From sequence record NC_023719.1: a stretch of DNA of 64,000 nucleotides. The stretch is one strand, 5' to 3'. The position numbers were made by a program, and so were the translations under genes. Below, in pieces: positions 1 through 64,000 of the stretch. The notes under the pieces were generated by a model. That model had not been told where the DNA came from. It saw only the letters and a list, made by a program, of their open reading frames with translations, and did no database searches. Numbering within the stretch: the stretch's first letter is position 1; the number at the start of each line of letters is the position of its first letter.

Positions 1-1683
1 ATGTTTGAATTATCAAAAATACAAAGCGATACAAAGGCTTTGCAAAATAATTTAGGCAAGATGAAACATCAAAATAAAATTGGAGGGGTTGATTTAGGTG
101 ACTATATTTTTAATAAGTTGATTACCAAGATGGATCCTATTGAATATTGTCATAGAGTTTTACGTGACCACTTACCTCCAAGTAGACAGAAATTACATGA
201 AAACCAAATAGAATTAATAAGAGCAGTTTGCAATCCTAAAGTAAGATCAGTTGCTGCACTGATGGCACGACAAGCTGGTAAAACAGAATCTATTGCTTCG
301 TTTACTGGTTATTTATTAGATAATTACCCAAACATGAGAATTGGCATATTTACACCACGTATACAACAAGCGGAAGTAAACGTTGGACGTACTGCTGTCT
401 TCTTTCAGATGAACGAGGAGAAGCTAAATAATAAACTAATAAAGTGTACAAAACAAAGAATCGAATTAAGCAATGGTTCATTTGTAATGGCGGTTTCTGG
501 TAGTGACCAATCTAACATTGAGGGTTTAACATTCGATATAATCGTACTAGATGAAGCACAAAAGATTTCTAATTATACAGTTTCTGAGCGTATAGTACCG
601 ATGGGTGGTGCGACAAACGCTAAATTGATTAAGATTGGAACGCCAAAATTTAGAAATCATTTCTGGGATAGTTTCCAACCCGGTGCTGCTTATGACCCAG
701 TAACAAATCCAAAGGGTTTTATTCAAATTAGGAGAGACTGGACACAGTGTCCGCAGTTATGGGCATTAGGTAAAACAATGTTACCTGATTATGAAGATCC
801 GTCTAAAGACAGACCATATTCAACGTACGTTCTAGGTTTAATGCCAAAATCTTTAAAGCAAGATATGTTTCCTAAAAATCCTGAAGTTTGGACAGAAGGA
901 GAAATGTCGGTAGAAGACTTTAAGACGCAGTATATGTTGGAATTTGTTGATGGCGCTGGACAATTTATAACTACTGAAGAATGGAATACGATGACTGGTA
1001 TAGAAAGAGAAATGGAAGACGACTTTGATTGGATAGAACAAGGTAAGATGGGAGAAAAATATGTTGCTGGTATTGACTTTGCTGGTTCTTCTTCCGACGG
1101 TGGAGACTTCACACATATTTCAGTATTGAGAGTTTTACCGAATGGTAAAAGACAAAAAGTATTTGGAATGGATATGCGTGGTCTTGATTACAATGTTCAA
1201 AGAATGGAAATCGTAAAGTTGTTTGGTGGACCAAAGCCAAGGTTTTCTGTAAGCTCTATATTTGCTGATTACACCGGCTGTGGTAGACCTATTATTGATA
1301 TATTGAAACATCAAGATGGTTTAACGATGTTAGAAGGTATTATTTTTAACGCTTCTGATACTTATACTCGTAGTGGAATGAATATGAAAAACATTATGTT
1401 TGCAAAAATAAAAAATGAAATTAACGTTGGAAGATTTGTGTATCCATCTAAAGATAGAATCAACGCTTCTGAAAATAAGGATTTAGTAGGTTTTTATCAT
1501 AAGATGATTGGTGAATGGAAAGATTTAGAAATGGAAACAAGAGCAACAGTTAATAAAATTATACAAGCTCCTTCTGGCGGACATGATGATACTTGTTGTT
1601 CTGATGCGCTAGCAAATTTCGCAGCTGAATTTGGTAGTAGAGGTAGAATGCCAAGACCGACTATTGGAAGAATGAGACGATAA
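1..1683 (+). CDS. terL: Terminase large subunit
   Basis: Walker A-like ARQAGKTE, Walker B IIVLDEAQ, nuclease-domain GIDFAG and HDD motifs; heads the morphogenesis module. Confidence 0.92.
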   Translation: MFELSKIQSDTKALQNNLGKMKHQNKIGGVDLGDYIFNKLITKMDPIEYCHRVLRDHLPPSRQKLHENQIELIRAVCNPKVRSVAALMARQAGKTESIASFTGYLLDNYPNMRIGIFTPRIQQAEVNVGRTAVFFQMNEEKLNNKLIKCTKQRIELSNGSFVMAVSGSDQSNIEGLTFDIIVLDEAQKISNYTVSERIVPMGGATNAKLIKIGTPKFRNHFWDSFQPGAAYDPVTNPKGFIQIRRDWTQCPQLWALGKTMLPDYEDPSKDRPYSTYVLGLMPKSLKQDMFPKNPEVWTEGEMSVEDFKTQYMLEFVDGAGQFITTEEWNTMTGIEREMEDDFDWIEQGKMGEKYVAGIDFAGSSSDGGDFTHISVLRVLPNGKRQKVFGMDMRGLDYNVQRMEIVKLFGGPKPRFSVSSIFADYTGCGRPIIDILKHQDGLTMLEGIIFNASDTYTRSGMNMKNIMFAKIKNEINVGRFVYPSKDRINASENKDLVGFYHKMIGEWKDLEMETRATVNKIIQAPSGGHDDTCCSDALANFAAEFGSRGRMPRPTIGRMRR

Positions 1684-1713
1684 ACACTGTAAATTTTTTA
1701 CAGTGTTTTTTTA
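1682..1713 (+). terminator. Rho-independent terminator after terL
   Basis: AAACACTGTAAA-ttt-TTTACAGTGTTT hairpin followed by T run. Confidence 0.85.
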
Positions 1714-1976
1714 TTTCTCTAAATTCAATTATAACATATAAGTCGTGAGTTTTAAGAAAATTTATTTGGTTTTTAGGAGAAATATATACATTAATGTCAA
1801 TTATTTATATTAGTCTGACAAGTAAAATGATTAAAAAAACTTGTAAAATGCATATGATAGTATTAGGAATAGGGATAAAAAGCAAAGACGCAGTCCTTAT
1901 AGCTAGCTATTTAGCTACAAGATTTAAAAATCTCATTTCTTATTTATGACTTAATAGGTTTTAAGAAGGAGGCTAG

Positions 1977-3212
1977 TTGATGAAAAAATCAACGCTTAAA
2001 AATGGTTTGGAAATTTATACAGAACAGGTAGATTCTGCTAAGACAGTTACATTTAGCGTTTATGCTAAAGTTGGCTCGTACAACGAAAAAGAAAATTTTG
2101 GTATTTCACACTTCATTGAACATATGGTTTTCAAAGGTACAAATACGAGAAATTCGCAAGACATTATGGAAGAAATTGAAAACGTTGGTGGTTATGTAAA
2201 CGCGGAAACTAGTTTTGAACATACTAGATATTTCGCCACTGTACCAGCTGAAGAATGGAAAACTGCTGCAGATGTTATTACCGATATAGTATTTAACTCT
2301 ACGTTCCCCGAAGAAGAAGTAGATTTAGAAAGAACCGTAATACAGGAAGAGTTAAAAATGTATTCTGATGATTCTTCTTCTCATGTTACAGATATGTTAT
2401 TAATTGCTATGCATAAAAGTTATCCAGAAAGACAGACTATAGGTGGAACAATACAGACTGTTGCAGATATAACAAGAGAAGACTTAGTTAATTTTAAAAA
2501 CAAGTTTTATCAACCTAATAATTTATTTATAGTTGCTACAGGTAAAGTTAATCATGATGATATTGTTGAATTTATGAAGCAATTTGAAAACATTGAACAA
2601 ACAAGTGAAATCGAGAAAGAAGAGCAATTTGAGCCAGATATTTTAAGTTCAGATACAGAATCTTTATCAAGAAACATTGAACAATCTCATTTTACTTGGG
2701 GATTATTTGGCCCATCCTCTAACGACCATGATATTTTTGCAGTTGAAGTTGCAGCAGCAATATTAGGTGGTAGTTCAAGTTCTAGACTATACCAATTAAT
2801 TCGTGAAAAAAGAGGATTAGCTTATACTGTTAGTGTTTTTACTTTTGAAATGAAACAGAATAGTATAATATGCGGTTATACTGGCTTAGACGCAAGTAGG
2901 ATTGAAGAAGTAAAAGAGATAGTAGTAGAAGAATTTGAAAGATTAAGAAATGAATTAGTTAGTGATAGTGAACTAAATAGAGTGATAGCTTATTTAAGAG
3001 GTAAACACATAATTGGTTTAGAAAAACCTTCTTCTATAAACGGATACATCGGTAGTTCAATCATAAAGAATTTATCAACAAATCCAGATGATTATATTAA
3101 AGGTCTTGAATCAGTTACAAAAGAAGATATTAAAAAAGTGGCTAGAAAGTATTTTACGCCAGATAATTGGCAATTTGCTGAAATTACACCTAAAAACCAG
3201 GAGGTTAACTAA
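1977..3212 (+). CDS. M16 (pitrilysin-like) zinc peptidase
   Basis: Inverted zinc motif HFIEH (HxxEH) followed by FKGT, NAETS, REKRGLAY; RBS AAGGAGG. Confidence 0.9.
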   Translation: MMKKSTLKNGLEIYTEQVDSAKTVTFSVYAKVGSYNEKENFGISHFIEHMVFKGTNTRNSQDIMEEIENVGGYVNAETSFEHTRYFATVPAEEWKTAADVITDIVFNSTFPEEEVDLERTVIQEELKMYSDDSSSHVTDMLLIAMHKSYPERQTIGGTIQTVADITREDLVNFKNKFYQPNNLFIVATGKVNHDDIVEFMKQFENIEQTSEIEKEEQFEPDILSSDTESLSRNIEQSHFTWGLFGPSSNDHDIFAVEVAAAILGGSSSSRLYQLIREKRGLAYTVSVFTFEMKQNSIICGYTGLDASRIEEVKEIVVEEFERLRNELVSDSELNRVIAYLRGKHIIGLEKPSSINGYIGSSIIKNLSTNPDDYIKGLESVTKEDIKKVARKYFTPDNWQFAEITPKNQEVN

Positions 3213-3839
3213 ATGGAAAACCAAGATAGAAACCAAGAAGAATTAGAAATGAATACTGAGAACACTGAAGTTGAGGGTAATGTCGATATAGATGATGTAA
3301 TAAAAGAGTTACCTATAGAAGAAGATTATCATTTGATTAAGAATGACCCAAATGCTATGTGGTTTAAATATGAAGAAAAAATAAGAAAAGTAACTAATTC
3401 GTTAGGTTACTGGAAAAACTTTGATTCAGATGAACTTTATCAACAAGCTTATATGTATTTTATAGATTTCTGTAAGAATTATGACCCTTATTACAATGGT
3501 AACTTCATTCCTTTTGATAAGTATTTATTCAAAAATCTAATTATTAAATTAAGAGCTTTTATACAAAGTTATTACTTTAGACGTAAAAGGGAACAACCTA
3601 CAGAATTTACAGAATATTTATTAGGTGCTTCTAAAGATCATTTACACACAGATGATAAATTATTTGTTGAATACATTTATGATCAAATCTCTGATAGACA
3701 AACTCAAATTATTAAATTATCTATGGACGGTTTTAGACAACAAGAGATTGGCGAAATCTTAGATATATCACAAAGCCGTGTATCAGTAATTAAAAAGAAA
3801 ACAATTAAAAAATTAAAAGATCAACTAAAAAGTGATTAA
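3213..3839 (+). CDS. Phage RNA polymerase sigma factor (sigma70-like, regions 2 and 4)
   Basis: DELYQQAYMYF..YDP region-2-like segment; C-terminal HTH QQEIGEILDISQSRVS. Confidence 0.75.
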   Translation: MENQDRNQEELEMNTENTEVEGNVDIDDVIKELPIEEDYHLIKNDPNAMWFKYEEKIRKVTNSLGYWKNFDSDELYQQAYMYFIDFCKNYDPYYNGNFIPFDKYLFKNLIIKLRAFIQSYYFRRKREQPTEFTEYLLGASKDHLHTDDKLFVEYIYDQISDRQTQIIKLSMDGFRQQEIGEILDISQSRVSVIKKKTIKKLKDQLKSD

Positions 3840-3912
3840 TTTTTAATAAATATGTAATAATCAGTGACCTCTTATTTATGTAATAAAAAAATGCCCTATA
3901 TGTTACACATAT

Positions 3913-4737
3913 ATGAGTGAGGTGTTCATTGAAATGATAAGACGTACTGATGATTATTCTGTTTTACCTGATAATGAGTTAAGTAAAATTATTTCTGCTG
4001 TTGAAAAAAAGGAAAAAGTGAAGCTTTTTGATTCCTTTGATAACAGAAGGGAAGCGGAAATAGCTAAATCCGAATTAGAGTTGCAAGGATTTAACGCAGT
4101 TATTGAAAAGACTGCTAGCAAATACAACGTTAAAACCGTTAAGGATTTAGTTGTAAATTTAGAAGAAGCTGAAAAAAGTGGACAATTTAAGAAATTAGCT
4201 TGGGGCAGATATTGTTTCCAAAGAGAATCTGGTGTTGGCGATTTATTTGAATATGACTTTAATGATGGTTCTATTTGGAAATCAGCAACTGACGAAAATG
4301 GTAATGCTATTTTAGTTAAAGAAGTAGAAGATGACGATGAAGATATCGTTGTTAGAAATATTCAAGATAATAGACAACAAACTAAAATGGCTTCAAAACA
4401 TAGTGAAGTTAGATATGCTTCTGATATTACTATTAAAAATATTGCAAAAATCTTATATGATACTGATTTTTCGGATACATTCTTACATTCAGCTACCCCT
4501 GAAGTAAAAAATTCTTTATATAAAATGTTTAATACTGATTTTGATAAATTAGTAGTTTCTAAGCTTAAAGAACAAAACATTACTGATGAAAAAGAAGTTA
4601 ATGAGATTAAGAAATTAACAGCAACGGCTTTAACAATGAGTGTAAACTCTAAATATAATTTCTCTAAATTCATTAACTCTGTAGTCAAAGAACGTTTAGA
4701 AAAAGTTGGACAACAAAGAAAGTATTTCAATAAGTAA
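3913..4737 (+). CDS. Hypothetical head-associated protein
   Basis: Long ORF in the head module; contains KTAS and KMAS motifs. Confidence 0.55.
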   Translation: MSEVFIEMIRRTDDYSVLPDNELSKIISAVEKKEKVKLFDSFDNRREAEIAKSELELQGFNAVIEKTASKYNVKTVKDLVVNLEEAEKSGQFKKLAWGRYCFQRESGVGDLFEYDFNDGSIWKSATDENGNAILVKEVEDDDEDIVVRNIQDNRQQTKMASKHSEVRYASDITIKNIAKILYDTDFSDTFLHSATPEVKNSLYKMFNTDFDKLVVSKLKEQNITDEKEVNEIKKLTATALTMSVNSKYNFSKFINSVVKERLEKVGQQRKYFNK

Positions 4738-4753
4738 CTGGAGGTTGACTAAG

Positions 4754-5851
4754 TTGAGTAGAATTAAAAAAATTAATAATAATAAAAGTCAATCTCTAGA
4801 TTATACTTTAAATGTAGATAATAATGAAGAGTATGGTAATAATGTGGATCCTGAAATTGATTGGACAACTGATGTTGACCTTCAAATGGATCCATCGAAA
4901 AATGATTATAATAAGGGGTATACTATGGATCCATATCAAATGAGATATTATGCTAATAGAAATATATTGCATGAAGTTAAAGCCGGTGAAAACTACGCTA
5001 CAATAGCTGAAAAATACTTTGGACATAAAAATTATGCTAGTAAGTTAGTAGAAATGAATAATGAGTTATCTAATAAAATCTTGAAGCCTGGCATGATGCT
5101 AATTGTAGGCAAAAAACCAGCAAAGGTTGCAGCGAAAGAAGTTAGAGATATCACTTATACTTCTGATAATTTAGCAAAGGAAATTATCACAATTTGGAGT
5201 CAAGTAGATGGACCTCTTCAAGATTTCTTTAATGCATTTACAATGAATAAAATGACAAATGAAATGAAGCAGCAGATAGCAAGTACTCTGAATGAATGGG
5301 GTTACAATGTAATCCCGCATTTAGAAGATAGAACTCCAAGATATGCAGCTAAGAAAGAATTGTTTAATAAGATTGCTAAAATATCTAAAGAGAAAAACAT
5401 GAAAAGAGTTTTCTCTGAATTAAACAACATCTGTCCTGATTCAAAAGTTGTATCTTCAATTTTAAGAGATATTGAAGAATTAAGTCAAAATGGAGTTATT
5501 GTTAAGAAGGCAGAAGCTCAAGGTTTAGTTGATTATTTTAAACAAATTTTCCCTGATGATTACGCTGTATCGTTGGTTGATATAACTCTTAATAAACCTA
5601 ATACTAGTTTTGAAGAATTTGATGAAAACCAAGAAATTTCAGATGAAGCTTTAGATCAAATGGAAAAAATGGATAGTGGTAATCAAGACCCAATGAGTAA
5701 ATCACCAAATGACGGCGGTTTAAACGGTTATGATTTCACTACTCACATGAGATCTGATGGTCCGGGTGGAGTTGCACCTACATCATTTGAAACTGGGCCA
5801 TTTAATGTATATAGAGCGAGCGTTAAAAATACTCGCTTAAAAAAAAAGTAA
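4754..5851 (+). CDS. LysM-domain putative virion protein
   Basis: LysM HEVKAGENYATIAEKYFG...LKPGMMLIV; start moved from 4706 to TTG 4754 (RBS GGAGGT, MSRIKK); ends at an A9 run plus TAA. Confidence 0.7.
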   Translation: MSRIKKINNNKSQSLDYTLNVDNNEEYGNNVDPEIDWTTDVDLQMDPSKNDYNKGYTMDPYQMRYYANRNILHEVKAGENYATIAEKYFGHKNYASKLVEMNNELSNKILKPGMMLIVGKKPAKVAAKEVRDITYTSDNLAKEIITIWSQVDGPLQDFFNAFTMNKMTNEMKQQIASTLNEWGYNVIPHLEDRTPRYAAKKELFNKIAKISKEKNMKRVFSELNNICPDSKVVSSILRDIEELSQNGVIVKKAEAQGLVDYFKQIFPDDYAVSLVDITLNKPNTSFEEFDENQEISDEALDQMEKMDSGNQDPMSKSPNDGGLNGYDFTTHMRSDGPGGVAPTSFETGPFNVYRASVKNTRLKKK

Positions 5852-5889
5852 CCGCTGATTCTATAGAAGATATTCCAGTTTATTTAGTT

Positions 5890-6240
5890 TTGGATGCACT
5901 TTCTAAAGCGTCGCATAATGTTTCTGATTTATTGAATAGAAAACTAGATGTTCCTCCAGTACCAATTGAAACAATTAGAAAACAAGATAACAACAAGGCG
6001 AGTGAAAATGAAAAAATACCTAGTGGGTATAGAATGCCTGTAAATATTGTTGAAGTTTATAGTATTTGGAAAATATTTGTTGAATATGAAAATAATGAAG
6101 TTAACGAAGCTTATGTAGTTATAAGTGCTGATAATATAATTGATGGTTACAAAAAAGGTGAATGGCAACGAGTAGAGTATCGTGGTTTTTATCTCACTTT
6201 TGAAGAAGCAAAAAATGAAATCAATGGATATTTGGAGTAG
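5890..6240 (+). CDS. Hypothetical protein; probably the -1-frame C-terminal extension of the LysM protein
   Basis: No RBS; its frame is open back through the A9 run at 5839-5847. Confidence 0.55.
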   Translation: MDALSKASHNVSDLLNRKLDVPPVPIETIRKQDNNKASENEKIPSGYRMPVNIVEVYSIWKIFVEYENNEVNEAYVVISADNIIDGYKKGEWQRVEYRGFYLTFEEAKNEINGYLE

Positions 6241-6286
6241 AAATTATCTTCTACTCCATAATAATTAAGGGCTAGGTGATATCAAA

Positions 6287-9079
6287 ATGGGAAAATTTAC
6301 AAGTTCGAACTTGTTCACTCAGAATAATAAAGAGAGTGTTCCAACTTGGATGAGCGAACTGGCTGATAATTTAGATGTTACAGAAAAAGAAATAGTAAAC
6401 TGGGAAACAGAGAAAAGAGGTATTTTTGCTGAATCTCAACAAGTTTACCGTCCAGAAGTTACAGCCGATCCACGTTCAATGACAAAGAATTACAATGAAA
6501 GTAGATTAATTTCTGAAGCGAAAATTAATTTAGCTAGATTTCTAACTGGCAAATACTATAAAGTTCAAGCAGCTAATGCAGGTACAAGTTATGTTACATT
6601 AAATGTTAAATTAGATAGTATTGCAGCAGATTTCCAATTCCCTTATGAAATTAATGCATTAGGTAAATTAGCACAAGCTAATACATTTTATGCTAACGAG
6701 GGAGAATATCCATTTAATAAAGGTGGATTTGAAGAATGCGTAGCAGATATTAAGTCTGGTAGAATCAAAACATCTTCTCCCGCTGAAGCTGTTGGTAAAG
6801 CTTTCTTAATTAATAGAGAAGAAATTATTAGACGTTTCAATGGTTATTTAAGACCTGCAACTGAAAAAATTGATGAGCTATTATCTCAAGGAGTTATCAT
6901 AGGTGCTGGTAGTAACACATATGCTTCATTCCATGATGTTGATCAATTATTCCCTCAAATAGAAAAACAAGCTGGTTCTTCTAGAATGGAAGAATTTCAC
7001 TTTGCTCCTAACAAAGAGAAAGTTGCTTCAGCTGAATACAAAACTGCAAATTACTTATCTTTAGATGCTAGTAAAATACTTAGTGATTATTTTGATGATT
7101 ATAAAATCAAAAACAGCAATAGAGATAATAATGAACTATTAGTTAAGGCTACAATCTTGGGTAAAAACGGAATTAGAAAGAATGTTGATTTCTCATTTGC
7201 TATTGAAAATGAGAAAGTTGCTGGTTTAAAAATAGCTGAAATTGATGACAATAGGATGACTATTGCACAATTGATGAATTATTTAGAACAGATTGATAAT
7301 ACAATGCTAAATAAATATCTTTCAACTAACAAATCTGCCTCTAAACATATATATTCTGGCGTAGTTCTTACTAAAAAAGATATTAGTGGGAAATTATTAA
7401 AAGTCGTTGAGTCTAGTAAAGTTGATAATGTTATTAAAAATTGGATTTTAGGTGGTTTTTTAACTCCTATTAATAGTACAACTTATGCAACTGAATATAG
7501 TTTCCAAGAGTTGTTAGCTAATTCAAATGAGGAAGCTTTATCTGATGAACAAATTGAAGAAATTACCGCTGCTCAAAGTCATTTTGGTGAAGGTTTAGAA
7601 GTTGAGACTGATTTAGAAAAACCAAATGAAGAAGTAAGAGAAGTAGAAGATAAAGGTTCTGAAGAATTAAAATTGGTAAACGCTAATGTTTATTTAAGTA
7701 AGCATTTGAAAAAATATACAATAACATCAGCTAAACAAAACAATGAAGAAACTTACACCTTAGATGTAAATTTAATTAACGAAAAAACAGGTACAAGGCA
7801 TAATATTCCATTTGCAGTAAATTTTGATGGAACTAAAGTTACTAGCTGCACAGCTAAAATTGGTAATAAAAACGTATCAATTGAAAAGTTATTAGAATCA
7901 TTTGCTTCAAATGAAGTTTTATCTTTATACTTACAAGATAAAAAAGATAATTTAAATGCTGGCCCTATTGTTATGACAGAAGAAAATATGAAACGTAAAT
8001 TAGCTTCTGTTGTTACAAGTACTGCTATTGATTCAATTATCGAGAAATGGATTAAGAATAAAACGGTAGCAAAGATTAACAGTAATACTTTAGCTAGCCC
8101 TAATTCTTTTGAAGAATTATTAGCGAGTATTGATTCTAATTATTTAATTTCTGAAGAAGAACAAGATGTAGCTAATTATCAAAAGAAACATTTTGGTAAA
8201 AACATAAAAGTTAAAACTGATGAAGTTACCAAAGATACTGGTGTAAGAGAAGCCGAAGAACAAGCTTGGACAGTAGAAAAGAAAAATGCATTTGCTGCAA
8301 ACACTATTGGTAAAATGTTTAAAGATTATAGAATGGTATCAAGCTTTGATAAAGATGATACTAACTTCATTACGGTTGCTACTGTTGTTAATCCAATTAG
8401 TAGTTTAGTAACTAATTTATCTTTCAGATTCTCTCAAGAAGATGGAAAGTTAAAGAATGTTGTAGCTGTATCTGATGAAAACGGAGAAGAAGTAACAATT
8501 GATAAAATTGTAGAGTTATTTGAAAAACAAACTTCTGACATTAATAAACATTTTGTTGCTCATAATAAAACAGATAATAGAATTCATAATGCTAATTTGA
8601 TTAGTAAAACGAATTTAATCAATAAATTGAAAATGGTTGCTAAATCTGAAGATGTACCAGAAATTATTAACAACCTCATGAAAACGAGTGCTATTGAAGC
8701 TATTAACAGCGTTACTTATAGTAGCCAATATCCAATTAATGAATTGATTAATATTGCAAATTCTCAAGGTAAGTTAAATATAGATGCTGGTAAAGAGCAA
8801 ATGAAATTAGCAGCTGGTAGAAGTGAAGATCAAACAATATCGTTTAGTAATAAATATGAAATGGCAACCGATACGAGAAATTTAGATAGAACTGTTAGAG
8901 AGTTAACTCCTCAAATGATAGAAGCAAAAAATCGTTTAGAAACTACAATTAAAAAAGCTGCATCTGTTAAAAAGATCACTAACAAAACTGCTGAACTATT
9001 TACTTTGTCACTAAGTCAAGCTAAAACTGCAACAGATTTAGAGAATGTAGCAAAAGAACTTAAAAAATATTTAGGGTAA
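6287..9079 (+). CDS. Large putative head-associated protein with four ~200-aa internal repeats
   Basis: Repeated blocks at about aa 173, 359, 561, 770; RBS AGGTGA. Confidence 0.65.
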   Translation: MGKFTSSNLFTQNNKESVPTWMSELADNLDVTEKEIVNWETEKRGIFAESQQVYRPEVTADPRSMTKNYNESRLISEAKINLARFLTGKYYKVQAANAGTSYVTLNVKLDSIAADFQFPYEINALGKLAQANTFYANEGEYPFNKGGFEECVADIKSGRIKTSSPAEAVGKAFLINREEIIRRFNGYLRPATEKIDELLSQGVIIGAGSNTYASFHDVDQLFPQIEKQAGSSRMEEFHFAPNKEKVASAEYKTANYLSLDASKILSDYFDDYKIKNSNRDNNELLVKATILGKNGIRKNVDFSFAIENEKVAGLKIAEIDDNRMTIAQLMNYLEQIDNTMLNKYLSTNKSASKHIYSGVVLTKKDISGKLLKVVESSKVDNVIKNWILGGFLTPINSTTYATEYSFQELLANSNEEALSDEQIEEITAAQSHFGEGLEVETDLEKPNEEVREVEDKGSEELKLVNANVYLSKHLKKYTITSAKQNNEETYTLDVNLINEKTGTRHNIPFAVNFDGTKVTSCTAKIGNKNVSIEKLLESFASNEVLSLYLQDKKDNLNAGPIVMTEENMKRKLASVVTSTAIDSIIEKWIKNKTVAKINSNTLASPNSFEELLASIDSNYLISEEEQDVANYQKKHFGKNIKVKTDEVTKDTGVREAEEQAWTVEKKNAFAANTIGKMFKDYRMVSSFDKDDTNFITVATVVNPISSLVTNLSFRFSQEDGKLKNVVAVSDENGEEVTIDKIVELFEKQTSDINKHFVAHNKTDNRIHNANLISKTNLINKLKMVAKSEDVPEIINNLMKTSAIEAINSVTYSSQYPINELINIANSQGKLNIDAGKEQMKLAAGRSEDQTISFSNKYEMATDTRNLDRTVRELTPQMIEAKNRLETTIKKAASVKKITNKTAELFTLSLSQAKTATDLENVAKELKKYLG

Positions 9080-9093
9080 GTGAGGTGATTTAT

Positions 9094-9477
9094 TTGAAAA
9101 AGCCACATATTTCATCTAACAATAGAACTAATTGGTCTTCTCCAGAGGAGACCGTTAGTCAACCTGTTGGTATTAATTATCAACAATTAATAAAAGATAT
9201 TGAGAAAAAAAATATTAAAAGAGAAAGTTCTTTAGTTAGAAAAGATTTAAGGAAAGATTTAAGAAAGACATCATTTCGTGATGAACATTTTTCTAATGAG
9301 TTAGAAAAGAATGATTCTGTAAATAAATTAGATCAAAAGAGTATTATTCCTATTCCTGGAGTAATGTTCGATACGCTTGAAAACAATGATGGTTATAGCG
9401 GGAAGTCAGGTAACTGGAACGATGTAACTAATAATCAACTTACAAATGGTCCACAATGGAATCCTATGACATTTTAA
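9094..9477 (+). CDS. Hypothetical protein
   Basis: ORF; TTG start chosen from RBS GAGGTGA. Confidence 0.5.
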   Translation: MKKPHISSNNRTNWSSPEETVSQPVGINYQQLIKDIEKKNIKRESSLVRKDLRKDLRKTSFRDEHFSNELEKNDSVNKLDQKSIIPIPGVMFDTLENNDGYSGKSGNWNDVTNNQLTNGPQWNPMTF

Positions 9478-9523
9478 GTTATAATCGCTATGGTTTATAA
9501 AACTGCGACTGGCGGTGATAGTA

Positions 9524-9931
9524 TTGACAAGGTTAAAAAAGATAAAACAGCTAGAAGGAAAAAGTTCAAGTAAATTGAGTAAAGTTGCAGCTGCAATGTA
9601 CGATATTGAAACTGAGATTCTGAATAGTGGAGATGCTATTGGCATTTCCGCTAGAACTGTAAATTGGAAGCCTTGGTTTCAAGTATACATAGAATACGGA
9701 ACTGGAACAAGTTCTTTCTATGATGGTCCCGACGCTGATAGAGCTTTTGGTGTTTATAAAGATTTACTTTTAGCATTTAAAGGAGTCAAGGCAGCTGAAA
9801 ATTTTGCTAAAAATATATCTAAATATGAAAAGCAATTAGAAATGTTTACGAATTCACCGGGAAACAAGGGATTAGACAATTATTATCATAACTTATTATT
9901 AAAAAGACCAAGTTTCTTAGGGTATTTCTAA
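9524..9931 (+). CDS. Hypothetical head-associated protein (MTRLKK tag)
   Basis: TTG start after SD-like GGCGGTGA; N-terminal RLKK...KVAA. Confidence 0.55.
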   Translation: MTRLKKIKQLEGKSSSKLSKVAAAMYDIETEILNSGDAIGISARTVNWKPWFQVYIEYGTGTSSFYDGPDADRAFGVYKDLLLAFKGVKAAENFAKNISKYEKQLEMFTNSPGNKGLDNYYHNLLLKRPSFLGYF

Positions 9932-9951
9932 AAGAAATATGAGGTGAAATA

Positions 9952-10170
9952 ATGAAAAAATCCAGATTAAAGAAGGTTTCGTTTGATGGTGGTGGAGGTA
10001 ATCCAGCTGGTGGAGATTTCCCAATGCCAATTCTTTTAAATGGCCCAATGGAAAAAGTTGACAATAAAGATGAAATCAATCAAGTAACTTTTGGACCATC
10101 TATTTCAAGAGAATGGTTATTTGAAAAACCTCTGGATAATCCCGAGTGGAGTTTAAGGAGTTCTGATTAA
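9952..10170 (+). CDS. Small hypothetical head-associated protein (MKKSRLKKVS tag)
   Basis: RBS GAGGTG; tag motif. Confidence 0.55.
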   Translation: MKKSRLKKVSFDGGGGNPAGGDFPMPILLNGPMEKVDNKDEINQVTFGPSISREWLFEKPLDNPEWSLRSSD

Positions 10171-10266
10171 AAAAAAGAATAAAATTTTATTAAAAATAAT
10201 ATATTTTATGGTTTTAAAACTAATAATAATAGTAGGTCTAAATAAATAATTGAAAATTTTTAGGAG

Positions 10267-11457
10267 TTGACAAGAATGAAGAATAAGTCTGTTTCATCAT
10301 CAAATAAAGGTTTTGCGGGCTGGATAGAAGATTTCATCACTGGTTTAGCTAATAAAGAGGCTAATTTAAATAATCAAAATACTGAAGAAGAAGTATTAGC
10401 GGAAATTAATCTTAAAGATTTAGATAAAGTTGTTTGGAAAGAAGAATCTTTTGGTGTTCATTTTGATGAAAAAGGTGCAAGTCTCATTAATGAATTTGGA
10501 AATGTAGTAAGAACTTTACAAGATTGCAAAACAATTGAAGAAGTCGATAAACAGCTTAATAGTAGTGAAGTTATTGTTGCGAGCGATGAAGGGTTTGATG
10601 ATGAAGAAGAAGATTTAACTATTGAGTTAGATAAGATCGCAAATTCTCTTGCTGAAGAAAATGTAGAAATGACTAACACTACACCTGAACATGTTGATAA
10701 TTCACAAAATACGGTTGTACCAGAACAAACTGAACAAGTAAACCAAACAGAACAAACTACAACTGCTTCTACAGAAGATGAAACTGAAAAAGTTGAAGAA
10801 AAAGAAGATGACGCTGTAATAGCAGCTATTGCTGATGGTTTTGAACAATTAGAAGCAAATGTTGCCGCGTTAACTGAACGTTTAGCTTTAATTGAGCAAG
10901 AATATGCTCGTAATCCAGTAATAGAAGATATTTCTACTAACTCTAATGAAGAAGAAGTTAAACATTTTACAGAAACTGCAGATGAAACTGCTAAAAATAT
11001 AGCTAATGAAAATGCTGTTGATATTACTTCCCCTGCTGGAAGAGTTGAATTATCTAACCAATCTAAAGAAACATCAGAAGTTCAAGATATTGTTACACAG
11101 GATACTCCAAAAACTACTGAAAATGTTGAACTTACTACTGAAGAATCTACTGAACAAGAATTAAAACAAGAAGATTCTGAAGCTGTAGAAGAAGTTAAAG
11201 AAGAAAAACCAGAAGAAAACAAAGAAGAAGAAAAAACTGCGAATACTCAAGATAATGAAGATATCGAAGAAGAACCAAAAGTTGAAAAACTTGCTGGCGT
11301 GGCAGAAAAGATTTTCCAAAAAGGTATTTGTCCTGAATCTGGAGAAGAATTAGTTAAATCTAAAACTGTTGGTAACTTCTTAGGTGTTTATTCTACTGCT
11401 GGTGTCGAGTATGCTGTTGATTTAAATTCTGGTGAAATTTTTAAATACTTAAAATAA
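10267..11457 (+). CDS. Acidic putative scaffold/core protein
   Basis: RBS AGGAG; very Glu/Thr-rich, short coiled coil; head module. Confidence 0.5.
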   Translation: MTRMKNKSVSSSNKGFAGWIEDFITGLANKEANLNNQNTEEEVLAEINLKDLDKVVWKEESFGVHFDEKGASLINEFGNVVRTLQDCKTIEEVDKQLNSSEVIVASDEGFDDEEEDLTIELDKIANSLAEENVEMTNTTPEHVDNSQNTVVPEQTEQVNQTEQTTTASTEDETEKVEEKEDDAVIAAIADGFEQLEANVAALTERLALIEQEYARNPVIEDISTNSNEEEVKHFTETADETAKNIANENAVDITSPAGRVELSNQSKETSEVQDIVTQDTPKTTENVELTTEESTEQELKQEDSEAVEEVKEEKPEENKEEEKTANTQDNEDIEEEPKVEKLAGVAEKIFQKGICPESGEELVKSKTVGNFLGVYSTAGVEYAVDLNSGEIFKYLK

Positions 11458-11565
11458 TCTAGATATTGAAAAAGAATTATAGCATGGTAATTAACTTATA
11501 AAAACAAAGTGCATATTATTTAATATTAGATTATTCAGAACTGTTACGAAGGAGAAAGTAATATA

Positions 11566-11922
11566 ATGAGTAGAAAAAGACGTTTAATAAGTCAATATGA
11601 TAATAATATGAATGATATGGACTTTTTAATGAGTTTAGATCCTGATTTAAGAGAATATTTTGATGACGGTAATCGATTATTAAAGACAAAATCGACTAAG
11701 AAGAAAAGAAAGAAAAAGGCCAGCTTCACAATCGGAGATCAAGTTGAAGTAAATGATTCATATGGTACAGTAATATTTGGTCCATATGAATCAGAAACTG
11801 GTAAAGATACTTATGAAATTGAATGTGAAGACGGTTCTATAGTTACATCAGAAGATGATGGTGTTTCAATTAAAGTATATGTAGCTCCAATTGAAGAACC
11901 AGAAAAAGATGATTTATTATAA
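11566..11922 (+). CDS. Hypothetical protein with SH3/KOW-like domain
   Basis: RBS AAGGAG; FTIGDQVEVNDSYGTV beta-barrel-like segment after KKAS. Confidence 0.5.
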   Translation: MSRKRRLISQYDNNMNDMDFLMSLDPDLREYFDDGNRLLKTKSTKKKRKKKASFTIGDQVEVNDSYGTVIFGPYESETGKDTYEIECEDGSIVTSEDDGVSIKVYVAPIEEPEKDDLL

Positions 11923-11936
11923 ACGGAGTTGTTATT

Positions 11937-12203
11937 ATGAAACGTTTAATTAGCAAAACCGCTGCACGTTATGCTGCTTCAGGTGAGATGGAAAAACTAA
12001 TTGGCTACTTAGTTACAAGAAGTTCTGGTTTAAGATTAGAAAAACAACATTTTGATGATATTATCGAGCATTTTAATGAGAATGGCGGAAGTTTAAAAGG
12101 TATACAAGGTAAAGAAAAAGAAGATAAAGGTTTTTATTATGAAAAGCTTCATAACTCTATAGATAAGATTTTGAAAAAACACAAACTAAAAAATAAAAAT
12201 TAA
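11937..12203 (+). CDS. Small hypothetical head-associated protein (MKRLISKTAA tag)
   Basis: RBS CGGAG; tag motif. Confidence 0.55.
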   Translation: MKRLISKTAARYAASGEMEKLIGYLVTRSSGLRLEKQHFDDIIEHFNENGGSLKGIQGKEKEDKGFYYEKLHNSIDKILKKHKLKNKN

Positions 12204-12335
12204 TTACTAAAATTGGTGTTTTCTTAAAAGAAAATACCTTTTTTTTATAAAAAGAGTTATCATAATAAGATAATTAACATATTATATCCTTGAAGACAAT
12301 TAGAACGTTTTATTTTAGAGAAGGTGGTGTAACAC

Positions 12336-14282
12336 GTGAGTGATCGTATCATCACGAATTTTACAGAAAAAGATTTCCAAATGGCTAAGCAAGCAGCATC
12401 AAAACCTAATGGCATGTCTAATAACCATGGCGGCGGAAGTTTGATGCGTAGTGCGTTGTTACAAGATAAGAACGGTTTACCTAAAAATATACAAAGAAAA
12501 ATGGCTTCCCCTTCAGTAGGTATGGGTAATATATCTATGGGTAACCCAAGTTTCTATCACCCAGTATTCCAAAACATGAACATCATGTTGCCACGTGATA
12601 GACGCGAAAGAAATGAATGGTGTAGACATTTCTATAGAACAGAACCAATTATAGCTACTTCATTAGATCTTCATACAGAATTCCCGATTTCAGATTTTAA
12701 CAATGTTGTATCTGATGATGGGATTAAAGAGTTTTTTGATTACATGGCATTTGAAAGATTAGACTTAGTTAATTTATTGTTAGATATTGGTTTGGAGTAT
12801 TGGAAATTAGGAGATGTATTCCCATTTGGTCAATTAAATGAACAAGACGGTATGTGGGAAAGATTTGTTATTTTAAATCCTGACTATGTTGACATAAAAG
12901 CATCTATATTAGCTGGTGATCCAGTTATTGAATTAATACCTGACGAAACTGTAAAAGCTATTATTGATGCTGGTCCTCGTGGCGATTACTCTAGTATTTA
13001 TAGTCAATTCCCAGAGGATGTAGTGAGACAAGTGAGAATGGGAAGAAACATTAGACTTGATAATAGATTAGTTTCTCACATTGCTCATAAAGCGTCTCAA
13101 TATGAGACTTGGGGAACTCCAATTATGATGCGTTGTTTCAAAACTTTAATCTATAAAGACAAACTAAGAGAAGCTCAAAACGCAATTGCGAGTAGACATG
13201 TTACTCCATTAAGGATATTCAAAGTTGGCGCACCAGGTGAACCTATGCCTTCGCAAGAAGATTTAGATTCTTTACGTGATACTTTAATCCAAGCTGATGA
13301 TGATCCAAACTTCATGCTTGTATATCACTATGCATTACAAACTGACTATGTAGGTTCTGCTGGTAGAATTTTACCATTAAACCAAGAATTTGATTTCATT
13401 CAAAAAGAGCTTATGAACGGTTTAGGCATTAACCAAGCTATGTTAAACGGTGAAGGTCCAACATATTCAAATGCTCAAGTTGGTATGGATGCATTAGCTA
13501 GAAGATACATGTCATATCGTTTAAGATTAGAGTCTTGGATTAGACAAAAAGTTTATAGACCAATTTCTGAAATACAAGGTTTTTATAAACCTACAAATGG
13601 CACTGTCGCAAGAAGATACTTAAGTTCAAAAGAACAAAGAAAACTTGCTGATAGAAAAGAAATGCAATTAATTGTTCCTGAGATTTCTTGGAGTCAACAA
13701 GATTTAACTTCAAATCAATCTGTTCTTAACTTTATTCAACAATTACAATCTAAGGGACTTGTTTCTATGAGCACGATATTACCAATGCTTAAACTTGACC
13801 CAGAAACAGAGCGTAAAAATCTTGAGCAAGAACGTGGTTCTGTATTTGATACTAATGCTCCTAAAGCACCAAGCGGTGGAGGCGCACCTGGAGGACCTAG
13901 TGGTGGAGCACCAAAACCTCCAACAACGCCTGACAGCCCTGGCCCTAATAATGGAAATAAACCGGGCGGGCCACCAACGCCAGGTGGGCCAAAAGGAAAT
14001 GATGCGCCGGGTAAAGCTGATCCAAGTTCATTTGGATTCCCAGGTAAAGGCGCTCCTCCTGAAAACAAAGCTCCATCGCCAAATGATAAGAGTCAAGGTG
14101 ACAGTCCAGCTCCTACACCATCGTCTGCACCTACGCCACCACCAGTTGGACCAAAGCACTCTAGTTTATCGGATTTTTTAGCAAAAGACGGGGTTCAAAA
14201 AGAAGAGAAGATAGCGTCTATGGACTCCCGTTCTTCAGTAAAAGTCAGACGCTATCAGAAGGAAGACAAGACGGAGAAATAA
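12336..14282 (+). CDS. Portal protein with Pro/Gly-rich C-terminal tail
   Basis: Position between terL and protease; YRTEPIIATSLDLHTEFP and FGQL..W..F..LNPD portal-like segments. Confidence 0.8.
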   Translation: MSDRIITNFTEKDFQMAKQAASKPNGMSNNHGGGSLMRSALLQDKNGLPKNIQRKMASPSVGMGNISMGNPSFYHPVFQNMNIMLPRDRRERNEWCRHFYRTEPIIATSLDLHTEFPISDFNNVVSDDGIKEFFDYMAFERLDLVNLLLDIGLEYWKLGDVFPFGQLNEQDGMWERFVILNPDYVDIKASILAGDPVIELIPDETVKAIIDAGPRGDYSSIYSQFPEDVVRQVRMGRNIRLDNRLVSHIAHKASQYETWGTPIMMRCFKTLIYKDKLREAQNAIASRHVTPLRIFKVGAPGEPMPSQEDLDSLRDTLIQADDDPNFMLVYHYALQTDYVGSAGRILPLNQEFDFIQKELMNGLGINQAMLNGEGPTYSNAQVGMDALARRYMSYRLRLESWIRQKVYRPISEIQGFYKPTNGTVARRYLSSKEQRKLADRKEMQLIVPEISWSQQDLTSNQSVLNFIQQLQSKGLVSMSTILPMLKLDPETERKNLEQERGSVFDTNAPKAPSGGGAPGGPSGGAPKPPTTPDSPGPNNGNKPGGPPTPGGPKGNDAPGKADPSSFGFPGKGAPPENKAPSPNDKSQGDSPAPTPSSAPTPPPVGPKHSSLSDFLAKDGVQKEEKIASMDSRSSVKVRRYQKEDKTEK

Positions 14283-14335
14283 TAATTGTAGAACAGGGCT
14301 GGAGAGAATTGCTTGAGAGAATGGGGGTGAGCAAA

Positions 14336-15685
14336 ATGGTTAAGCAATACATTTTATCAATAGATAGTGAAATGAAAGAATATTTTGGTGAAAAAATTTC
14401 ACTCCTTGAAAATCAAATGAAGGATGTTTTCTCTCAAGCAAATCTAGCTATTAATAATTCAAGTTATTTATATTTAATAGAAAACTTCATAAAAGACATT
14501 CTAGATACAAGTATTTCACTAATTGATTATTATGTTGATGGTATTTACAATAGTGGAAAAACAGTCAGTAGGAAAAAATTGAAATTGCAAAAACAAATCC
14601 CAGATGATGGAGAAAGATACGCGTTTACTGATAAAGATAAGTTATTTATTGAAAAATACAAATCAGAAAAATTAGTATCGTTACAATTAGAATTACAAAA
14701 AGCAATATTTGCATATATCGAAAACAAATTATCTAATGAAATTGATAACAATGATTCAAAAGTTATTGATTTAATTAAAGAAGACCTAGATAGCTCTTAT
14801 GAAGAAATTATAGATATTTTAGTTAGAGAAATACTAATGTTATTTAAAAGATCCCAAATAGAAGAGTATAAAAATTTAAATATCAAAGAAATATCTATAA
14901 TCACTGAAGATGAATCACTATGTTGTCCAGTTTGTATAGCTAAGTCTAATAAAATTTTAAAAATAGATGAAGTAATTAACGATTTTGGTTTAAAGGATGG
15001 TAATCACCATTCATTCTGTAATTATTCGTTAGATCCAATAATTAGTCTTGGTAAAAATGAAGAACTAAATAATGAAGTTAATACAAATATTGATTTTAAT
15101 ATTTTATCTTTATCTTTTAAAAATGTACCAATTGAACTTGAATATAGAATTAATAAGTTAGTAAGTAAATTTAAGATATATGGTAAGAAGTATTTAAGAG
15201 AAATTGAATTTAATTTTGTTAAAAACATCACAGAAGAAAACGATTGGTTTAATTCTGTTAAGTCTCATTATTCAAACTCTGAAAACAAATCTGCTATTGA
15301 TAATGTTTTACAGGCTCAGGATGATTTAAAAGATAAAACTATGTCTTTTGATTTTAATGACAAATGTTATATATCTATCAATTCGCTCGATTATCAATCT
15401 GTAGAAGAAATTATTACTAGAAAACTTATGAATGATTCATTAGTTATTGATAATTGGGTAACTGATAGATATCAAACTAAGATAGATAGTAAGTATGTTG
15501 GAAATGGTATTGTGATATATCAAGATCCGTTTGTAAATCAACTGGCTCAAGATTCACCTTTTGATTATTTATTAGAATCAATTATTGTTTATGTAAATAA
15601 ACCTAAGCAATTAGAAGTATTAGACAAGGAAATTTTTGATTACATTAAAGAAAAAATCTTCAATGGAATTCAATTTTTTAAGTAA
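14336..15685 (+). CDS. Head morphogenesis (SPP1 gp7/MuF-like) protein with extra C-terminal domain
   Basis: Directly after portal; CCPVC...HHSFC resembles the MuF C-x2-C...HPxC motif; start moved to ATG 14336 (RBS GGGGGTGA). Confidence 0.5.
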   Translation: MVKQYILSIDSEMKEYFGEKISLLENQMKDVFSQANLAINNSSYLYLIENFIKDILDTSISLIDYYVDGIYNSGKTVSRKKLKLQKQIPDDGERYAFTDKDKLFIEKYKSEKLVSLQLELQKAIFAYIENKLSNEIDNNDSKVIDLIKEDLDSSYEEIIDILVREILMLFKRSQIEEYKNLNIKEISIITEDESLCCPVCIAKSNKILKIDEVINDFGLKDGNHHSFCNYSLDPIISLGKNEELNNEVNTNIDFNILSLSFKNVPIELEYRINKLVSKFKIYGKKYLREIEFNFVKNITEENDWFNSVKSHYSNSENKSAIDNVLQAQDDLKDKTMSFDFNDKCYISINSLDYQSVEEIITRKLMNDSLVIDNWVTDRYQTKIDSKYVGNGIVIYQDPFVNQLAQDSPFDYLLESIIVYVNKPKQLEVLDKEIFDYIKEKIFNGIQFFK

Positions 15686-15696
15686 GGTGTTTAGAT

Positions 15697-16071
15697 ATGA
15701 ATGATAATAAAAATTTAGCAATTATTTGTGATATACGAAATAGGACTCCAATTGGAGTAATATGTTCTTGTCCAGTTACAGGCGATCTAGCTTTCTCAAC
15801 AGAGAATAAAATGTTAGAAGAAACATTAGAAATAATTCTTAGCAGTAAATCATTTCTTTATTCAAAAGAAAAAGTAAATGAACAATCAATGATAAATAGA
15901 GAAGAAATCAATCCCAATGATCATTATTACTTGATGGCAATTGATTTCTCTCTGCCATTTCCTTGGAGAATACTAGGAATAACTTCTGTAGAAGGGGATA
16001 TAGAACAAATAGTAGGAAATGCCATTGAAATGCTAAAAGAAGGAGGAAACAATTTTGAAACGATTGATTAA
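15697..16071 (+). CDS. Hypothetical protein
   Basis: ORF with RBS AAGGTG. Confidence 0.5.
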   Translation: MNDNKNLAIICDIRNRTPIGVICSCPVTGDLAFSTENKMLEETLEIILSSKSFLYSKEKVNEQSMINREEINPNDHYYLMAIDFSLPFPWRILGITSVEGDIEQIVGNAIEMLKEGGNNFETID

Positions 16072-16369
16072 AAAGTCTAACCATGTTGAACCATCTATTC
16101 ATAATGAGGTGGAAGACAAGATTATACATCCAAACACAAATATAAATGAGAATCAAAACCCATCATTTTTATTAACAAGACAACTATTTGCAGATACTGC
16201 TTTCACGCCTACTGCAACTATTAGTTATCAATTTGCTAGAAAAATTGAAAATGGTGAGTTTAGTCACCTTGGTTCTATTGAAGAAGCAAGGGGTAATTGG
16301 TCAGAATGGTTGAACGCTTTAGATAGTTTTTTAGAAGAATCAGGTCACAAAGGTTTAAAAAAAAACTAA
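16055..16369 (+). CDS. Hypothetical head-associated protein (MKRLIKKS tag), 0-frame part
   Basis: RBS GGAGG; ends at an A9 run plus TAA. Confidence 0.6.
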   Translation: MKRLIKKSNHVEPSIHNEVEDKIIHPNTNINENQNPSFLLTRQLFADTAFTPTATISYQFARKIENGEFSHLGSIEEARGNWSEWLNALDSFLEESGHKGLKKN

Positions 16370-16455
16370 GATTAGCAGCAAATCAAAATAATTTCTATGG
16401 CGATAAATATGTTGATTCTTTATCTAGTGATAATTATTTAGATAGAGAAAAAGAT

Positions 16456-16701
16456 ATGCCAAATAGACCAGCAAAATCCCCAAGGACAGAAAAAGAGCAT
16501 TTTATAAATGAAAGTTTTCAAATCGCTAAAGATTTAATTTATAGTTTGCCGATTGTACCTAGATATGATTTAATATCTCAATTAGCACAAGATATTGAAC
16601 GTGGAGACTTTGATGATTTAGGTGGCTTCTCAGAAAATAGACAAGGTTACTTAGATAGAGCTAAAACAATATTACGCTTAAGAAATATTATTATAAGTTA
16701 G
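16456..16701 (+). CDS. Hypothetical protein; probably the -1-frame continuation of 16055, with a paralogous domain
   Basis: Frame open from the A9 run at 16357-16365; LAQDIERGDFDDLG resembles FARKIENGEFSHLG of 16055; weak RBS. Confidence 0.55.
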   Translation: MPNRPAKSPRTEKEHFINESFQIAKDLIYSLPIVPRYDLISQLAQDIERGDFDDLGGFSENRQGYLDRAKTILRLRNIIIS

Positions 16702-16839
16702 TTTTCTATATAAAAAATGTTGGTTATTACTGACATTTTTTATTTTTTTGTAATAATAGATAAGAATAACAGTATTGATTATAAGAAGATTGTTTTTATT
16801 TGTTATATTTAAAAGAAAATTTGTGGTGGTGAACACGAA

Positions 16840-17742
16840 ATGATAAAATATACATTTCCTGTTAAGATTGCAGGACATAGTAATATGGTATCAAAAGTTA
16901 CATTAGAGAAGAATAGAAGACCAGACTTATCTTTATTAAATAAATCCAATTCGCTTGGTTTAGTGAAAACAGCTGCTAAGGTTGTAAAGATTGCTCCTAA
17001 AGAAGATGATTTTTTATATGTTCGAGTTAGAGCGGTATCTGCGGGTAATGTTATAGAACACAAAAATGGTTTTGCTGAATTAGTTGAAATGCAAGATCTT
17101 ATGAATAACTTAGATAAATACGCGGAGAAAATTCGTGGAGCAAATGATAACGGGGATTTTTTCTCTTACGATGAATTAAAAAGAACTTATAAAACATTTA
17201 TTGGTAAAGCAGCATTCGTTGATCATCAAAATGAAAATGTTGAAGAAGCTAGAGGGATTATTTTAGATGCTATTTGGAATGAGCGTGGTAAATTTGTAGA
17301 ATTACTTATCGCTGTTGATAAAAAAGCATTCCCTGAACTAACTCGTGGAATTGAAATGGGATATATCTCTGATGTTTCAATGGGATGTCGTTGTGAAAAA
17401 TCGATTTGTTCTATTTGCGGAAATGAAGCCATTGTTGAAGAAGATTTCTGCGATCATATTTTAACCGCTAAAGGTAGAACTATTGATAACAAACCTGTTT
17501 TTGAAGATAACTTAGGTATTGAATTTTTTGAAATCAGTTTTGTTAGTCAAGGTGCAGATAGACAAGCTAAAATCCTAGAGAAAGTTGCATCTAAATCTGG
17601 TATTAAAGGTATTGAAGCATTAACAAATGATATTTCTAAACCAGAATCAGTGTTATTAAAAATAGCTAGTGAAAAAAATAAGCGCGAAGATGCTAAATCA
17701 GTATCATTTAAAGATAAGCTTAACAACCTCCCTTGGAGTTAA
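16840..17742 (+). CDS. Prohead (capsid maturation) serine protease with Cys/His insert
   Basis: FVDH, DVSMGC, FEISFV..GAD..AKI assemblin/HK97-type motifs; CSICGN..CDH insert; EKVAS near the C-terminus. Confidence 0.8.
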   Translation: MIKYTFPVKIAGHSNMVSKVTLEKNRRPDLSLLNKSNSLGLVKTAAKVVKIAPKEDDFLYVRVRAVSAGNVIEHKNGFAELVEMQDLMNNLDKYAEKIRGANDNGDFFSYDELKRTYKTFIGKAAFVDHQNENVEEARGIILDAIWNERGKFVELLIAVDKKAFPELTRGIEMGYISDVSMGCRCEKSICSICGNEAIVEEDFCDHILTAKGRTIDNKPVFEDNLGIEFFEISFVSQGADRQAKILEKVASKSGIKGIEALTNDISKPESVLLKIASEKNKREDAKSVSFKDKLNNLPWS

Positions 17743-17764
17743 AATTTTATAAAGGGGAAATATT

Positions 17765-18253
17765 ATGAGTAAAAAAATATCACGTCTTAAGAAAACAGCA
17801 TTAATGCCTACTCAAATGTTTGAATCTCAACTAGATCAAATTAGCGACAAAGGGAGAGATGTTTTAAAAGCTTTAGAAGATTATAAGTTCTTTGTTGACC
17901 AAACTTCAAGAGTTATGAAAAATGATCCAGCTTTAATTGAAGTTATTGTTGGTAAGAAAAAGAATTTAGAGGAAGCATCTGCTAAAATTTATGATATAGT
18001 TTTTGATATTGAAAATCTTGACATTTCTGCTTTGTATGAAAGACAAGAAGAAAAGACTAATGAAAACCAAGGTATTCAAGTTCCTGAAAGTCAAGATGAT
18101 TCCAATAAGGAAGAGGTCAAGGAAGAACCTGAAAAAGATTCCAATGAGGAAGTTCCTAAAGAAGAAAACAAAGAACAAGAAAATCCTAATGAATCTAAAG
18201 ATGAGAATACTAAGAATGAAGAAAAACAGGAAGAAAAAGATAAAAAAGAATGA
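17765..18253 (+). CDS. Hypothetical head-associated protein (MSKKISRLKKTA tag), acidic tail
   Basis: RBS AAGGGG; tag motif; Glu/Lys low-complexity C-terminus. Confidence 0.55.
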   Translation: MSKKISRLKKTALMPTQMFESQLDQISDKGRDVLKALEDYKFFVDQTSRVMKNDPALIEVIVGKKKNLEEASAKIYDIVFDIENLDISALYERQEEKTNENQGIQVPESQDDSNKEEVKEEPEKDSNEEVPKEENKEQENPNESKDENTKNEEKQEEKDKKE

Positions 18254-18267
18254 GAGGGAGAATTGAA

Positions 18268-19728
18268 GTGGAAGAAAAGTTCGATGCGAGAAAAAAATTA
18301 GCAAGAGCCGAACAACAAGAATACGCTCACCAATACACTCCAAAGACAAGGGAAGAAAATTATCAATACCCCGATGAAGATAAAAGATTTACTAACAAAG
18401 TTAAAGATGAAACAAATCTATATGGTGTACAACCAGAAGATTCTGTCTTTGCCGGCCCAACTGAAGGTAGAATAAAAGCGATTGTTGATGTGAAAAAAGT
18501 AACTGAAGATCATAGACAACGCTCTTATAAGATTAAGACTCAACCTCCAATTTTTAGTAGAACTGATATTGATAAGACTGAAGATGTTAACAACACTCAT
18601 CGTGAAGATGAAATCAATAAATTAAGAGAAACTTCTAAATCATTTGCTCAGCAAATTGAAAAAGAACAAAGTGTTGATATTTCAAATCCTATTGAAAGAT
18701 TTTCAGAAGAAATTGATCCCTCACTTGGTGAAGATGATTGTGAAATCGTATTTAATGTTGGCGATCAAGTTGTTGATGTTGAAGAAAATATTAATGGTAA
18801 AATTACTTTTGCAAATAGTAAGAGATTATCTGTTGTTTGGGAAGATAATACAAAAGAAAGATTTGCTATTAAAGAAGCAAAAGAATTCTTAAAAATAACA
18901 AAAGCTTATGTTGGCGATGTTCAAGAACAGATTGATCCTATACACACTGAAGATTGGCCTAAAAATGAAGTGTTAGAGAATAAAATTGATAACACTCTTA
19001 GTTCCATGGAGCAAGAAGAAGAAATCGACCAGAAAACAGCTAATATAGATTTAGAAAAAATTAAACTGCAAAGACAGGTTAATGAACTAGAAAATAAAGT
19101 AAATGAAATAGATGTTATGAAAGTTAAAACTAAAGCTGCTAATGAAGTTATCACACTTATGCAGAAAAAAGGTATATTAAGTAATAACGAAGCTGAAGTT
19201 AAAAATCAATTTGACTCTATTATAGAAATGGACGATGTTTCTTTTGAGGCATTTAAAAATGCAATTATTTCTAAAAAGGTTCTTGACGATGACATGTATG
19301 CTTTCTTAGATGAAGAAGAAGATTTTTCTGACATCGAAGATGGTAATGAATTCGCAAAACAAAGAGAAGAGATCAAAAAAACAGCTAAGAGCGCGCCTAG
19401 ATCATTAGGTGGAATCGAAATGGGTGACACTAGTTTATTTGAAAATGGTGGATTATCTAACTTCAAAGGTAATATTGGAGATTTCTCTGGTGCAGCGACT
19501 TCTATGAGTTCATCTACTAAAGAATCAAGAAGTTTATCTGCAGCTGCAGAAGGGAACAAAAGAAAACCTATTGAAAGAAAATCAAACTCATTAGATATGT
19601 CAGGTTTCCAAGATATACAAGGTCTAAAGACACCAATTAATATTCCAAATAGAGAATTATCTGCAGGTAAAAAATTCTCTGAATTATTTAGTGATGGATT
19701 TGGTTGGTCAGGAGTACCAAAAAGATAA
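18268..19728 (+). CDS. Putative capsid scaffolding protein
   Basis: After the protease; coiled coil LEKIKLQRQVNELENKV; acidic; GTG start chosen from RBS GAGGGAG. Confidence 0.5.
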   Translation: MEEKFDARKKLARAEQQEYAHQYTPKTREENYQYPDEDKRFTNKVKDETNLYGVQPEDSVFAGPTEGRIKAIVDVKKVTEDHRQRSYKIKTQPPIFSRTDIDKTEDVNNTHREDEINKLRETSKSFAQQIEKEQSVDISNPIERFSEEIDPSLGEDDCEIVFNVGDQVVDVEENINGKITFANSKRLSVVWEDNTKERFAIKEAKEFLKITKAYVGDVQEQIDPIHTEDWPKNEVLENKIDNTLSSMEQEEEIDQKTANIDLEKIKLQRQVNELENKVNEIDVMKVKTKAANEVITLMQKKGILSNNEAEVKNQFDSIIEMDDVSFEAFKNAIISKKVLDDDMYAFLDEEEDFSDIEDGNEFAKQREEIKKTAKSAPRSLGGIEMGDTSLFENGGLSNFKGNIGDFSGAATSMSSSTKESRSLSAAAEGNKRKPIERKSNSLDMSGFQDIQGLKTPINIPNRELSAGKKFSELFSDGFGWSGVPKR

Positions 19729-19739
19729 ACTATTTTACT

Positions 19740-19771
19740 AAGCTATAGGTAATTAGACCTATAGCTTTTTT
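19740..19771 (+). terminator. Rho-independent terminator
   Basis: AAGCTATAGGT-aattag-ACCTATAGCTT plus T run. Confidence 0.85.
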
Positions 19772-19864
19772 GTTAGACAATGGTAATATTATAGAAATTC
19801 AAAGATCATGTATTAAATTAACGGAGGTTTAGGCTTCCAAAATATATTTAAGAGGTGAATTTTT

Positions 19865-20611
19865 ATGTACAAAATAGCTATTTGTGCTGGTCATGGTTTC
19901 AACACTCCTGGTAAGAGAACTCCAGATGGTGAAAGAGAATGGAGCTTTAACAATAAGTTAGTTGTTGCTTTCGTTAACACTATGAATCAGTATGAGAATG
20001 TTACTGTTAAGCGTTATGATGATCCAACGGGTAAAACTGACGTGCCTTTAATTACTCGTACTAATGGGGCAAACGCTTGGGGAGCAAACATCTACATTTC
20101 ATTCCACCACAACGCTAATACTGCTAAATGGGGTACTTGGACAGGTGTTGAAACTTTCTACTATCCAGGTTCTACGACTGGATTGAACTTAGCTAAAGCT
20201 ATTCACCCAGCAGTTGTTCAATCTTATGGATTGAAAGATAGAGGCGTTAAGTCTGGAAATCTTCACATCGTTAGAGAAACAAAAATGCCAGCTATTTTAA
20301 TCGAAGGTGGATTCATGGATTCTACTATCGATATTAAAAAACTTAGAAGCGACGCTGTATTAAAAGCTGCTGGTGAAAACATTGCTCATGCTGTAGCTAA
20401 GTACGCTGGTTTAAAGAAAAAATCTTCTACTTCTACTCCTAAACCGCCAACTCCTACTACTCCAAATGCTGCAACTTACACTGTAGTTAAAGGAGATACT
20501 CTGTATGGAATTTCTCAAAAATTTGGAATCAGTGTCGATACTATCAAATCATTAAATGGTTTGAAAACTAATACTATCTCTATTGGGCAGGTATTAAAGG
20601 TAAAAAAGTAG
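19865..20611 (+). CDS. Endolysin: N-acetylmuramoyl-L-alanine amidase (Amidase_3) plus LysM
   Basis: AGHG, GEREW, YISFHHNA, AILIEGGF amidase motifs; C-terminal LysM YTVVKGDTLYGISQKF. Confidence 0.92.
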   Translation: MYKIAICAGHGFNTPGKRTPDGEREWSFNNKLVVAFVNTMNQYENVTVKRYDDPTGKTDVPLITRTNGANAWGANIYISFHHNANTAKWGTWTGVETFYYPGSTTGLNLAKAIHPAVVQSYGLKDRGVKSGNLHIVRETKMPAILIEGGFMDSTIDIKKLRSDAVLKAAGENIAHAVAKYAGLKKKSSTSTPKPPTPTTPNAATYTVVKGDTLYGISQKFGISVDTIKSLNGLKTNTISIGQVLKVKK

Positions 20612-20868
20612 AAGATGTAACTGCTGATAGTTTCTATCGAGTTTTTGTTAATGGAAAACAGGTAGGCGCATTTTCAGTTAAAGAGAATGCTTATGAAGAC
20701 GGTTGGAAACAATATAATTCTGGAAAAACAGATGCTTATTTAGTAGAACCAAATGGTAGTAAATATACTTTCAACGCTCACCAATCTGAAAACCCTAACA
20801 AAAAACAAGACGAAACTAATTCTACAAAAAACCCTATTTTAGGTAAATCAGTAGTTACATCTAGTCAA

Positions 20869-21534
20869 ATGGTAACTCTTGTAAAATCAAAAAACCCTAA
20901 TGCTAAAAATATTGAAGAAATTGCTGAAGCCTTCTTAAAGGTTGGCGAAAAATACGGACTTCGTGGAGATATTGCATTTTGTCAGTCAATTATCGAAACG
21001 GGTTGGTTTAGATTTGATGGCGGTACTGCGGTTACTCCAGATCAACATAACTATTGCGGACTTGGAGTTACGAGTACGGGTATTAAAGGAGCTGTATTTG
21101 CCACTATTAAAGATGGTGTAACTGCACAAATACAACATCTTTATGCTTATGCTACTAAATCGGCACTACCAGCTGGAGAAACTCTATTGGATCCAAGATT
21201 CCAATACGTTACAAGAGGTATAGCTCCAAATTGGGAAGATTTAAGTAATAGATGGGCTATGAATGCTAATTATGGAACTCAAATCTTGAATATGTATAAT
21301 CAATTATTACAAGTTCCTGCATCTAATACTTCTCCTGAAAAACCAAATACACCAAAACCTAAAGAAGAAAAAAAGGATGTTCTTTTTACACATTCAGAAA
21401 TCAACAATAAACAATATGCTTCTGTCGTAATTGACGGAAAAGGATATATAGCGGTTTCAGATGTTGCAGATTTACTTGATTTAAAAGTAGTATTTGACAA
21501 GGTTACTAAAGAAATTATCTTCATTAAAAAATAA
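20869..21534 (+). CDS. Glucosaminidase (GH73-like) domain; probably reached by -1 shift from the amidase
   Basis: IAFCQSIIETGWF, HNYCGLG, WAMNANYG motifs; frame open from 20572; no RBS at ATG 20869. Confidence 0.8.
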   Translation: MVTLVKSKNPNAKNIEEIAEAFLKVGEKYGLRGDIAFCQSIIETGWFRFDGGTAVTPDQHNYCGLGVTSTGIKGAVFATIKDGVTAQIQHLYAYATKSALPAGETLLDPRFQYVTRGIAPNWEDLSNRWAMNANYGTQILNMYNQLLQVPASNTSPEKPNTPKPKEEKKDVLFTHSEINNKQYASVVIDGKGYIAVSDVADLLDLKVVFDKVTKEIIFIKK

Positions 21535-21570
21535 TCTTTTAGTCAAACAAGTTAAAGAGAGGTGGCAATT

Positions 21571-22092
21571 ATGGAACAAGTTATTGATTTAATCATACCG
21601 TTCATTGCTTTAGCTTTTCTTAGTGTGATGATTGATAAGTTCACTTTGTTTTTAGAGCAAATTGTTCATAAAATCCCACACTTCCCAGATTACTTTGAAT
21701 GGTATACCGCTTATGCTGTAGTATTAATTATAAGTACTATGGTTTGTTGGCAGGGTGATTTTAGATTTTTTGACTATTTAAATCTTTATTTCCCTGTTTG
21801 GTTAGATTATTTTATGAGTGGTTTAGTTATTAGTGGAGGAAGTGCATTTGTTAGAACTCAATTCAGTATGATAGAAGCAATCCCTTCTACTGTTACTGGC
21901 ATAGCATCTTCATTTACTAGACTTTTACCAGGTAGAAAAGATAGCAATGTAGATCAATCAAATAACAATTCAACTGCTCCTAATAAAAATAGCCAACCTA
22001 ATGTAACTCCAAACTATACTGAGGAAGAGTATTATCCTCCAGCAACTGAAGAAATAGATACTAACTCAAATCGTTATACTGATGATATTTAA
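21571..22092 (+). CDS. Membrane protein, holin-like/lysis-associated
   Basis: About 3 hydrophobic helices; between lysin and holin; RBS GAGAGGTG. Confidence 0.5.
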   Translation: MEQVIDLIIPFIALAFLSVMIDKFTLFLEQIVHKIPHFPDYFEWYTAYAVVLIISTMVCWQGDFRFFDYLNLYFPVWLDYFMSGLVISGGSAFVRTQFSMIEAIPSTVTGIASSFTRLLPGRKDSNVDQSNNNSTAPNKNSQPNVTPNYTEEEYYPPATEEIDTNSNRYTDDI

Positions 22093-22108
22093 ATAAAAGG
22101 AGGGAAAA

Positions 22109-22468
22109 ATGATGAATGAATTATTATCTTCAATTTTAAGTGATCTTTTAATTCTTGTAACTACAGTTGGTGCAAGCTATTTAGTATTATTCCTTAAAAA
22201 TAAACTTGGTGTTGAAAAGTTAAAGAAAATTCAACAAGAATCTGAATTATTAAGAGAAGTGGTTGAAGCTGGTGTTAGATATGCAGAACAACGTTTTAGT
22301 AGTGGTGAGAAATTAGATGAAGCTGCTAAATGGATTTCTGAAAGACTTGGCGAAAAAGGAATTAACGCTACTCCTGAAGAAATTAACGGTTTAATTGAGT
22401 CTACTGTACGTCGTTTTAAAGATGAATTTGGTAATGAATGGGCAAACGCAGTAAAAGATGAAAAATAA
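22109..22468 (+). CDS. Phage holin (LL-H-like)
   Basis: N-terminal TM helix; V.AGVRYAEQ...G.EKLDEA..I.GLIESTV pattern; RBS AGGAGG. Confidence 0.75.
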   Translation: MMNELLSSILSDLLILVTTVGASYLVLFLKNKLGVEKLKKIQQESELLREVVEAGVRYAEQRFSSGEKLDEAAKWISERLGEKGINATPEEINGLIESTVRRFKDEFGNEWANAVKDEK

Positions 22469-22472
22469 TTTC

Positions 22473-22500
22473 AAAGAGAGCTTATTGCTCTCTTTTTTTA
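22473..22500 (+). terminator. Rho-independent terminator
   Basis: AAAGAGAGC-ttatt-GCTCTCTTT plus T run. Confidence 0.8.
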
Positions 22501-22765
22501 TTTCCAATAAAACGGCGCGTTTTGAATTATCTTTTCAAAAAAATATAAAAAAAATTTTCTAAAACTGTTATATAAAATGCAACTATCTGTATTTTTAACA
22601 TGAGAGAACAACATGAGAACGTCGAATACGCTTGTTCAACAAACTAGGATTTTGTGTACTGCACTCATAACCCCCTATTTATTTCCTAGTAAGCTGCAAG
22701 TTATTTCCGAGTCTCAAAGAAAACAATTTGATTTTCTCTCGATAACACTCGGAGGTGTATTTAAC

Positions 22766-23263
22766 ATGGCAGGTGGATTCAAAAATTTCGGTCCTACGTA
22801 CAACTCAACTCCATATGTACGTTTAGGATATGAGGGCATTCTTAACGGTGCTCATGATATAGATGTTGCAGGTTTAAACGGTGTAGAACAATTAGCGGGT
22901 AAATTCGCTACTATTGGTGCTAATGGTGTTAAATTAGCAGGAGACAATGGTACTAATGCAGTAGGTCTTTTCCGTGAAGACTTAGGCGATATGGTTAATG
23001 CTTCTGAAAAAGCTTCCTTCTATTTCCGTGGTGGAGAATACTACGTAAACATTTCACGTACTTCTTTAACAGCTGCTGGTATTGCTGCTGGCGACGAAAT
23101 TACTTGTGATGCTGATGGTAAAATGATTAAATTCACTGGTACTGGTAAAGCTCTAGGTGTTGTAACACACGTTGGCGAATATCGCGCTGGTAACATGTAC
23201 GAAAAAGCTACTCAAGGTGTAACTGATACAGATACGTTTATCGGTTTCATCATGTACGTTTAA
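22766..23263 (+). CDS. Capsid decoration protein (165 aa)
   Basis: Immediately upstream of the capsid gene; start moved from 22613 to ATG 22766 (RBS GGAGGTG); Gly-rich beta protein. Confidence 0.75.
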   Translation: MAGGFKNFGPTYNSTPYVRLGYEGILNGAHDIDVAGLNGVEQLAGKFATIGANGVKLAGDNGTNAVGLFREDLGDMVNASEKASFYFRGGEYYVNISRTSLTAAGIAAGDEITCDADGKMIKFTGTGKALGVVTHVGEYRAGNMYEKATQGVTDTDTFIGFIMYV

Positions 23264-23288
23264 TAAGGGATAATAGGAGGTTAATATA

Positions 23289-24137
23289 ATGAGTCAATTA
23301 TCAAATCAAGAAAAAGAATATTTAATTTCAAAAGCTCTTGAAACTGAAGAAGGCCGTGTAGCATTAGCTCAAGCAATGGCTAACCCAATTCGTGTTTCTC
23401 TAGACTACCAAGGTGTAGGTCGTAAACTTTTAGTTGTTGACCCACTACCACAAGGCGCATTACCAGTTTACGATAAAGATGTTGACGCGAAAGCGTTCGT
23501 TATCTCTAAACGTGGTCAAGTACCTGATCAAGTTATCGAAGGTGACAGAATTCAAGTTCCAACTTTCGAAATCGTTTCTTACCCACAAGTAAGATTCTCA
23601 CAAGTTAAAGAGCGTCGTTTCAACGTTATTGACCGTGCTCAACAACGTGCTAAAGCTGATATCATGGCTGTTGAAGATGCTGAAATCTTCTCACTTTTAG
23701 AAGGTGCTGCTACAGCAGTTAACGCAGTTACTATCTCTTCTGGTGGTTTACAACGTGCAGCTTTAACTAAAGCTTTCCAAGAAGTAGAAAAACATGACTT
23801 AGTTGTTACTAAAATCGTTATGAACGCTTCTGCTTTCGCTGATATCCGTGCATGGGGACAAAACGAGTTCGACCCTGTAACTCAACACGAAGTATTACAA
23901 ACTGGTTTATTCGGACACATCTGGACTGCAGATATCTTAATCTCTAAGAAAGTTCCTCAAAACACAGTTTATGTACTTGCTGATCCTGAATTCGTAGGTG
24001 TTATGCCTATCCGTCAAGATATTCAAGTAATTCCAGCTGACAAGCCCGAAGAATTACGTCTCGGCTGGGTAATTTACGAAGAATTGGGCCTTGCGGTAGT
24101 TAACTCTTTAGCAATTGCTAAAATTTCAATCCAATAA
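23289..24137 (+). CDS. Major capsid protein (HK97 fold, 282 aa)
   Basis: ETEEGRVALAQAMANPIR, LDYQGVGRKLL, GWVIYEELG patterns; strong RBS AGGAGG; codon choice typical of highly expressed genes. Confidence 0.88.
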   Translation: MSQLSNQEKEYLISKALETEEGRVALAQAMANPIRVSLDYQGVGRKLLVVDPLPQGALPVYDKDVDAKAFVISKRGQVPDQVIEGDRIQVPTFEIVSYPQVRFSQVKERRFNVIDRAQQRAKADIMAVEDAEIFSLLEGAATAVNAVTISSGGLQRAALTKAFQEVEKHDLVVTKIVMNASAFADIRAWGQNEFDPVTQHEVLQTGLFGHIWTADILISKKVPQNTVYVLADPEFVGVMPIRQDIQVIPADKPEELRLGWVIYEELGLAVVNSLAIAKISIQ

Positions 24138-24164
24138 TATAAATTCAATTTATATATATAAATG

Positions 24165-24192
24165 AAAAGGACCTCTTAAAGGTCCTTTTTTT
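24165..24192 (+). terminator. Terminator after the capsid gene
   Basis: AAAAGGACC-tcttaaa-GGTCCTTTT plus T run. Confidence 0.85.
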
Positions 24193-24248
24193 CTTGTTAA
24201 AGATTATCAACTTTCTTCATTAGAATAGAATATACTCTAATAAAAGGA

Positions 24249-25190
24249 ATGATTAGTTTGAAATGTCCAGTTTGCAATAAAGATTTTAAAAGTAATAGTT
24301 TAAAAAGGCATCTAGGTTTAATGAAAGATGAAAATCATAATACCTTGTACAATAAACAAAAAGAAATTGCAATAAATTTATTTTATAATGTAGATTTTAA
24401 ACCTAATAGTAATATAGGAGATTTTGATTTACTCATCACTTATAAAGATTGTAAAGTTTTATGGATGGATACATTTAGTGAATCTGAAAGAAAAGAGAGG
24501 TCAAATAGATTAAAAAGTGAAGTTAAACCTTGGAATAAAGGTTTAACAGTTAGAGATCATAGAGTTAGAGAAATGCAAAATAAAAGAAATGAAACAACTA
24601 GTAAAGTGTTAAGAGAAAAATATAAAAATGGAGAAATGGCTGCATGGACTAAGGGGTTGAAGAAAGAAAATAACAAAAAATTAAGAATTTTAAGCCAAAA
24701 AATTTCTAAAACTATGTCAGAAAGAGAACAAAACAATAGTCGTGGCATTTCAGGTATTAGAAAAGACATTGGTCACCATGCAGCAAGTACTTATGAGGCT
24801 AACATATATAGAATTTTACAATATCATAGTTCAAGTTATTTAAAAGAATTTGAAATTATAAAAAAATTAAAAAGAGATAATGGAACCTTAAAATATTATA
24901 GATTAGATATAAAAGATATTGATGGTGTTTTTGGTGTTAAAAATGCTTTTATAGAAGTAAAGGGATTTATGAAAGAAGAAGATAGAGAAAAAATAAGATT
25001 ATTTAAACAACAATATCCCAATGAAACATTAATGATTATTGGGAATGGTGATAAGAGGGAAAATTATTTTTGGGAGCCAGATGTTAATTATTTAGAATTA
25101 GAAAAAAAATATAAGCCTTTAATACCGTTGTGGGAAGATAGAAAGCAAAACTTAAGAACAACACCCGAGTTGTATAAAGATAATGAATAG
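24249..25190 (+). mobile_element. Free-standing homing-endonuclease-like gene (C2H2 finger, PWNKG-type repeats, PD-(D/E)XK nuclease)
   Basis: CPVC..H...H finger; PWNKGLT and AWTKGLK repeats; STYEAN..YRLDI..FIEVKG nuclease motif; flanked by similar terminator repeats. Confidence 0.7.
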
Positions 25191-25216
25191 AGGACTGTAC
25201 AAGGTCCTTTTTTTTA
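25189..25216 (+). terminator. Terminator after the endonuclease gene
   Basis: AGAGGAC-tgtacaag-GTCCTTT plus T run. Confidence 0.75.
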
Positions 25217-25311
25217 TTTGTTAATTAAAGTGGCTATAATGCATTAAATTAACAACGTAATATAAATAATATATATTTTATTACAACAAAACATTGAAAT
25301 GAGGAATTCAA

Positions 25312-25497
25312 GTGGGTATATCAATTATTATGGCAATTTTCGTTTTCTTCTTATTATTCTTATTATTTTCCGCACTTTATGCAGCTTCCAACATAAAACC
25401 GAATTGTCCGAATTGCAATAAAGAATTTACAGTAAGTAAAAAAGAATATGACTATCATGTTGAATATCGTTGTTCAAATTGTGGATATAAATACTAA
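25312..25497 (+). CDS. Small membrane-anchored zinc-ribbon protein
   Basis: N-terminal TM helix; CPNC...CSNC; RBS GAGGA. Confidence 0.6.
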   Translation: MGISIIMAIFVFFLLFLLFSALYAASNIKPNCPNCNKEFTVSKKEYDYHVEYRCSNCGYKY

Positions 25498-25507
25498 GAG
25501 TTAGAAG

Positions 25508-25840
25508 GTGATTAAGATATTAGATAAGTTTAATGAACATGTAGAATCCATATTAACTATGACTGCTTTATTAAATTATGATATTTATAATGAAAACATA
25601 AGTTATCATGCAAGTAAAGGTAAAATGCATGAAAAAACGTATAGAGTTATAAAAAATGAAATGCATATAGATAATTTCTTTCGATTGAGGTTTGATAGTA
25701 GCTCAATAGTTGAAATTTCACTGATGTATAAGAATAATGAAGGCTATTGGCAAACGAAAGATTTAATTAAAGCTCCCAATGAAGAAGAAGTAAAAAATAT
25801 GCTCGATCTTTTAATCATTAACAATAATGAGGGGAATTGA
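25508..25840 (+). CDS. Hypothetical protein
   Basis: ORF with RBS, in a co-oriented gene run. Confidence 0.5.
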   Translation: MIKILDKFNEHVESILTMTALLNYDIYNENISYHASKGKMHEKTYRVIKNEMHIDNFFRLRFDSSSIVEISLMYKNNEGYWQTKDLIKAPNEEEVKNMLDLLIINNNEGN

Positions 25841-26163
25841 TAGTTATGGGTATGAGTACGGCGATTTGTAAAAATGAAGTAGAGAGATTTGAGTTAGTGA
25901 AACAAAATTACAATGGTAACTTACCTAAATTTATTAAAGAAGTGCATATGAATCTTGAAATCCCAAAAGGTTTTAGTTATCAGCAATTGGATTATGGTTC
26001 AAAGGGTATGAGTTTGACAAAAAGAGAATTATTGAATATCTTTGAACATAATTTAAATTCAAAATATTTAATGCTGTGGCAAAAAGAGTATTGTGAAGAG
26101 ATTATTGAATTTGTAAAAAACCATGAAGATAGAACATTTATGTTGGTGCGGTATGAAATCTAA
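25837..26163 (+). CDS. Hypothetical protein
   Basis: ORF overlapping the previous stop; RBS GAGGGG. Confidence 0.5.
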   Translation: MIVMGMSTAICKNEVERFELVKQNYNGNLPKFIKEVHMNLEIPKGFSYQQLDYGSKGMSLTKRELLNIFEHNLNSKYLMLWQKEYCEEIIEFVKNHEDRTFMLVRYEI

Positions 26164-26506
26164 TCAGCTGCGTATATATGATGAACTTAAAGATTTAAAG
26201 AAAAGATTTGTTAAAGATAAAGCATGTCCTATTTGTGGAAATACAAATTTGCAAACAATGTGGTTGTTTTCTGATTCAATTTCTTGTCCTCATGGATGCA
26301 TTGATATATATCTAACAAGTAAAATTTTTACTGTAGATAACATGTTGGAATCAATAAAAATATGTGTAGTTAGAATATTTAAAGAGAGTATAGCAATGAA
26401 TAATGATGATAGTGAAATTGAGCAAGAAGCAATTGAGAAAGTACAAAAAATGATAGATTATTGGAAAGAGAATGATAGATATTTAGTAGAAATTTTATCA
26501 AAGTAA
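26153..26506 (+). CDS. CPIC...YWKENDRYL family protein, copy 1
   Basis: CPICG..CPHGC..IF..YWKENDRYL; start moved to ATG 26153. Confidence 0.6.
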   Translation: MKSNQLRIYDELKDLKKRFVKDKACPICGNTNLQTMWLFSDSISCPHGCIDIYLTSKIFTVDNMLESIKICVVRIFKESIAMNNDDSEIEQEAIEKVQKMIDYWKENDRYLVEILSK

Positions 26507-26537
26507 AGATAAAGTAAATTAAAGTTAGGAGAATAGT

Positions 26538-26690
26538 ATGATTACATGGTCGGTTTTAATTGGTTTGATTTTAGCAGCAGTGGGGGTTGTGGGACTTTAT
26601 AAAGAAAAAAGTTGGGGTAAATTAGTATTATTTTTCTCTATGGGTTGGTTTATTGGAGAACTCCTAGGTAGAATTCTATCAATTCTATAG
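26538..26690 (+). CDS. Small 2-TM membrane protein (not in ORF track)
   Basis: RBS AGGAG; MITWSVLIGLILAAVGVVGLYKEKSWGKLVLFFSMGWFIGELLGRILSIL. Confidence 0.65.
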   Translation: MITWSVLIGLILAAVGVVGLYKEKSWGKLVLFFSMGWFIGELLGRILSIL

Positions 26691-26742
26691 TATATAGTAA
26701 AGTTATTATCAAAATAAATAATTATGAGGAGCGTAAGTAGAT

Positions 26743-27099
26743 ATGGATAATCCAGTAAATATTGGCGAATTTGTAGCTGGTAATTTAAGAGGTGAATTTT
26801 TTAAGGATAGTACATGCCCTATTTGTAATAGTAAAAAAGGCGTAACACGTATATCTCTTGGGTCAGCGCGTTACACTCTTACTTGTGAAGATGAATGTGT
26901 TAGTGTTATATTTGATGAAATTTTAAATTCTGTTGGAGACAAAACAATAAAAACAACAGAACATACAGTTAAAATATTTGATGAAAAAATAACTATAGTG
27001 AATTGCGAAGAGATTGAAGAAAAGAAAAAAGAAGCGTGGGAGAAAATAAACTATTTAAAAGAGAATGATAGATACTTAGCTAAGAAGTTAGCAAAATGA
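26743..27099 (+). CDS. CPIC...KENDRYL family protein, copy 2
   Basis: CPICN..CEDEC..IFDE..YLKENDRYL; RBS GAGGAG. Confidence 0.65.
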   Translation: MDNPVNIGEFVAGNLRGEFFKDSTCPICNSKKGVTRISLGSARYTLTCEDECVSVIFDEILNSVGDKTIKTTEHTVKIFDEKITIVNCEEIEEKKKEAWEKINYLKENDRYLAKKLAK

Positions 27100-27108
27100 G
27101 GTCACTAT

Positions 27109-27432
27109 ATGAACATAACTGAATTAAGAGATAGATTTTGTAATGGAAGTAAGTGTCCTATTTGTAGTAATGAAGTTACTATAGATTATAAATTGTATTT
27201 TAGAATTGTTTGTCCTAATAGATGCATTTATATTTCTTTAAAGAAAAGAGTTATGAGTATTGTTGATGATAAAGTATCATCGGAAGACTTTTATACAATC
27301 AGTATATTTGGAGAAAAATGTAGTAATGAAGTGTTTGTTGAAATAGACAAAACAATAGTGAAAAATGTACAAGATAAAATAAAATATTGGAAAGAGAATG
27401 ATAGATACTTAGCGAAAATATTGTCAAAATGA
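27109..27432 (+). CDS. CPIC...YWKENDRYL family protein, copy 3
   Basis: CPICS..CPNRC..IFGE..YWKENDRYL; RBS GAGGT. Confidence 0.65.
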   Translation: MNITELRDRFCNGSKCPICSNEVTIDYKLYFRIVCPNRCIYISLKKRVMSIVDDKVSSEDFYTISIFGEKCSNEVFVEIDKTIVKNVQDKIKYWKENDRYLAKILSK

Positions 27433-27499
27433 ATTATTTGATTCACTTAAGTTATTAAATATTTGTAGTGATAATTCTACGCAAAATTAAAGATGATAG

Positions 27500-27823
27500 T
27501 TGGTGAGGTGCGAAATGGATAGAGTAAGTTTAAATGTAGAAAAGCAGATTCATTCAATGTTAAGACAATATTATGTTTATGATACAATAAAAGTGCCCGC
27601 AAATATGAATACAGTGACTGTTAAGAGAAAAGAAAAATTAAATGTAAGGAAGAAAATCTTATCAATAATACCAATCTATGATTATAAAGAATGGGAAGAA
27701 GAATTAAGCGATTGGGAGATTTATGATATTCTTACGATTTTTGATAAGACGATATCTGTCTCAGTATGTATAGATTGTATTGGTGAAAAAGTTTATTGGA
27801 AGTATTTAGTAGAAGAAAAATAG
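27500..27823 (+). CDS. Hypothetical protein
   Basis: ORF; true start may be ATG 27515 after GAGGTG. Confidence 0.5.
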   Translation: MVRCEMDRVSLNVEKQIHSMLRQYYVYDTIKVPANMNTVTVKRKEKLNVRKKILSIIPIYDYKEWEEELSDWEIYDILTIFDKTISVSVCIDCIGEKVYWKYLVEEK

Positions 27824-27847
27824 GATAGAAGAGGAGCAGTTTTTGAG

Positions 27848-28126
27848 ATGGATTTAGTTTGTAGAGATGGCTTGTGTCCAATTTGTGGAAAAGAAATGAT
27901 AGATCGAAAACATGCATTTTCTTATGGCAAAGAAAAAAGATGCATAAATGGTTGCTATTCATGTTCATCATTTGGTAAAACCTTTTATGACTTTATTGAA
28001 TGGATTAAAATATTTAATCTTTACTATGCGCCAAGCGCGAAAGAAGAAATCATTGAAGAAATTAGAAAGTTAAAAGAAAATGATAATTATATTACAGAAA
28101 TAATTAAAATGTCGAAGTCTGAATAG
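27848..28126 (+). CDS. CPIC...KEND family protein, copy 4 (diverged)
   Basis: CPICG..CINGC..IFN..LKENDNYI; RBS AGGAG. Confidence 0.6.
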   Translation: MDLVCRDGLCPICGKEMIDRKHAFSYGKEKRCINGCYSCSSFGKTFYDFIEWIKIFNLYYAPSAKEEIIEEIRKLKENDNYITEIIKMSKSE

Positions 28127-28131
28127 TTATA

Positions 28132-28167
28132 TGTACTACTGATTTTAATAATCAGTAGTATTTTTTT
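28132..28167 (+). terminator. Rho-independent terminator
   Basis: TACTACTGAT-tttaata-ATCAGTAGTA plus T run. Confidence 0.8.
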
Positions 28168-28217
28168 ATGAAAAAATAGTATTAATAAAAGAATGAAGTT
28201 AATAAAAGGAGAGTTTT

Positions 28218-28733
28218 ATGAAGAGATTAATTAAGAAAGCTTCGGTCTATGATGTTCCTGAGGAATTTTTATTTTATTGGTGTTCAAGTCCAAGTGATAT
28301 AAAATATAATTATCCAGAATCTATAGAAAAGATAGCTAATGAAAATACAGATTGTATTTTTAGTGGTGATGCTTATAGATATATTGAGTTACCTAATTTC
28401 GAGTATCAAGATAAAGAAATAGATCAATTACTTAAAGAAGCATGGGATGAAGTACAAACAGTCGAGAAGTATAGTTCATTCGCTTCATCAAAAAGAGGCG
28501 TAGAGCATTTTATTACAACTGATTATAGAAGTTTTGGAATTATTATTGAAGCGAATGTTAGCGGGATTGATATAAAGAAACTAACAAATAAGTATCGCGA
28601 TACTGTAGATGAACAAGTTTTCGAATACGCTGATACAGAAGATGAAATAGTGACTTTGGATGTTGTTGATTCTTGGGATATAGCTGCAATAGTTATTGAA
28701 GAAGAGGTAGAGTGGATTCAGAGTGATATTTAA
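28218..28733 (+). CDS. Putative R-S-E-class ADP-ribosyltransferase-like protein with MKRLIKKAS tag
   Basis: AYR (Arg), YSSFASS (S-x-S), GIIIEA strand and EDEIV (E-x-E) in the expected order. Confidence 0.55.
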   Translation: MKRLIKKASVYDVPEEFLFYWCSSPSDIKYNYPESIEKIANENTDCIFSGDAYRYIELPNFEYQDKEIDQLLKEAWDEVQTVEKYSSFASSKRGVEHFITTDYRSFGIIIEANVSGIDIKKLTNKYRDTVDEQVFEYADTEDEIVTLDVVDSWDIAAIVIEEEVEWIQSDI

Positions 28734-28762
28734 GAAGGTATGATAAAATACCTTCTTTTTTG
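28732..28762 (+). terminator. Rho-independent terminator
   Basis: AAGAAGGTAT-gataa-ATACCTTCTT plus T run. Confidence 0.8.
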
Positions 28763-28838
28763 TTGGAATCACTTTTTGTTAAATACAGTTGACTATTTAA
28801 TTAATATATAACAACATAATAAAGAAGGAGGACATCAT

Positions 28839-29879
28839 ATGATAGAAGAAGATGATTTGCTTGATGATTATGAGTTTCTTTCAAATAGAGAGAAAATTAC
28901 ACAGCGTCAATTTGAGTATTTGGTCCACTTAGTTGATTACTTTGATTTAGGTATGCATGAAAGAATGCTTGTATTTAATTATTTAATCGATAAACACAAG
29001 ATGATAGCTCACTTAACGAAAAATGAAGCAACAATTATTATTTCGCATTTAGAGGATTTAAAGAAAAAGCATAAATATAGTGCCTCATTCGCAAGAAAAG
29101 TTTTACTAGATGAGGTAGAAAAAAAGGTAGGAACAAAGAAAGTAGAAAAAACAAATGAAAGTGTTAGTGGAGTTAGAGAAACTGAAGAAACTAAAGTTGT
29201 TAATGAAAAGGAGAATTCTACAATGAAATTTAAAAACTTGTTCGGTGGAGAAATTGGTAAAGACAAATCTGGTATGTTTAAAATGTCTGCTTTAGGTTTA
29301 GCGGTAAAAAATGAAGAAGGTAATTACGTTTGTTATAATGGATCTAATATGGTAGATGTTTTAGACATGACGGTAGATATGGACAACATCGTGTATAAGA
29401 TTCCAGTGCAAAAAGTTGAAAAAGGTGATCTTATTATGTCTAATGGAAAGCCTGTATACGTTAAAAAGGTTAATGGTAATGAGTTAACAGTGTTTAATCC
29501 TTTTAACAATCGAAAAGAAAGTTACATTCCGCAAACAAATTTATTTGGATTTAACTTCTTCATTAAAGTTGTCAGCTTATTTGATCTTAGTAAACCAACC
29601 GATGGAAGCCAAGGTATGACATTCAATCCTATGTTCTTAGCTTTCGCTGACCGTGAAGAAGGCGATAAAAACGATATGTCTGAAATAATGATGATGAGCA
29701 TGATGATGCAAGGTGGAAATCAACAAAACAATCAATTTAACAATATGCTGCCATTTATGATGATGAGTAAGGGTGAAAATTCTAACTTAATGGAAATGAT
29801 GATGATGCAACAAATGATGGGTGGTCAAGGTTTTAACTTTAACCCATTCAATCAACCAGTTGATAACAACGAACAATAA
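28839..29879 (+). CDS. Hypothetical protein with Met/Gln/Asn-rich C-terminus; possible internal start at 29223
   Basis: RBS AGGAGG; internal AAGGAG 9 nt before in-frame ATG 29223 (MKFKNLF). Confidence 0.6.
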   Translation: MIEEDDLLDDYEFLSNREKITQRQFEYLVHLVDYFDLGMHERMLVFNYLIDKHKMIAHLTKNEATIIISHLEDLKKKHKYSASFARKVLLDEVEKKVGTKKVEKTNESVSGVRETEETKVVNEKENSTMKFKNLFGGEIGKDKSGMFKMSALGLAVKNEEGNYVCYNGSNMVDVLDMTVDMDNIVYKIPVQKVEKGDLIMSNGKPVYVKKVNGNELTVFNPFNNRKESYIPQTNLFGFNFFIKVVSLFDLSKPTDGSQGMTFNPMFLAFADREEGDKNDMSEIMMMSMMMQGGNQQNNQFNNMLPFMMMSKGENSNLMEMMMMQQMMGGQGFNFNPFNQPVDNNEQ

Positions 29880-29895
29880 TTTGATCATTGATTGT

Positions 29896-29925
29896 AGGCG
29901 CAGATAAAATCTGCGCCTTTATTTT
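29896..29925 (+). terminator. Rho-independent terminator
   Basis: AGGCGCAGAT-aaa-ATCTGCGCCT plus T-rich tail. Confidence 0.75.
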
Positions 29926-29985
29926 ATTAGAGAATAGAAGAGTAAAAAAAAGATGCTATAATGATTATTATTTAATAAATGAAAG

Positions 29986-30255
29986 GTGGTTTTTGGAATG
30001 AACAACGAACAACATAAAGATGTAGGTAAATACAATAAAGAAGTAAAAGGTAAAAAAGCTGTTTTAAAAGAAGAGGTTTTTTTCTACACAGGTTATCATC
30101 GTACTGAAAAAACTAAAAAGACTTTTAAAGCTGGTACAACTATTACTGCTGCGCATGAAGTTATTGGTACTGGTTTAACAACATTTGATTTTAAATGTAA
30201 TAAACAAGTTTTCCAACATGTCTTACGTAAAGATAAATTTGAATATATAGATTAA
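29986..30255 (+). CDS. Hypothetical protein
   Basis: ORF; true start may be ATG 29998. Confidence 0.5.
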   Translation: MVFGMNNEQHKDVGKYNKEVKGKKAVLKEEVFFYTGYHRTEKTKKTFKAGTTITAAHEVIGTGLTTFDFKCNKQVFQHVLRKDKFEYID

Positions 30256-30274
30256 GATGTTGGAGGTTTAACTC

Positions 30275-30634
30275 TTGGAAAAAATTAATGAGGAAATAGA
30301 TTCTTTTTTAGTATTACTAATTTTAAGCGAGGAAGAAGAAAAGGAATTTTCAAAATATTACAAATACCACAATGATGTAAACAGTTACTTGTATTTTTAT
30401 TATGATTCACATGCTTTTTTAACTATTAAAAAATCAGTAGGGTTCTTCTTAAAAGAAAATAAATATATCATTGAGTTTAAACCAACTCTGAATTTACATT
30501 TTGATGTTAATATAGGAAAATCACTAAAGTCTTTAGGTTTTGATCATTTGATAACTATGGAAAGAGGAATCATTTTCAACACTCCCGAAGAATGTGTAGA
30601 TTTTTTAAAGGAATTCCTTGAAAAAATGATATAA
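30275..30634 (+). CDS. Hypothetical protein
   Basis: TTG start after GGAGG. Confidence 0.5.
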   Translation: MEKINEEIDSFLVLLILSEEEEKEFSKYYKYHNDVNSYLYFYYDSHAFLTIKKSVGFFLKENKYIIEFKPTLNLHFDVNIGKSLKSLGFDHLITMERGIIFNTPEECVDFLKEFLEKMI

Positions 30635-30651
30635 GAGAGGGGAAACGAATT

Positions 30652-31110
30652 ATGCCACATATGAAGTTTTTTCAACAAGTAGCAGATATACAAAATCATC
30701 TTGAAAAAGTAATTGATGCCTTTCATGAAGAGAAATTTTTCTTATTAGAAAGTTGGGGTATTGATAAATCTGAGAGAATAGCTAATATTCTAGAAGAAAT
30801 AGAGGTTTGCAGATATATTATAGGTTGCCGATTAAGTATAGTAAGAAAGAATAATGTTAAAAAGCCTTCTTATGAAGCTGTTTCACGTTGTTTTAATCGC
30901 CATTTATATTTCTTAGAAAAAATCCATAGAGTCAAGCCAAATTCAAGATATCCTTCTTCTGATTATAGATATCATGTAACTAAAGAAGCAAAAGCATGTA
31001 AACATTATTTATTTAAATTCAGTTTACCAGCTTGGGTTGATAAGTTGCCTGAAGAAATATTAACTTATGAAAACAAATACCCTAATCATAAAGAAAGATG
31101 GGGAAGTTAG
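30652..31110 (+). CDS. Hypothetical protein
   Basis: RBS GAGGGG; long ORF. Confidence 0.55.
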   Translation: MPHMKFFQQVADIQNHLEKVIDAFHEEKFFLLESWGIDKSERIANILEEIEVCRYIIGCRLSIVRKNNVKKPSYEAVSRCFNRHLYFLEKIHRVKPNSRYPSSDYRYHVTKEAKACKHYLFKFSLPAWVDKLPEEILTYENKYPNHKERWGS

Positions 31111-31764
31111 ATGTTAGAGAATAAAAATGAGGAAGAATTAATAGCAATAAAAGATAAATACTTAGATGAAGTACGAGATTTACAAAGATTAATAGATGAA
31201 AAGAGAAAATCAATAAGAGAAATTGATGAACAATTACAAAGAAAACACGTTTGGTATGTCTATGATGTAGTTAGCACTATGTTAGAGCAATTAGAATTAA
31301 ACAAGAATAGAATTTCTGATAATTCTTATTGGCTTTTACAAAGAGAAATAAAATCATTGTTATTAACTAATGCTACTGATAGTAAATTTTATAAACGTGG
31401 GAAAATAGTTAAGAATATTTATTTTAATTTCAAAAGCTTAATTGTAATGAAATTGTCAGAATATGATTTAATTACTAAAAGATTTACCTATAGTCCTGTT
31501 TATAGATTTCAATTTAGTTTTGATGAGTTAAATAATAAAATTGATAGAAAATTCACATCTAATATTTTTTCAAAGCATTCAAAAAGGTTTTGTGATTTCG
31601 TTGTACCAATTGAGAATTTATCAGGTATGAATAAAGAAGTAATTAAATTAACAAAATCAAAGTATGATGATTATAAAGATATTATGAATGATATAATATT
31701 GGTTACGCAATATATTGAGAATGAAATGGAAGCTAGATTTTTAGCTTGCAAATTGAATCAATAA
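31111..31764 (+). CDS. Hypothetical protein with N-terminal coiled coil
   Basis: ORF abutting the previous stop. Confidence 0.5.
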   Translation: MLENKNEEELIAIKDKYLDEVRDLQRLIDEKRKSIREIDEQLQRKHVWYVYDVVSTMLEQLELNKNRISDNSYWLLQREIKSLLLTNATDSKFYKRGKIVKNIYFNFKSLIVMKLSEYDLITKRFTYSPVYRFQFSFDELNNKIDRKFTSNIFSKHSKRFCDFVVPIENLSGMNKEVIKLTKSKYDDYKDIMNDIILVTQYIENEMEARFLACKLNQ

Positions 31765-31776
31765 AAGGGTGATTAA

Positions 31777-32298
31777 ATGGCTAGAAAAAACATTAAAGTA
31801 GATTTTGGTTATCAGGAAGACAATACATTTAAGGGATCTGTTTTTATAGTTGATAAGTTTGAAGATTCTATCAATTGTCATTTAGAAAGAATTATTAAAA
31901 CATTAGATGAAAGAGATTTTGAAAAAGTTGTCTTATACCCTTTACATGAAAATACATTAAAAAGAATGAATATAGATGTAAGTAAAAAATATTTTTCAAG
32001 GTTAGATGACTTGGAAAATTTAGTTAGTAATGTTAAAACATATATTCCAGTTAGTATAGATAAATTAGATGGAAAAAGAAAGAAATACACTCCATTGGAT
32101 TTTATTTTAAATCACTTAACTGAAAAACATAAAAAACCATATTTTGTTTGTCTATCAAAAGATATTGCTAATAAATTTGCAAGTTATTCTTCGTTCGATA
32201 CTTGGATTAAAGAAGTTAGATTAATAATAGCTGAAGATGTTACATTAGCTTTACACAAAAATTTAGAGAAAAATTCAAAAAGAATTGAATTTATTTGA
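31777..32298 (+). CDS. Hypothetical protein, possibly a degenerate nucleotidyltransferase (Rossmann-like) fold
   Basis: VVLYPLHE..LKRM, GKRKKYTP, FASY..F..WIK pattern; looks host-like. Confidence 0.4.
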   Translation: MARKNIKVDFGYQEDNTFKGSVFIVDKFEDSINCHLERIIKTLDERDFEKVVLYPLHENTLKRMNIDVSKKYFSRLDDLENLVSNVKTYIPVSIDKLDGKRKKYTPLDFILNHLTEKHKKPYFVCLSKDIANKFASYSSFDTWIKEVRLIIAEDVTLALHKNLEKNSKRIEFI

Positions 32299-32400
32299 AA
32301 TGGGAATATTTATATTTATTCCCATTCTTTTTTATTTTATTTAAATTTAGTTCACTATATAATAATAATATTAACTATAGGAGTTGAAAGGAGAATTAAA

Positions 32401-32793
32401 GTGGAATGGTTGAATGAACCGGATTTTCTGGAATGGGATTTTCATAATATGCATTGTTTGATAATAAGAAATGATCTTGGAGTTCTTTGTGGATATGTAG
32501 GTATAAGCAAAGAACACGAATTGTATCAAACTAATTATTGTAAGTTTAAAGTTCACGGAGGTATTTCTTTTACTGGTAATGATGTGGCGGGAATGAAAGG
32601 AGATTTATTTTATTTTGGATTTGATTGTGCTCGCGCCAGAGATTTAATTCCAAAATTTGAAACATTTAATATTAATTTTATTGATGATGGAGGGTTTAAA
32701 ACTTATAGAAATATAGAATACGTAAAAGAACATGTAAAAAATCTTGCATATCAATTGCATTATAGAACTTATATTATTGACGAGTTGTTGTAG
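32401..32793 (+). CDS. Conserved phage hypothetical protein (CGYVG/VHGG/GFDC family)
   Basis: LCGYVGI, VHGGISF, GFDCA motifs. Confidence 0.65.
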   Translation: MEWLNEPDFLEWDFHNMHCLIIRNDLGVLCGYVGISKEHELYQTNYCKFKVHGGISFTGNDVAGMKGDLFYFGFDCARARDLIPKFETFNINFIDDGGFKTYRNIEYVKEHVKNLAYQLHYRTYIIDELL

Positions 32794-32803
32794 GGGGTAT
32801 TTT

Positions 32804-33106
32804 ATGTCATCATTCGAACATATTACTATTTGTCCAATATGTCAATCTGAATTAAGCAAACAAATATGGACTGGTGAAGGATGGTTAGAAGAACTATATT
32901 TAAGGTGTGAGAATAAATGTTTTTATTACAGCTTCTCATATGGAGATACTAGAATTAGTGTTTTTGATAAAGAGGTAGAGTATAGTTATAATGAAAAAGA
33001 TAAGAGTGGTAAAGAAAAAATAGTTGAAAAAATGATTAAATATTGGAAAGAAAATGATAGATATTTAGCTAAGTTGATAAAGGGGATTAGTGATGAAGAA
33101 AGTTGA
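32804..33106 (+). CDS. CPIC...YWKENDRYL family protein, copy 5
   Basis: CPICQ..CENKC..VFDK..YWKENDRYL; start moved to ATG 32804 (RBS AGGGGG). Confidence 0.65.
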   Translation: MSSFEHITICPICQSELSKQIWTGEGWLEELYLRCENKCFYYSFSYGDTRISVFDKEVEYSYNEKDKSGKEKIVEKMIKYWKENDRYLAKLIKGISDEES

Positions 33107-33290
33107 AGAATATACAGAAATAATGTGGGAAGTAGTATTTTTAGATTCAAAGGGTAAACTAATTGACCTTTGGGGAAACACTGAAAATGAAGATGAAATA
33201 GAACTTTTAAAAGAAAGAGCTATGAAAAAGGGGTATGATTGTATGGAAGTTAGTAAAATAACAAAAGAAGCAAAGAGATATAAATTATAA
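33090..33290 (+). CDS. Hypothetical protein
   Basis: RBS AAGGGG. Confidence 0.5.
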   Translation: MMKKVEEYTEIMWEVVFLDSKGKLIDLWGNTENEDEIELLKERAMKKGYDCMEVSKITKEAKRYKL

Positions 33291-33341
33291 TTTTAAACGT
33301 ATATCTAACTGCCAGACAAAAAAGAAAGAAGGTAGATAGAT

Positions 33342-33755
33342 ATGATGAATTTCATAAAGAAATCACTTGGATTATTAAATGCCGCCGAGGGATTTATTCA
33401 TATTTTTATTGCATGTATCGGGTTTTGGGGAATTTTCGCTACAGGCATTTATGATTGGAGAATTATTTCAGCGCCAGCTATTAATTTAGTTCTTGGAGTG
33501 TTTTCAATTTTTACAGGATACATTTTATTATACGATAAGGTTGGCATACTGAAAAAGATATTAGCAATTTTAAACACTCTTGAGGGTATTATCCATATAG
33601 TTGTAGCTCTTATTGGTTATTGGGGAATTTTTGCATATATGGTATTTGATTGGAGAATTTGGGCTACGCCAACAGAGCACTTATTTTTTGGGTTATTCTC
33701 AATTTTAACGGGATATATACTTGGTAAAAATCACCATCACCATCATCACCATTAA
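33342..33755 (+). CDS. Internally duplicated multi-TM membrane protein with C-terminal His7
   Basis: Two ~65-aa repeats (EG.IH..G.WG..DWR); ends NHHHHHHH. Confidence 0.7.
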   Translation: MMNFIKKSLGLLNAAEGFIHIFIACIGFWGIFATGIYDWRIISAPAINLVLGVFSIFTGYILLYDKVGILKKILAILNTLEGIIHIVVALIGYWGIFAYMVFDWRIWATPTEHLFFGLFSILTGYILGKNHHHHHHH

Positions 33756-33763
33756 ATCAAATA

Positions 33764-33802
33764 GAAGGTAGAAAAGGTAAAATATCTTTTTCTACCTTTT
33801 TT
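33764..33802 (+). terminator. Rho-independent terminator
   Basis: AAGGTAGAAAAG...CTTTTTCTACCTT plus T run. Confidence 0.7.
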
Positions 33803-33893
33803 TAATTTCTGTTTAAACTATCATCATTAAATAATTAATATATAGTATATGACATTAAAGAATCGAAACAATAAATATGGGGAGAGTGAAATT

Positions 33894-34085
33894 ATGGCAA
33901 GAAAAATTAAAATCATTCGTAGAGCCGACATTGAGAAAGAGTATGAAAGAATGTTGAAATTAGAGTTGGATTATGAATTAGCTTCTTTGTTTTCCGCAAT
34001 GAATGAAAAAAATGAAGTTGACATTGAAAAAAGCAAAAAACGTCTAACTGAAATACAAATGGATTTAGAAAGTTTAAAAGTTTAG
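33894..34085 (+). CDS. Small helical protein, host-like
   Basis: Start moved to ATG 33894 (RBS GGGGAG); LELDYELASLF helix pattern. Confidence 0.5.
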   Translation: MARKIKIIRRADIEKEYERMLKLELDYELASLFSAMNEKNEVDIEKSKKRLTEIQMDLESLKV

Positions 34086-34096
34086 AAGGTGAAAAT

Positions 34097-34516
34097 ATGT
34101 GGGTAGATCCAAAAAGTTTAGAAGAAAATAAAGTGTTGATTAGCACTCTATTATCTGAACTTGATAAAGGCAATAATAAGAGAGCTAAGAAACTCGTAGA
34201 TCATTTACTTGAAAAGAATTGGACAGTTAATATTAATTACATTGAACAAGAAAAAAAGAAAAGAAAAATCAAAAACTTAGATGTTGATTTTGAAGCTATA
34301 CTCTTAGGTAAATTCAAGGGTGACTATCATTTAACTACAAAGTGTAAGAAATACGTAGTAAGAATAACTAGTCAGAGGGCTGTCTTTTGGAAAATGGAAA
34401 AGTGGGTTAAATTAGGGGAATTTTTATTTGAAGATATTGAATTAACAGAAAAAGGCATTAAAGTTGGAATTGTAAAGATAGAGGTAGATGACAATGAACA
34501 AGAAACGGGAAGTTGA
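34097..34516 (+). CDS. Hypothetical protein
   Basis: RBS AAGGTG. Confidence 0.5.
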   Translation: MWVDPKSLEENKVLISTLLSELDKGNNKRAKKLVDHLLEKNWTVNINYIEQEKKKRKIKNLDVDFEAILLGKFKGDYHLTTKCKKYVVRITSQRAVFWKMEKWVKLGEFLFEDIELTEKGIKVGIVKIEVDDNEQETGS

Positions 34517-34826
34517 ATTGATATTAGAAAAGAAAAATCCTAATTTCTTCGAAATCTATTTTTTTGCTAAAAAGTTTAAATTGCCGCAAAAGAAATATGA
34601 TACTTATCCCCATATTCATATGAATAATAAGACAAATGATGTTATGGTTGATTTTAATATACTTCTTACAGTTTCTTATAGAGAGAGTTCAAATATATAC
34701 CGCATTTTTGGTGGAACATTTAGTCTTGCATATCCAAGTGAAGTATCTAGAGAAGAACTTGATTTTTGGTTACCTAGACTAGTTATTGAAAGTGAAAAAT
34801 TTATTTTAAAAAATAATCTTAGTTAG
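34494..34826 (+). CDS. Hypothetical protein
   Basis: RBS GAGGT; start moved to ATG 34494. Confidence 0.5.
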   Translation: MNKKREVELILEKKNPNFFEIYFFAKKFKLPQKKYDTYPHIHMNNKTNDVMVDFNILLTVSYRESSNIYRIFGGTFSLAYPSEVSREELDFWLPRLVIESEKFILKNNLS

Positions 34827-34834
34827 GAGAAAGT

Positions 34835-35068
34835 ATGATGTCTTTAATAACAGAAATCAATATTAAAGTAACTGGTGACTATTTACGAGGGACAATTAAA
34901 AATGATAAGTATTTAACTAATAATCTTATCTTACCACCAAGTATGGAAAGAAATAAACCGGAATTTGGATTAAATGTTATGCAAATAAGAAACATTATTA
35001 AAGAGTTAGAAGAATTAGCAGATTTAATGGATAGTTCAAATATAGCAAATACGTTAAAAAATAATTAA
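34835..35068 (+). CDS. Hypothetical protein
   Basis: RBS AGGAG. Confidence 0.5.
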   Translation: MMSLITEINIKVTGDYLRGTIKNDKYLTNNLILPPSMERNKPEFGLNVMQIRNIIKELEELADLMDSSNIANTLKNN

Positions 35069-35077
35069 ATTATTTTA

Positions 35078-35108
35078 AAAGGGACAATAAAAATTGTCTC
35101 TTTTTTTA
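35078..35108 (+). terminator. Rho-independent terminator
   Basis: AAAAGGGACAAT-aaaa-ATTGTCTCTTTT plus T run. Confidence 0.8.
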
Positions 35109-35180
35109 TTTTTTGTAATAAATCTCGTTAATTAAGTCTATTCTTTTATATAGTGGAACCAAATAGGAGGATTTATAGAT

Positions 35181-36314
35181 ATGAAACGTTTAGTAAAAGC
35201 TGAACAACAGAGTAGTACTATCAAATTAATGCATGGTACATCTAGTAAATTAGCTGAATCTATTTTTGAAAACGGTCTTTTACCGCAAGGATTGACTGAT
35301 ACAAAAATGTTTAATTATAGTGATTATGGTAGAGAAGGCGACGCAAGACATATTGAATGCGTATATTTAACTGATGATTTAGAAAATGCTGTTAGATACG
35401 CTAACAATGCTGTTAAACATAAGGGAGGATTTCCTTTAATTTTCGAAGTGGAAGTTGAGAAATCTGCTTTAACATGGGATGACGATGCTTTTTATAAAAA
35501 CTATGGCGATTTTGATTTTGGAGAAAAAGATGAAGAGTCTGGTACTTGGATCAAAAAACCATCTAAGCAATTGTGGGAACAATCATTAACTATCAATAAT
35601 CAATGTGCTCATTATGGCAAAATTGAAAGAGACAGTTTTAAAAGAATTAACTTAAATTCAAAATGGATCAATATTTATAATTTTATTAGAATTTACAATA
35701 GCTACGATAAGATGAATTTAAAACCAGAGTTGTTAAAAGAAAAAGAAGAATATTACTACAAAGAATTTAGTTTAGAAATAGACGATAATTTAAAATTAAT
35801 GGCTTCGATTATTGACAGAAATATATTTTTGTACAATTTAGAAATCGTAAAATCGCTTGATAAATTCGAAAAACAAGCTTTTTCATTGATCTTAATGGAA
35901 TTTTTAAAGGACAATTTGAAAGAATTTGGAGCTAAAATTTTCTATACTTCAGATTTTAAATCATTAAATTTCAATCCAAAAATTTCTAGTTTAAACTACG
36001 CTTTTGGTAGATTTGAAATAAATAGTTTAGAAAGCATACTTGATCACGTACAATTACGAATTCAACGTATGGATGAAGACTCTATAATGATGTCGAAGAT
36101 AGTTAATTGCGAAGCTTCTGAAGAAGAATTTGACTTAATTTATGAGTATAGCATTGATTTCTCTGGAGATTTAATCGAATTCTGCGAAAAATCTTTACAA
36201 ATGGATAATGATTCTATTCTTGATGTTTTAAAAAGAGTTAAACATCAGTATAACGATGCGTATAACGAGTTAGATGCTGAAATCGAATACTTATTGTATA
36301 GAGATCATAAATGA
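35181..36314 (+). CDS. H-Y-class ADP-ribosyltransferase-like domain protein with MKRLVKA tag
   Basis: LMHGTS...I...GL.P; VYLTDD...A..YA; LIFEVEV; RBS AGGAGG. Confidence 0.65.
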   Translation: MKRLVKAEQQSSTIKLMHGTSSKLAESIFENGLLPQGLTDTKMFNYSDYGREGDARHIECVYLTDDLENAVRYANNAVKHKGGFPLIFEVEVEKSALTWDDDAFYKNYGDFDFGEKDEESGTWIKKPSKQLWEQSLTINNQCAHYGKIERDSFKRINLNSKWINIYNFIRIYNSYDKMNLKPELLKEKEEYYYKEFSLEIDDNLKLMASIIDRNIFLYNLEIVKSLDKFEKQAFSLILMEFLKDNLKEFGAKIFYTSDFKSLNFNPKISSLNYAFGRFEINSLESILDHVQLRIQRMDEDSIMMSKIVNCEASEEEFDLIYEYSIDFSGDLIEFCEKSLQMDNDSILDVLKRVKHQYNDAYNELDAEIEYLLYRDHK

Positions 36315-36932
36315 TTTGAAAATCTTAAATGGTTGATTTCTCCCAGTTTCTTTATTAGTTTGACATGCTATTAGATTATTATTTAAGTAAGCTAATAAAA
36401 TGCTCTATGAAATAAATGGTGAGAAGGATAAATTATTGAAAACCTCTAGAAAGTCATCTAGAAATTTAGATTTTTAAAATGAAATAGTTTGGAAATGATT
36501 TGATTAATGAAATTGAAATGTTAACTCTGTATTCACTAATTTCAGTCCATGATTCACAGAGTGCAGCTATAAATATAATTAATATTATTTATATTAGATT
36601 AATAAAAATAAGATATATAAAAATAAAAAGATATAAGAGATATGTTAGTGCTGCGCACACATTCTCTTCTTTTTATTTATTTTTAAAACATACTGATTTT
36701 TAATGAGTTATCAGTACTGAAAACCGTATCTAGAGATTATTTATTAGTGACATAATTTTAATTAGATACGCTTTTCTTTATATTTTTATGTTTATTAATG
36801 TATCATTAAAAAAACAACCTCAGATTGAAGATTTATGTATTTAAAAAGTAGTCAAGAAGATTGTTGTTTATCTACTTTTTTGTTAATGAATTTACGTATT
36901 CCCATTAAAATATAAAATGGGAGGTTGGTTAA

Positions 36933-37823
36933 GTGATGAATTCTAATTTTTTCGATGAAGTCCATGATTTTCAAAGGTTTGTAAGACAAAATGTAAAATT
37001 GTTGGGTAACTATTTAATTATTTCAGAACAATTATATATGAGAAATGATGAAACTGGAATACTTGATATGTTAGCCGTTGATAATGATTCTAAAGTATTA
37101 ACTATTATTGAAATTAAAAATGATATCACAACTGATAAAAATGTTTGGCAACCCATTCGTTATTACGATCTCGCTAAAAGAGGTGAAGATGATCTTAGAG
37201 AACTTCTTGTAAAGGCTTCCTCTAAATTTGATTATGATATACAGGAAATTGATTTAACTCCAAAATTATTGTTAGTGGTGCCTAAATGTAATTCTCAGCT
37301 GTTAAGAACTTTATCGTATTTTGGAGACATAGATTCAGAAGTTATTGAATTAACAAGAGATGTTAAAAAATATGGTGTTGAAATAAAGAAAGAGAGTTAT
37401 AAGCCGAGATCAATTTTTCACAAAGATGATCTAGTAAATGTACAAAAGAAGATTTCCCAAGAATGGAGTTTTGATGAATATTTAAAACACGGAATCAATA
37501 GTGATAAAGTTAATTTAGCAAAGAGAATATCTACTCAAATTCAATATCTTTTCAATGAGAAAGACATTAAATTTGATATATTCTTTAGTGAAACGAAAAT
37601 TACGATAACTAAAGATAAAAAAGTTTGGTTACATCTTTTTATTAAGAATAGGATACTTGATAATAAATTGACTATATCTTTTAAAACTCATAAAGATTGT
37701 GTTATTAATAAAAATGATTTTATATATAATTCATCAATAGAATCATTCACTATTCAGAAGAGCAGTATAAAGTTAACATTAATAGAAGCTTTATCACTAA
37801 ATGTATTTGAACGATATTTATGA
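36933..37823 (+). CDS. PD-(D/E)XK endonuclease (NucS/DUF91-like) with C-terminal extension
   Basis: EQL...GILDMLAVD...IIEIK; Q..RYY; RBS GGGAGG. Confidence 0.65.
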   Translation: MMNSNFFDEVHDFQRFVRQNVKLLGNYLIISEQLYMRNDETGILDMLAVDNDSKVLTIIEIKNDITTDKNVWQPIRYYDLAKRGEDDLRELLVKASSKFDYDIQEIDLTPKLLLVVPKCNSQLLRTLSYFGDIDSEVIELTRDVKKYGVEIKKESYKPRSIFHKDDLVNVQKKISQEWSFDEYLKHGINSDKVNLAKRISTQIQYLFNEKDIKFDIFFSETKITITKDKKVWLHLFIKNRILDNKLTISFKTHKDCVINKNDFIYNSSIESFTIQKSSIKLTLIEALSLNVFERYL

Positions 37824-37838
37824 AAGAGGTGTTTATTT

Positions 37839-38366
37839 ATGCCAATGAAAGCAAGAAAAATAACAACAACTGAGCTACGCTCAAAAACAATTGAAACACT
37901 AGAAGAAAGAGGTATTACACTTCACGATATTGCTGAAATTGTAGTCACTATCCAAAAGAGATATTCTCCAGATTTAACTATCGATGTGGCTATTCACAAC
38001 ATCTTAAGAGTCTTGCAAAAGAGAGAAGTATGCAATGCTATTTTAACAGGGTTAGCACTTGATAAATTAGCAGAACAAAATCTTTTACCCTCTCCAATAC
38101 AAGAAATTATCATGTCAGATGAACCACTATATGGCATAGATGAAGTTATACCACTTTCTATTATTAATATCTATGGTACAATTGGTTTTACTAGTTTTGG
38201 TTACTTAGATAAAGAAAAAATTGGTATCATTAAGAAGTTGGATGAAATGGAAGACACTGTTCATACTTTTGCTGATGACATTGTGTGTGCTATCGCAGCA
38301 GCTGCTGCAAGCCGAGTTGCTCATAGAAGTAGAGATATTGAGGATAATGTAGAAAAAGGTAGCTAA
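37839..38366 (+). CDS. Phosphatidylglycerophosphatase A family protein (YutG-like)
   Basis: KREVCNAILTG.ALD, DEPLYGIDE, FGYLDKEK.GII, HTFADDIV motifs. Confidence 0.85.
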   Translation: MPMKARKITTTELRSKTIETLEERGITLHDIAEIVVTIQKRYSPDLTIDVAIHNILRVLQKREVCNAILTGLALDKLAEQNLLPSPIQEIIMSDEPLYGIDEVIPLSIINIYGTIGFTSFGYLDKEKIGIIKKLDEMEDTVHTFADDIVCAIAAAAASRVAHRSRDIEDNVEKGS

Positions 38367-38446
38367 TTTTTTTTAAAAAAAAAATGATTATATTTTTTAA
38401 AAGGGTTCTTATATTCATCATGAATAACTCATGAAGGAGATTTACG

Positions 38447-38902
38447 ATGAAGAAATTTTCTAGGTTACAGAAAAAAGCAGCTGGAGTTCCAGTTGAGAAT
38501 CTATTAAATGATTTAAGTCAAAAAGGTTTAGATGCAAGTGCTGAAGGCGAAAAGATAACTGTAAGAAATGGTAACATTGAAGATTTTGCAGAAGTTTTGA
38601 AAAAATATAGAATGTTAGACGAGTATGGTTTCTTTTTGTATGGTGGTTTCCAATCAGATGGGACAGTTCTTATTTCAAATGAAGAAGTAAAAGATGCTGA
38701 GGTTCTTTTTACTTATTCTTACAATGGGTATGTTGATGTAGATTACACAGCGGATGAGCTTTTTAATCATCAAAGTATACAACTAAAAAGATTGGCGAGT
38801 AACTTTAATAAAGTTTTTGCTAATTTGGGTAATTGTGTATTTGCATTCCAAGATACAGAAATAGAATTCTTTGAGTTAAGTCGTATGATTAATCCATCTT
38901 AA
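38447..38902 (+). CDS. Hypothetical protein with MKKFSRLQKKAA tag
   Basis: RBS AAGGAG; own terminator; tag motif. Confidence 0.6.
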   Translation: MKKFSRLQKKAAGVPVENLLNDLSQKGLDASAEGEKITVRNGNIEDFAEVLKKYRMLDEYGFFLYGGFQSDGTVLISNEEVKDAEVLFTYSYNGYVDVDYTADELFNHQSIQLKRLASNFNKVFANLGNCVFAFQDTEIEFFELSRMINPS

Positions 38903-38910
38903 CAAAAGTA

Positions 38911-38939
38911 AAAAGAAGAGAATAACTCTTCTTTTTTTA
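38911..38939 (+). terminator. Rho-independent terminator
   Basis: AAAAAGAAGAG-aataa-CTCTTCTTTTT plus T run. Confidence 0.8.
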
Positions 38940-39022
38940 TTCACTAAAACTCATATGAAGTTCCGTTAAAAATAAACTGGCTTGTTTATATAATAAAAAT
39001 ATCACAGGAGGTAAAAGACAAG

Positions 39023-39631
39023 ATGAAAAAGAGACTTTTAAAGAAAATTTCAGCGCCTTCTTTAGAAAGAATCTTACCAGGTTACCCTAATGATTTCATA
39101 CATTCTGAAAAAGGTTTAGAAATAGTTAATGTTGATGATATTATTGGTATGAGTTTTAGCAGAGCTGATGAATATGATGATAACTTTCAACCTATTGGCG
39201 AACCAGATGATAGATGGAAAAGTTTACATGATAGAGCTTTACAGGAAGGTAATTTAGACTTCGCAGGACCTATCCATTTAGTTCAACAAAGTGGTGATAA
39301 TAAGTATTATGTTTATGATGATGGTAACCATAGGCTTTCAGTTGCTAAATTTCTCAATATCCCAACTCTTCAAGCTGTAGTTACGGTTTTGATTCCTAAA
39401 AACGATGAAATCGAAGCTGAAATAGAAGGAATAATGAAAGAAATAAAAAAACAAGAATCAATATTGAATCAACTAACAAAAGAGCAAAATAATCTATGGA
39501 ATGATGATTTATCTTTAGATGAAATTAATTTAAAGGTAGATGAAATAGAAGAAAAGAAAAAACCATTGTATGAAACGATAGATAATCTTTGGCTTAAATT
39601 AACAAATTATCAAAATAATTTAATAAATTAA
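39023..39631 (+). CDS. ParB/sulfiredoxin-like domain protein with MKKRLLKKIS tag
   Basis: PIHLVQ...YYVYDDGNHRLSVAK ParB-N motif; C-terminal coiled coil; RBS AGGAGG. Confidence 0.7.
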   Translation: MKKRLLKKISAPSLERILPGYPNDFIHSEKGLEIVNVDDIIGMSFSRADEYDDNFQPIGEPDDRWKSLHDRALQEGNLDFAGPIHLVQQSGDNKYYVYDDGNHRLSVAKFLNIPTLQAVVTVLIPKNDEIEAEIEGIMKEIKKQESILNQLTKEQNNLWNDDLSLDEINLKVDEIEEKKKPLYETIDNLWLKLTNYQNNLIN

Positions 39632-39651
39632 AAGATTGGAGATTTTAAATA

Positions 39652-40464
39652 ATGACTAAAGAATTAACACATAAAGATATTTGCCCTTACTTCGAAGATA
39701 ACTGCTCAAGCGTAGGGTGTGTTTGTCCTAAATACTTAGCTTACCAAGATGTAAATAATCCTGAAATTGTAGCCCGTGAAATTAAAAAAATGGGTATTGA
39801 CCCTAATAGTGATAAATTAACTCTAATGATGGAAATGCAAAAATCTTTTGCAGCAAAATTCCACAAGATTGATGGTTTTGAAAAAACGGAAGTGGATTAT
39901 TGGATTAAAGCATATGACACTTGTGTTACTGATGAAATTGCAGAGGTACATGAATTTTTAGAGGTTCTTCCTGACATGCAAGCGAAAGATAATCTATTGG
40001 AATTACAAAAAGAATTCATTGATATTTGGCACTTCCTAATGGATATGTTTATTGTTGCTAATATGAATGCAGATGACTTAATCAAAGTTTATAGCAAGAA
40101 TCATAAAGATGTTGAAGGTTACTCAAAACCATTAGAAGCAATGTTTGAAAATGAAAAACAATATTTAATTTCAAAAATCAACAACTTCGATTCTTTAAGT
40201 AAAGAAGAAAACGATTTAGAAATCTTAAAGTATTCTTCAATGGTTATGCAAGGTACTCGAAAAGTACGACAACAAATTTCTTGGAAGCATTGGAAAAAAC
40301 CTTCCAATGAAATTAACTATGAGTTTCTTCACGCAGCTCTTGTAGATACTTTCCGTTCATTAGTTCAATGTTTTGTATTAGCTGGTTTAGATGCAGAAAA
40401 ATTAACAAACATCTATAAAAACAAAAATATCGAAAACGTTTTACGTCAATTACATGGTTATTAA
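39652..40464 (+). CDS. dut: Dimeric (all-alpha) dUTPase-like protein
   Basis: KEFIDIWHFL, SWKHWKK, KN.EN..RQ..GY motifs. Confidence 0.75.
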   Translation: MTKELTHKDICPYFEDNCSSVGCVCPKYLAYQDVNNPEIVAREIKKMGIDPNSDKLTLMMEMQKSFAAKFHKIDGFEKTEVDYWIKAYDTCVTDEIAEVHEFLEVLPDMQAKDNLLELQKEFIDIWHFLMDMFIVANMNADDLIKVYSKNHKDVEGYSKPLEAMFENEKQYLISKINNFDSLSKEENDLEILKYSSMVMQGTRKVRQQISWKHWKKPSNEINYEFLHAALVDTFRSLVQCFVLAGLDAEKLTNIYKNKNIENVLRQLHGY

Positions 40465-40477
40465 TTGATTATTATTT

Positions 40478-40508
40478 AAGAAGCTATCTTATTAGATAGC
40501 TTCTTTTT
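40478..40508 (+). terminator. Rho-independent terminator
   Basis: AAGAAGCTATCT-tatt-AGATAGCTTCTT plus T run. Confidence 0.85.
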
Positions 40509-40612
40509 TATTAAACGAATATATAGTTTTAGAGATGTCTAGATTTTGTAAAAACTATTCAATATATTTATTATAATTTATGTATCTTAATTGAAAAAGG
40601 GGAAATAATAGA

Positions 40613-40885
40613 ATGACTTTCGATAAAATCTTACCGTTATTAAAAGAAGGAAAAAAAGCTTTTAGATTAGGTTGGAATGGTAAAGAGATGTTTGTTGTGT
40701 TTCAAAAAGGTTATCCAGATGGGATTCCTTGTAATAAACAAACAGCAGAAGCTTGGGGGTTACAAGAGGGAGACTTATTTAAAGTAGAACCTTATTTGCA
40801 AATTCGCACTGCTCGTGGCACACATGCTATGTGGGTTCCATCTATCGGAGATATACTTGCTGATGATTGGGAAATAATCAAATAG
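40613..40885 (+). CDS. DUF2829 family protein (Tad2-like anti-Thoeris sponge candidate)
   Basis: LKEGKKAFRLGWNGKEMF...PYL...WVPS..DILADDW pattern. Confidence 0.85.
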   Translation: MTFDKILPLLKEGKKAFRLGWNGKEMFVVFQKGYPDGIPCNKQTAEAWGLQEGDLFKVEPYLQIRTARGTHAMWVPSIGDILADDWEIIK

Positions 40886-40949
40886 TTTTAATTAAGAGCT
40901 GAAAGTAAATATTCAGCTCTTTTTAATAAATAAGATGGGAGAGATTTAA

Positions 40950-41663
40950 ATGGAGCTTATTCGTTTATTATTGTTTACGATTTTCTTTTATATTCCAATT
41001 ATTCTTTTCGTTGGTCATAGATTTAAAAATATGCTTGCTTTCTTTGCTGTTTTTCTAATTCCAACTGCCCTCGCCATGTTTATTGATAATGAACTCATAG
41101 GATTTACTGACATATTTTTATTAATAGTATGTTCATTAATAATCCAAAGCGTATTGAAAAAATCTTTACCTTATGATTTATCAGAAAACAAGACAAATCA
41201 TTCTCTTAATAAGATAATAGAAATTATTCCAACATTTGTGTTTTTAAAGTTTGTTACTACTGCTTTAGCAGCAATAGTCGTTTCTAGTATTGAATTCCTT
41301 TTAAAGACGGAGAACGTAAGACAAGAAATTGTAACAAAAATGGATAGTAGTGATAGCATATCTGTAACTATTATGTTACTTATTTCAGTTTGTATTTTTG
41401 CTCCTATAGCAGAAGAGTATGCTTTTAGATATTTTTTATATGATTATTGTTTGAAAAACATAGTAAAGCTTAATGTGTATGCATCGGCTATCATATCTTC
41501 TTTAATCTTTGCAGTATTACATGATGGCTTATCTGGTATGGTAAATGCATTTATTTCAGGTTTGGTTTTAGCTTGGGTATATCAAAAGCACGGATTGTTA
41601 TATTCTATAATAGCCCATTTTACATTTAATTTGATATCCAGCATTTTTATAATTTTCCTTTAA
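40950..41663 (+). CDS. CPBP/CAAX (Abi) intramembrane metalloprotease
   Basis: PIAEEYAFR, FAVLH, AHFTFN motifs; multiple TM helices. Confidence 0.85.
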   Translation: MELIRLLLFTIFFYIPIILFVGHRFKNMLAFFAVFLIPTALAMFIDNELIGFTDIFLLIVCSLIIQSVLKKSLPYDLSENKTNHSLNKIIEIIPTFVFLKFVTTALAAIVVSSIEFLLKTENVRQEIVTKMDSSDSISVTIMLLISVCIFAPIAEEYAFRYFLYDYCLKNIVKLNVYASAIISSLIFAVLHDGLSGMVNAFISGLVLAWVYQKHGLLYSIIAHFTFNLISSIFIIFL

Positions 41664-41724
41664 AATTTTGAACTCTTATAAATATAATTCTTTTATCTTA
41701 AATAAAGAATGCGAGGTATTGCAA

Positions 41725-41862
41725 ATGGCACACTTTGGAACAAAAGGTTATTATGTAGCGGAACTTAAAAAATTAGGTATTCGTTCAATTGAAGGCCGTA
41801 AACTTGAAAGTTTTAAAGCTCACGTTTTACTTAATGCTTTAGAAGAAGCAAAAAATAAGTAA
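41725..41862 (+). CDS. YflJ/DUF2639-like small protein
   Basis: GTKGYYVAELKKLGIR..EGRKLES.K.H.L pattern; start moved to ATG 41725 (RBS GAGGT). Confidence 0.65.
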   Translation: MAHFGTKGYYVAELKKLGIRSIEGRKLESFKAHVLLNALEEAKNK

Positions 41863-41996
41863 TTTTTAGAAGAAAATAGCACAAATGTAAAAGAACAACT
41901 AAAAAAAGTTGTTCTTTTTGTTTTTAAGTATAATTTTGTTACTTCCTTGAGCTATATAAGAATCGTAGATAATAAGGGAGTAAGGGAGTATGCTTA

Positions 41997-42215
41997 ATGT
42001 CACAATTTCCAGAAAGATTAAAATATTTGAGAAAAGAGAATCTTTTAACTCAAAAAGAAATTGCAAATTTATTAAATATCCAAAGAGTTACTTACAGTCA
42101 CTATGAAACAGGCCGCTCGCAACCAAGTATTGATACACTTATTTTGCTTTCTAACATTTTTGATTGTTCAATTGACTACTTAGTTGGTATATCTGATAAT
42201 AAGAAAAAAGTCTAA
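41997..42215 (+). CDS. XRE-family helix-turn-helix regulator
   Basis: RLKYLRKE..LTQKEIA..L.I...YS.YE.G...PS...L..L..IF..SIDYL. Confidence 0.9.
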   Translation: MSQFPERLKYLRKENLLTQKEIANLLNIQRVTYSHYETGRSQPSIDTLILLSNIFDCSIDYLVGISDNKKKV

Positions 42216-42301
42216 CTGTAATGAGTTGGGCTTTTTATTTTTGGTTAAATGTTTAATGAAAGTACATATAATCTTATTATTCAAGTAATAGGAGGAGAAA
42301 T

Positions 42302-42862
42302 ATGGAAAAGTCAATTCATATTATTTTATCAGAAATTGAAAATGGTTTTGAAGGTGAAGAAATAACTACTTTAGATAAAGAAACATTAGGTAGACTTTAT
42401 CAATTGGTTGTTGAATCTGAAAAGCTTAACAAATTTGCAGAAAAATTTGACATTAAAAAACAAAAAGCTCTAAGAGAATCAAACAAATTAATGAGACGAA
42501 TAATTGATAGTCATGGTATTAAGTACGATAAAGATACTCAAGCTGTTGGTATTTCTGATGACGATGTTATTTACATTGGAGAAAAAGAACGAGTTATTAA
42601 TAGCCCATCTGCTGACCCATTAGATACTGACGAATTAAAAGGTAAAATCACGAAGTATGAACGACGTAAATACAATGAACTTATCGACCAATTTAATTAT
42701 TTAAATAACCAAGCAATGGATCATAATAAGAAAGTTGTAGCTAATGAAAACAACTTAATTGACTTTGAACGCAAAACATTACAAGGTAAAGAATATTCTA
42801 GAGAAAATGATTACTTAGTTATATTTAGTAAAAACGGTAAAGTTGTTTTATGCAGACGATAA
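42302..42862 (+). CDS. Hypothetical two-repeat coiled-coil protein
   Basis: RBS AGGAGG; two helix-plus-strand halves. Confidence 0.5.
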   Translation: MEKSIHIILSEIENGFEGEEITTLDKETLGRLYQLVVESEKLNKFAEKFDIKKQKALRESNKLMRRIIDSHGIKYDKDTQAVGISDDDVIYIGEKERVINSPSADPLDTDELKGKITKYERRKYNELIDQFNYLNNQAMDHNKKVVANENNLIDFERKTLQGKEYSRENDYLVIFSKNGKVVLCRR

Positions 42863-42963
42863 ATATTTAAAACATTGTTAAATAAAGACACTATTTATTC
42901 TATATTATTATCAAATAAATGATTATCATTTATTGAACAGAGTACATAAGAAAGGAGAAAACA

Positions 42964-43218
42964 ATGAAAAAATTGCCTTGGATTAGAATTATTATTACAA
43001 TTGTTGCCTGGGTAGGCTTAACTATGTATCAAAATTATTTTATGGTTTTTGATACAAATAAAATAGCTATGGGTCAACTTGAAAACAGTAATGAAGCTTA
43101 TGCTAAATGGCAAGCTTGGAAACATGTTATTGATTATTATTGGGTACTGTACTTATTGCCATTATTAATGTTTATTCCTTATGCTTTTAAAAACAAAAAC
43201 AAATTGGGGGAATTGTAG
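42964..43218 (+). CDS. Small membrane protein (SPFH partner)
   Basis: Two TM helices; RBS AAGGAG. Confidence 0.6.
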   Translation: MKKLPWIRIIITIVAWVGLTMYQNYFMVFDTNKIAMGQLENSNEAYAKWQAWKHVIDYYWVLYLLPLLMFIPYAFKNKNKLGEL

Positions 43219-43220
43219 AA

Positions 43221-44177
43221 ATGAAAATCAAAAAGAAAGCGTCATTAATTATCATGACAGCATTATTAGCTTCAACATTGGCAGGTTGTCGTCAACCATA
43301 CGATAAACCAGAATTTGTTGAAATTGGCCCTAATGAAACTGCCTTCGTACTTCAAATGGAAGGTGACACAAAAGATCAAGGAAAGTTTGAAAGTGAAGAA
43401 TTCCTAATGGAAAACTTAGTTGCTGCAAAACGTATTGAAATTCCTCATAAATGGATAAAAACAGGCCGTGGATGGTGGAAAGGTAAATATGTAGATAAAA
43501 TTCGTGTAATCAAAGTTGACCGTACAACTGTTACACGCGAATGGACTACTGAAGGCGAGAAGAAACAAGGAATTAAAGTTGAATCAAAAGATTCTATTAA
43601 GTTCTCTGTTGGTACAAGCGCAACAGCTCAAATTGTAGATCATGAATCCGCTGCAAAGTTCTTATTCTGGTACAGTGGCCGTACTTTAGCTGATGTAATG
43701 GATACAGAAATTCGTAACCGTTTTGAAACAGCTTATATTGAAGAAATTTCTAAACTCACAATGGAAGAAATCCGTGGCGATAAATCAAATTCTATGAATG
43801 TTGTTCGTAAACAAGTTGAAAGTTATTTCGCTGAACGTGGCATTACTTTATCTAACATTGGTTATAAAGGTGAGTTAGTTTATGATGATCCTGAAGTTCA
43901 AAAAGCTTTATCTGCTCAATTCGTAGCTGAACAAAATAAAAAGGCGCAAGACACTATTAACTCAACAAATGAAGAGAAAGCTAACTCTGAAGCTAGAGCA
44001 GCAGCTACTCGTCAAAAATCTTTAGAAGCTCAAACACGTATTATGGAACTTGAAAACCAAAAAGCTTTAATTGAAAAACTTGATAAAGTTGATCTTCCAA
44101 AAGTATGGATGAGCGGTAGTAATAGTACAATCTTAGATTTACCCGCTGATTTACTAGAAGGTACATCTAAAAAATAG
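43221..44177 (+). CDS. SPFH/band-7 domain lipoprotein
   Basis: Lipobox LAGC; SPFH-like core with C-terminal coiled coil. Confidence 0.75.
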   Translation: MKIKKKASLIIMTALLASTLAGCRQPYDKPEFVEIGPNETAFVLQMEGDTKDQGKFESEEFLMENLVAAKRIEIPHKWIKTGRGWWKGKYVDKIRVIKVDRTTVTREWTTEGEKKQGIKVESKDSIKFSVGTSATAQIVDHESAAKFLFWYSGRTLADVMDTEIRNRFETAYIEEISKLTMEEIRGDKSNSMNVVRKQVESYFAERGITLSNIGYKGELVYDDPEVQKALSAQFVAEQNKKAQDTINSTNEEKANSEARAAATRQKSLEAQTRIMELENQKALIEKLDKVDLPKVWMSGSNSTILDLPADLLEGTSKK

Positions 44178-44180
44178 CAA

Positions 44181-44213
44181 AAGGAAAGAGATGATTTTAA
44201 ATCATCTCTTTTT
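44181..44213. terminator. Bidirectional terminator between convergent genes
   Basis: AAAGAGATGATT-tt-AAATCATCTCTTT with A/T runs on both sides. Confidence 0.75.
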
Positions 44214-44746
44214 TAATTGTATTTAACTACTTCTTTTTTAAAAGGATTGAATCTTAAAATCCTTTTCTTTCGTGATTCTGCATACTTAAAACAATTCCTT
44301 GTTCCTCCATTAGAACCATCCCAAACTGCTATGATTAAATCTGAATGATTCACCATCCACTCATTTCTAACTTGTAAAATGTAGTTCCCAACAGCATCAA
44401 AAGATCCTTTGTGTACATATATAGTTTCATCCGCTAAAGAAACTAATTTATAAAATTGTTGCTTGACTTCGTCAGGCCATCGTTCACCAAAGCCTTTGTA
44501 AGGTATAGCCATTGTCAGTTTTATATTTTTGTTAGTGTGTAACTTCTTCTTTTCTAGTATTATTTCAGCAGCCCACAAATCAACTCCTTGCGCCCCTCCT
44601 GAAATAAACCTTACGTAGTCAAAACGTTGTATCATTTTTTCTATTGTTTGGTCTAACCAATTGTAAACTAATTGAAACTCTTCTTCGTTTTCTCCATAAT
44701 TGCCTATTTTGTCGGGTCTATGCCCTGTAAAAGAAATAGAAACCAC
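44213..44746 (-). CDS. SLOG-superfamily protein (DUF1273/YpsA-like)
   Basis: SFTGHRP, FISGGAQGVD, RNEWMV..SD..IAVWDG..GGT motifs. Confidence 0.85.
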   Translation of the reverse strand: MVSISFTGHRPDKIGNYGENEEEFQLVYNWLDQTIEKMIQRFDYVRFISGGAQGVDLWAAEIILEKKKLHTNKNIKLTMAIPYKGFGERWPDEVKQQFYKLVSLADETIYVHKGSFDAVGNYILQVRNEWMVNHSDLIIAVWDGSNGGTRNCFKYAESRKKRILRFNPFKKEVVKYN

Positions 44747-44805
44747 GATATCACCTCTTACTAAATCATATGTAATAAAGTAAGAGAAATTAAAAAAAGG
44801 TACAT

Positions 44806-45198
44806 TTAAGTACCTAAAGAGAAAGTATTCTTTGTTTTTTCAACGATTTTCTTGATAGTTGAACCTCCATAGATTCTCTTCTTGTAAACTTCCAATTGTT
44901 CTAATTCATCTAGTATTGTATAGAAAATTTCTGTTGATGCAGAGTCTTTTGGTTTTATGATCCAACTTCTATCGTAATTCGCAACTACGCCTTCCCAGAA
45001 TTCATCTTCATTCATATCTTCTTCCATGTTACCTTTTCTTACAACTAACTTTATAACTCTACCTTTGTCTAAACCATTTTTATTTTTTTCATCGTCAACT
45101 TTTGCGTACCAGTCGTATGTAGATTTATGATGTTCAGCAGTTCCTGTTACCCAAATGCTATCGTCTTCAATTTTGTCAATATGCACTTTAGTTGTCAT
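44806..45198 (-). CDS. Hypothetical protein
   Basis: RBS AAGGAGG on the minus strand; WYAKV...GRVIKL...NYDRSW pattern. Confidence 0.6.
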   Translation of the reverse strand: MTTKVHIDKIEDDSIWVTGTAEHHKSTYDWYAKVDDEKNKNGLDKGRVIKLVVRKGNMEEDMNEDEFWEGVVANYDRSWIIKPKDSASTEIFYTILDELEQLEVYKKRIYGGSTIKKIVEKTKNTFSLGT

Positions 45199-45419
45199 GC
45201 TAATCCTCCTTTTATTTTATTGTATTCAAAGTCAATGAAATGTATACCAAAAACAATGTTTTAATTAAATTTTTTCTACTTAGTTCATATAATATAATTA
45301 TTATTTAATAACAGAAACAATAAAATAACGTATAAGTATAGAAACATGCATTATGTTATGTAATTTGAAATATTTTGATTCTAAATCACATGAAGTTAAT
45401 ATGGAGAGGAGAATAGAGA

Positions 45420-45680
45420 ATGGAAAAGACATATTTAACAGAAACTGAAACTATGACATTGAAACATCTTTTAGGATTTAATAAACAAACTATAAAACGT
45501 TTTGAAGATTTAAATTTAGATGATGAAACTAGATCATTTATTGTGTTCGATATGATAGCAAAAGCTCAACAAAAAGAACGAAATAAATGGGAAAAAGAAG
45601 TAGAAGAATTGAAAAAGAAAAACAATGGGTTTTTTAAAAATTTATTTAAAAAACGTGGTGACAATAATGGAAGAGTTTAA
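45420..45680 (+). CDS. Hypothetical protein
   Basis: RBS GAGGAG. Confidence 0.5.
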   Translation: MEKTYLTETETMTLKHLLGFNKQTIKRFEDLNLDDETRSFIVFDMIAKAQQKERNKWEKEVEELKKKNNGFFKNLFKKRGDNNGRV

Positions 45681-46287
45681 ATATGAAGAGCATGTTGGTT
45701 TGGTGATGAAAGGTATTAAAAAGACATTTGGTAGTATTGAAAGTGCTGCTTTTATAGCGAAAGCAAATTCTTATGATTTAGAAGATTATATTCAAGTAGG
45801 TATGATAGGGCTATTTGCAGCAAGAGAGAAATTTGATGAGTCAAAAAATTATAAGTTTTCAACTTTTGCAATGTCATATATTTGCGGTTATTTATTAAAA
45901 GAAATAGAAAGGAATACTTTAGTTAAGTTTCCTAGAAGTATACAAAAAGAAGAGAGAATTGATTTTATGAATTCTATTTTCTCTGTAAATTCTGAATATG
46001 TCAGTTTAGATAAAGATATCAAGGCTATGAGAGATGTTGGAGAATCAGAGTTATTAATAAGACGTACCTCTTTAGAAGAAGAAGTTTTATCTAACTTAGA
46101 ATTTGATAGAGCTCTAAATACTCTAAATGAAAAGAATAAACAAGTTGTTTTAATGAAACTAGAAGGTCATAGTAATATAGAAATTAGTAAATACACAGGC
46201 ATTTCTACCAAAATGATAAGTAAAATATTTTGTAACAGTAAAAAGAAAATAGCACAACATTACACTACATTAGGAGAGTTAGCATGA
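45667..46287 (+). CDS. Sporulation-type (SigF/SigG-like) sigma factor, shortened region 3
   Basis: EDYIQVGMIGL..A..KFD...YKFSTFA..YI.G; VKFPRS; C-terminal HTH. Confidence 0.85.
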   Translation: MEEFKYEEHVGLVMKGIKKTFGSIESAAFIAKANSYDLEDYIQVGMIGLFAAREKFDESKNYKFSTFAMSYICGYLLKEIERNTLVKFPRSIQKEERIDFMNSIFSVNSEYVSLDKDIKAMRDVGESELLIRRTSLEEEVLSNLEFDRALNTLNEKNKQVVLMKLEGHSNIEISKYTGISTKMISKIFCNSKKKIAQHYTTLGELA

Positions 46288-47612
46288 AACAAAAACCATT
46301 AGCGCATCGTATGAGACCAGAATCATTAAGTGAATTCATAGGACAAAAGCATATTCTTGGAGAAGGTATGCTCCTAAGAAAAGCAATTGAAAAAGATATG
46401 TTGCGTTCTATAATCTTTTACGGCCCTCCCGCCTGTGGTAAGACATCATTAGCATATGTAATTTCAAAAACGACTAAATCAATTTTTGTACAATTAAACG
46501 CAGTAACTGCTAAGAAATCAGATATTATGGACGTAATTGACCAAGCTAAAAAAATGGAAATAGGCATGGGTAAAAAAACAATTTTGTTTTTAGACGAAAT
46601 ACATCGTTTCAATAAAGGACAGCAAGATTCGTTATTACCTTATGTTGAAGATGGAACAATTACGTTAATTGGTGCAACAACTGAAAATCCATTTTTTGAA
46701 ATTAACGGAGCTTTAATTTCTAGATCAACAATATTCAAGTTGGAACCATTAAGTAAAAAAGATATTAGAGATGCTCTAGTTGTAGCAATTGATAAAGAGT
46801 ACAGTGACGTTAATGCCGATTTAGACGCATTAGAACATATTGCAGATGTTGCAAATGGAGATCTGAGAGCTGCTTATAATTCTTTAGAGTTAGCAGTATT
46901 GATGTCTGAACCAAGTGAAAAATCAGTAGCTGATTCAGATAAATTACTTAAAAGGATAACTTTGCAAATTGTTGAAGAATCAAGTCAAAAGAGAGCTATT
47001 AATTATGGTAAAGGTGATAGTAATCATTACGACATTATGTCTGCTTTTTCTAAATCTATGCGAGGTAGCGATTCTACGGCAGCCCTACATTGGTTTGCAA
47101 GAATGTTGCAAGCTGGAGAAGATCCAAAAGCTATAATGAGAAGAGTTATGACACATGCTGCTGAAGATGTAGGTTTAGCAAATCCGCAAGCATTGGTTGT
47201 TGCTACATCTGCGATGACAGCTTTAGAATTTACAGGAATGCCAGAGGCCCGTATACCAATGTCTCAAGCGATAATCTATATTTGCGAATCACCAAAGAGT
47301 AATGCTGTTTATAGAGCTATAGATAGAGCAATTAACGATGTTAATAATAAAGAGTTAGGCGAAGTACCTTTATCATTAAGAGACACTCACTATAAAGGTG
47401 CTAAAGATTTTGGACATGGAGAAGGTTATATTTACCCGCATAATATCCCAGGAAATTGGTTGCCTCAACAATATGCTCCTGACAACATACATGGCTCTGA
47501 TTATTACAAACCTACTAATAATGGGTTTGAAATTAAAGTTAAAGAATTAAGAAAAAGAAGAGAAGATAATTATGCTAAATATAAGGGGCATTACGAAGAT
47601 AAAAAAGAGTAG
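46284..47612 (+). CDS. rarA: Replication-associated recombination protein A (AAA+ ATPase)
   Basis: PLAHRMRP, GPPACGKTS, LFLDEIHRFNK, IGATTENP, HYDIMSAF.KS.RGSD. Confidence 0.93.
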   Translation: MKQKPLAHRMRPESLSEFIGQKHILGEGMLLRKAIEKDMLRSIIFYGPPACGKTSLAYVISKTTKSIFVQLNAVTAKKSDIMDVIDQAKKMEIGMGKKTILFLDEIHRFNKGQQDSLLPYVEDGTITLIGATTENPFFEINGALISRSTIFKLEPLSKKDIRDALVVAIDKEYSDVNADLDALEHIADVANGDLRAAYNSLELAVLMSEPSEKSVADSDKLLKRITLQIVEESSQKRAINYGKGDSNHYDIMSAFSKSMRGSDSTAALHWFARMLQAGEDPKAIMRRVMTHAAEDVGLANPQALVVATSAMTALEFTGMPEARIPMSQAIIYICESPKSNAVYRAIDRAINDVNNKELGEVPLSLRDTHYKGAKDFGHGEGYIYPHNIPGNWLPQQYAPDNIHGSDYYKPTNNGFEIKVKELRKRREDNYAKYKGHYEDKKE

Positions 47613-47624
47613 AGGAGATTTGAA

Positions 47625-47903
47625 ATGGAAAAGATAATTAAGCACATTAAATCTTGTCCGATGTATGTGTATTTAACGTTCATTCTTAGTCACGTTATAA
47701 TTACAACATCATTTTTTGGAATTGATTATTACATTAGGCAAGATTATTCTTTAGATAACTGGATAGACGCAATAATTGTTTCTCTTATATCTTTTACTAT
47801 TACTGCTGTTGTTATCGTAATTGTTAAGAAAGTAAAGAGACGAAAGAAATTAAAAGATGCTTATAAAGAAAAATTACCTCCATTTTTAAGAAGAGGGAAA
47901 TAG
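47625..47903 (+). CDS. Membrane protein
   Basis: Two TM helices; RBS GAGGAG. Confidence 0.55.
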   Translation: MEKIIKHIKSCPMYVYLTFILSHVIITTSFFGIDYYIRQDYSLDNWIDAIIVSLISFTITAVVIVIVKKVKRRKKLKDAYKEKLPPFLRRGK

Positions 47904-47905
47904 AG

Positions 47906-48271
47906 ATGAATGAAATTACATTAAAAAGTAATGATTCTAATATGATAGTTAAATTACAATATTCATCTCAAAATATCCAAAGTAGTTTAGATGAAATTTT
48001 TATTGGCGCTTCTCTATTAGATTATGAGGTACGATTCTCTCGAGTAACTTCTATGGGTAATTATAAATACGGAGTTTCTAATACAAGAGAAGAATTGACT
48101 TTTTATAAAGGAGAAAAACTACATTATCTACGTTTCAAATTCGTAGATTCAAGCAATAGAGTTATTGATTTTGTAGAAGTTTTCGTAGATGAAAATTATA
48201 TCAAAATGTATATATGTAATGATGAACAAAGTTTTTTAGATGCTCTAGAAAAATTAAAGTCAAATTTATAA
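47906..48271 (+). CDS. Hypothetical protein
   Basis: RBS GAGGG. Confidence 0.5.
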   Translation: MNEITLKSNDSNMIVKLQYSSQNIQSSLDEIFIGASLLDYEVRFSRVTSMGNYKYGVSNTREELTFYKGEKLHYLRFKFVDSSNRVIDFVEVFVDENYIKMYICNDEQSFLDALEKLKSNL

Positions 48272-48294
48272 AAGCCGGAAACGGCTTTTTTATT
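48271..48294 (+). terminator. Rho-independent terminator
   Basis: AAAGCCG-gaaa-CGGCTTT plus T run. Confidence 0.8.
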
Positions 48295-48368
48295 TTGTTA
48301 TAAAAATGATAGAACTTATACATAATATATATAGTATATAAGTGATTAAGATAAAAGGGTGAAGCATA

Positions 48369-49997
48369 TTGAAGAATATACTTAATAATTTTCCATTTGA
48401 AACTGTAAGAGATAGACAGGAAGAGGTCATTAAGAAATTAGAAGATAATTGGGATAAATATAAGTGCTTTGTTGTTGAAGCACCCACAGGCTTTGGAAAG
48501 TCGCCAGTTGCAAACGCTATAGGTATGAGTGTTGATAGTACATTTTTATTGACTTCAACAAAACAACTTCAAAATCAATACATTGAAGATTTTGGAAGTA
48601 AAGAAGTTGTAGATTTAAAAGGTAAAGCTAATTATAGATGTAATATAGAACCAGGGTTAAATGTGGAGTGTGGACCTTGTACTGTCAATAAAGATTTATT
48701 GAAAAACTGTAAAGACAATGGTATTTGTTCCTACTACACTCAAAGAGAAAAAACTTTAAATGCAAATATAGCGGTTTTAAATACTTCATTCTTTTTATAC
48801 GCTACAACTTGTGGTAGATATTTTAAACCACGCGATGTTATTATTGTTGATGAATGCCATTTGTTGGAATCACAATTAGTCCAATGGGCAACAACTTTAA
48901 TTTCTCCCACAATATTAGAAGAAGAATATGATATTAAAGTTCCAAAATATAAAGAAGCATCTGGTTATAATGCTAACAAAAGATGGTTAAATAAAGTTTG
49001 GAAGATCATTATTGATAGAAGAATTGAGTTAGAAGAAGAAATAAAAGAAATGTTAGATGGACAAGATCCAAATACTATGAGTGAAGACTTATTAGAAGAA
49101 GTAACTATTTCACATAGTGCATACTATAAAATAGATAAATTGTATAAAACAATGGAAAGATTCTTTAAATCTACTAATAAAGAATCATGGTTATGTGAGC
49201 CTCAAGATGATGGTTTAATAGTTACACCTGTTGAAGTATCAGACTTGTTCCAAAGATTTATAGCGTCTCAATCATTAGAGAAAGTTGTATTCATGAGTGC
49301 TACGATTTTAGATATGGTTGGTTTTTGTAAAACTTTTGGAATTAAGAAAGAAGAAGTTGGTTTGTTAAAAGTTGAATCAGAGTTCCCACCTGAAAAATCT
49401 CCAATTATCTATAAGCCTTGTGGTTCTATGAATATGAAAAATATTGATGCTACTATGCCAAATGTAATAGAAACTATAAGAGATATTTTAGCAAAACACC
49501 CTAATGAAAAAGCTGTCATTCATTCTTCTAATTATAAAATAGCAGAACAAATATACCAAGCTTTAAATGACCCAAGATTAATTATCAAACAAGAAGGCGA
49601 AAACAATGAAATGATTATTAAGAAACACATGGAAAGTACAGAGCCTACTGTTTTGTTATCTCCTTCTTTGACTACTGGAACTGATTTAAAAGATGATTTA
49701 AGTAGATTTCAGATTATAGTTAAAATGCCTTTCTTATCTTTAGCTGATCAAAGGGTTGCTAGAAAAAATGAATTAAATAACGATTGGTATGTAGCTGAAA
49801 TGCTTAGGACAGTTGTACAGGCAGCTGGTAGAAGTACCAGGAATGAAAATGATTGGTCTGTTACTTATGTTTTAGATTCTTCATTTTATTACTTTATTGT
49901 AAAATATAGACGTTGGCTGTCTAAAAACTTCTTACAAAGAATTAAATTTAAAAGTTCTGATTTTGATATTGAGAAATTTAAAGATGAAAATAAATAA
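48369..49997 (+). CDS. DinG/XPD-family SF2 helicase with 4-Cys (Fe-S-like) cluster
   Basis: EAPTGFGKS, KGKANYRC..C..C..C, IIVDECH, SAT, QAAGRSTR. Confidence 0.85.
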   Translation: MKNILNNFPFETVRDRQEEVIKKLEDNWDKYKCFVVEAPTGFGKSPVANAIGMSVDSTFLLTSTKQLQNQYIEDFGSKEVVDLKGKANYRCNIEPGLNVECGPCTVNKDLLKNCKDNGICSYYTQREKTLNANIAVLNTSFFLYATTCGRYFKPRDVIIVDECHLLESQLVQWATTLISPTILEEEYDIKVPKYKEASGYNANKRWLNKVWKIIIDRRIELEEEIKEMLDGQDPNTMSEDLLEEVTISHSAYYKIDKLYKTMERFFKSTNKESWLCEPQDDGLIVTPVEVSDLFQRFIASQSLEKVVFMSATILDMVGFCKTFGIKKEEVGLLKVESEFPPEKSPIIYKPCGSMNMKNIDATMPNVIETIRDILAKHPNEKAVIHSSNYKIAEQIYQALNDPRLIIKQEGENNEMIIKKHMESTEPTVLLSPSLTTGTDLKDDLSRFQIIVKMPFLSLADQRVARKNELNNDWYVAEMLRTVVQAAGRSTRNENDWSVTYVLDSSFYYFIVKYRRWLSKNFLQRIKFKSSDFDIEKFKDENK

Positions 49998-50010
49998 GTT
50001 TTGAAAACAG

Positions 50011-50039
50011 TTTACATTAACCATATCATGTTATATAAT
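50011..50039 (+). promoter_or_regulatory. SigA-type promoter
   Basis: TTTACA-17 nt-TATAAT. Confidence 0.7.
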
Positions 50040-50080
50040 ATAAATATAACATGATATGGTTTGAGAAAGGAATGAGAAAA

Positions 50081-50350
50081 ATGATCAGAGGATTCCTACA
50101 GTTGTTTTCTAAAAGTGTTAAATCCTTTAATGCTAAATTTTCAGGAACTTTTCTTAGTTTTAACCTTGATGATCAAAATGAAAAGATTTTGATGAATAAG
50201 ATTAAAGAGGTAATGGAACTTGAAAAAGACAATAAGATTCAAGCATTAGAAGTTAGTGAAACTTATAGTGGTACTAAACGCGGTTATAGAATTTTAGTTA
50301 AGTATCTTGGAAGCGACATTATTAAAACGTATTATGTTAATAAAAAATAG
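50081..50350 (+). CDS. Hypothetical protein
   Basis: RBS AAAGGA; start moved to ATG 50081. Confidence 0.5.
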   Translation: MIRGFLQLFSKSVKSFNAKFSGTFLSFNLDDQNEKILMNKIKEVMELEKDNKIQALEVSETYSGTKRGYRILVKYLGSDIIKTYYVNKK

Positions 50351-50353
50351 GAG

Positions 50354-50623
50354 TTGAGTATTTTGAAAAACATAACCTTTTCTGATGAATTAATGGAATT
50401 GTTCAAACACTCTCAATTTTTTAAACATGAAGCAAAATTAGTAAATTTAAATTCTGGTAAAGAAGTTGATATTGAACCAGATGAAGATGGTTACGTATAT
50501 ATTCCAGAAGTAACTGAATTTTCTCCAACTTCATTAGTTAAAAATGGTGATGATGAAGATGCTCAACATGATTATGTTTTTATGGTAAAATTGATTAATG
50601 AATTTAGAAATCAAGCAAAATAA
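50354..50623 (+). CDS. Hypothetical protein
   Basis: ORF following the previous stop. Confidence 0.5.
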   Translation: MSILKNITFSDELMELFKHSQFFKHEAKLVNLNSGKEVDIEPDEDGYVYIPEVTEFSPTSLVKNGDDEDAQHDYVFMVKLINEFRNQAK

Positions 50624-50634
50624 AAAAAGATAAG

Positions 50635-51048
50635 GTGGTTAATAAAATGAGTGGAGAAATTATTATTGGTCAAACAGCAAATAAAGAAGTAGAACAAATT
50701 GATGATATTCATCGTTTAGTTAACTCTTTTGCTACAAATCGAAAACTTTCAGGTCAAGAAGTTTTAGTTAAAAAAATCAACAATGGTGATGGTTCTATTG
50801 TACGTGTTGAGAGGCATGATCATAAATTATTAGAAGTAAAATACAGTGAAAGTATGTTCCAAATTAACGTTATCTTCAATTTACAACCAGTATTAGATGA
50901 TCAACTTATTCGAACAGTTAAAAATTTAGCAGAAGTAGATAAAGAAGATTTAGATCGATTCTTTATTGAAGAAGATAAAAATACTTACGGTGCGATTTTG
51001 TTTGGCTTTGACCAATTTAAAGAATTGTTTCCAAAGATGTATTCTTAA
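50635..51048 (+). CDS. Hypothetical protein
   Basis: ORF; start may be ATG 50647. Confidence 0.5.
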   Translation: MVNKMSGEIIIGQTANKEVEQIDDIHRLVNSFATNRKLSGQEVLVKKINNGDGSIVRVERHDHKLLEVKYSESMFQINVIFNLQPVLDDQLIRTVKNLAEVDKEDLDRFFIEEDKNTYGAILFGFDQFKELFPKMYS

Positions 51049-51071
51049 TAAAAGTTAAAGAAGGTGCCTTT

Positions 51072-51284
51072 ATGAAACATTCTGACTTAGAAGAATTAGC
51101 TCAAGAGACTGTCAAGTATGCAATGGAAAATGAAATGGATGAATTCTGTTTTTTTAATGGCGTTGGAATAGATTCTATATTTTATAAAGTATATAATGAC
51201 TTAGCAAATAAAAATCTTATTGTTGGTAGTATGTTTGCCATGTTATTAGAAAACAAATATGAAATCAAAATTCCAATAAAATAG
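51072..51284 (+). CDS. Hypothetical protein
   Basis: RBS AAGGTG. Confidence 0.5.
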   Translation: MKHSDLEELAQETVKYAMENEMDEFCFFNGVGIDSIFYKVYNDLANKNLIVGSMFAMLLENKYEIKIPIK

Positions 51285-51395
51285 CTTATATTGATTTTTT
51301 AGATTAATTATTTAGGTTCCATAAATATATTCAGATTTGGTTCAGAATTCAACTCTGATTCATCTAGATTAATTGAATAATATATATATAATAAT

Positions 51396-51428
51396 AAAAA
51401 CCGTACTGAATCCAGTACGGTTTTTTTA
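51396..51428. terminator. Bidirectional terminator
   Basis: AAAAACCGTACTG-aatc-CAGTACGGTTTTT between convergent genes. Confidence 0.85.
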
Positions 51429-51430
51429 TA

Positions 51431-52132
51431 TTAGTTCTGCTCTTCTATTTCATCTTCTTGAAGTTGTTCAGATAAGCAGTTGTTGAATTTTTCTTCATCT
51501 TCTTTTCTGATGTATTTAAAGCCCCATTCTTCAGAACTGTTTTGAGCTATCAGCAATAAATGTTTTTCTTCACTATAACTCTCTATTTCTTCATCATCAG
51601 TTTCTAATGCTAAGAATTTCATGCCGCCAACCATCTTTTTAACTTCAACCCAAAGTAGTTTATGTGATTCTGCATAATTATCAAATTCATCAAGTAGAAT
51701 ACTAAAGTCGTCTAACAAATCATTGTAAAATTCTAATTGATTTAAAATTTTCATTGTTTGTTTTGGGTTAGACTTGTGAATATATAATGGCTCTGGTAGG
51801 TCTTCTAAAAGAATTTCTTCATCTTCAAATTCTTCGTCACTTTTGCCTTTCTTTAGATCTTCCACATTATAAATTTCTATTTTGTGATTTTCTCTAACGA
51901 ATATAGCTTGTTTAGATTGTTCGAAGTTTTCAAGACCTAGAACATTACTTAAATACATATTGACACGTTTATCTGCAGCAACGATGTCTTCGTTCATTTC
52001 TTCTAATTCACTTTCTAAACTTTTTAATTGGATAGTAACTTCTGCAATTTCTTTTGCGTATTTCTTAATTTGCTTATTACCATCAATCTCCCATATTGGG
52101 ACATTTGAAATTATCTTTTTAAAATCAGACAT
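51431..52132 (-). CDS. Acidic hypothetical two-repeat coiled-coil protein
   Basis: RBS GAGGT on the minus strand; long ORF. Confidence 0.6.
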   Translation of the reverse strand: MSDFKKIISNVPIWEIDGNKQIKKYAKEIAEVTIQLKSLESELEEMNEDIVAADKRVNMYLSNVLGLENFEQSKQAIFVRENHKIEIYNVEDLKKGKSDEEFEDEEILLEDLPEPLYIHKSNPKQTMKILNQLEFYNDLLDDFSILLDEFDNYAESHKLLWVEVKKMVGGMKFLALETDDEEIESYSEEKHLLLIAQNSSEEWGFKYIRKEDEEKFNNCLSEQLQEDEIEEQN

Positions 52133-52318
52133 ACTTGTACCTCTCTTTCGGGTTAAAATTGATTAATAGGACTATATTATTATAATTAGTTTTAACGTGC
52201 TTTTTATACTAATTCTTAAGAAATAAAATTTTTTATTCTTAGCTATTACAAAAAACAATACTTGTTGTATTAAATAAATGAAAGGAGGCGATAAAAAAAG
52301 TCGGGAGGTGAGGGTCGT

Positions 52319-52798
52319 ATGCATATTTCTAAAGTTAATGATATTTTAGATTCAATCAAGGAGATTGATGTTGCAACATACGATCATTTAGAGCGTACAG
52401 CTATGTTTACTTTTGCTATTGCGAAAGAGTTAAAATTTGAGTCAAAACAAATGGAACAAGCTTATTTTGCCGGTTTATTGCATGATATTGGTGTTTTATC
52501 TGCTACTAATAGAAACAAAAAAGAATGCGCTGAGTTTGGTAGTTTAATGTTAAGATTTGTTGACGATTCAAAATTCTTATCAGACGTTATTAAACACATG
52601 CATGATTTCTATTTACAAGAAGAGAGTTTTAATACTTTACTTTCTGAAATAGTAGCTGTTTCCAGTGAATACGATGAACTTAAGAATGTAGAAGGTTTAG
52701 AGTATGACAAAGTTTTTGAAGTTCTTAAATCAAAGAAATATCAAGATAGAATATTAGACAGTTTTGATAAAGTTTTAAAGAAAGAAGAATTAATTTAA
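52319..52798 (+). CDS. HD-domain protein, degenerate HD-GYP-like
   Basis: TYDHLERTA...AGLLHDIG; GYP loop absent; IVAVSSEYD where HD-GYP has AVADxFD. Confidence 0.75.
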   Translation: MHISKVNDILDSIKEIDVATYDHLERTAMFTFAIAKELKFESKQMEQAYFAGLLHDIGVLSATNRNKKECAEFGSLMLRFVDDSKFLSDVIKHMHDFYLQEESFNTLLSEIVAVSSEYDELKNVEGLEYDKVFEVLKSKKYQDRILDSFDKVLKKEELI

Positions 52799-53052
52799 AC
52801 TTAAAAAACCGCCTTCGAAAACAGCTATTGAGTTAGCTGTTTTTTTATTTGTAAAAAGTGATACAAATAGGTACAACAAAAGTAATTTATATATAATAAA
52901 AAAACAGCAATCTTCCCTTGTAAAAATTTTGAGGATTTTCAATTTTAAAAAGAAGATGTTATTTAACTTCACAGAGATTCTATATCTTCTGTACCTGGGA
53001 GATTCAAGTTGAATTTCTACAAGAACGAATACAATTTCAAGGAGGCAATAAG

Positions 53053-53283
53053 ATGAAAGTTGTTGTTTACTCACAACCAGATTGTGGGCCATGTAAAATG
53101 GTAAAAGCTTATTTAAATCATAAAGGCATTGATTTTGAGGAAAAGAATATTAGAGAAGATGAAGCCGCTTACAAAGAATTAGTTGCTCAAAATTTCTCAA
53201 AAACTCCAGTTACTTTTATTGATGGCGAACCAGTAGTTGATTTTAACATTGAAGAATTAAATTCAAAATTAAATATAGAATAG
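53053..53283 (+). CDS. nrdH: NrdH-redoxin (glutaredoxin-like)
   Basis: VVYSQPDCGPC, TPV motifs; first gene of the RNR operon. Confidence 0.85.
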   Translation: MKVVVYSQPDCGPCKMVKAYLNHKGIDFEEKNIREDEAAYKELVAQNFSKTPVTFIDGEPVVDFNIEELNSKLNIE

Positions 53284-53383
53284 TTTAATTGGCTATAAAC
53301 TATATAAGACTTTTAACATATAATAAACATTAACAATAAAAACTTGCAATGAGCGTAGTTTGTAAGATTGGAGGTGTTTTGAG

Positions 53384-53755
53384 TTGTTAATAGCGTACGA
53401 TTCTAAAACAGGAAACGTTCAACGTTTCATAAATAAACTGGATATGAATGCTATTAGAATTGAAGAAGATTTAATCTTAAGTGAACCTTTTATATTAGTT
53501 ACTTATACAACTAACTTTGGACAGGTTCCAAAGAAAACTGCTAGTTTTTTAAAGAACAATCATACAAATTTAATTGGCGTCGCTTCAAGCGGAAATAAAA
53601 ATTGGGGAGATAATTTCTGTAAAAGTGCCGTTAAAATATCAGATATGTATAGAATCCCTATAGTTCTTAAGTTTGAACTATCTGGCACAAATAATGATGT
53701 GCAAAAATTTAAAGACGAGGTGGCAAAAATTGAATCACATAGAACTAAACAATGA
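53384..53755 (+). CDS. nrdI: Flavodoxin-like RNR activator
   Basis: YDSKTGNVQRF, TYTTNFGQVP, SSGNKNWG..F, FELSG. Confidence 0.93.
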   Translation: MLIAYDSKTGNVQRFINKLDMNAIRIEEDLILSEPFILVTYTTNFGQVPKKTASFLKNNHTNLIGVASSGNKNWGDNFCKSAVKISDMYRIPIVLKFELSGTNNDVQKFKDEVAKIESHRTKQ

Positions 53756-55817
53756 GATTACAATGAGAGGAGAAGATGGATTTTTCCAACTTCACAAAGA
53801 TAAAGAAGCAGTTGAAGCTTTTAGAAAAGAGCTAGAAACTAAAAAAATTAAATTTAAAGATGTAGAAGAAAAAATCAACTACATGATTAATAACGACTAC
53901 TACTTTAATGTTTTAGAACAATATACTATGGATCAAATCAAAAAGATTTATTCTACATTGTATGCTTATAACTTTAAATTCCAATCATATATGGCGATTT
54001 CAAAGTTTTATAAAGATTATGCTTTAAAAACAAACGATAAAAAATTCTACTTAGAATCTTATGAAGATCGTATTGCTATTGTTTCTTTATTCTTAGGACA
54101 AGGTAATTTCAATAAAGCAAAAAGTTTAGCTGTTTCTATGATTGAACAAAGATACCAACCAGCTACTCCAACTTTCCTAAATGCTGGTAGAAGCAGACGC
54201 GGAGAAATGGTTTCTTGTTTCTTATTAGAAATGGATGATAGCTTGAATTCAATTGGTTTCAATATCAATACTGCAATGCAATTATCTAAAATTGGCGGCG
54301 GCGTTGCCTTAAACCTTTCTAAACTTAGAGGAAGAAAAGAGCAAATTAAAGGTATTGATGATGCTGCTTCTGGAGTAGTACCAGTTATGAAACTTTTAGA
54401 AGATAGCTTCTCTTATGCTAATCAGCTTGGCCAAAGAAAAGGCGCTGGAGCTGTTTACTTAAACATCTTCCACTGGGATATTATTGAATTCTTAGATACT
54501 AAAAAGATCAATGCTGATGAAAAAGCCAGAATTCAATCTTTATCTATTGGATTAATTGCTGAAAAAATCTTCTTCCAATTAGCAAAAAGAAACGAAGAAA
54601 TGTATGTTTTTGCTCCTCACTCGGTTTACAGAGCTTATGGTGAACATTTAGATGACATGGATTTAAATGTTATGTATGATAAGTTAGTTAAAAACCCAGC
54701 TGTTAAGAAACGTAAGTTAAATTTAACTGCTCGCGAAATGCTTATTAAAATTGCTATTATTCAATTAGAATCTGGCTACCCTTATTTTATGTACAAAACT
54801 AACGCTAATGATACTCACGCATTAAAAGATATTGGCCAAGTTAAAATGAGTAATCTTTGTACGGAAATCTTCCAATTACAAGAGACATCTACTATTAATA
54901 ACTATGGTACTGATGATGAAATCAAGAGAGATATCAACTGTAATTTAGGTTCATTAAATATTGTTAATGTAATGGAATTAAAAGCAATTAGAGATTCAGT
55001 TCATGCTGGTGTCGAAGCATTAACATCAGTTTCTGATATTACTTCAATTGAAAATGCCCCTACAGTTAAGAAAGCTAATGATGAACTTCACGCTATTGGT
55101 TTGGGTTCTATGAACTTACACGGATGGTTAGCTAAAAATAAAATTAATTACGAATCTCCTGAAGCTCTAGATTTCGTTAGAACTTTCTATATGGCAGTAA
55201 ACTACTATTCTATTGAGAAAAGTATGATGATCGCTAAAGAAACTGGGGTTAAGTTTAAAGACTTTGAAAGATCAGAATATGCAAAAGGTACTTATTTTGC
55301 TAAATATCTTAAAAACGATTACTCTCCTAGAACTGAAAAAATCAAACAAATGTTTGATGGAATTGAAATTCCTTCTCAATCAGATTGGGAGAATTTAATG
55401 TTTGATGTTAAGAAATATGGTTTATACCATGCTTACCGTCTGGCAACAGCACCAACACAAAGTATTTCTTATATTCAAAATGCAACGCCAAGTGTTATGC
55501 CAATTGTAGATCATATTGAAGCTAGAACATATGCTAACTCTACAACATACTATCCAATGCCTTATTTGTCATTAGATACTTTCTGGTATTATAAATCAGC
55601 ATATAATACAAATCAATTTAAATTAATTGACATTATTGCTGAAATGCAAGAACATGTAGACCAAGGTATTAGTACAATTTTATATGTAAATAGCGATATT
55701 ACCACTAGCGAATTAGCTAGATATTATATTTATGCAAGTGAAAAAGGATTAAAGAGTCTTTACTACACTAGAACGAATAATTTAGGTGTTAACGAATGTG
55801 AGACTTGTTCAGTTTAA
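53730..55817 (+). CDS. nrdE: Class Ib ribonucleotide reductase alpha subunit
   Basis: QPATPTFLN, VSCFLL, SNLCTE, NCNLGS, LATAPT, C-terminal CETC; TTG start 53730 after GAGGT; no intein or intron seen. Confidence 0.95.
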   Translation: MNHIELNNEITMRGEDGFFQLHKDKEAVEAFRKELETKKIKFKDVEEKINYMINNDYYFNVLEQYTMDQIKKIYSTLYAYNFKFQSYMAISKFYKDYALKTNDKKFYLESYEDRIAIVSLFLGQGNFNKAKSLAVSMIEQRYQPATPTFLNAGRSRRGEMVSCFLLEMDDSLNSIGFNINTAMQLSKIGGGVALNLSKLRGRKEQIKGIDDAASGVVPVMKLLEDSFSYANQLGQRKGAGAVYLNIFHWDIIEFLDTKKINADEKARIQSLSIGLIAEKIFFQLAKRNEEMYVFAPHSVYRAYGEHLDDMDLNVMYDKLVKNPAVKKRKLNLTAREMLIKIAIIQLESGYPYFMYKTNANDTHALKDIGQVKMSNLCTEIFQLQETSTINNYGTDDEIKRDINCNLGSLNIVNVMELKAIRDSVHAGVEALTSVSDITSIENAPTVKKANDELHAIGLGSMNLHGWLAKNKINYESPEALDFVRTFYMAVNYYSIEKSMMIAKETGVKFKDFERSEYAKGTYFAKYLKNDYSPRTEKIKQMFDGIEIPSQSDWENLMFDVKKYGLYHAYRLATAPTQSISYIQNATPSVMPIVDHIEARTYANSTTYYPMPYLSLDTFWYYKSAYNTNQFKLIDIIAEMQEHVDQGISTILYVNSDITTSELARYYIYASEKGLKSLYYTRTNNLGVNECETCSV

Positions 55818-55883
55818 TTAGTTTTAAAATATCAGCTTCTATTAATTTAGAAGCTGATATATAAATTTTAAAATATGAGGTGT

Positions 55884-56864
55884 ATGAATAGAATGGCACG
55901 TGGCGTCAATTGGAATAAATTAGAAGATGAATATAGTTTAATGTTCTGGAAGCAAAATATTTCGCAATTCTGGACCGAAGAAGAAATTGCAATTTCTTCA
56001 GATAAAAATACTTGGTTCGATTTAACTAAAGCTGAAAAGAAAGCTTATAAAAATATACTAGGTGGTCTTACTTTACTTGACACTAAACAAGGTGGAGAAG
56101 GTATGCCGCTTATCTTGCTTCACACTAAGAATCTACAAGCAAAAGCAGTTTTAGCTTTCATGGGGGCAATGGAAGAAATTCACGCTAAGAGCTATTCTAG
56201 TATCTTTACCACTCTCGTTGCTGAAGATGAAATTGAAGATATTTTTGAATGGGTAGATAAAAATCCACAATTAACTACAAAATCAGATTTAATTACTCAA
56301 AGATACCATGCTTTGTTTAAACCGCAAGTTACTAATAAAGAACTCTATATGGCGATGGTTGCTTCTGTATTCCTTGAAAGTTATCTTTTCTATAGTGGTT
56401 TCTTCTATCCATTATACTTAGCTGGCCAAGGGAAAATGACAGCTTCTGGTGAAATTATTAACTTGATTATTCGTGATGAATCTATCCATGGAGTATTTGT
56501 TGGTATGCTTGCACAAGAGGTTTATTCTCAAATGTCAGAGCAAGAACAAAAAGAAGTAGATAAAGAAACTTATGATTTGTTGATTGATTTATATGAAAAT
56601 GAATTGGTTTATACAGAAGAGATTTATTCTGAAATTGGTTTAGTTGATGAAGTTAGGAAATTTGTTCGTTATAATGCCAATAAAGCTCTTATGAATTTAG
56701 CTTTAGAACCCTACTTTGAAGAGGAAGAAATTAACCCAATCGTATTTAATGGTTTGAAAACAAATACTAAAAATCATGATTTCTTCTCAGTTAAAGGTAA
56801 TGGGTATATTAAAACTTTAAACATTACGCAATTAAAAGACGAAGATTTCAACTTTAACTTTTAA
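55884..56864 (+). CDS. nrdF: Class Ib ribonucleotide reductase beta subunit
   Basis: LLDT, EEIHAKSY, FLESYLFYSGF, RDESIHG metal ligands intact; start ATG 55884 (RBS GAGGTG). Confidence 0.95.
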   Translation: MNRMARGVNWNKLEDEYSLMFWKQNISQFWTEEEIAISSDKNTWFDLTKAEKKAYKNILGGLTLLDTKQGGEGMPLILLHTKNLQAKAVLAFMGAMEEIHAKSYSSIFTTLVAEDEIEDIFEWVDKNPQLTTKSDLITQRYHALFKPQVTNKELYMAMVASVFLESYLFYSGFFYPLYLAGQGKMTASGEIINLIIRDESIHGVFVGMLAQEVYSQMSEQEQKEVDKETYDLLIDLYENELVYTEEIYSEIGLVDEVRKFVRYNANKALMNLALEPYFEEEEINPIVFNGLKTNTKNHDFFSVKGNGYIKTLNITQLKDEDFNFNF

Positions 56865-56869
56865 TCATT

Positions 56870-56902
56870 AAACCTACTTGGACTTTAATTCAAGTAGGTT
56901 TA
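56870..56902 (+). terminator. Terminator after nrdF
   Basis: AAACCTACTTG...CAAGTAGGTTT. Confidence 0.7.
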
Positions 56903-57027
56903 ATTTTCTTTAATTTTTGTAAATAAAAATATTAATTTTAAATATAATTTTAATGTAATTACTTATTAATTTCTGAGAAAGAAAATTAACAGTTTATATA
57001 AAGGATAAAAAGGAGTTTTTATTTGCA

Positions 57028-57603
57028 ATGAGAAAAAGATGGAATAAAGAAGAAGATAAAGAGTTACTATCATATATTTTAAAATTCGTAGAAGAAGGAA
57101 ATTCCTTAAGAGAAGCTGTGAAATTAGCGAGCGAAGAAATTAATAGAACATTTGAATCTTGTTACGCTAGATGGAATAATTTCCTAAGAATAGAGTATGA
57201 AGATCGATTAGAAACAGCAAAGTCATCTGCAAAAGAAAATGGAAATGTCTTTTATGAAAAATGGACTTCAGATGATGATGAAATGTTAGCCGATATTATT
57301 TTAAATGAAATTAGTAACGGTAGCTCTACTAGAAAGGCGGTCAACGCTTCTGCTAAGAAACTAAATAGATCCTTTACTTCTTGCTATAATAGATGGCAAA
57401 CAGTTGTAAGTAAGCGTTTTGAACAAAAATTTGTTTTTAAAGATTGTGAAAATGAAAGTAATAATGACTTAGAAAACTTAAAAGAAAGATTTTTACTTTT
57501 AGAGAATAATTTTCATAATGTTCTAGAACAAAATGAAAAAATTATTGCGCAAAATGAAGAATTATTTAAGATGTTACAAAAAGAGAAAGGGACTAATAGC
57601 TAA
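57028..57603 (+). CDS. RsfA-family transcriptional regulator with two tandem Myb/SANT-like domains
   Basis: WNKEEDKELL...RTFESCYARWN and WTSDDDEMLA...RSFTSCYNRW; C-terminal coiled coil. Confidence 0.8.
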   Translation: MRKRWNKEEDKELLSYILKFVEEGNSLREAVKLASEEINRTFESCYARWNNFLRIEYEDRLETAKSSAKENGNVFYEKWTSDDDEMLADIILNEISNGSSTRKAVNASAKKLNRSFTSCYNRWQTVVSKRFEQKFVFKDCENESNNDLENLKERFLLLENNFHNVLEQNEKIIAQNEELFKMLQKEKGTNS

Positions 57604-57762
57604 TATTAGTCCTTTTTTTATATAAATTGGTTATTATGTAAAAAATTGACAATAATGTGGATGAGTTTTTTAACTATTTTGTTAATTTATTATATAATAC
57701 ATGTATACGCAAAGGGGTAAAAACTACGAACGTAGTATAAATTAATGTAGGGGGAGTTTCGT

Positions 57763-58128
57763 TTGTCTAAAAGATGGACAGCAGAAGAAGATAAATTGTT
57801 AGCAGTATTAATGCTAAAATATATACAAGGTGGGGAGAGTGTTAGAAAATCCGCTCTAATTGCTTCAAAAGAAATGAAAAATAGAACATATGAAGCATGT
57901 TATACAAGATGGACTAAGACTTTAAAAAAGAAAAATGATTCCCCTTTGAAAAAAGAAGATTATGATAAAGCTTTCATAACTTTAATAATTGATCTTTTTA
58001 AAGAAAACCAACTATTGAGTTATAGACTAACTGGGTTAGAAAGAAAATATCAAAAAATAGAGAAAAAAATAGAAATAGAACAAAAACCAGTTAGAAGAAT
58101 AGGGTTTCTTATTGAAGAGAATGAATAA
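57763..58128 (+). CDS. RsfA-family transcriptional regulator (single domain)
   Basis: WTAEEDKLLA...RTYEACYTRW; RBS AGGGGGAG. Confidence 0.75.
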   Translation: MSKRWTAEEDKLLAVLMLKYIQGGESVRKSALIASKEMKNRTYEACYTRWTKTLKKKNDSPLKKEDYDKAFITLIIDLFKENQLLSYRLTGLERKYQKIEKKIEIEQKPVRRIGFLIEENE

Positions 58129-58380
58129 TTCTCTTTTCTTTTTGTAGTTCTTTATTAATTTATACTATGTTAAAAAAATGAATATTTTGTTAAAACTATG
58201 TGACTAAATATATATTATTTATTATCTCAATTTTACAGTTCAAGCTAGAAAATACATCAAAAAAAAGATAGTTGAAAAATAAAAATAAAAAAATTAAAAA
58301 TAACTGTTATAAAAAGTGATAGTTATGTATATAATATAATCAAATAAAACAATTGAACGAAAGTTGAGAGGTGAAAGATA

Positions 58381-58515
58381 ATGATGAAATGTTCGTGGTT
58401 TGAATTTGATACTGATTTTACGGATGTATTTTATTGCGAATATACATTTTATTCATTATACACTTTTTTAGATATACGAAAACAACTCCAGAAAAGCAGA
58501 GGATGTCTTACATAA
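58381..58515 (+). CDS. Small hypothetical protein, 44 aa (not in ORF track)
   Basis: RBS GAGAGGTG; MMKCSWFEFDTDFTDVFYCEY... Confidence 0.45.
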   Translation: MMKCSWFEFDTDFTDVFYCEYTFYSLYTFLDIRKQLQKSRGCLT

Positions 58516-58583
58516 ACTAGATTTAGTTTAGATATCATAAAAAATGCTCGGAGCTGATTCGTATAGAATCAGCTTTTTATTAT

Positions 58584-58654
58584 GCGTTTATAGCCAAGTG
58601 GTAAGGCCTCGGTCTGCAAAACCGATATCGCGAGTTCAAATCTCGCTAAACGCT
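58584..58654 (+). tRNA. tRNA-Cys (GCA), CCA not encoded
   Basis: Cloverleaf; anticodon arm TCGGT-CTGCAAA-ACCGA; T-loop TTCAAAT. Confidence 0.9.
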
Positions 58655-58661
58655 TTATAAT

Positions 58662-58737
58662 GGCTCCGTGGTGTAGCGGTTAACACGCCTGCCTGTCACG
58701 TAGGAGATCGCCGGTTCGAATCCGGTCGGGGCCGCCA
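58662..58737 (+). tRNA. tRNA-Asp (GTC)
   Basis: Cloverleaf; loop CTGTCAC; CCA end. Confidence 0.95.
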
Positions 58738-58766
58738 TTAAGTATTTAATGGAAAGAGGTGAAAAC

Positions 58767-59078
58767 ATGTCTAAAGCGTCTATGATTGCTAAAATGCTAC
58801 AAGAGGGTAAAACTATCGAACGTTATAAAGAGGCAGGAAATAGTATGTTACCTATTTTAAAGTCGAAACAACCAGTAACTTTAGAACCAGTTACTATTGA
58901 TATTGTTTTAAAAGAAAATGATATTGTGTTTTGTAGAGTGAAGGGTAATTACTATACTCATAAAATCACTGGAATAAGAAACAATCAATATCAAATTTCA
59001 AACAATCGTGGTTTTGTTAATGGTTGGATATCAAGAGATAAAATCTTCGGTAAAGTTACAAAAATTTGGGATAAATAA
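58767..59078 (+). CDS. S24/S26 peptidase-like domain protein
   Basis: GNSMLP..DIVF..THK..NN.G..NGW..GKV; start ATG 58767 (RBS GAGGTG). Confidence 0.65.
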   Translation: MSKASMIAKMLQEGKTIERYKEAGNSMLPILKSKQPVTLEPVTIDIVLKENDIVFCRVKGNYYTHKITGIRNNQYQISNNRGFVNGWISRDKIFGKVTKIWDK

Positions 59079-59110
59079 CTTACAAAAACAGTTTAATAGT
59101 GAGGAGAATT

Positions 59111-59239
59111 ATGATGATGCATAAGATTGATTGGTTATCAGTAAAATTATTATGTTTAGGTGGCATAGTTACTATTGCATTAACTGAATTAGCTATAATT
59201 ATAGCTCACACTATTATCTGGAGTGGTATGGATGTATAA
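59111..59239 (+). CDS. Small hydrophobic protein, 42 aa (not in ORF track)
   Basis: RBS GAGGAG; single TM-like helix. Confidence 0.5.
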   Translation: MMMHKIDWLSVKLLCLGGIVTIALTELAIIIAHTIIWSGMDV

Positions 59240-59295
59240 TTTAAAGAAGTTCCTTATACATACCGATAGTTTTAAAAAAGGAACTTTATAATAAC

Positions 59296-59371
59296 GGAGG
59301 AGTAGCTCAGTTGGTAGAGCGGCAGATTGAAGATCTGCGCGTCGGGGGTTCAAGTCCCTTTTCCTCCACCA
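59296..59371 (+). tRNA. tRNA-Phe (GAA)
   Basis: Cloverleaf; GCAGA-TTGAAGA-TCTGC; CCA end. Confidence 0.95.
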
Positions 59372-59376
59372 TATAT

Positions 59377-59461
59377 GGGGAGATAGACCGTAAGTGGAAG
59401 CGGGCAGGACTGTAAATCCTGTGAGAAATCCTTGGGTGTTCGATTCGCCCTCTCCCCACCA
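59377..59461 (+). tRNA. tRNA-Tyr (GTA)
   Basis: CAGGA-CTGTAAA-TCCTG; long variable arm; CCA end. Confidence 0.9.
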
Positions 59462-59474
59462 TTTTATTAATTAT

Positions 59475-59550
59475 GGCGCGTTAGCCAAGTGGTAAGGCAT
59501 CCGGCTTTCTACCGGAGATTACACGAGTTCGAACCTCGTACGCGCTACCA
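59475..59550 (+). tRNA. tRNA-Glu (TTC) with pyrimidine at position 37
   Basis: TCCGG-CTTTCTA-CCGGA; CCA end. Confidence 0.8.
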
Positions 59551-59555
59551 TTTTT

Positions 59556-59630
59556 GCCGGTTTAGCTCAGCGGTAGAGCGCTCCCCTTGTAAGGGAGATG
59601 TCGTGGGTTCAAATCCTATAACCGGCTCCA
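59556..59630 (+). tRNA. tRNA-Thr (TGT)
   Basis: CTCCC-CTTGTAA-GGGAG; CCA end. Confidence 0.95.
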
Positions 59631-59654
59631 TGTTATTTTAAAGGAGGAATTCGC

Positions 59655-59858
59655 ATGATATCTAAGCTTATCAATTTGTTTTCTAGAAAGAAAACTCCCG
59701 CTGAATTAGTCCGATTAAGAAAAGTAAGCAATTTAGAATCGCAAGGTGATATGATGTCAGGAGTTATTAGACAATACCAACAAATGAATAATAAACAAAT
59801 GGCTAATCAGATTTTAAAAGAATCTATTGAACCATTAAAGAAAGCTAAATTTAAATAA
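59655..59858 (+). CDS. Hypothetical protein
   Basis: RBS AAGGAGG. Confidence 0.55.
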   Translation: MISKLINLFSRKKTPAELVRLRKVSNLESQGDMMSGVIRQYQQMNNKQMANQILKESIEPLKKAKFK

Positions 59859-59863
59859 TATTT

Positions 59864-59990
59864 GCAGGTTGTAAGTGGAATGATAGCCACTAGAATCCAT
59901 ATAGCACAACGAAAACATGAGGTAGCTCCTCATTCGTCTTAGGTGAACCTCCCTGTGCAAAAGAGAGTTTGATTCTCTCCACCTGCTCCA
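59864..59990 (+). ncRNA. Oversized tRNA-like RNA 1 (127 nt)
   Basis: Acceptor GCAGGT/ACCTGC plus TCCA; T-arm GAGAG-TTTGATT-CTCTC; branched middle domain; no canonical anticodon arm. Confidence 0.7.
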
Positions 59991-59995
59991 TATAT

Positions 59996-60119
59996 GTCAT
60001 CGGTAGTTTAAATAGAATAGGCTTAGATAATCTGCGACCAAAAGATAGTGGACCTAAGTTCTAAGAACAGTCCCATTGTGATGGGGAAAGTTAAGGTGCG
60101 ATTCCTTATCGAGACACCA
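59996..60119 (+). ncRNA. Oversized tRNA-like RNA 2 (124 nt)
   Basis: Bulged acceptor GTC(A)TCGG/TCGAGAC plus ACCA; T-arm TAAGG-TGCGATT-CCTTA; enlarged anticodon-side arm; extra hairpin. Confidence 0.7.
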
Positions 60120-60122
60120 TTC

Positions 60123-60212
60123 GGAGGGTTACTCTAATTGGTAAGAGAACAGTCTTGAAAACTGTCGTAGGTATAAAAGCCGATGGGGGTTCGAGTCCCT
60201 CACCCTCCGCCA
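60123..60212 (+). tRNA. tRNA-Ser (TGA)
   Basis: ACAGT-CTTGAAA-ACTGT; long variable arm; CCA end. Confidence 0.93.
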
Positions 60213-60234
60213 TATAATTTATTAGGAGAAATCT

Positions 60235-60540
60235 ATGAAAAAATATGAATTTAAAGTTAAAGGATATGTTATTCACTCCACTTTAAAGGAGTTTTTCCCT
60301 AATAATAAAATTGTTTATACAATTGACTGTTATTCTTTAACTGGAAGAAATTGGTGTGATTCTGTTGTCACAAATAGTATTGCATTTAGAGTAAATTGGG
60401 ATGAATATAGTAAAATTATGCAAGCTAATTTTAATTGTGTTTTTAAAAAAATGAAATTATATTATGGATCTTACGATGAATGTAAAAGGGCAATTGAATT
60501 TTCAAAAACTCTTATTGTTATGAATAAATTGTTAAAATAA
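60235..60540 (+). CDS. Hypothetical protein
   Basis: RBS AGGAG. Confidence 0.5.
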   Translation: MKKYEFKVKGYVIHSTLKEFFPNNKIVYTIDCYSLTGRNWCDSVVTNSIAFRVNWDEYSKIMQANFNCVFKKMKLYYGSYDECKRAIEFSKTLIVMNKLLK

Positions 60541-60545
60541 ATATC

Positions 60546-60594
60546 AGAAGATAATTGTATTCGAGATATGTCGGTTCAATTCCCAAATCTTCTA
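60546..60594 (+). pseudogene. Truncated tRNA remnant (acceptor stem plus T-loop)
   Basis: AGAAGAT/ATCTTCT stem enclosing GGTTCAATTCC; D and anticodon arms missing; no CCA. Confidence 0.5.
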
Positions 60595-60601
60595 ATTATA
60601 T

Positions 60602-60679
60602 AGGGGATTAAAGATAATTGGATAATCGTCTGGCCTCCAAAGCCATGATACGCGGGTTCGATTCCTGCATCCCCTGCCA
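60602..60679 (+). tRNA. tRNA-Trp (CCA)
   Basis: TGGC-CTCCAAA-GCCA; GGTTCGATTCC; CCA end. Confidence 0.9.
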
Positions 60680-60687
60680 TAAAAACA

Positions 60688-61143
60688 AAAGGAGAATGCT
60701 TAATGAAAATTTTTAGCATCGATATCATACCAAGCTCATAAGACTATAAATTCCTTGAGGTATCTTATGAGCTTGGTTTTTAACTCAAGGAGGTATGATA
60801 TCATGAAAAACAGAAGTCTTGATTATTATCGTCATCACAGAAAACGTATTATTGCTAGAAAAGTTTATATTTTTACTCATATTTGGGGAAATGAATTATT
60901 CGAATATGAGAACAGAGACTATAAACCATTTCCAATTGGAAAATATTCAAAAGGAAAAGTACATTGTAGTTGTAAGGTTTGCAAATATGACAAGCATTTT
61001 GAGATTAAAAAACATAAAGTCAAATCAAAAGAACAAGCAATGAAACAAGAAATTGATGATTATTTTAATAATAAAGAATAACGTTTTACAATTTTCATGT
61101 AATAAGTAAAGGAGAATGTTTAATGAAAATTTTTAGCATTGAT
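60688..61143 (+). repeat. 36-bp direct repeat pair (60688-60723, 61108-61143), each carrying an RBS and an MKIFSID mini-ORF start
   Basis: AAAGGAGAATG(C/T)TTAATGAAAATTTTTAGCAT(C/T)GAT; 2 mismatches. Confidence 0.85.
60803..61081 (+). CDS. Basic hypothetical protein with HCSC-x2-C motif
   Basis: Start moved to ATG 60803 (RBS AAGGAGG); KGKVHCSCKVC. Confidence 0.6.
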   Translation: MKNRSLDYYRHHRKRIIARKVYIFTHIWGNELFEYENRDYKPFPIGKYSKGKVHCSCKVCKYDKHFEIKKHKVKSKEQAMKQEIDDYFNNKE

Positions 61144-61186
61144 TTTGAACACCTTTAGTGAAGTCATAAACTAAAGGAGAAATTAT

Positions 61187-61582
61187 ATGTTACAAGAAGA
61201 AGTAATTGACATGATCATGGAAGAGATATCTGAGTTCGTAGAAAATTATATTATTATGTCATCATTGATGCAAGATGCTCTTTATACTGAGGTCGATCCA
61301 GGCAAATCAATAAGATTTTTAACTCGTTCCGAAAGATACGGTAGTATTTATTCTGAGGTAAGACATCAAATAATAAAAAGAGGTAGAACAAGAATTGCAT
61401 TCAGCTTTAGATTTCTTAAAGAAGAGGCTGATTATGCTATGGAATTAGTTCATTTATTGGAAAGTTATGTTGAATATAGTTTTGGTAATTATTCAAATCA
61501 CTATAGTTGCAACTTTGTTTTAGATGTAGGTTCTAAGAAAAATGGTATTGAACTATTTGAAAAAGTTAGTTTCTTAAAATAG
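61187..61582 (+). CDS. Hypothetical protein
   Basis: RBS AAGGAG. Confidence 0.55.
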   Translation: MLQEEVIDMIMEEISEFVENYIIMSSLMQDALYTEVDPGKSIRFLTRSERYGSIYSEVRHQIIKRGRTRIAFSFRFLKEEADYAMELVHLLESYVEYSFGNYSNHYSCNFVLDVGSKKNGIELFEKVSFLK

Positions 61583-61629
61583 ACAAAATATTTTGTCTAT
61601 TTTTTTTATCGTAAAGTTACGAAAAAAGA

Positions 61630-61658
61630 TTTACAATTTTGACTAAATTTGATATAAT
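61630..61658 (+). promoter_or_regulatory. SigA-type promoter for the paralog array
   Basis: TTTACA-17 nt-TATAAT with extended -10 TG; follows the terminator at 61581-61607. Confidence 0.75.
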
Positions 61659-61690
61659 CTATATATAACATAAAAATAGAGGGTGATACA

Positions 61691-61876
61691 GTGGACGAAT
61701 TGCTGCATAGGAGAGCTACTAAAAACTTAGAAGAATTTAAGTGTCTTCAAGAAGATTTAAGATTATTTGTCTTAGAAAATGGTAAGGATCCAGATGTATT
61801 TATGCAAGAATTTGGTAAATTGTATTTAGATGAAATAACTCCAGAAAAAATTCAAGAAATTATGGATAGGATATAG
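61691..61876 (+). CDS. Hypothetical protein
   Basis: RBS GAGGGTG. Confidence 0.5.
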   Translation: MDELLHRRATKNLEEFKCLQEDLRLFVLENGKDPDVFMQEFGKLYLDEITPEKIQEIMDRI

Positions 61877-61884
61877 ATGAGTTT

Positions 61885-62169
61885 ATGATGGAAAAGAAGC
61901 CAAAGAAGCCAAAGTATAAAATGCTAAAAGATTTTAGATTAAAGCTTTTGTTATTTGAAAGCTTAGAAGACAAGCGCATAAACTCAATATCAAATATAGA
62001 TATTTACTATACAAAAGTTAAATCCGGTAAGTTTTTATTTCCATGTAAGAAGAAAATATTAGTTAGACTTACTGTCGAAGAAGAATTATTTGTTTTAGAA
62101 TGTATGACAAAAAATTTGGATTTACAAAAACTAACTATGGGATACGAATATGAAATAGAATATAAATGA
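61885..62169 (+). CDS. Tandem array paralog 1
   Basis: I..I.IYY.KVK.GK...EEELF.LECMTKNLDLQ..YEYEIEY. Confidence 0.65.
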   Translation: MMEKKPKKPKYKMLKDFRLKLLLFESLEDKRINSISNIDIYYTKVKSGKFLFPCKKKILVRLTVEEELFVLECMTKNLDLQKLTMGYEYEIEYK

Positions 62170-62178
62170 GGTTAAATT

Positions 62179-62457
62179 ATGGTAAATAGGGGTGCGTACG
62201 AAAAACTAGCTGATGTACAAATAAAAGGCGGCATCATTAAAGATCTTGTAAAACAAGATATAGAGTCAATATCAGATATAGAGATTTATCATAAGAAAGT
62301 TAAAACTGGTAAACGCTATTTCTCTCGTAAAAAAGACGTAAGAGTTATTAAATTTATTATACGTAGTGAAGAGTTATTTGTTATTGAATGTATGACTAAG
62401 AACTTAGATTTACAAGAATTAGCAGGCGGAAATGAGTATGAAATAGAATATAAGTGA
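62179..62457 (+). CDS. Tandem array paralog 2
   Basis: Same motif set; RBS GAGGT. Confidence 0.65.
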   Translation: MVNRGAYEKLADVQIKGGIIKDLVKQDIESISDIEIYHKKVKTGKRYFSRKKDVRVIKFIIRSEELFVIECMTKNLDLQELAGGNEYEIEYK

Positions 62458-62466
62458 GGGGAAATA

Positions 62467-62751
62467 ATGTCTCAAAGTACAACATTCGATGTATTGCATA
62501 ACGCAGCGATTGAAGCCTTTATTAAAAAGAAAGTTGAAGAAAGAGATTTAAAATCTATATTAGAAGTGGAAGTTCGTTTTAAATCAGTTAAAACTGGTAA
62601 AAAAGTTTTCTTTTTCTTTTCAAAAAAGAAACAAATAGGTATTGTGAGATTTAAGGTTAATGAAGAGTTGTCTATTATAGAACACATGACAAAAGGATTA
62701 GATTTTAAAGAATTAGCGGGTAAAAGAGAATATGAAATAATATACGTTTAA
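62467..62751 (+). CDS. Tandem array paralog 3
   Basis: ILEVEV..KTGK..RFKVNEELSIIEHMTKGLDFKELAGKREYEIIYV. Confidence 0.65.
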   Translation: MSQSTTFDVLHNAAIEAFIKKKVEERDLKSILEVEVRFKSVKTGKKVFFFFSKKKQIGIVRFKVNEELSIIEHMTKGLDFKELAGKREYEIIYV

Positions 62752-62775
62752 GAAACAAGCGAGAGGAGAAGAACT

Positions 62776-63075
62776 ATGACTAAAGGCGAAATGTCTAATA
62801 GAGATAAAGTTACTATTTTAAGAAATGCAGCTATTAAATCTTCCGTTAGAAAAAATATTGAACAAAGAGATTTAGAATCCATATTGGAAGTAGAAGTTTG
62901 TTTCCAAATAGTTAAAACTGGTGAATACGTTTCACTAGTTGAAAATAGAGATGAAGCAGTAACTATTGTGAGATTTAAAGTCGATGAAGAATTATCTCTC
63001 ATAGAGCATATGATAAAGGGATTAGACTTTAAAGAATTAGCGGGTAAAAGAGAATATGAAATAATATATGTTTAA
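62776..63075 (+). CDS. Tandem array paralog 4
   Basis: 3' 61 bp nearly identical to paralog 3; RBS GAGGAG. Confidence 0.65.
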   Translation: MTKGEMSNRDKVTILRNAAIKSSVRKNIEQRDLESILEVEVCFQIVKTGEYVSLVENRDEAVTIVRFKVDEELSLIEHMIKGLDFKELAGKREYEIIYV

Positions 63076-63085
63076 GGAGCTTTTT

Positions 63086-63367
63086 ATGTCTGATAAAAAT
63101 GATTTCCATAGATTATTTAACAGTTTAGATATACAAAGAATTATGGATACAATTTCAGAGAAAAAATTCAAATCAATATTAGAAGTAGATATTAATTACA
63201 AGAAAATCCCAACGGGTAAAAAATTTCTTTTTTTCCAACGTAAAGAGATGATTTTTATTTTCAAATTTAAAGTTAATGAAGAGCTTTCAATTATTGAGCA
63301 TATGACAAAAGGCTTGAATTTCCAAGAATTAACAAAAGGTTGTAAGTATGAAATAGAATATGTATGA
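63086..63367 (+). CDS. Tandem array paralog 5
   Basis: ILEVDI..TGK..FKVNEELSIIEHMTKGL; ATG 63086 chosen from RBS AAGGAG. Confidence 0.65.
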   Translation: MSDKNDFHRLFNSLDIQRIMDTISEKKFKSILEVDINYKKIPTGKKFLFFQRKEMIFIFKFKVNEELSIIEHMTKGLNFQELTKGCKYEIEYV

Positions 63368-63377
63368 GGTGTTTAAA

Positions 63378-63668
63378 TTGCCTAACGATAAAGAGATAGA
63401 TGAATTCTATTTTAGTGCTATTCATTTTTTGATGGAACATTCAGTTAGAGAAGGTCCATTTAAAAGTATTGAAAAGGTAGAAGTAATAAGTAAAGAATTT
63501 AAATATACAAGGTTTTGTTTCACTCTCAAGAAATCTGTAACAGTTGTTAAGTTTGTTGTAAATGAAAGTATACTTGTTGCTGAAACTTTAATGAATAATT
63601 TAAATATTGAGAATTTCTTGAATTCTATATGTGGAAAGGAATACAAATGGGAAATTGAGTATATTTAA
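63378..63668 (+). CDS. Tandem array paralog 6 (diverged)
   Basis: SIEKVEV..KFVVNES...E..M.NL..YKWEIEY; TTG 63378 chosen from RBS GAGGTG. Confidence 0.6.
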   Translation: MPNDKEIDEFYFSAIHFLMEHSVREGPFKSIEKVEVISKEFKYTRFCFTLKKSVTVVKFVVNESILVAETLMNNLNIENFLNSICGKEYKWEIEYI

Positions 63669-63684
63669 TAAGAGGTGAATTGTT

Positions 63685-64000
63685 ATGGACCTTTATGAAG
63701 CTGGTAATATAAAGAGTCTTGAAAACCGGATAAAAGACACAATTTGGGTAGATAGTCAATCTTCTATTCAATATTTAATAAAAAAGAAGTATTTCCGTAA
63801 AAAAGTGATAAAAGATAAAGGTACTAAAAATGAATATGTTAGTTATTTCTTTTTTAGGTATAAAGAAGATAAGATGTTATTTATGAAAGAATATTACAAA
63901 AAATTATCAAAGACAGATGGTATAAGAGAAATACATGATAAAATTGGTTTATTATTTGGTTACCCGCCAAAGGCTGTGCAAAAATTTCACTCTAGAGATT
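63685..64000 (+). CDS. Hypothetical protein, truncated by window end
   Basis: RBS GAGGTG; open to the end; HDKIGLLFGYPPKAV motif. Confidence 0.55.
   Translation, partial: MDLYEAGNIKSLENRIKDTIWVDSQSSIQYLIKKKYFRKKVIKDKGTKNEYVSYFFFRYKEDKMLFMKEYYKKLSKTDGIREIHDKIGLLFGYPPKAVQKFHSRD

Follow-up and report, generated by a model that had tools for sequence, protein, structure and literature searches.

Three gene junctions in the head and lysis region of Bacillus phage G are probably conserved programmed recoding sites, at which slippage on a run of A closely followed by a stop codon would give a short and an extended form of each protein. From comparison of sequences, we put the probability of this reading at about 0.8. 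The window, the whole stretch of DNA that was analysed, is bases 1-64000 of phage G, and it was compared with about twenty uncultured relatives of this phage. An earlier note on the same DNA had proposed that three proteins are made in short and long forms by recoding, and this is supported, as the relatives keep both the break and the run. Its expression "recoding system" is fair for one signal that is used repeatedly, but not for dedicated machinery. To our knowledge, no other megaphage has been cultivated, and the phage G annotation serves as a reference.

Three junctions with an open -1 frame

The features of the three sites are as follows.

4754..5851, + strand: gp5, short 0-frame product of site 1; 365 aa, LysM domain at residues 73-118, ends RLKKK + TAA
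5839..5851, + strand: putative recoding signal of site 1; A9 or A10 here in all 17 distinct relatives
5848..6240, + strand: -1 extension of gp5; 130 codons + stop, contains annotated gp6
16055..16369, + strand: gp17, short product of site 2; 104 aa, small helical domain, paralog of gp18, ends GLKKN + TAA
16357..16369, + strand: putative recoding signal of site 2; same design in L004, L046, L047 and L048
16366..16701, + strand: -1 extension of gp17; 111 codons + stop, contains annotated gp18 (16456-16701)
19865..20611, + strand: gp22, short endolysin of site 3; 248 aa, Amidase_3 and LysM, ends KVKK + TAG
20602..20611, + strand: putative recoding signal of site 3; joined CDS in the record, A9-G-TAA in L045 and L048
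20608..21534, + strand: -1 extension of the endolysin (gp23 part); 308 codons + stop, with repeat domain, glucosaminidase and C-terminal domain
20611..20675, + strand: possible downstream hairpin of site 3; weak evidence, spacer only 2 nt

The anatomy described before was confirmed at each junction. At site 1 (gp5/gp6) the A9 run lies at 5839-5847, the heptamer A_AAA_AAG at 5842-5848 and the stop TAA at 5849-5851, and the 3' end of gp5 reads CGC TTA AAA AAA AAG TAA. Site 2 (gp17/gp18) has A9 at 16357-16365, the heptamer A_AAA_AAC at 16360-16366 and TAA at 16367-16369, with the gp17 end reading GGT TTA AAA AAA AAC TAA. Site 3 (gp22/gp23) is shorter, with A6 at 20602-20607, the heptamer A_AAA_AAG at 20602-20608 and TAG at 20609-20611; here gp22 ends with GTA AAA AAG TAG. 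All three heptamers are in phase with the 0 frame, and they are also in phase in the relatives. At site 3, the domain boundary that is split in phage G bears A9-G-TAA in L045 and L048, again in the -1 relation. Runs of at least nine A's occur only three times in the 64-kb window, namely at site 1, at site 2 and at one intergenic place, which is the A10 run that had been located at 38385-38394; its actual position is 38375-38384, directly after a T8 run. The junction at site 2 was as described before, but its last sense codon is AAC (Asn), so that tandem ribosomal slippage would give the corrected junction peptide ..KKN-L... A ..KKK-L.. peptide at this site would point either to a P-site slip or to an mRNA with one A more. 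In the GenBank record, the frames are already joined at site 3 and in the tail-chaperone genes, and sites 1 and 2 are unannotated; RefSeq lists both the short gp22 and, for site 3, a joined CDS (gene 23, 19865..21534).

The -1 frame had been described as open into the next annotated ORF, and it indeed continues uninterrupted to the end of that ORF at all three sites (6240, 16701 and 21534), opening after a stop that precedes the junction codon by 24-42 nt. The segments that are open ahead of any usable start have 62, 30 and 87 codons at sites 1, 2 and 3, respectively. In the -1 frame of 22 ordinary genes there were 0.159 stops per codon and the longest open run was 38 codons. The open -1 frames at the three sites exceed chance. 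No ATG, GTG or TTG was present in the -1 frame before 16456 at site 2 or before 20869 at site 3, and at site 1 the sole candidates before the annotated ATG at 6034 are TTG at 5890 and TTG at 5932. The absence of a convincing RBS was borne out by the SD:anti-SD duplex energies of the candidate starts, which are -4.7 (6034), -4.4 (16456), -1.6 (20869), -1.7 (5890) and -2.6 (5932) kcal/mol, against a median of -11.4 kcal/mol in ordinary genes (n=27, 1-26 kb; 26/27 at or below -6.5). Random positions gave a median of -3.1 kcal/mol. Among contigs, the called starts of the downstream genes vary, with no conserved start or SD. For the parts of the -1 frames that precede any start codon, candidate tryptic peptides include VTADSIEDIPVYLVLDALSK, LAANQNNFYGDK and VEDVTADSFYR.

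Two of the sites had also been noted to share a downstream sequence. Within the window, the 12-mer GTAACYGCTGAT is indeed confined to 5848 and 20617, and its translation at site 1 is a conserved peptide motif, (V/I)(T/I)A(D/E). With one mismatch allowed, pairs of random 40-mers had a 12-mer of this kind in common in 176 of 20000 trials; the sharing near sites 1 and 3 is real and only mildly unusual (p about 0.009 per pair).

Conservation and selection among relatives

Besides the relatives compared at site 1, there are 22 clusters of gp5 homologs, of 343-374 aa, whose gene calls end with ..KKK, ..KKN or ..KKKK. Relatives without the run at site 1 were not found among 17 distinct sequences: 14 have A9/A10 with the -1 relation, and the 3 others, which are more distant, have one ORF with the run kept in frame. 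The gp5 homolog and the extension are one ORF in L009-L015 and P0013. On the portal tree the split state fills a clade of 14 rows with support of 100/100, and the split and fused states of this site define sister clades. Homology of the gp5 extension to relatives is seen from residues 1-3 onward, and the annotated gp6 (6034-6240, 68 aa) is only the C-terminal half of the extension domain. The AF2 model of the gp6-part domain (pLDDT 77.6) has a predicted fold that covers residues 11-126 of the extension. Foldseek with this model found nothing in PDB below E = 0.1 and only the self-hit in BFVD, to gp6, which covers just the second half of the domain. Pfam and PHROGs gave no matches for the gp6 part, gp17 or gp18, and PDB profile searches with alignments A1 and A3 found none.

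Site 2 is split at A9 in 5 genomes (phage G, L004, L046, L047 and L048) and is a single ORF in 4 genomes, which are L045 (in-frame A9), L041 (in-frame A10), L003 and L049. The gp17 and gp18 pieces are colinear with these natural single ORFs of 217-225 aa, and residues 2-30 of the gp17 extension are conserved though its first start codon is at 16456. The junction is predicted to sit in a disordered linker between two helical domains; the AF2 model of a natural fused gp17-gp18 homolog has a pTM of 0.35 and was used for the layout of domains and linker only. According to the portal tree, the state of this site changed at least four times, once between the sisters L047 (A9, split) and L041 (A10, fused), which are one A apart. 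L041 differs by a single A from L004 as well. The site flips between split and fused among close relatives, and selection for its split state may be no more than weak.

For gp22, matches were obtained to Amidase_3 (E = 2.8e-35) and LysM (E = 2.8e-17), and Pfam Glucosaminidase matches residues 107-233 of the extension. The profile of PHROG 435 matches gp22 with positions 112-303 and then the extension with positions 309-504. Homology of the extension to continuous endolysins begins at residues 2-18, ahead of the first start codon, which is residue 88. Three sequences are split at site 3, namely phage G (A6G+TAG), L045 and L048 (both A9G+TAA), and continuous endolysin ORFs of 591-669 codons are present in L004, L041, L047 and L049. 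A two-form endolysin (amidase-LysM and amidase-LysM-glucosaminidase) produced via a conserved frameshift would be unusual and would offer a handle on the dosing of lysis enzymes. We did not find a paper on a frameshifted endolysin in the literature searched.

The extensions evolve under purifying selection, like the upstream genes, with dN/dS of 0.14-0.38 vs 0.16-0.21 at dS about 1. The values are 0.139 for the gp5 extension vs 0.158 for gp5, 0.227 for the gp17 extension and 0.23 for the endolysin extension; the segments ahead of any start codon gave 0.17-0.32. As for whether relatives conserve the break and the run, which the earlier note had proposed as a check, -1 junctions at A runs were found in 14, 5 and 3 sequences for sites 1-3. 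A census of runs with at least nine A's in 18 related stretches gave 42 runs. Of these, 25 sit at -1 junctions, no run sits at a +1 junction, and 8 are in frame, for the most part at the same sites in the fused state. In 25/25 junctions the run and the 0-frame stop are 0-9 nt apart, and at split junctions the run always has at least nine A's except at site 3 of phage G. A fourth site with a run of at least nine was found in 4 distant relatives. L040 was rejected as a +1 case, as its downstream gene has its own SD and ATG. Further runs of at least eight A's at -1 junctions were not found in phage G in the parts scanned (1-314 kb and 447.5-497.5 kb). The A6 runs at 9062, 18242 and 30621 were rejected as ordinary neighbouring genes, and the genes downstream of 9062 and 18242 have their own SD.

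Mechanism and rival explanations

We suggest that most ribosomes would stop at the 0-frame stop and give short gp5, gp17 and the Amidase_3-LysM endolysin gp22, and that a fraction would enter the -1 frame within the A run and give gp5-gp6, gp17-gp18 and the two-enzyme endolysin gp22-gp23. The minimal signal would be an A run (A9-A10; A6 at site 3 of phage G) that is read as Lys codons and ends in G, C or T, with the stop directly behind it or no more than three codons away. While a ribosome pauses at the stop, which is decoded slowly, the peptidyl-tRNA-Lys, or the tRNAs of the P and A sites jointly, may slip back one base on the A run ("slippery run plus shifty stop"). Some transcripts of A9/A10 runs probably also receive an additional A from the host RNA polymerase, and their ordinary translation would lead to the same long protein. 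We infer that the ribosome is to be favoured as the slipping machine, with the polymerase contributing at A9 runs. The annotated tail-chaperone frameshift of phage G, gp181/gp182, reads TTA AAA AAC TAG; the same heptamer-plus-stop design with six A's supports a ribosomal mechanism that needs no long run. The natural single-ORF homologs show the parts to work as a single chain.

Conserved flanking RNA structure was not found at site 1 (downstream fold z = +0.14; RNAalifold -1.2 kcal/mol with 14 sequences), and a conserved upstream SD-like element was not found there either. An upstream hairpin at 5814-5838 (-9.4 kcal/mol, z = -1.33) was rejected, as it is not evident in the sequences of relatives. 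The downstream fold had z = -1.53 at site 2, and the fold of 20609-20698 at site 3 had an MFE of -19.8 kcal/mol (z = -1.95; 8/200 shuffles as good). A scan at E <= 1 gave no match to an Rfam frameshift element at the sites. With no conserved stimulator or SD-like element at site 1 and no Rfam match, the classical dnaX-type cassette is absent. Stimulatory elements are common in the -1 frameshift family and are not obligatory.

It is possible, though we hold it to be less probable, that transcriptional slippage is the main process wherever the run is A9/A10, as at sites 1 and 2 and, in relatives, at site 3, and that the ribosome acts only at the A6 sites. Host RNA polymerase would add one A on the T9 template, and standard translation would then give the long form. 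This agrees with the run of at least nine at site 1 (17 sequences), at the split site 2 (5), at site 3 of L045 and L048 and at the fourth site (4), and nine A's match the known length: such a run fits the RNA:DNA hybrid of 9-10 bp and the length for efficient slippage by bacterial polymerase (PMC5009743). At site 1 at least nine A's are strictly kept, which is beyond the need of the heptamer and suggests that something other than the ribosome may do most of the slipping at sites 1 and 2; the site 2 heptamer, A_AAA_AAC, is far less shifty than A_AAA_AAG in E. coli (PMC5009743). A conserved RNA stimulator, moreover, is not present. Fused relatives hold the run in frame, so that slippage there would give the short form, and both states seem viable, to judge from the sisters L047 (A9, split) and L041 (A10, fused). 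However, site 3 and the tail-chaperone site of phage G use six A's, and the close stop seen in 25/25 junctions is unneeded for polymerase slippage. KKK is conserved as protein too and AAA is the preferred Lys codon in this genome of 30% GC, so part of the run conservation may be a by-product.

One-base homopolymer errors of sequencing or assembly, with the true genes continuous, are barely conceivable as the source of the breaks. Data from 454 and nanopore sequencing tend to err in homopolymers, each of the three breaks is within an A run, and one A is all that separates L041 from L004 and L047 at site 2; but the same break in the same direction is found in 14, 5 and 3 independent assemblies, mostly Illumina metagenomes, with 0 junctions of the +1 type. 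Single contigs (L041, L045) carry in-frame plus out-of-frame A9/A10 runs, and near-identical phages from different samples agree (L009-L013; L032 and L041). Phage G genomes were resequenced at over 500x (PMC12484599), and the constant numbering offset in resequenced phage G (gp1 = ps583, gp14 = ps596, gp19 = ps601, gp22 = ps604, gp27 = ps609) implies the same ORF breaks there; the count of ORFs is unchanged as well. Sequencing error and pseudogenes are effectively excluded as cause of the breaks. It is also quite improbable that the breaks are real and no fusion protein is made, the downstream parts being dead remnants or genes started separately through non-canonical codons or reinitiation. 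Gene callers do find the downstream ORFs, site 3 of phage G could stem from A7 losing one A, and gp22 alone is a complete endolysin. Particle proteomics detected gp22 and not gp23 (PMC12484599), an absence that says little because endolysin is not expected in virions. On the other hand, purifying selection at dS about 1 acts also before any start codon, conservation sets in with the codon that directly follows the run, neither a start nor an SD is conserved, gene callers choose different starts in different contigs, natural single-ORF homologs exist, and the annotated gp6 would miss the first helix and strand of its AF2 fold. Phase variation of the DNA, in which replication slippage would make mixed A9/A10 phage populations and the long forms would come from a minority genotype, is very improbable. 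The repeated changes of state at site 2 (at least four on the portal tree, once between sisters) would fit it, but site 1 is split throughout the deep 14-row clade, the run length is identical in independent assemblies of the same phage, and a protein ratio set by a genotype mixture would not pass through single plaques.

Programmed recoding at the run and the stop remains our preferred reading. We further speculate, as an idea that is itself unlikely, about a two-way ratio switch, in which the A9/A10-plus-stop cassette would yield both forms from a split or a fused genome and one-A flips would invert the ratio. If this is true, the cassette, in at least four head/lysis gene pairs, may couple stoichiometry or lysis enzyme composition to host physiology.

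Significance and comparison with known systems

In the head module, gp5/gp6 is almost certainly one recoded gene and gp17/gp18 another, and the annotated starts of gp6 and gp18 are very likely wrong. The same correction of annotation applies to many uncultured relatives, in which gene callers cut at the lysine run. As the family has in-frame and out-of-frame versions, it would be a good Gram-positive system to separate polymerase slippage from ribosome slippage.

The sites resemble E. coli dnaX in the in-phase A_AAA_AAG, the tRNA-Lys and the two products that each gene would give in a set ratio. However, in dnaX the heptamer is flanked by an SD-like element upstream and a hairpin downstream, neither of which is conserved at site 1, and its shift truncates the protein, whereas the shift in phage G would extend it and the 0-frame stop abuts the run. 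C-terminally extended minor structural proteins are made by recoding in T7 (10A/10B), Lactobacillus phage A2, which requires two -1 shifts (PMC5009743), and Listeria phages, but with other genes and other signals. Transcriptional slippage at the A9/T9 runs of Thermus thermophilus dnaX and IS elements is similar in the conserved run of 9-10, in needing no RNA structure and in the extra A that leads to the -1 frame. In phage G, by contrast, the run is tightly coupled to the 0-frame stop, and the A6 versions (site 3 and tail chaperone) are too short for efficient polymerase slippage. The tail chaperones of the lambda G/GT type share the conserved short-plus-long logic, and gp181/gp182 of phage G, with A_AAA_AAC and TAG, has the same design as sites 1-3, but the genes at sites 1-3 are not chaperones: they are a head-module LysM protein, a duplicated helical-domain protein beside the prohead protease and an endolysin.

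A precedent in design is the "Slippery runs, shifty stops" of Weiss, Dunn, Atkins and Gesteland in 1987, reportedly with synthetic constructs in E. coli, in which a homopolymeric run is directly followed by a stop, giving the P-site tRNA time to slip. The phage G signal differs in being natural, conserved and present at several genes of one phage family, and for the recoding field it would be a natural, conserved and structure-free "run plus stop" signal.

Reading frames at the three junctions

The window was identical, in the same coordinates, to bases 1-64000 of Bacillus phage G (JN638751 / NC_023719). The region encodes terminase, peptidase, a sigma factor, gp4-gp13, portal gp14, gp15-gp18, prohead protease gp19, gp20-gp21, a lysis cassette (gp22-gp25), and decoration and major capsid proteins. 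Slippery heptamers directly followed by a stop had been described at three gene ends, and the sequence is as described at all three:

5839-5847, given strand: site 1, A9 run; gp5 ends TTA AAA AAA AAG TAA
16357-16365, given strand: site 2, A9 run; gp17 ends TTA AAA AAA AAC TAA
20602-20607, given strand: site 3, A6 run; gp22 ends GTA AAA AAG TAG

At site 2 the junction stands, with Asn and not Lys as the last residue. The A10 run noticed elsewhere exists but is located at 38375-38384. It is intergenic, directly follows a T8 run (the two together span 38367-38384, TTTTTTTTAAAAAAAAAA), is the only other run of nine or more A's in the window, and may belong to a terminator or a promoter.

The -1 frame is open without interruption through the whole of the next annotated gene at all three sites, as had been claimed, and the stop closing it lies 24-42 nt upstream of each junction. 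There is no ATG, GTG or TTG in this frame before 16456 (site 2) or 20869 (site 3), and site 1 has just two TTG codons, both without a Shine-Dalgarno (SD) sequence. The reported lack of a convincing ribosome binding site was borne out by SD strength: candidate starts gave -1.6 to -4.7 kcal/mol, cleanly distinct from ordinary genes (median -11.4; random positions -3.1). The open stretches ahead of any usable start comprise 62, 30 and 87 codons at sites 1, 2 and 3. The -1 frame of ordinary genes meets a stop about every six codons, with a longest open run of 38 codons; the open stretches are therefore coding. A hairpin, GCGAG(N11)CTCGC, is located directly upstream of the site 1 run (5814-5838; -9.4 kcal/mol, z = -1.33), and was not evident in the relatives' sequences.

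Conservation of the split genes in related phages

Relatives were collected with the portal protein as anchor and 10-kb flanks, from Logan assemblies and from metagenomes of IMG/VR, JGI and ENA. This gave about twenty distinct stretches (designated by L handles), with portal identity to phage G of 60-84%. At E <= 1e-50 the portal matched 311 clusters of homologs, many of them on 250-560 kb contigs of Logan and ENA assemblies, and therefore phage G belongs within a large uncultured family. This lineage is much larger than the lone relative named in a 2025 paper, 'Moose phage W30-1'.

Homologs of gp5 and of its -1 extension were present in every stretch covering site 1. The two parts were split in -1 relation in 14 distinct sequences (A9 in 11, A10 in three), with the 0-frame stop 0-9 nt past the run. 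Several of these relatives have a -1-frame stop directly upstream of the run, so the shift is possible only within it. Both parts were fused in the three most distant sequences (L009-L013, L014 and L015), which retain A9 or A10 at this position, in frame. In the portal tree the split state forms one 14-row clade (100/100 support) and the fused state its sister clade. A search of 5.8 billion proteins gave 22 further clusters of gp5 homologs (41-77% identity), in which every gene call terminates directly past the lysine run, and also a few fused forms. Conservation of the extension begins at the first codon past the run and includes a motif, (V/I)(T/I)A(D/E)xIExIPL; its predicted fold begins at residue 11, and the annotated 68-aa gp6 is the second half only.

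At site 2, gp17 and gp18 are paralogs, each a small helical domain, and the run is within a predicted disordered linker joining them. The split pieces are colinear with natural proteins of 217-225 aa.

State of site 2 in the two-copy clade
Split, A9, stop adjacent or one codon on: phage G, L004, L046, L047, L048
Fused, A9 in frame: L045
Fused, A10 in frame: L041
Fused without run: L003, L049

The sister genomes L047 (split) and L041 (fused) differ at this run by one A. Distant relatives carry the domain as a single copy or in arrays. The two-copy form of phage G represents one stage within a repeat family that varies. The domain also occurs inside single ORFs of 426-434 codons (L038 11766-13046; L015 12989-14293), with at least two matching segments in L038.

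At site 3 the short product, gp22, is in itself a complete Amidase_3-LysM endolysin, and the extension adds a glucosaminidase together with a repeat domain and a C-terminal domain. A single 556-position PHROG profile spans gp22 and then the extension in order. L045 and L048, with LysM after the amidase, are split at the identical domain boundary in -1 relation (A9-G-TAA). Continuous endolysin ORFs (591-669 codons) that lack both the run and an annotated LysM domain were found in L004, L041, L047 and L049, and more distant viral contigs contain the glucosaminidase part within continuous ORFs of 480-700 codons. Among Pfam-annotated relatives, LysM is listed only where the endolysin is split (G, L045, L048) and not where it is continuous (L047, L049). 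The N-terminal part of the endolysin varies among close relatives; that of the continuous 669-aa protein of L004 (19188-21197) is dissimilar to gp22 (phage G 19865-21534: Amidase_3).

The protease gene may also be interrupted in some relatives. In L048 (14867-16772), where the gp19 homolog of about 300 aa is expected, two called ORFs (179 and 135 aa) flank a GIY-YIG/NUMOD3 homing-endonuclease ORF (ORF calls only), and in L014 (13707-14963) protease homology lies in two pieces about 420 nt apart. Either arrangement points to introns in the protease gene or to mobile elements inserted there.

Selection, reuse of the signal and mechanism

dN/dS of phage G against its closest relatives (dS about 0.7-1.4)
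Site 1 extension: 0.14-0.19
Site 2 extension: 0.23
Site 3 extension: 0.23-0.36
Genes upstream of the sites: 0.16-0.21
Segments ahead of any start codon: 0.17, 0.22, 0.32

The low ratios of the extensions mean that they are translated where out of frame, and rule out dead remnants. Separate initiation of the downstream parts is unlikely, because starts are missing and conservation begins at the run. Sequencing error was rejected: independent assemblies show the breaks again, without exception in one direction, single contigs carry in-frame as well as out-of-frame runs, repeated assemblies of one phage agree (L009-L013; L032 and L041), and resequenced phage G genomes keep the ORF numbering.

Across 18 stretches, every run of nine or more A's (read as A) was classified. 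Of 42 runs, 25 lie where two long open frames meet in -1 relation and none where they meet in +1 relation; eight are in frame (for the most part these sites when fused), seven intergenic and two unclassified. A fourth -1 junction of the A9/A10-plus-stop kind is present in four distant relatives between the gp11 and gp12 homologs (L007 9185-9194; L008 9613-9621; L035 9094-9102; L038 9150-9158), with about 90-107 codons upstream and about 90 downstream, for example GCA AAA AAA AAA TAA and TCT AAA AAA AAA TAA. Phage G gp11/gp12 have no such junction. In the 364 of 497 kb of phage G scanned, such runs lie at junctions at sites 1 and 2 only; the remaining ones are intergenic, mostly terminator-like, or inside small ORFs.

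We favour ribosomal -1 slippage as the common mechanism, with RNA polymerase slippage probably contributing at the long runs. The heptamers are in phase, two phage G sites have just six A's, and the tightly adjacent 0-frame stop would be useful to the ribosomal mechanism alone ("shifty stop"). For the polymerase speaks the maintenance of the run at nine or more, which fits both the length of the hybrid and the threshold known for polymerase slippage (PMC5009743). At site 1 the run and its stop are the sole conserved nucleotide feature: the downstream sequence folds no better than shuffled sequence, and the 14 aligned junctions share no common RNA structure. There is a modest hairpin at site 3 (z = -1.95), and no Rfam frameshift element matched. 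The sequence G-TAA-C-(T/C)-G often follows the run at sites 1 and 3 in different phages (A9 GTAACTG...; window 5848-5859 and 20617-20628; L004, L045, L048, L049). It may be a preferred weak-termination context, a linker peptide (V-T-A/E) or a trace of cassette copying between genes.

Comparison with annotated frameshifts

The record gives site 3 as a joined CDS (gene 23, 19865..21534) plus the short gp22, and likewise joins gp181/gp182, the tail assembly chaperone, which is the sole frameshift mentioned in a 2025 re-analysis of phage G (PMC12484599). Sites 1 and 2 are recorded as separate genes (gp5, gp6 and gp17, gp18). The annotated starts of gp6 (6034-6240) and gp18 (16456-16701) have no SD sequence and truncate conserved protein sequence, and are very likely mis-annotations. 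As far as the literature searched shows, what is new is that sites 1 and 2 are recoded genes, that all three sites are conserved across a large uncultured family, that site 2 flips between fused and split, and that site 3 targets an endolysin. The signal type itself is already known, and the record already covers site 3 and the tail chaperone. The chaperone frameshift, GAA TTA AAA AAC TAG (record 111280-111291, outside the window; 47280-47291 in L043, a further stretch of the phage G record), has an A_AAA_AAC heptamer followed at once by the stop, which is the design of sites 1-3 with six A's.

Follow-up and report, generated by a model that had tools for sequence, protein, structure and literature searches.

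A short basic N-terminal peptide shared by head-module and dispersed proteins of phage G is a candidate capsid-targeting sequence

The window analyzed here is a stretch of 64,000 nucleotides (bases 1-64000) of Bacillus/Lysinibacillus phage G (GenBank JN638751). Eleven genes in the window, gp5, gp9, gp10, gp12, gp13, gp17, gp20, gp38, gp53, gp56, and gp57, open with a related basic segment, referred to here as the tag. The N termini and start coordinates listed for these genes in the original prediction were all recovered in the sequence, and 11 of 11 are annotated CDS starts in JN638751. The consensus of the tag is the eight-residue, basic peptide M-K-R-L-I-K-K-[A/S], with a K-R-L core in which the arginine is mostly found at residue 3. 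Approximately 24 carriers are present genome-wide, spread over 4.7 to 447 kb of the phage G genome; approximately 17 of them are dispersed, and 13 lie outside the window, so the earlier list stands for its 11 window genes and is too low as a total. Motif matches at the starts of gp214, gp244, and gp378 were discarded as false positives after inspection. The motif is not mentioned in any paper found by a literature search.

The first seven carriers lie in the head module, as had been proposed, where the stretch bounded by the terminase and capsid protein genes has 7 tagged genes among 26, versus 17 of 649 genes elsewhere (Fisher p = 1.2e-5). All seven are encoded on the plus strand. The gp5 gene (4754..5851, 365 amino acids; tag MSRIKK at nucleotides 4754-4771) encodes a LysM domain (Pfam LysM, E 1.5e-5), and its tag is kept in the orthologues of the relatives L013 and L014. 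The gp9 gene (9524..9931, 135 amino acids) has a TTG start and the tag MTRLKK (nucleotides 9524-9541), which reads SRLKR or SRLRK at the N termini of its orthologues, and gp10 (9952..10170, 72 amino acids) carries MKKSRLKK (nucleotides 9952-9975). Degenerate tags are found in gp12 (11566..11922, 118 amino acids; MSRKRRLIS), for which the orthologue in L014 has a canonical G-R-L-K-K, and in gp13 (11937..12203, 88 amino acids; MKRLISK), for which the orthologue in L014 opens with MKRLMAK. The gp17 gene (16055..16369, 104 amino acids), placed between the portal and protease genes, has a TTG start and the canonical tag MKRLIKKS (nucleotides 16055-16078), of which at least K-R-L is retained in the orthologues of L014, L018, L019, and L024.

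The seventh head-module carrier, gp20 (17765..18253, 162 amino acids; tag ending in SRLKKTA, nucleotides 17765-17800), is encoded directly downstream of the prohead protease gene gp19. M1, R7, and L8 are invariant across nine gp20 orthologues with 23-59% identity, one of which has two tags in tandem. In an AF2 model, residues 1-15 are coil, residues 16-83 form a helical hairpin with a pLDDT above 90, and residues 105-162 form an acidic disordered tail. This predicted architecture is scaffold-like; a Foldseek search with the model retrieved generic helical hairpins only.

The tag is absent from the tail module and from the shell, portal, protease, decoration, and terminase proteins of phage G. 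The untagged genes, also on the plus strand, include the portal gp14 (12336..14282; by annotation and a weak Pfam Portal_Mu match), the prohead (head maturation) protease gp19 (16840..17742; PHROG 18299, E 2.6e-19), and the major capsid protein gp27 (23289..24137). A PDB sequence search with gp19 gave no match; gp19 is named head maturation protease in PMC12484599. gp27 has an HK97 fold without the delta domain, with Pfam Phage_capsid spanning residues 27-280 and an acidic N-arm, and is 74-92% identical to the capsid proteins of the relatives. On the same strand, adjoining terminase, gp2 (1980..3212) encodes an M16 (insulinase/MPP-like) zinc peptidase with both M16 domains (Pfam PF00675, E 1.7e-33; PF05193, E 4.2e-37) and an intact H-x-x-E-H motif (H-F-I-E-H at residue 44); orthologues are found in L013, L014, and L017.

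The four dispersed carriers in the window, gp38, gp53, gp56, and gp57, are also on the plus strand, and their surroundings agree with the original description of genes with a strong ribosome-binding site after an intergenic gap, mostly bounded by terminators and with untagged neighbors. Each follows a gap of 80-120 nucleotides and has a 6-7-base Shine-Dalgarno match, and the neighbors of the tagged genes lack the tag. The 24-41 kb region contains 14 terminator-like hairpins versus 3.7 expected, placed on both sides of gp38 (28133..28161, plus strand, upstream; 28732-28757, 3' of the gene), before gp53 (35077..35104, plus strand), and after gp56 (38910-38936) and gp58.

The stand-alone gp38 gene (28218..28733, 171 amino acids) has the canonical tag MKRLIKKA and is a paralogue of the tagged gp347. 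Its family conserves, in order, R...S-x-x-S...E-x-E, and from this residue order alone gp38 is possibly an ART of the R-S-E type. Neither Pfam nor PDB gave a match, whether queried with gp38 alone or with the profile of its family. Its AF2 model was poor, with a mean pLDDT of 57, and a Foldseek search with this model was empty. The gp53 gene (35181..36314, 377 amino acids) encodes an ART/PARP-like domain whose H-G-T motif comes immediately after the variant tag MKRLVKAE. The match of gp53 to Pfam PARP is weak (E 2.5e-4, 21.1 bits, under the 26.7-bit curated cut-off) and that to PHROG 13493 has an E of 3e-18; H-G-T is conserved in most of 39 homologues, and the orthologues L027 and L028 retain the tag. 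These matches weakly suggest that gp53 is ART-like. Two ART-like enzymes had been predicted among the dispersed carriers; the assignment is tentative for gp53 (weak PARP match, H-G-T family) and weaker still for gp38 (no profile or fold match). In many distant gp53 homologues, the protein opens directly with the first strand, and a subset has the tag 8-10 residues upstream of it; since many start at the fold without a tag, the tag is a portable add-on.

The remaining two dispersed carriers in the window correspond to the predicted protein of no known family and the predicted ParB/Srx-like protein. gp56 (38447..38902, 151 amino acids; tag MKKFSRLQKKAA) is an ORFan, with no homologue found in a search of 5.8 billion proteins. 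gp57 (39023..39631, 202 amino acids; tag MKKRLLKK) has an invariant D-G-N-H-R motif, and the tag is present in seven of its eight homologues (approximately 50% identity), the eighth record beginning later. PDB sequence searches with gp53, gp56, and gp57 gave no match, and Pfam searches of the gp38 and gp57 family members returned nothing. In an hhalign comparison, the nine-sequence gp57 family aligned over 80 columns with gp284, the ParB_N reference by Pfam (E 3e-9), with an E of 8.7e-5 and a probability of only 60%; on this profile-profile match, gp57 is a predicted ParB/Srx-like fold.

A strict form of the motif, R-[L/I]-x(0,1)-K-K within the first 14 residues, was used for the proposed comparison of N termini with background. 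It is found in 21 of 665 called proteins of phage G versus 1.9 expected from shuffling residues inside each N terminus (2,000 trials; mean 1.9, maximum 8) and 1.6 from column-wise shuffling, and has only 16 matches among 126,000 internal residues genome-wide. In the window, the strict form is at the N terminus of 8 of 95 called genes and a looser form picks exactly the 11 listed genes, with 1-2 internal matches in 16,121 residues. With no pattern preset, the top enriched N-terminal 4-mers are KRLI, RLIK, LIKK, SRLK, and IKKS.

The motif could in principle be a by-product of A-rich codons behind the start codon that aid translation initiation, of a recombining nucleotide cassette, or of common descent of the genes, as AT-rich genomes commonly have lysine-rich N termini and two small paralogue groups are present among the carriers. 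This origin is highly improbable, as the shuffles, which preserve composition, fall far short of the 21 matches observed. Furthermore, the arginine codons of the tags vary (AGA, CGT, CGA, CGC, and AGG), as do the leucine codons (TTA, TTG, and CTT), and the DNA upstream of the tagged genes does not align; selection thus acts on the peptide, and a nucleotide cassette or codon effect was rejected on these grounds. Lysine-arginine swaps and the invariant R-L of the orthologues likewise indicate selection at the peptide level. Most carriers have no similarity beyond the tag, and paralogy was rejected as its source because only two paralogue groups exist among the 24 carriers. By these sequence comparisons, the tag is judged to be real, portable, and acting at the protein level.

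In metagenomic relatives, the tag is retained by orthologues of gp5, gp9, gp10, gp12, gp13, gp17, gp20, gp53, gp57, and gp334 whose overall identities are 25-60%, and the relatives have additional small tagged ORFs between the portal and capsid genes. An exact search of IMG/VR retrieved the soluble form of the tag on low-GC sequences only; it is found on contigs of 100-416 kb, several of which encode a G-type capsid protein, and on a small number of short fragments. Single-protein scans for related loci with gp38, gp57, and gp2 retrieved phage G or its nearest relative only. A Sec or lipoprotein signal peptide was rejected because the G-type carriers lack a hydrophobic stretch after the tag, which unrelated IMG/VR proteins with identical first eight residues do have.

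The tag is most likely a protein-sorting label particular to phage G and its relatives and, with moderate confidence, is a capsid-targeting sequence. Circumstantial support for capsid targeting comes from the head-module enrichment and from gp20, with its position, free N-terminal tag, and invariant R-L. The tag would tether gp20 and the small head proteins gp5, gp9, gp10, gp12, gp13, and gp17 to the procapsid interior, together with the approximately 17 dispersed proteins, and the tagged proteins would be enclosed in the head and later exit with the DNA. The proposed partner of the basic, partly hydrophobic tag is an acidic and strongly conserved surface, for which the tail of gp20 and the N-arm of the delta-less gp27 are candidates. 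A link between the charge of the tag and that of the capsid N-arm is drawn from just three clades. Removal of the tag by gp19 or gp2 is possible. We infer these steps (procapsid binding, packaging, ejection, and tag removal) from the genome. A much broader version, in which a universal tag defines the entire head protein content by docking scaffold, internal proteins, and approximately 17 effectors on the gp27 N-arm, a natural phage equivalent of encapsulin loading, perhaps with M16 trimming as in mitochondrial import, is unlikely.

Among 85 nonredundant tags, no conserved cleavage motif follows the tag: Ala/Ser at +5 is the sole conserved residue past the core, and Glu occurs in 18% at +6. 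A P-E-x-aromatic motif in several families was rejected as a cleavage motif, as it resembles a common helix cap. The tag of the ART-like proteins is directly adjacent to the first strand, with no space left for a propeptide. Both the absence of a conserved site and this lack of space count against capsid targeting of the T4 kind. gp2 is a candidate enzyme for removing the tag or clearing peptides, and the tag could be a leader peptide for this peptidase, similar to mitochondrial presequences or RiPP leaders, marking N-terminal processing or activation whether or not this is linked to the capsid. M16B enzymes cut off basic, arginine-containing N-terminal presequences, and the tag is basic and free of acidic residues, has an invariant arginine, and precedes Ala/Ser; moreover, gp2 has all parts of an M16 enzyme and recurs in three relatives or more. 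A leader role is nonetheless quite improbable given that the tag is far shorter than known M16 substrates and that gp2 may instead clear scaffold fragments. It would be compatible with capsid targeting and does not exclude it.

Alternatively, the tag could be an N-terminal degradation or unfolding signal, read either by an AAA+ protease of the host or by the ClpXP of the phage (gp257/gp258); this would shorten the life of potentially toxic enzymes and clear scaffold-like proteins. Phage G encodes a full ClpP (gp257, Pfam E 5e-61) and a ClpX that is complete, zinc-finger domain included (gp258), and several carriers are enzymes that could be harmful if long-lived. As the tag is short and basic, ClpXP or the M16 peptidase might each recognize it as an N-terminal signal, a point that weighs against capsid targeting. 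ClpX recognizes N-terminal motifs that open with Met-basic-hydrophobic, but the likeness of the tag to the published motifs is only approximate. A degradation signal would leave unexplained both the tag on seven head-module proteins, including the gene at the scaffold position, and the tandem tag of one gp20 orthologue, and is accorded a low probability.

The dispersed carriers include proteins of ART-like, ParB/Srx-like, ARC-Nudix, SLOG, GNAT, and ferritin-like types. NAD, nucleotides, or DNA are the targets of many carriers. No element is common to the DNA upstream of the tagged genes and of the structural genes, and sigma-70-like matches there are not more common than in shuffled sequence. 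Outside the window, the tagged genes gp508 and gp610 have near-consensus promoters of the host sigma-A type, which suggests that some carriers are synthesized early rather than late and that expression may not be strictly late.

These early-type promoters, together with the action of many carriers on nucleotides, NAD, or DNA, would fit a tag that directs proteins to the membrane, to the nucleoid or phage DNA, or to the phage replication compartment instead of the capsid, and K-R-x-x-K-K, a basic patch of generic type, is able to attach to anionic lipids or nucleic acid. Against this stand the enrichment in the head module and the scaffold-like carrier gp20. The invariant leucine after the arginine, like the Ala/Ser at +5, suggests that the tag makes a specific contact with a protein and is not simply a patch of charge, and no hydrophobic segment follows the tag. 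Such a destination is rather improbable.

With regard to cargo, T4 Alt is a phage-injected enzyme of comparable type. The enzyme types proposed as phage-injected among polyvalent proteins (PMC5512222) match the cargo types found here. The ferritin-like carrier gp346 is reported in particle proteomics in PMC12484599, the only carrier named there; many replication enzymes are reported in the particle data as well, which makes their specificity doubtful. If capsid targeting is true, the proteins that the largest cultivated phage and its uncultivated relatives package and inject would be readable from sequence, and this set would be centered on NAD- and nucleotide-directed enzymes for host takeover or counter-defense. 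A T4-like targeting principle would then have arisen in a very different head lineage, and the tag would provide a minimal eight-residue handle by which a T=52 capsid could be filled with foreign proteins.

The closest parallel in function is the capsid-targeting sequence of T4, also a short N-terminal peptide common to small internal head proteins and an ADP-ribosyltransferase, in a system with a prohead protease and a scaffold core (here gp19 and the scaffold-like gp20). In T4, the cargo is delivered with the DNA and the peptide can carry foreign proteins, as is proposed for phage G. The two systems differ in that the phage G capsid protein is an HK97-type Phage_capsid without the delta domain, the protease sequence does not resemble that of T4, the tag peptide is unrelated in sequence, and no Glu-type cleavage consensus lies behind it. 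Phage G also has approximately 24 carriers, many of them encoded far from the head genes, and is known here from sequence.

Encapsulin targeting peptides likewise are short terminal peptides on diverse enzymes, including ferritin-like proteins, and dock cargo on the inside of a shell with the HK97 fold, as proposed for phage G; the shell protein, like gp27, lacks the delta domain. These peptides are usually C-terminal and of other sequence, whereas the phage G tag is N-terminal, and encapsulin cargo genes adjoin the shell gene of a compartment with no DNA inside, whereas the phage G genes are dispersed and the head is T=52. The phage G tag is therefore an analogy to encapsulin loading and not a member of that system.

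In the P22 scaffolding protein, basic residues of the coat-binding helix-turn-helix contact acidic residues of the coat N-arm, and an N-terminal segment of the P1 Dar proteins suffices to load these anti-restriction proteins into heads. Both rely on folded domains or longer segments of one protein, in contrast to an eight-residue consensus on many proteins. The giant phages phiKZ and SPN3US also have heads that hold many non-shell proteins entering the host cell, and their prohead protease processes the N termini of head and ejection proteins; there, however, the shared element is a cleavage motif and not a common N-terminal label, and the propeptides are long and diverse. Finally, mitochondrial presequences, which are cut by the M16 peptidase MPP, are basic, arginine-containing N-terminal signals that lack acidic residues and occur on unrelated proteins; phage G likewise has a gene for an M16 peptidase (gp2). 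They differ in being amphipathic and 15-50 residues long, and we only infer that gp2 is linked to the tag.

The window matches GenBank JN638751, the genome of Bacillus (now Lysinibacillus) phage G, over bases 1-64000 at 100% identity. Eleven of its proteins had been predicted to begin with a related short basic peptide (the tag, consensus M-K-R-L-I-K-K-[A/S]), and the start codons and N-terminal peptides of all eleven carriers (gp5, 9, 10, 12, 13, 17, 20, 38, 53, 56, and 57) were found at the predicted positions. Of the 95 window proteins in our own gene call, 8 have R-[L/I]-x(0,1)-K-K, the strict pattern, within residues 1 to 14, and a looser pattern matches the eleven genes and no others. 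The 16,121 internal residues of the window proteins hold one or two occurrences of these patterns. The enrichment also holds genome-wide, where 21 of 665 called proteins have the strict pattern at the N terminus, against a mean of 1.9 and a maximum of 8 in 2,000 shuffles that preserved the composition of each N terminus; the internal frequency is 16 per 126,175 residues. The most overrepresented N-terminal 4-mers of the 665 proteins (KRLI, RLIK, LIKK, SRLK, and IKKS) are fragments of the motif, which thus emerges without prior assumption. The motif, not described in the literature searched, is firmly established, and its function can be inferred in testable form.

Inspection left about 24 true carriers, the 11 in the window and 13 outside it (gp126, 141, 213, 284, 334, 336, 345, 346, 347, 351, 500, 508, and 610). 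The latter span JN638751 73330-447356 (genome pieces L002 to L010), with gp345, gp346, and gp347 clustered. Pattern matches at the annotated starts of gp214, gp244, and gp378 were judged false. When 85 nonredundant tagged N termini from phage G and its relatives are aligned on the arginine (position 0, which is residue 3 in 65 of them), position −2 is methionine in 78%, −1 is lysine (64%) or serine (20%), +1 is leucine (95%), +2 is isoleucine (46%), lysine (21%), or valine (12%), +3 is lysine (81%) or arginine (15%), +4 is lysine (56%) or alanine (12%), and +5, which lies outside the search pattern, is alanine (42%) or serine (27%).

Codon bias is essentially excluded as the source of the motif, as the arginine codon differs between carriers (AGA, CGT, CGA, CGC, and AGG) and the leucine and lysine codons vary too. 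A DNA cassette is essentially excluded because the 60 bases upstream of the carriers have only the ribosome-binding site in common. The same holds for paralogy, since all-against-all BLAST of carriers stripped of the tag gave only two paralogue groups, gp53, gp141, gp336, and gp610 (with an H-G-T or H-H-T motif directly after the tag) and gp38 with gp347, the others being mutually unrelated. Pfam spreads the carriers over different families, including LysM (gp5), PARP (gp53, a weak match), ParB_N (gp284), nucleoside deoxyribosyltransferase-like (gp334, also annotated as NUDIX), SLOG (gp345), ferritin-like (gp346), and GNAT (gp508); gp141, gp336, and gp610 are ADP-ribosyltransferase (ART)-like. 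gp53 retrieved 39 homologues from 1.84 billion representatives. Many of the homologues open at the first strand, with H-G-T at residues 5 to 13, and in a subset the tag is prepended, with H-G-T at residues 14 to 19. One tagged homologue lies on a 23% GC contig and one untagged homologue on a 37% GC phage contig without tags. These sequences indicate that selection on the tag acts at the protein level and that the tag is portable.

Metagenomic relatives were retrieved from IMG/VR with the portal (60 to 84% identity) and the capsid protein (74 to 92% identity). Their orthologues of gp5, 9, 10, 12, 13, 17, and 20 keep the tag at 25 to 60% overall identity, in variants that include SRLKK, SRLRK, KRLIRK, KRLVKA, and KRLVRA, and additional small tagged open reading frames (ORFs) lie between portal and capsid genes. 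The tag is also kept in orthologues of gp53, gp38, and gp334 and in seven of eight gp57 homologues, the eighth record starting later; in more distant relatives, mainly M-(x)-K-R-L is left. The tag is thus a conserved feature of a giant-phage clade. An exact IMG/VR scan for DNA encoding M-K-R-L-I-K-K-[S/A] yielded 88 stretches, in which the soluble tag type with a ribosome-binding site is confined to low-GC sequences, a few of them short fragments and the others contigs of 100 to 416 kb, of which several also bear a G-type capsid gene. The other matches are internal ones in integrases and two families (loci L031 to L110), an 82-residue membrane protein on contigs of about 55% GC and a 429-residue secreted lysin with a signal peptide, in which the same eight residues precede a hydrophobic segment. 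Because unrelated families start identically, the eight residues alone are not diagnostic, and their context is.

The four dispersed genes of the accessory region (gp38, gp53, gp56, and gp57) all have, as predicted, a strong ribosome-binding site and a preceding gap of 80 to 120 nucleotides. Terminator-like hairpins are about four times as frequent as expected at 24000-41000 (14 versus 3.7); of the predicted bounding by terminators, it stands that hairpins lie on both sides of gp38, before gp53, and after gp56 and gp58. Several small genes of this interval, gp38 among them, are single-gene units between terminators, and sigma-70-like promoter matches are not enriched there. Of the two ART-like enzymes expected, gp53 is ART-like by its weak PARP match, PHROG 13493, and the H-G-T family, and gp38 was not confirmed. 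The gp38 family has a conserved arginine, S-x-x-S, and E-x-E ordered as in R-S-E ARTs; profile, PDB, and fold searches gave no support for an ART, and the AF2 model is poor. The ParB/Srx-like assignment of gp57, whose family has an invariant D-G-N-H-R motif, agrees with its profile alignment to the ParB_N protein gp284 (E value, 8.7e-5). For gp56, left unassigned in the original prediction, the homologue search of 5.8 billion proteins returned nothing. Ten annotated tRNA genes cluster at 58584-60679, before six tandem ORFs of similar size (92 to 99 amino acids) at 61885-63668.

In the head module, according to the deposited annotation, gp1 is the large terminase, gp2 a zinc peptidase, gp14 the portal, gp26 the decoration protein, and gp27 the major capsid protein. 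gp19 matches a PHROG head-maturation-protease family (E value, 2.6e-19), as likewise assigned in a 2025 paper (PMC12484599). gp3 (3213-3839, plus strand), annotated as a transcriptional regulator, has a sigma-70 region 4/LuxR-type helix-turn-helix, is among the best-conserved genes of the module (57 to 80% identity in relatives) and may be a late-gene regulator. An amidase-like gene, gp22/gp23 (19865-21534, plus strand), is annotated twice, once in short form and once as two joined pieces, which is suggestive of a frameshift or intervening sequence.

Between terminase and capsid protein, the tag is present in 7 of 26 genes, versus 17 of 649 elsewhere (p = 1.2e-5), and it is absent from the tail, shell, portal, protease, decoration, and terminase proteins. 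gp20 lies directly 3' of the prohead protease gene, the usual place of the scaffold gene. Across nine orthologues, no residue before position 30 is invariant apart from Met1 and the tag's Arg-Leu. The orthologue of one distant relative (L025, 17055-17624) has two N-terminal tags in tandem. AlphaFold predicts for gp20 a free N terminus (residues 1 to 15), then, with confidence, a helical hairpin, and last an acidic tail that is long and disordered. This build is scaffold-like, though Foldseek retrieved generic hairpins only. No protein of the module is more conserved than gp27, which has an HK97-type core without the delta domain (Pfam covers residues 27 to 280) and an acidic N-arm (23289-23390). 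Across three clades, the tag charge tracks that of the N-arm, with four basic tag residues accompanying E-T-E-E, three E-T-D-E, and two E-T-N/S-E. With three related clades, covariation cannot be told apart from shared descent, and the match is therefore no more than a hint. NAD- and nucleotide-directed enzymes dominate the cargo list, and T4 packages Alt, an enzyme of comparable type. Proteins of this kind, called polyvalent proteins, have been proposed to be injected by other phages (PMC5512222; PMC7824862). A particle proteomics data set is reported to contain gp346 (PMC12484599), but it has little weight here because it also lists many replication enzymes. From sequence, the best guess is that the tag is a capsid address. 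Of the capsid-targeting cargo system originally proposed, the portable tag and its head-module enrichment are real, and the capsid role is what we infer.

Among the points against a capsid address, no protease consensus follows the tag in the 85 aligned N termini, and in the ART-like carriers about eight residues at most separate it from the fold. The promoters at gp508 and gp610 are near the host-type consensus, so early synthesis is possible for some carriers. The tag may instead be a degradation signal, a live rival given that phage G encodes complete ClpP and ClpX, the latter with its zinc finger (JN638751 187784-189744; 45784-47744 in genome piece L004). Both proteins appear in a published list of head maturation proteases found in particles. 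Another live rival is a leader for the M16 (insulinase/MPP-like) zinc peptidase gp2 (1980-3212, plus strand), which is complete, with H-x-x-E-H intact as H-F-I-E-H. Its gene adjoins that of the terminase, where the head module begins, and is kept in at least three relatives (L013, L014, and L017). Such an enzyme is unusual in a morphogenesis region of a phage, and its role may be tag removal or the clearance of scaffold fragments. Either ClpXP or the M16 peptidase could read an N-terminal basic signal. Direction of the proteins to another cellular site is a further live rival to the capsid address.

Encapsulin cargo-loading peptides resemble the tag as terminal labels on diverse enzymes, ferritin-like ones included, that dock cargo inside an HK97 shell, and the phage G capsid is also of HK97 type. 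The phage G tag is not a member of this family, because it is an N-terminal label on dispersed genes and the shell packages a genome. Closest in working is the capsid targeting sequence of T4, in which internal head proteins and an ART share a short peptide at the N terminus. Phage G belongs to another head lineage, its tag is unrelated in sequence to the T4 peptide and, unlike it, has no evident cleavage consensus, and its carriers greatly outnumber those of T4 and are more widely scattered.

What the first reader, a model, noticed from the sequence alone, without database searches (positions are those of the whole stretch)
19865..21534. Frameshift-linked bifunctional endolysin: amidase-LysM, or amidase-LysM-X-glucosaminidase
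Seen in sequence: the 258-nt gap between the amidase stop (20611) and the glucosaminidase ATG (20869) is coding in the glucosaminidase frame (open from 20572). It reads KKVEDVTADSFYRVFVNGKQVGAFSVKENAYED..., which resembles the YRV..GAF..K.NA cell-wall-binding motif of Bacillus amidases. That frame has no ATG/GTG/TTG between 20572 and 20869, and ATG 20869 has no SD. An SD-like GCAGGT lies about 10 nt before the heptamer (dnaX-like spacing), and a weak hairpin CTGATAG-TTT-CTATC(G)AG starts about 13 nt after it. Inference: a -1 shift at A_AAA_AAG yields a ~555-aa two-enzyme lysin alongside the 248-aa amidase. The classic phage -1 frameshift is in tail chaperone genes, so a lysin example would be unusual.
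Basis: partly seen in the sequence, partly recalled or inferred. Interest (0 to 1): 0.75.

Follow-up and report, generated by a model that had tools for sequence, protein, structure and literature searches.

The report
Frameshifted two-form phage G endolysin
The lysis enzyme gene of the giant Bacillus phage G is built so that most ribosomes stop after a small wall-cutting enzyme, while some slip back one base and add a second enzyme; the public record already annotates this, and here it proves conserved in six related phages.

Summary
The window is Bacillus phage G, bases 1-64000. An Amidase_3-LysM gene (19865-20611) ends on a dnaX-type lysine heptamer. The -1 frame then stays open for 308 codons. 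It encodes an unnamed 60-residue module, a glucosaminidase and a short tail. It has no start codon for 86 codons and no ribosome-binding motif.

GenBank and RefSeq already annotate a joined CDS 19865..21534, and UniProt holds the 556-aa product (G3MB92). The finding is therefore a rediscovery.

New here:
- The same junction occurs in six independent metagenomic relatives (49-77% amidase identity).
- It is absent from a syntenic relative that lacks the glucosaminidase, and from about 55 other amidase relatives.
- The startless stretch is under purifying selection (dN/dS 0.16-0.31).
- Single-ORF lysins with the same domain order exist.
- The conserved Met at 20869 is an internal domain residue.

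Sequencing error, pseudogene and independent initiation are poorly supported. Whether the ribosome or RNA polymerase slips is unresolved, and no trans-frame protein has been observed.

In passing, gp5/gp6 (4754-6240) has the same design. It is conserved in a relative and is not annotated as joined.

The parts
19740..19767 (+). Terminator-like hairpin after gp21; upstream limit of the lysis transcription unit
   Evidence: 11-bp stem followed by a T run
19865..21534 (+). Whole endolysin gene (long form, two reading frames). The public record annotates it as a joined CDS with a 556-aa product.
   Evidence: frames checked
19865..20611 (+). Short form: 248-aa Amidase_3-LysM endolysin made by standard decoding
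19874..20398 (+). Amidase_3 catalytic domain (aa 4-178 of the short form)
   Evidence: E 2.8e-35
20477..20605 (+). LysM wall-binding domain (aa 205-247)
   Evidence: E 2.8e-17
20572..20611 (+). Zone where both reading frames are open. Any change of frame must happen here. In the relatives this zone is 16-49 nt.
20635..20790 (+). X module in the -1 frame: a small beta-beta-alpha-beta-beta domain with no Pfam or PHROG family, found almost only in peptidoglycan hydrolases
20926..21306 (+). Glucosaminidase (PF01832) catalytic domain in the -1 frame
   Evidence: E 3.2e-10
21370..21531 (+). C-terminal segment of about 50 aa after a Pro/Lys-rich linker; no family match
   Evidence: no Pfam hit
21571..22092 (+). 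gp24, a conserved neighbour with hydrophobic segments. It lies between endolysin and holin in every G-like locus.
22112..22468 (+). gp25 holin (Phage_holin_6_1)
   Evidence: E 8.6e-14
22473..22495 (+). Terminator-like hairpin closing the lysis unit

Best explanation
This is one lysis gene decoded in two ways. Standard translation of 19865-20611 gives a complete small endolysin, Amidase_3 plus LysM, of 248 aa. A fraction of the decoding events change to the -1 frame on the lysine heptamer that ends this form. Translation then continues through the X module, a linker, a glucosaminidase domain and a short C-terminal segment. The result is the 556-aa two-enzyme form, so the two forms are made in a fixed ratio from one mRNA.

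In phage G the run is short. It is flanked by an upstream 4-nt SD-like match and by a downstream structure of unusual stability. I therefore think ribosomal -1 frameshifting of the dnaX type is the main route. In relatives with the longer run, RNA-polymerase slippage may contribute or dominate.

Shown: the sequence anatomy, its conservation, and the coding constraint on the startless stretch. Inferred: that the shift happens, by which machine, and at what rate.
For: - Anatomy: heptamer in phase, stop, 308-codon open -1 frame. No start codon for 86 codons and no RBS motif before 20869.
- Public annotation: joined CDS and 556-aa product.
- Conservation: seven lineages have the same junction (G, L002, L003, L004, L005, L086, L087). 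Amidase identity to G is 49-77% and glucosaminidase identity 59-67%. The -1 frame is open for 236-338 codons, and 8-113 of these are startless. The A runs differ between lineages by exactly three bases, so the frame relation is kept.
- Localisation: in L002 and L003 both frames are open over only 16 nt, which confines the shift to the run.
- Negative controls: L088 has G-like synteny but no glucosaminidase gene. It lacks the in-phase heptamer, and its -1 frame closes after 3 codons. About 55 other amidase relatives have neither feature.
- Coding constraint: the startless stretch has 0 stops against 3-17 in the other frames, and dN/dS is 0.16-0.31.
- X module: it is internal in single-ORF wall hydrolases.
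- Single-ORF analogues: amidase-to-glucosaminidase lysins in one ORF exist, and one lies next to the same holin family. PHROG 435 spans both halves in order.
- Met 20869: M/L/I in 118 of 120 homologues, and more than 20 residues inside the protein in 100 of them.
- Transcription: no promoter-like or terminator-like site lies in the gap on the + strand.
- Literature: this heptamer is the most shift-prone one tested in E. coli and is the dnaX site. Its shiftiness depends on a single lysine tRNA, which about half of bacteria have (PMC5009743). The published phage G tRNA list has no tRNA-Lys.
Against: - No protein evidence exists. Virion proteomics in PMC12484599 detected gp22 but not gp23. Those samples were virions, not infected cells.
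- That paper treats the two ORFs as separate, similar endolysins and does not mention a shift.
- The upstream SD-like element is only a 4-mer. It is present at that spacing in 3 of 7 lineages and overlaps conserved Gly-Gln-Val codons of LysM.
- Downstream structures are significant in only 3 of 7 lineages and differ in shape and spacing. In phage G the outer stem starts closer to the heptamer than is usual for a stimulator.
- The host's lysine tRNA set was not examined.
Confidence: 0.8

Rival explanations
1. The frame change is made by RNA polymerase, not the ribosome. Slippage on the A run would give a minority of mRNAs in which the two frames are continuous.
For: Four of the seven lineages (L002, L003, L086, L087) carry a run of nine A. 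They have no significant downstream structure (z +0.8, -1.3, -1.5, +1.6) and no SD-like match at the dnaX spacing. Runs of more than seven A are implicated in programmed transcriptional realignment, for example Thermus dnaX with nine A (PMC3711429, PMC5009743).
Against: Phage G, L004 and L005 have the shorter run, below the length cited for transcriptional realignment. All three have strong downstream structure (z -3.8, -2.7, -5.1). The terminal G that makes the heptamer the most shift-prone for ribosomes is kept in 7 of 7 lineages, and a pure polymerase mechanism does not need it.
Confidence: 0.15
2. These are two separate genes. The glucosaminidase starts on its own at ATG 20869 and gives a 221-aa protein, and the gap is untranslated.
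For: Gene callers call it that way in G and its relatives. Free-standing glucosaminidases of this size exist. PMC12484599 lists two ORFs.
Against: - There is no RBS motif before the first in-frame start in any of the seven lineages.
- The gap is under purifying selection and has no stops.
- It encodes a module found inside other hydrolases.
- The Met is a conserved internal residue.
- The heptamer co-occurs with the downstream ORF in 7 of 7 lineages and is absent where that ORF is absent.
A low level of internal initiation in addition to the shift cannot be excluded.
Confidence: 0.05
3. It is a sequencing or assembly error in a homopolymer, and the real gene is a plain single ORF.
For: Homopolymer runs are error-prone. 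Single-ORF homologues exist.
Against: Seven assemblies from different samples and projects share the same frame relation, and their run lengths differ by a multiple of three. Phage G was resequenced in several laboratory lineages at 500x or more and still yields two ORFs.
Confidence: 0.02
4. It is a decaying gene or a DNA-level phase switch. The downstream part would be a dead remnant, or would be expressed only in genome variants with another run length.
For: Homopolymers can vary during replication.
Against: The downstream frame is intact and constrained across lineages that have diverged to 49-77% identity. None of the seven assemblies is in the continuous-frame state.
Confidence: 0.03

Closest known systems
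E. coli dnaX tau/gamma -1 programmed ribosomal frameshift
   Same: Same slippery heptamer type. An SD-like match lies about 10 nt upstream and a stable structure lies downstream in phage G. Two products share one N-terminus (PMC5009743, PMC3711429).
   Different: In dnaX the shifted product is the shorter one, whereas here it is the longer one. The stimulators here are weak or lineage-specific, and the zero-frame stop follows the heptamer directly.
Phage lambda gpG/gpGT tail-assembly chaperone frameshift
   Same: A -1 shift near the 3' end of a phage gene adds a C-terminal domain to a minority of molecules, so the ratio is set by decoding (PMC5009743). The same laboratory deposited the phage G record.
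   Different: The function is lysis, not tail assembly. The heptamer differs, and the added part is a second enzyme. Phage G has its own tail-chaperone frameshift elsewhere.
Thermus thermophilus dnaX transcriptional slippage on nine A
   Same: Four relatives carry a run of nine A at the junction (PMC3711429).
   Different: Phage G itself has the shorter run. Nothing here shows transcript heterogeneity.
Two-product endolysin genes made by internal in-frame starts (for example mycobacteriophage Ms6 lysA, PMC3111421)
   Same: One lysin gene yields two proteins that share a part.
   Different: In those genes the second product is an N-terminally shorter version in the same frame. Here it is a C-terminal extension in another frame.
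Single-ORF bifunctional Gram-positive lysins (PHROG 435; P0005, P0013, P0026, L021/L017)
   Same: Same order: amidase, wall-binding module(s), glucosaminidase. One lies next to a Phage_holin_6_1 holin.
   Different: They are encoded in one continuous frame, so only the long form can be made.

Membership tests
-1 programmed ribosomal frameshift signal, dnaX type | X_XXY_YYZ slippery heptamer in phase with the upstream frame | tested here: met
   same motif type in 7 of 7 lineages
-1 programmed ribosomal frameshift signal, dnaX type | -1 frame continues as constrained coding sequence that cannot be reached by initiation | tested here: met
   0 starts, 0 stops, dN/dS 0.16-0.31; no RBS motif
-1 programmed ribosomal frameshift signal, dnaX type | Upstream internal SD-like stimulator at about 10 nt | tested here: inconclusive
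   A 4-mer of the window's RBS motif is present at that spacing in G, L004 and L005 only. It overlaps conserved LysM codons.
-1 programmed ribosomal frameshift signal, dnaX type | Downstream stimulatory RNA structure | tested here: inconclusive
   z is -3.8, -2.7 and -5.1 in the three short-run loci and between -1.5 and +1.6 in the four long-run loci. Shape and spacing are not conserved.
-1 programmed ribosomal frameshift signal, dnaX type | Trans-frame protein observed | not testable with these tools
   Only virion proteomics is published: gp22 was seen and gp23 was not.
-1 programmed ribosomal frameshift signal, dnaX type | Host decodes AAA and AAG with a single lysine tRNA | not tested
   Host genome not examined. 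The published phage tRNA list has no tRNA-Lys.
Programmed transcriptional realignment on A runs | Run of more than seven A (PMC3711429) | tested here: not met
   Phage G, L004 and L005 have the shorter run. Four relatives have nine A.
Programmed transcriptional realignment on A runs | Transcripts heterogeneous in run length | not testable with these tools
   No transcript data at hand.
Modular Gram-positive phage endolysin, bifunctional (PHROG 435) | Amidase catalytic domain plus wall-binding domain | tested here: met
   (Amidase_3, LysM)
Modular Gram-positive phage endolysin, bifunctional (PHROG 435) | Second catalytic domain (glucosaminidase) in the same polypeptide | tested here: inconclusive
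   The domain is present and PHROG 435 covers both halves in order. Here they are linked only through the frame change.
Modular Gram-positive phage endolysin, bifunctional (PHROG 435) | Placed in a lysis cassette with a holin | tested here: met
   (gp25 holin); same order in relatives
SPOR domain (PF05036) as the identity of module X | Match to the SPOR profile | tested here: not met
   No SPOR hit at E <= 1 for the X stretch of G, L002 or L003, and none among X-bearing proteins.
SPOR domain (PF05036) as the identity of module X | SPOR-like fold | tested here: not met
   The confident model (pLDDT 90.6) has the order beta-beta-alpha-beta-beta. No PDB match at E <= 0.001.

The most novel reading that the evidence does not exclude
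G-like jumbo phages use a portable recoding cassette, consisting of an A run, a G and a stop, to hang optional C-terminal modules on LysM-bearing proteins. They use it at two or more genes: the endolysin and gp5/gp6. The cassette exists in two interchangeable versions. One has a short run with flanking stimulators and would be ribosomal. The other has a long run without stimulators and may rely on polymerase slippage. This would make the endolysin the first conserved, ratio-setting frameshift described for a lysis enzyme.
Probability: 0.35. Interest if true: 0.6.

Novelty: already known. Interest (0 to 1): 0.4.

Why it matters
Endolysins are studied closely, both for how phages time lysis and as antibacterial enzymes. 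Known ways of getting two lysin forms from one gene are internal starts and separate genes. A conserved frameshift that sets the ratio of a one-enzyme lysin to a two-enzyme lysin would be a different solution.

It appears in the databases only as an unexplained join. The comprehensive recoding review I searched has no occurrence of endolysin, amidase or peptidoglycan in the 300,000 of its 449,034 characters that are held. The newest phage G paper treats the two ORFs as separate genes.

There is also a practical point for annotation. Gene callers split this gene in all six relatives. They lose the X module and report a start codon that is really an internal residue.

Tried and rejected
- The metagenome scan with the amidase and the viral-contig scans gave no further G-like junctions. 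They gave only controls and single-ORF analogues. L082, a gp24 relative, has neither enzyme within 3.5 kb.
- DNA for P0040's contig was not available.
- The PDB sequence search with the glucosaminidase part found nothing at E <= 0.001.
- The PDB fold search with module X gave only chance-level hits to photosystem subunit D. The viral library returned phage G's own entry and uncharacterised proteins.
- Pfam and PHROGs have no family for X, for the C-terminal segment, for gp24 or for the gp6-frame product.
- The 2020 structure paper on phage G (PMC7316594) is not held. The supplements of PMC12484599 are not held. Peptide-level data could therefore not be checked.
- Literature searches for a lysin frameshift found none. 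One search was malformed.
- Rejected: amber or ochre read-through as the route to the long form. The zero frame closes again within a few codons of the stop, and the glucosaminidase is in another frame.
- Rejected: near-cognate initiation inside the overlap zone. In L002 and L003 that zone is 16 nt of run.
All queries were single-frame pieces.

Full report
**Identity of the window.** The region matches Bacillus phage G (JN638751 / NC_023719) at 100% identity and at the same coordinates. RefSeq annotates two CDS here. One is a short "endolysin" at 19865-20611. The other is a two-piece joined "endolysin" at 19865-21534. UniProt G3MB92, "Peptidoglycan hydrolase [Bacillus phage G]", has 556 residues. 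That is the sum of the 248 codons of the short form and the 308 codons of the open -1 frame.

I found no paper that discusses it. The 2025 re-analysis of phage G (PMC12484599) lists gp22 and gp23 as two similar endolysin ORFs. It reports gp22, but not gp23, in virion proteomics. It mentions a programmed frameshift only for the tail chaperone. A large recoding review (PMC5009743) has no occurrence of endolysin, amidase or peptidoglycan in the 300,000 of its 449,034 characters that are held.

**Check of the observation.**
- The short form carries Amidase_3 (aa 4-178) and LysM (aa 205-247).
- The downstream frame is the -1 frame, open from 20572 to 21534. It holds a Glucosaminidase domain.
- The heptamer named in the finding lies in phase in the last codons of the short form.
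- The 86 codons between the short form's stop and ATG 20869 contain no ATG/GTG/TTG and no stop. The other two frames of that stretch have 6 and 13 stops.
- I derived the ribosome-binding motif from the window itself, using 48 long-ORF starts. GGAGG, AGGAG, GAGGT and AGGTG are 20-44 times enriched. None of these lies before 20869.
- The upstream "SD-like" element shares only the 4-mer AGGT with that motif.
- The bare heptamer is no more frequent than chance, 70 copies against 77.5 +/- 8.7 expected. Its context is exceptional.

**Comparative test.** The nearest homologues of the downstream frame are gene calls of 224-244 aa that begin at or near the equivalent of Met 20869. Their contigs show phage G synteny: a gp21-like gene, amidase-LysM, a gap, glucosaminidase, a gp24-like gene, a Phage_holin_6_1 holin, a decoration-like gene and the capsid gene. 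Two more such loci came from homologues of the amidase.

All six relatives (L002, L003, L004, L005, L086, L087) share the following features:
- The amidase form ends on the same heptamer type, followed directly by a stop.
- The glucosaminidase lies in the -1 frame, which is open for 236-338 codons.
- The first 8-113 of those codons have no start codon.
- No RBS motif precedes the first in-frame start.

These relatives are 49-77% identical to G in the amidase and 59-67% in the glucosaminidase. They come from different samples. Three lineages, including G, have the shorter A run and four have a run three bases longer, so the frame relation is the same in all of them. In L002 and L003 the two frames are open together over only 16 nt, which confines any shift to the run.

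**Negative controls.** L088 has G-like synteny but goes straight from amidase-LysM to the gp24-like gene. It has no in-phase heptamer, and its -1 frame closes after 3 codons. About 55 further amidase relatives without a downstream glucosaminidase do not carry the heptamer at the stop. Their -1 frames stay open for 1-103 codons.

**Is the gap translated?** Among G, L002 and L003 the startless stretch has 51-63% amino-acid identity and dN/dS of 0.16-0.31. Its core, module X, has the following properties:
- It occurs in only 18 clusters among 1.84 billion representative proteins, and nearly always inside the protein.
- Of the 22 aligned sequences scanned (the query, those 18 proteins and three further X-bearing proteins), most are wall hydrolases: Glucosaminidase in 10, Amidase_2 in 6, Amidase_3 in 5, GH25 in 3.
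- In P0026 it sits between LysM and Glucosaminidase in one ORF. In P0040 the order is LysM, X, Glucosaminidase. In P0028 it is N-terminal with its own start.
- Its AlphaFold model is confident (pLDDT 90.6) and has the order beta-beta-alpha-beta-beta.
- It has no PDB match and no SPOR signal.

L004 and L005 lack X and have a 39-44-codon linker instead. L087 has an 8-codon link.

The Met at 20869 is M, L or I in 118 of 120 homologues. It lies more than 20 residues inside the protein in 100 of them. It is a domain residue, not a start signal.

**Single-ORF analogues.** Several proteins carry the same domains in one frame:
- P0005 has Amidase_3 followed by Glucosaminidase (505 aa) and lies next to the same holin family.
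- P0013, L009 and L015 are similar.
- A circular 153.7-kb viral contig (L021/L017) encodes Amidase_2, SPOR, LysM and Glucosaminidase in one frame.
- PHROG 435 matches the amidase and the glucosaminidase pieces at successive profile positions.
The long form is therefore a natural architecture.

**Mechanism.** The common denominator in 7 of 7 lineages is the dnaX-type heptamer with its terminal G. The literature ranks this heptamer as the most shift-prone for ribosomes when one lysine tRNA reads both codons (PMC5009743). The published phage G tRNA list has no tRNA-Lys. The host's tRNA set was not examined.

The stimulators are not uniform across the lineages:

| Lineages | Downstream fold z | AGGT about 9-10 nt upstream |
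|---|---|---|
| Short run: G, L004, L005 | -3.8, -2.7, -5.1 | present |
| Long run: L002, L003, L086, L087 | +0.8, -1.3, -1.5, +1.6 | absent at that spacing |

This three-against-four split is suggestive only, because the lineages are related. The AGGT also encodes conserved LysM residues. Runs of more than seven A are associated with polymerase slippage (PMC3711429), so the long-run lineages may use that route.

I rate a programmed change to the -1 frame at this site at about 0.8. Within that, I rate the ribosomal route as the main one in phage G at about 0.65.

**Surroundings.** Terminator-like hairpins at 19740-19767 and 22473-22495 bracket the unit endolysin, gp24, holin. No promoter-like or terminator-like site lies in the gap on the + strand.

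**A second site.** The window-wide scan found gp5 (4754-5851; 365 aa; weak LysM hit). It ends on the same design, and the -1 frame is open from 5827 to 6240 through the annotated gp6 (6034-6240). RefSeq does not join them. A relative, L085, has gp5 58% identical, the same ending, and a 131-codon -1 frame that is 65% identical over its whole length. dN/dS is 0.18 both before and after the annotated gp6 start. Unlike the endolysin gap, this gap contains in-frame start codons, so initiation is not excluded.

- Notes 1 and 2, and the printed output of some scripts, give positions of the shift site in the window and in relatives. Note 2 also repeats the finding's sequencing-error alternative.
- The RBS 5-mers used as a filter were typed from general knowledge. 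They were only afterwards derived from the window, which confirmed them.
- No sequence joining the two frames was built, saved or searched.

Noticed in passing
window 4754-6240 (+): gp5 (4754-5851, with a weak LysM hit) ends on the same run-plus-stop design as the endolysin. The -1 frame is open from 5827 to 6240 through the annotated gp6 (6034-6240). RefSeq lists two separate genes. In relative L085 the same ending and a 131-codon -1 frame are conserved (65% identity, dN/dS 0.18 before and after the gp6 start). This is a likely second, unannotated frameshift, although the gap has in-frame start codons.
   Followed up: partly
window 20635-20790 (+): Module X is a rare domain, found in 18 clusters among 1.84 billion proteins and restricted to peptidoglycan hydrolases. 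Its predicted beta-beta-alpha-beta-beta fold is confident, and it has no Pfam, PHROG or PDB relative. It is probably a wall-binding module.
   Followed up: yes
L088:2779-4314: A phage with G-like synteny has only amidase-LysM (324 aa), followed directly by the gp24-like gene and the holin. It has no glucosaminidase and no slippery heptamer. The second enzyme is therefore dispensable in this lineage.
   Followed up: partly
window 21571-22092 (+): gp24 is a protein with hydrophobic segments and no family match. It always sits between endolysin and holin in G-like loci and may be a second membrane component of the lysis cassette.
   Followed up: no
L021:1396-3204 and L017:2-553: A 153.7-kb viral contig whose ends overlap by 127 nt (a circular assembly) encodes Amidase_2, SPOR, LysM and Glucosaminidase in one long ORF that runs across the contig ends.
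   Followed up: partly
window 16037-16369 and 34488-34826 (+): Two further open frames end with A-rich in-phase heptamers (ending in C or T, not G) and are followed by -1 frames open for 111 and 81 codons. These may simply be neighbouring genes in that frame.
   Followed up: no
window 19865-21534; PMC12484599: The 2025 re-annotation of phage G splits this gene into two ORFs (ps604, ps605) and does not carry over the join of the GenBank record. Gene callers do the same in all six relatives.
   Followed up: yes

Follow-up and report, generated by a model that had tools for sequence, protein, structure and literature searches.

An unannotated tRNA-shaped element with a replaced anticodon arm in a tRNA cluster of Bacillus phage G

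Work on T4 in the 1970s already revealed small tRNA-shaped RNAs in phage tRNA clusters, and no function has been assigned to them. The T4 genes rnaC (species 1 RNA, 139 nt) and rnaD (species 2 RNA, 119 nt) form a tandem within the tRNA cluster and share the strand of the tRNAs. In RNAC, a canonical T arm adjoins a 3' strand whose pairing with the 5' end is imperfect; the 3' terminus of RNAD is ACCA. They are not decoding tRNAs, and Rfam contains neither of them. Both RNAs are made during infection, and no role has been assigned to them (PMC3014915, PMC9697503). In KVP40, tRNA-Pseudo-3, tRNA-Pseudo-4 and tRNA-Pseudo-5 (113-124 nt) are tRNA bodies within a tRNA array that carry a structured module of about 50 nt in the anticodon stem; Pseudo-3 and Pseudo-4, two of the three copies, are CCA-ended. 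YrlA of M. smegmatis is a tRNA-like non-coding RNA with a 7-bp acceptor stem that is cut by RNase P and receives CCA, and the motif of its Ro60-binding strand is GNCGAAN0-1G (PMC4201824). An engineered 'tRNA scaffold' for recombinant RNA expression also exists (PMC3401473).

Here we describe two elements of Bacillus phage G, A (127 nt) and B (124 nt), which resemble the T4 pair in that they lie in tandem in a tRNA cluster, on the same strand, and have tRNA-like termini. Element A is the main subject.

The locus and the anatomy of element A

The window, by which we mean the whole stretch of 64,000 nucleotides that was analysed, matches bases 1-64000 of the Bacillus phage G record JN638751 (497.5 kb) at 100% identity. 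It contains the first of the two tRNA clusters of this phage, which lies on the + strand throughout and has the order Cys, Asp, gp89, gp90, Phe, Tyr, Glu, Thr, gp95, a gap of 264 nt, Ser, gp97, Trp. The gap between gp95 and tRNA-Ser is without annotation and holds element A followed by element B. Its small ORFs are frames of 20-41 aa, none of which has a ribosome-binding site. No relatives were found for the flanking ORFs gp95 and gp97; when 5.8 billion proteins were searched, the sole match of gp95 was gp95 itself. The second cluster (403.9-414 kb) contains ten more tRNAs, one of which is a suppressor, together with a tmRNA (412060-412368), and the intact tRNA-Gly(UCC) of the phage is located there at 412560. 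The features of the locus are as follows, with the basis of each in brackets.

59556..59630, + strand: tRNA-Thr(UGU), upstream member of the array (context)
59655..59858, + strand: gp95, an orphan ORF of 67 aa directly upstream of A (context)
59864..59990, + strand: element A, the complete gene of the 127-nt tRNA-shaped RNA, bounded by the predicted RNase P site and the encoded CCA (sequence, MFE fold, motif scan)
59864..59870, + strand: 5' strand of the acceptor stem, GCAGGT plus U7 (sequence, fold)
59864-59869/59981-59986, + strand: acceptor pairing of 6 bp (sequence, fold)
59874..59891, + strand: D arm with a 5-bp stem AGTGG/CCACT and an 8-nt loop AATGATAG, which holds the G18-A19 equivalent (fold)
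59892..59903, + strand: single-stranded linker of 12 nt, where a tRNA has the single nucleotide 26 (sequence, fold)
59904..59958, + strand: equivalent of the anticodon stem, GCACA/TGTGC, around a 45-nt two-hairpin module (fold)
59904-59908/59954-59958, + strand: strands of the GCACA/TGTGC stem (fold)
59909-59937 and 59941-59950, + strand: hairpins of the module (fold)
59959..59979, + strand: variable loop AAAA (4 nt) and T arm GAGAG-TTTGATT-CTCTC (sequence, fold)
59963-59979, + strand: T arm alone (sequence, fold)
59981..59990, + strand: 3' strand of the acceptor stem ACCTGC, discriminator U (T59987) and CCA at 59988-59990 (sequence)
59996..60119, + strand: element B, an oversized 124-nt CCA-ended tRNA-like unit (sequence, constrained fold)
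60123..60212, + strand: tRNA-Ser(UGA), downstream member of the array (context)

A preliminary description of this DNA had presented A as a CCA-ended tRNA mimic whose anticodon arm is replaced by a branched domain, and the sequence and the minimum free energy (MFE) fold uphold this. Every helix that it proposed is found in the sequence, and the overall fold equals the unconstrained MFE structure, which has -35.9 kcal/mol and z = -2.5, with 2 of 200 shuffles folding as well. The module by itself (-14.1 kcal/mol, z = -1.6) has a modest margin over shuffles. The pairing had been called intact; this holds for five helices, which pair perfectly, but not for the base of the acceptor stem, where U7 faces C59980 in a U.C mismatch at the 7:66 position. 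The connector 3' of the acceptor is 3 nt long, where 2 are expected. The 7-nt anticodon loop with U33 and the anticodon at 34-36 is missing, and the stem encloses 45 nt with two hairpins instead. Since this module replaces the anticodon loop, A cannot read a codon.

The gp95 stop codon is followed by a spacer of 5 nt (TATTT), which places U at position -1 of A. Another 5-nt spacer (TATAT) separates A from B, and the identical spacer lies between tRNA-Phe and tRNA-Tyr. CCA is encoded by all other tRNAs of the cluster except tRNA-Cys. As the preliminary description had noted, A is GC-rich in an AT-rich genome: the GC content is 45.7% in A and 41.1% in B, compared with 29.9% in the genome, 23-28% in the neighbouring ORFs and 50-56% in the tRNAs.

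A keeps the acceptor/T-arm stack of 6 bp and 5 bp. The T-loop invariants G53:C61, U54, U55, R57 and A58 are present, and the change of C56 to U is the sole departure. U56 is matched by an A that replaces G19 in the D loop, forming a compensated A-U pair at 19:56. The same paired change is found in a genuine tRNA of the phage, tRNA-Glu(UUC) at 411320-411394, with the D loop GTGATA and the T loop TTTGAAT. This A19-U56 elbow pair of the tRNA-Glu is itself rare in bacterial tRNAs. Because U56 is compensated by A19, the elbow that is read by RNase P and other tRNA enzymes is probably intact in A.

Both strands of the genome (497.5 kb) were scanned for the combination of four features within 60-220 nt: an acceptor stem of 6 bp, a T stem of 5 bp, a T loop of the form TT[CT][GA]A, and NCCA. 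Ten matches to known tRNAs (nine distinct genes) and element A were returned, and nothing else. On 20 Markov-shuffled genomes, the same scan gave a mean of 0.1 matches. When the T-loop requirement was dropped, matches became common in the genome, so it is the full motif set, together with the placement, that raises A above chance. A is thus confirmed as a real, non-random and hitherto unannotated tRNA-shaped element. It had been predicted that tRNA scanners would miss it, and ARAGORN makes no call for A or B. Neither element reaches the gathering score of any Rfam family; at E<=10, A still matches no family in the Rfam search that had been proposed as a check, RF00005 (tRNA) included, and B matches none.

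Element B is less regular. Its acceptor stem contains one bulged A, and it has discriminator A and an encoded CCA. The T arm is TAAGG-TGCGATT-CCTTA, and a hairpin occupies the position of a long variable arm. The interior fold is ambiguous (z = -0.6, no better than shuffles). The end of B is 3 nt from the start of tRNA-Ser, and no parent tRNA of B was identified.

Several other features of the locus were observed. The module of A carries an anti-Shine-Dalgarno-like ACCUCC, and AGAAUC in the linker could pair with the T loop; a role for either is without support. A terminator-like hairpin at 58550-58576 (11 pairs and a T run) lies directly upstream of tRNA-Cys and 3' of gp86, a 44-aa ORF, and could be a leader or terminator arrangement preceding the tRNA array. 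The annotated tRNA-Trp (60602-60679) receives no ARAGORN call and just 37 bits in Rfam, and its D arm is unusually AT-rich.

Variation, homologue searches and origin of the scaffold

Near-identical copies of the region are present in several metagenome DNA runs and in no RNA run; the sources include bovine gut and soil. Contigs from four DNA runs were aligned to 58500-60800. Two environmental variants with about 1% divergence show zero changes in A or B. Of the bovine-gut contigs, one covers the whole of A and another a part of B, both without a difference. The soil variant spans the whole compared stretch except 59544-59605 and has 16 listed differences (19 with unlisted ones), all in ORFs or spacers. 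Seven of its changes fall within the 204-nt gp95; A, B and the tRNAs have none. If A and B changed at the rate of the sequence outside the RNAs, zero change would be expected with a probability of 0.03-0.07 for A and B together and of about 0.2, which is not significant, for A alone. This invariance of A and B is suggestive of selection, not decisive. In a third run, a 151-nt contig has three unlisted mismatches somewhere in 59820-59970. The match of the soil variant contigs ends at 59543 and resumes at 59606, with unlike sequence beyond each end. The soil strain seems to be changed in the tRNA-Glu/tRNA-Thr segment, and its A and B are unaltered.

Relatives of phage G were found via the terminase (55-78% identity) and include G003, a genome of 416 kb that is 99% complete. 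A search by BLAST with A and B gave nothing in five phage-G-like IMG/VR contigs. A covariance model made from A alone (R1) found ordinary tRNAs only in ten related records, and A is absent from G003 and the other relatives. With filters off, the model again returned only ordinary tRNAs and no homologue of A in the tRNA arrays of the relatives. When the region was compared by blastn with INPHARED (50,697 phage records), the only matches were to tRNA-Ser. An exact 24-mer and two degenerate patterns that leave the stems free had no match in viral, metagenome or genome collections. RNR-beta was considered as a syntenic marker and does not serve. By these searches, A is an orphan without a homologue in the collections covered.

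Within the phage G genome, R1 found no second copy of A, a search for paralogues gave none, and there is no clear winner among the tRNAs of the phage itself as a parent of A. In the tRNA arrays of G003 and of another relative, G004, the model with filters off placed tRNA-Gly(UCC) at the top in each. Among 41 tRNAs, the G003 gene scored 28.1 bits and that of G004 27.5 bits. A plain count of identities puts the same two genes first by a small margin. The G004 tRNA-Gly(UCC) has in common with A the acceptor strand GCAGGT, the unusual A3:U70 pair and U73. Over the T arm and the 3' strand of the acceptor, 19 of 25 positions match, and one of the differences is a compensated pair in the T stem. These comparisons give moderate support to the view that A probably descends from a tRNA-Gly(UCC) of the phage G lineage.

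Irregular units were seen in the tRNA array of G004. L012:4461-4524 is a tRNA-like unit of 64 nt with 8 nt in place of the anticodon arm, and L012:4654-4784 is a unit of 131 nt with a 73-nt insert; both score above the Rfam tRNA gathering score. In L012:5333-5720, the 5' half of a tRNA-Ile(GAT), which stops in the anticodon loop, precedes an ORF of about 90 codons, and a complete tRNA-Ile(GAT) comes after the ORF; an insertion seems to have disrupted or duplicated a tRNA gene here. Between tRNA-Gly and tRNA-Leu, at L013:1654-1694, lies a stray T-arm-like fragment, GTGGTTCGAATCCCC. This fragment is debris and shows turnover in these arrays.

Explanations for element A

We favour, by a modest degree of confidence, the reading that A is a non-decoding RNA gene built on a tRNA scaffold and excised with the tRNAs. 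By analogy, the best reading of its kind is that it belongs with T4 RNAC and RNAD and the KVP40 pseudo-tRNAs. A would share the transcript of the tRNA array. One RNase P cut would fall at G59864, and another, at the start of B (59996), would free the 3' side of A. Exonucleases would then trim the short trailer back to the encoded CCA. The product is expected to be a stable L-shaped RNA of 127 nt with a tRNA-like acceptor/T-arm stack and elbow. The role of the tRNA body would be to ensure precise excision and to resist nucleases; T4 RNAC and KVP40 tRNA-Pseudo-3/4/5 may be compared, and processing and stability of this kind have been shown for M. smegmatis YrlA (PMC4201824). The activity would reside in the module, or in an uncharged or glycyl-CCA end that binds some partner. 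What is directly observed, and what this reading builds on, is the anatomy of A, its placement, a motif set that is not random and its similarity to tRNA-Gly. Against it count the 7:66 mismatch, the extra connector nucleotide and the 12-nt linker, which could reflect relaxed constraint, as well as the modest structure of the module, the orphan status of A and the clear tRNA debris in related arrays.

The same points lead to the chief competing explanation, that A is a dead gene: a duplicated tRNA-Gly(UCC) that lost its anticodon loop to insertions and is harmless. We regard this as possible, and as the less probable of the two. A dead A may still be excised as a by-product of array processing. 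In favour of a dead gene, A is an orphan, missing from the 99%-complete G003 and all other relatives, and has the scaffold defects listed above. The related arrays hold debris of several kinds (the 64-nt and 131-nt units, the 5' half of tRNA-Ile and the T-arm fragment), and the KVP40 look-alikes are annotated as pseudogenes. Furthermore, the intact tRNA-Gly(UCC) at 412560 makes a copy in A redundant. However, the five helices of A are perfect save for U7.C66, and the insert itself makes helices. The GC content is 46% in a genome of 30%, the elbow pair is compensated, and CCA, U(-1) and the array spacers are intact. There are also no substitutions in A or B in variants with 16-19 changes nearby. 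The preliminary description had argued against decay from the intact pairing and the GC content; the retained tRNA features, the high GC and the invariance among variants do point that way, but their support is only mild.

Two further proposals of that description, a decoy for anticodon nucleases or uncharged-tRNA sensors and a tRNA with a removable insert, fare worse. To our knowledge, the known anticodon nucleases all read the anticodon, and the uncharged-tRNA sensors (RelA on the ribosome, T-box leaders) need anticodon pairing. As A is without an anticodon loop, an anticodon nuclease could be held via the body of A only, and nothing indicates a specific target. On the other hand, proteins that recognise the body of a tRNA could be occupied by A through its intact acceptor end, elbow and NCCA, and phage tRNAs are known to counter tRNA-cleaving defences (PMC11464382). 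We consider a decoy improbable. A tRNA that decodes after splicing is much harder to credit. It is true that the GCACA/TGTGC stem, the 4-nt variable loop and the T arm are in canonical register. However, splicing would need to take out both an 11-nt insertion at position 26 and a second, separate one of about 38 nt in the loop, and no loop with U33 and an anticodon can be rebuilt from the flanks, which makes a removable insert unlikely. The insert is also far shorter than group I introns and matches no intron family, and we know of no bulge-helix-bulge splicing system in bacteria.

Another candidate partner is encoded by the phage itself. gp540 (407414-409045) is a TROVE protein that scores 20.5 bits in Pfam, just under the cut-off of 23, and is annotated as TROVE in the record. 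Seven Y-RNA-like units, none annotated in the record, surround it at 405195-407347 and 412776-412839. They have in common a 5' motif, TGA(A/T)GCGG-N5-6-ACAGTTACTTC, and a 3' motif, ACTGTT...AATAATCTCA, which together form a terminal stem, an internal loop and a helix. In the first of these units, Rfam finds a tRNA-like domain of the YrlA type at 36 bits (E = 2e-6), which is below gathering. The presence of a Ro60-like protein ringed by such units, one of them with a YrlA domain, and the KVP40-like overall design of A would suit a Y-RNA-like role of A (and B) as tRNA-scaffolded partners of gp540. Nevertheless, A sits 347 kb from gp540. RF02553 gives no match to A at E<=10, and GNCGAAN0-1G is absent from both A and B; ACGAA is present in A without the flanking G residues of the YrlA motif. 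The motif of the Y-like locus and CNGCAA are likewise absent from A and B. In a permuted local-alignment test against the Y-like motif, A scores below the mean of random windows. B, which by eye might have been taken for a permuted version of the motif, is no better than random genome windows (P = 0.31). We therefore hold this role to be quite improbable.

A narrower version of the non-decoding reading is that A, and perhaps B, is an active tRNA mimic made on purpose, either a glycine-accepting non-decoding carrier or a tRNA-scaffolded aptamer that binds a protein. G1:C72, C2:G71 and U73 are the main acceptor determinants for bacterial GlyRS in the microhelix literature. In the aptamer version, the module would bind a protein of the phage, possibly gp540, or one of the host, possibly a factor that acts on tRNA. 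An active mimic in either form is unlikely, less so than a decoy. The degrees of belief given for the decoy, the gp540 partner and the spliced tRNA are not meant to add up to certainty with the others, since some of them are special cases of the reading of A as a non-decoding gene on a tRNA scaffold.

Meaning and comparison with known systems

With A and B, the annotation gap of 264 nt is filled with two RNA-like units. The pair is an independent example, from a Gram-positive system, of tRNA-shaped RNAs in a phage tRNA cluster, and at least one member probably comes from a tRNA-Gly scaffold. It suggests that, in large phages, tRNA genes are turned into carriers for other RNA modules time and again. 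If A is expressed, A and B, which are single-copy and deletable in the only cultivated megaphage, could serve to study the role of such RNAs. If A is an active mimic, as a carrier or an aptamer, it would help to explain the T4 RNAC/RNAD type. If A is not expressed, it is an instance of how much structure a tRNA gene may seem to have during its decay, and a caution against reading too much into single sequences.

tmRNA is similar to A in having a tRNA-like acceptor, a T arm and CCA, with the anticodon arm replaced by a helix that leads to other structure. The preliminary description had set A apart from tmRNA, and this is borne out: A has A3:U70 and no G3:U70, no pseudoknots and no credible tag frame, and its length is 127 nt against about 310 nt for tmRNA (RF00023). 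ARAGORN and Rfam are also blank. A mini-tmRNA was considered and rejected, because the frame from GCA in the stem runs for 12 codons to TAG, as expected by chance, and G3:U70 is lacking. In YrlA (RF02553), the tRNA-like domain is permuted and internal and the ends form the Ro60-binding stem, whereas A is built otherwise. The YrlA gene adjoins the Ro60 gene, and that of A does not. In the engineered tRNA scaffold, a foreign structured RNA is placed at the anticodon stem, and the product is processed and stabilised by the cell. As a laboratory construct, it is a mere analogy for how A could work.

The closest parallels are the phage RNAs. T4 RNAC differs from A in that it is without a clear D arm and has an acceptor stem with two U.U mismatches. 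RNAC and RNAD are proven stable transcripts, whereas A is predicted only. Among 50,697 phage records searched by blastn, no similarity was found between A and the sequences of T4 rnaC and rnaD. When the folds are compared side by side, A has the design of the KVP40 Pseudo RNAs, a tRNA scaffold that carries a module. The Rfam tRNA model gives the KVP40 scaffolds about 50-55 bits and A no score, and the 12-nt linker of A is extra relative to the KVP40 RNAs. The KVP40 modules have common ACTGA(C/T)AAG hairpins and CNGCA-type motifs, both of which are missing in A. At the 3' end of its helix, A has GTGCAA in place of CNGCAA, and B has CTGCGA.
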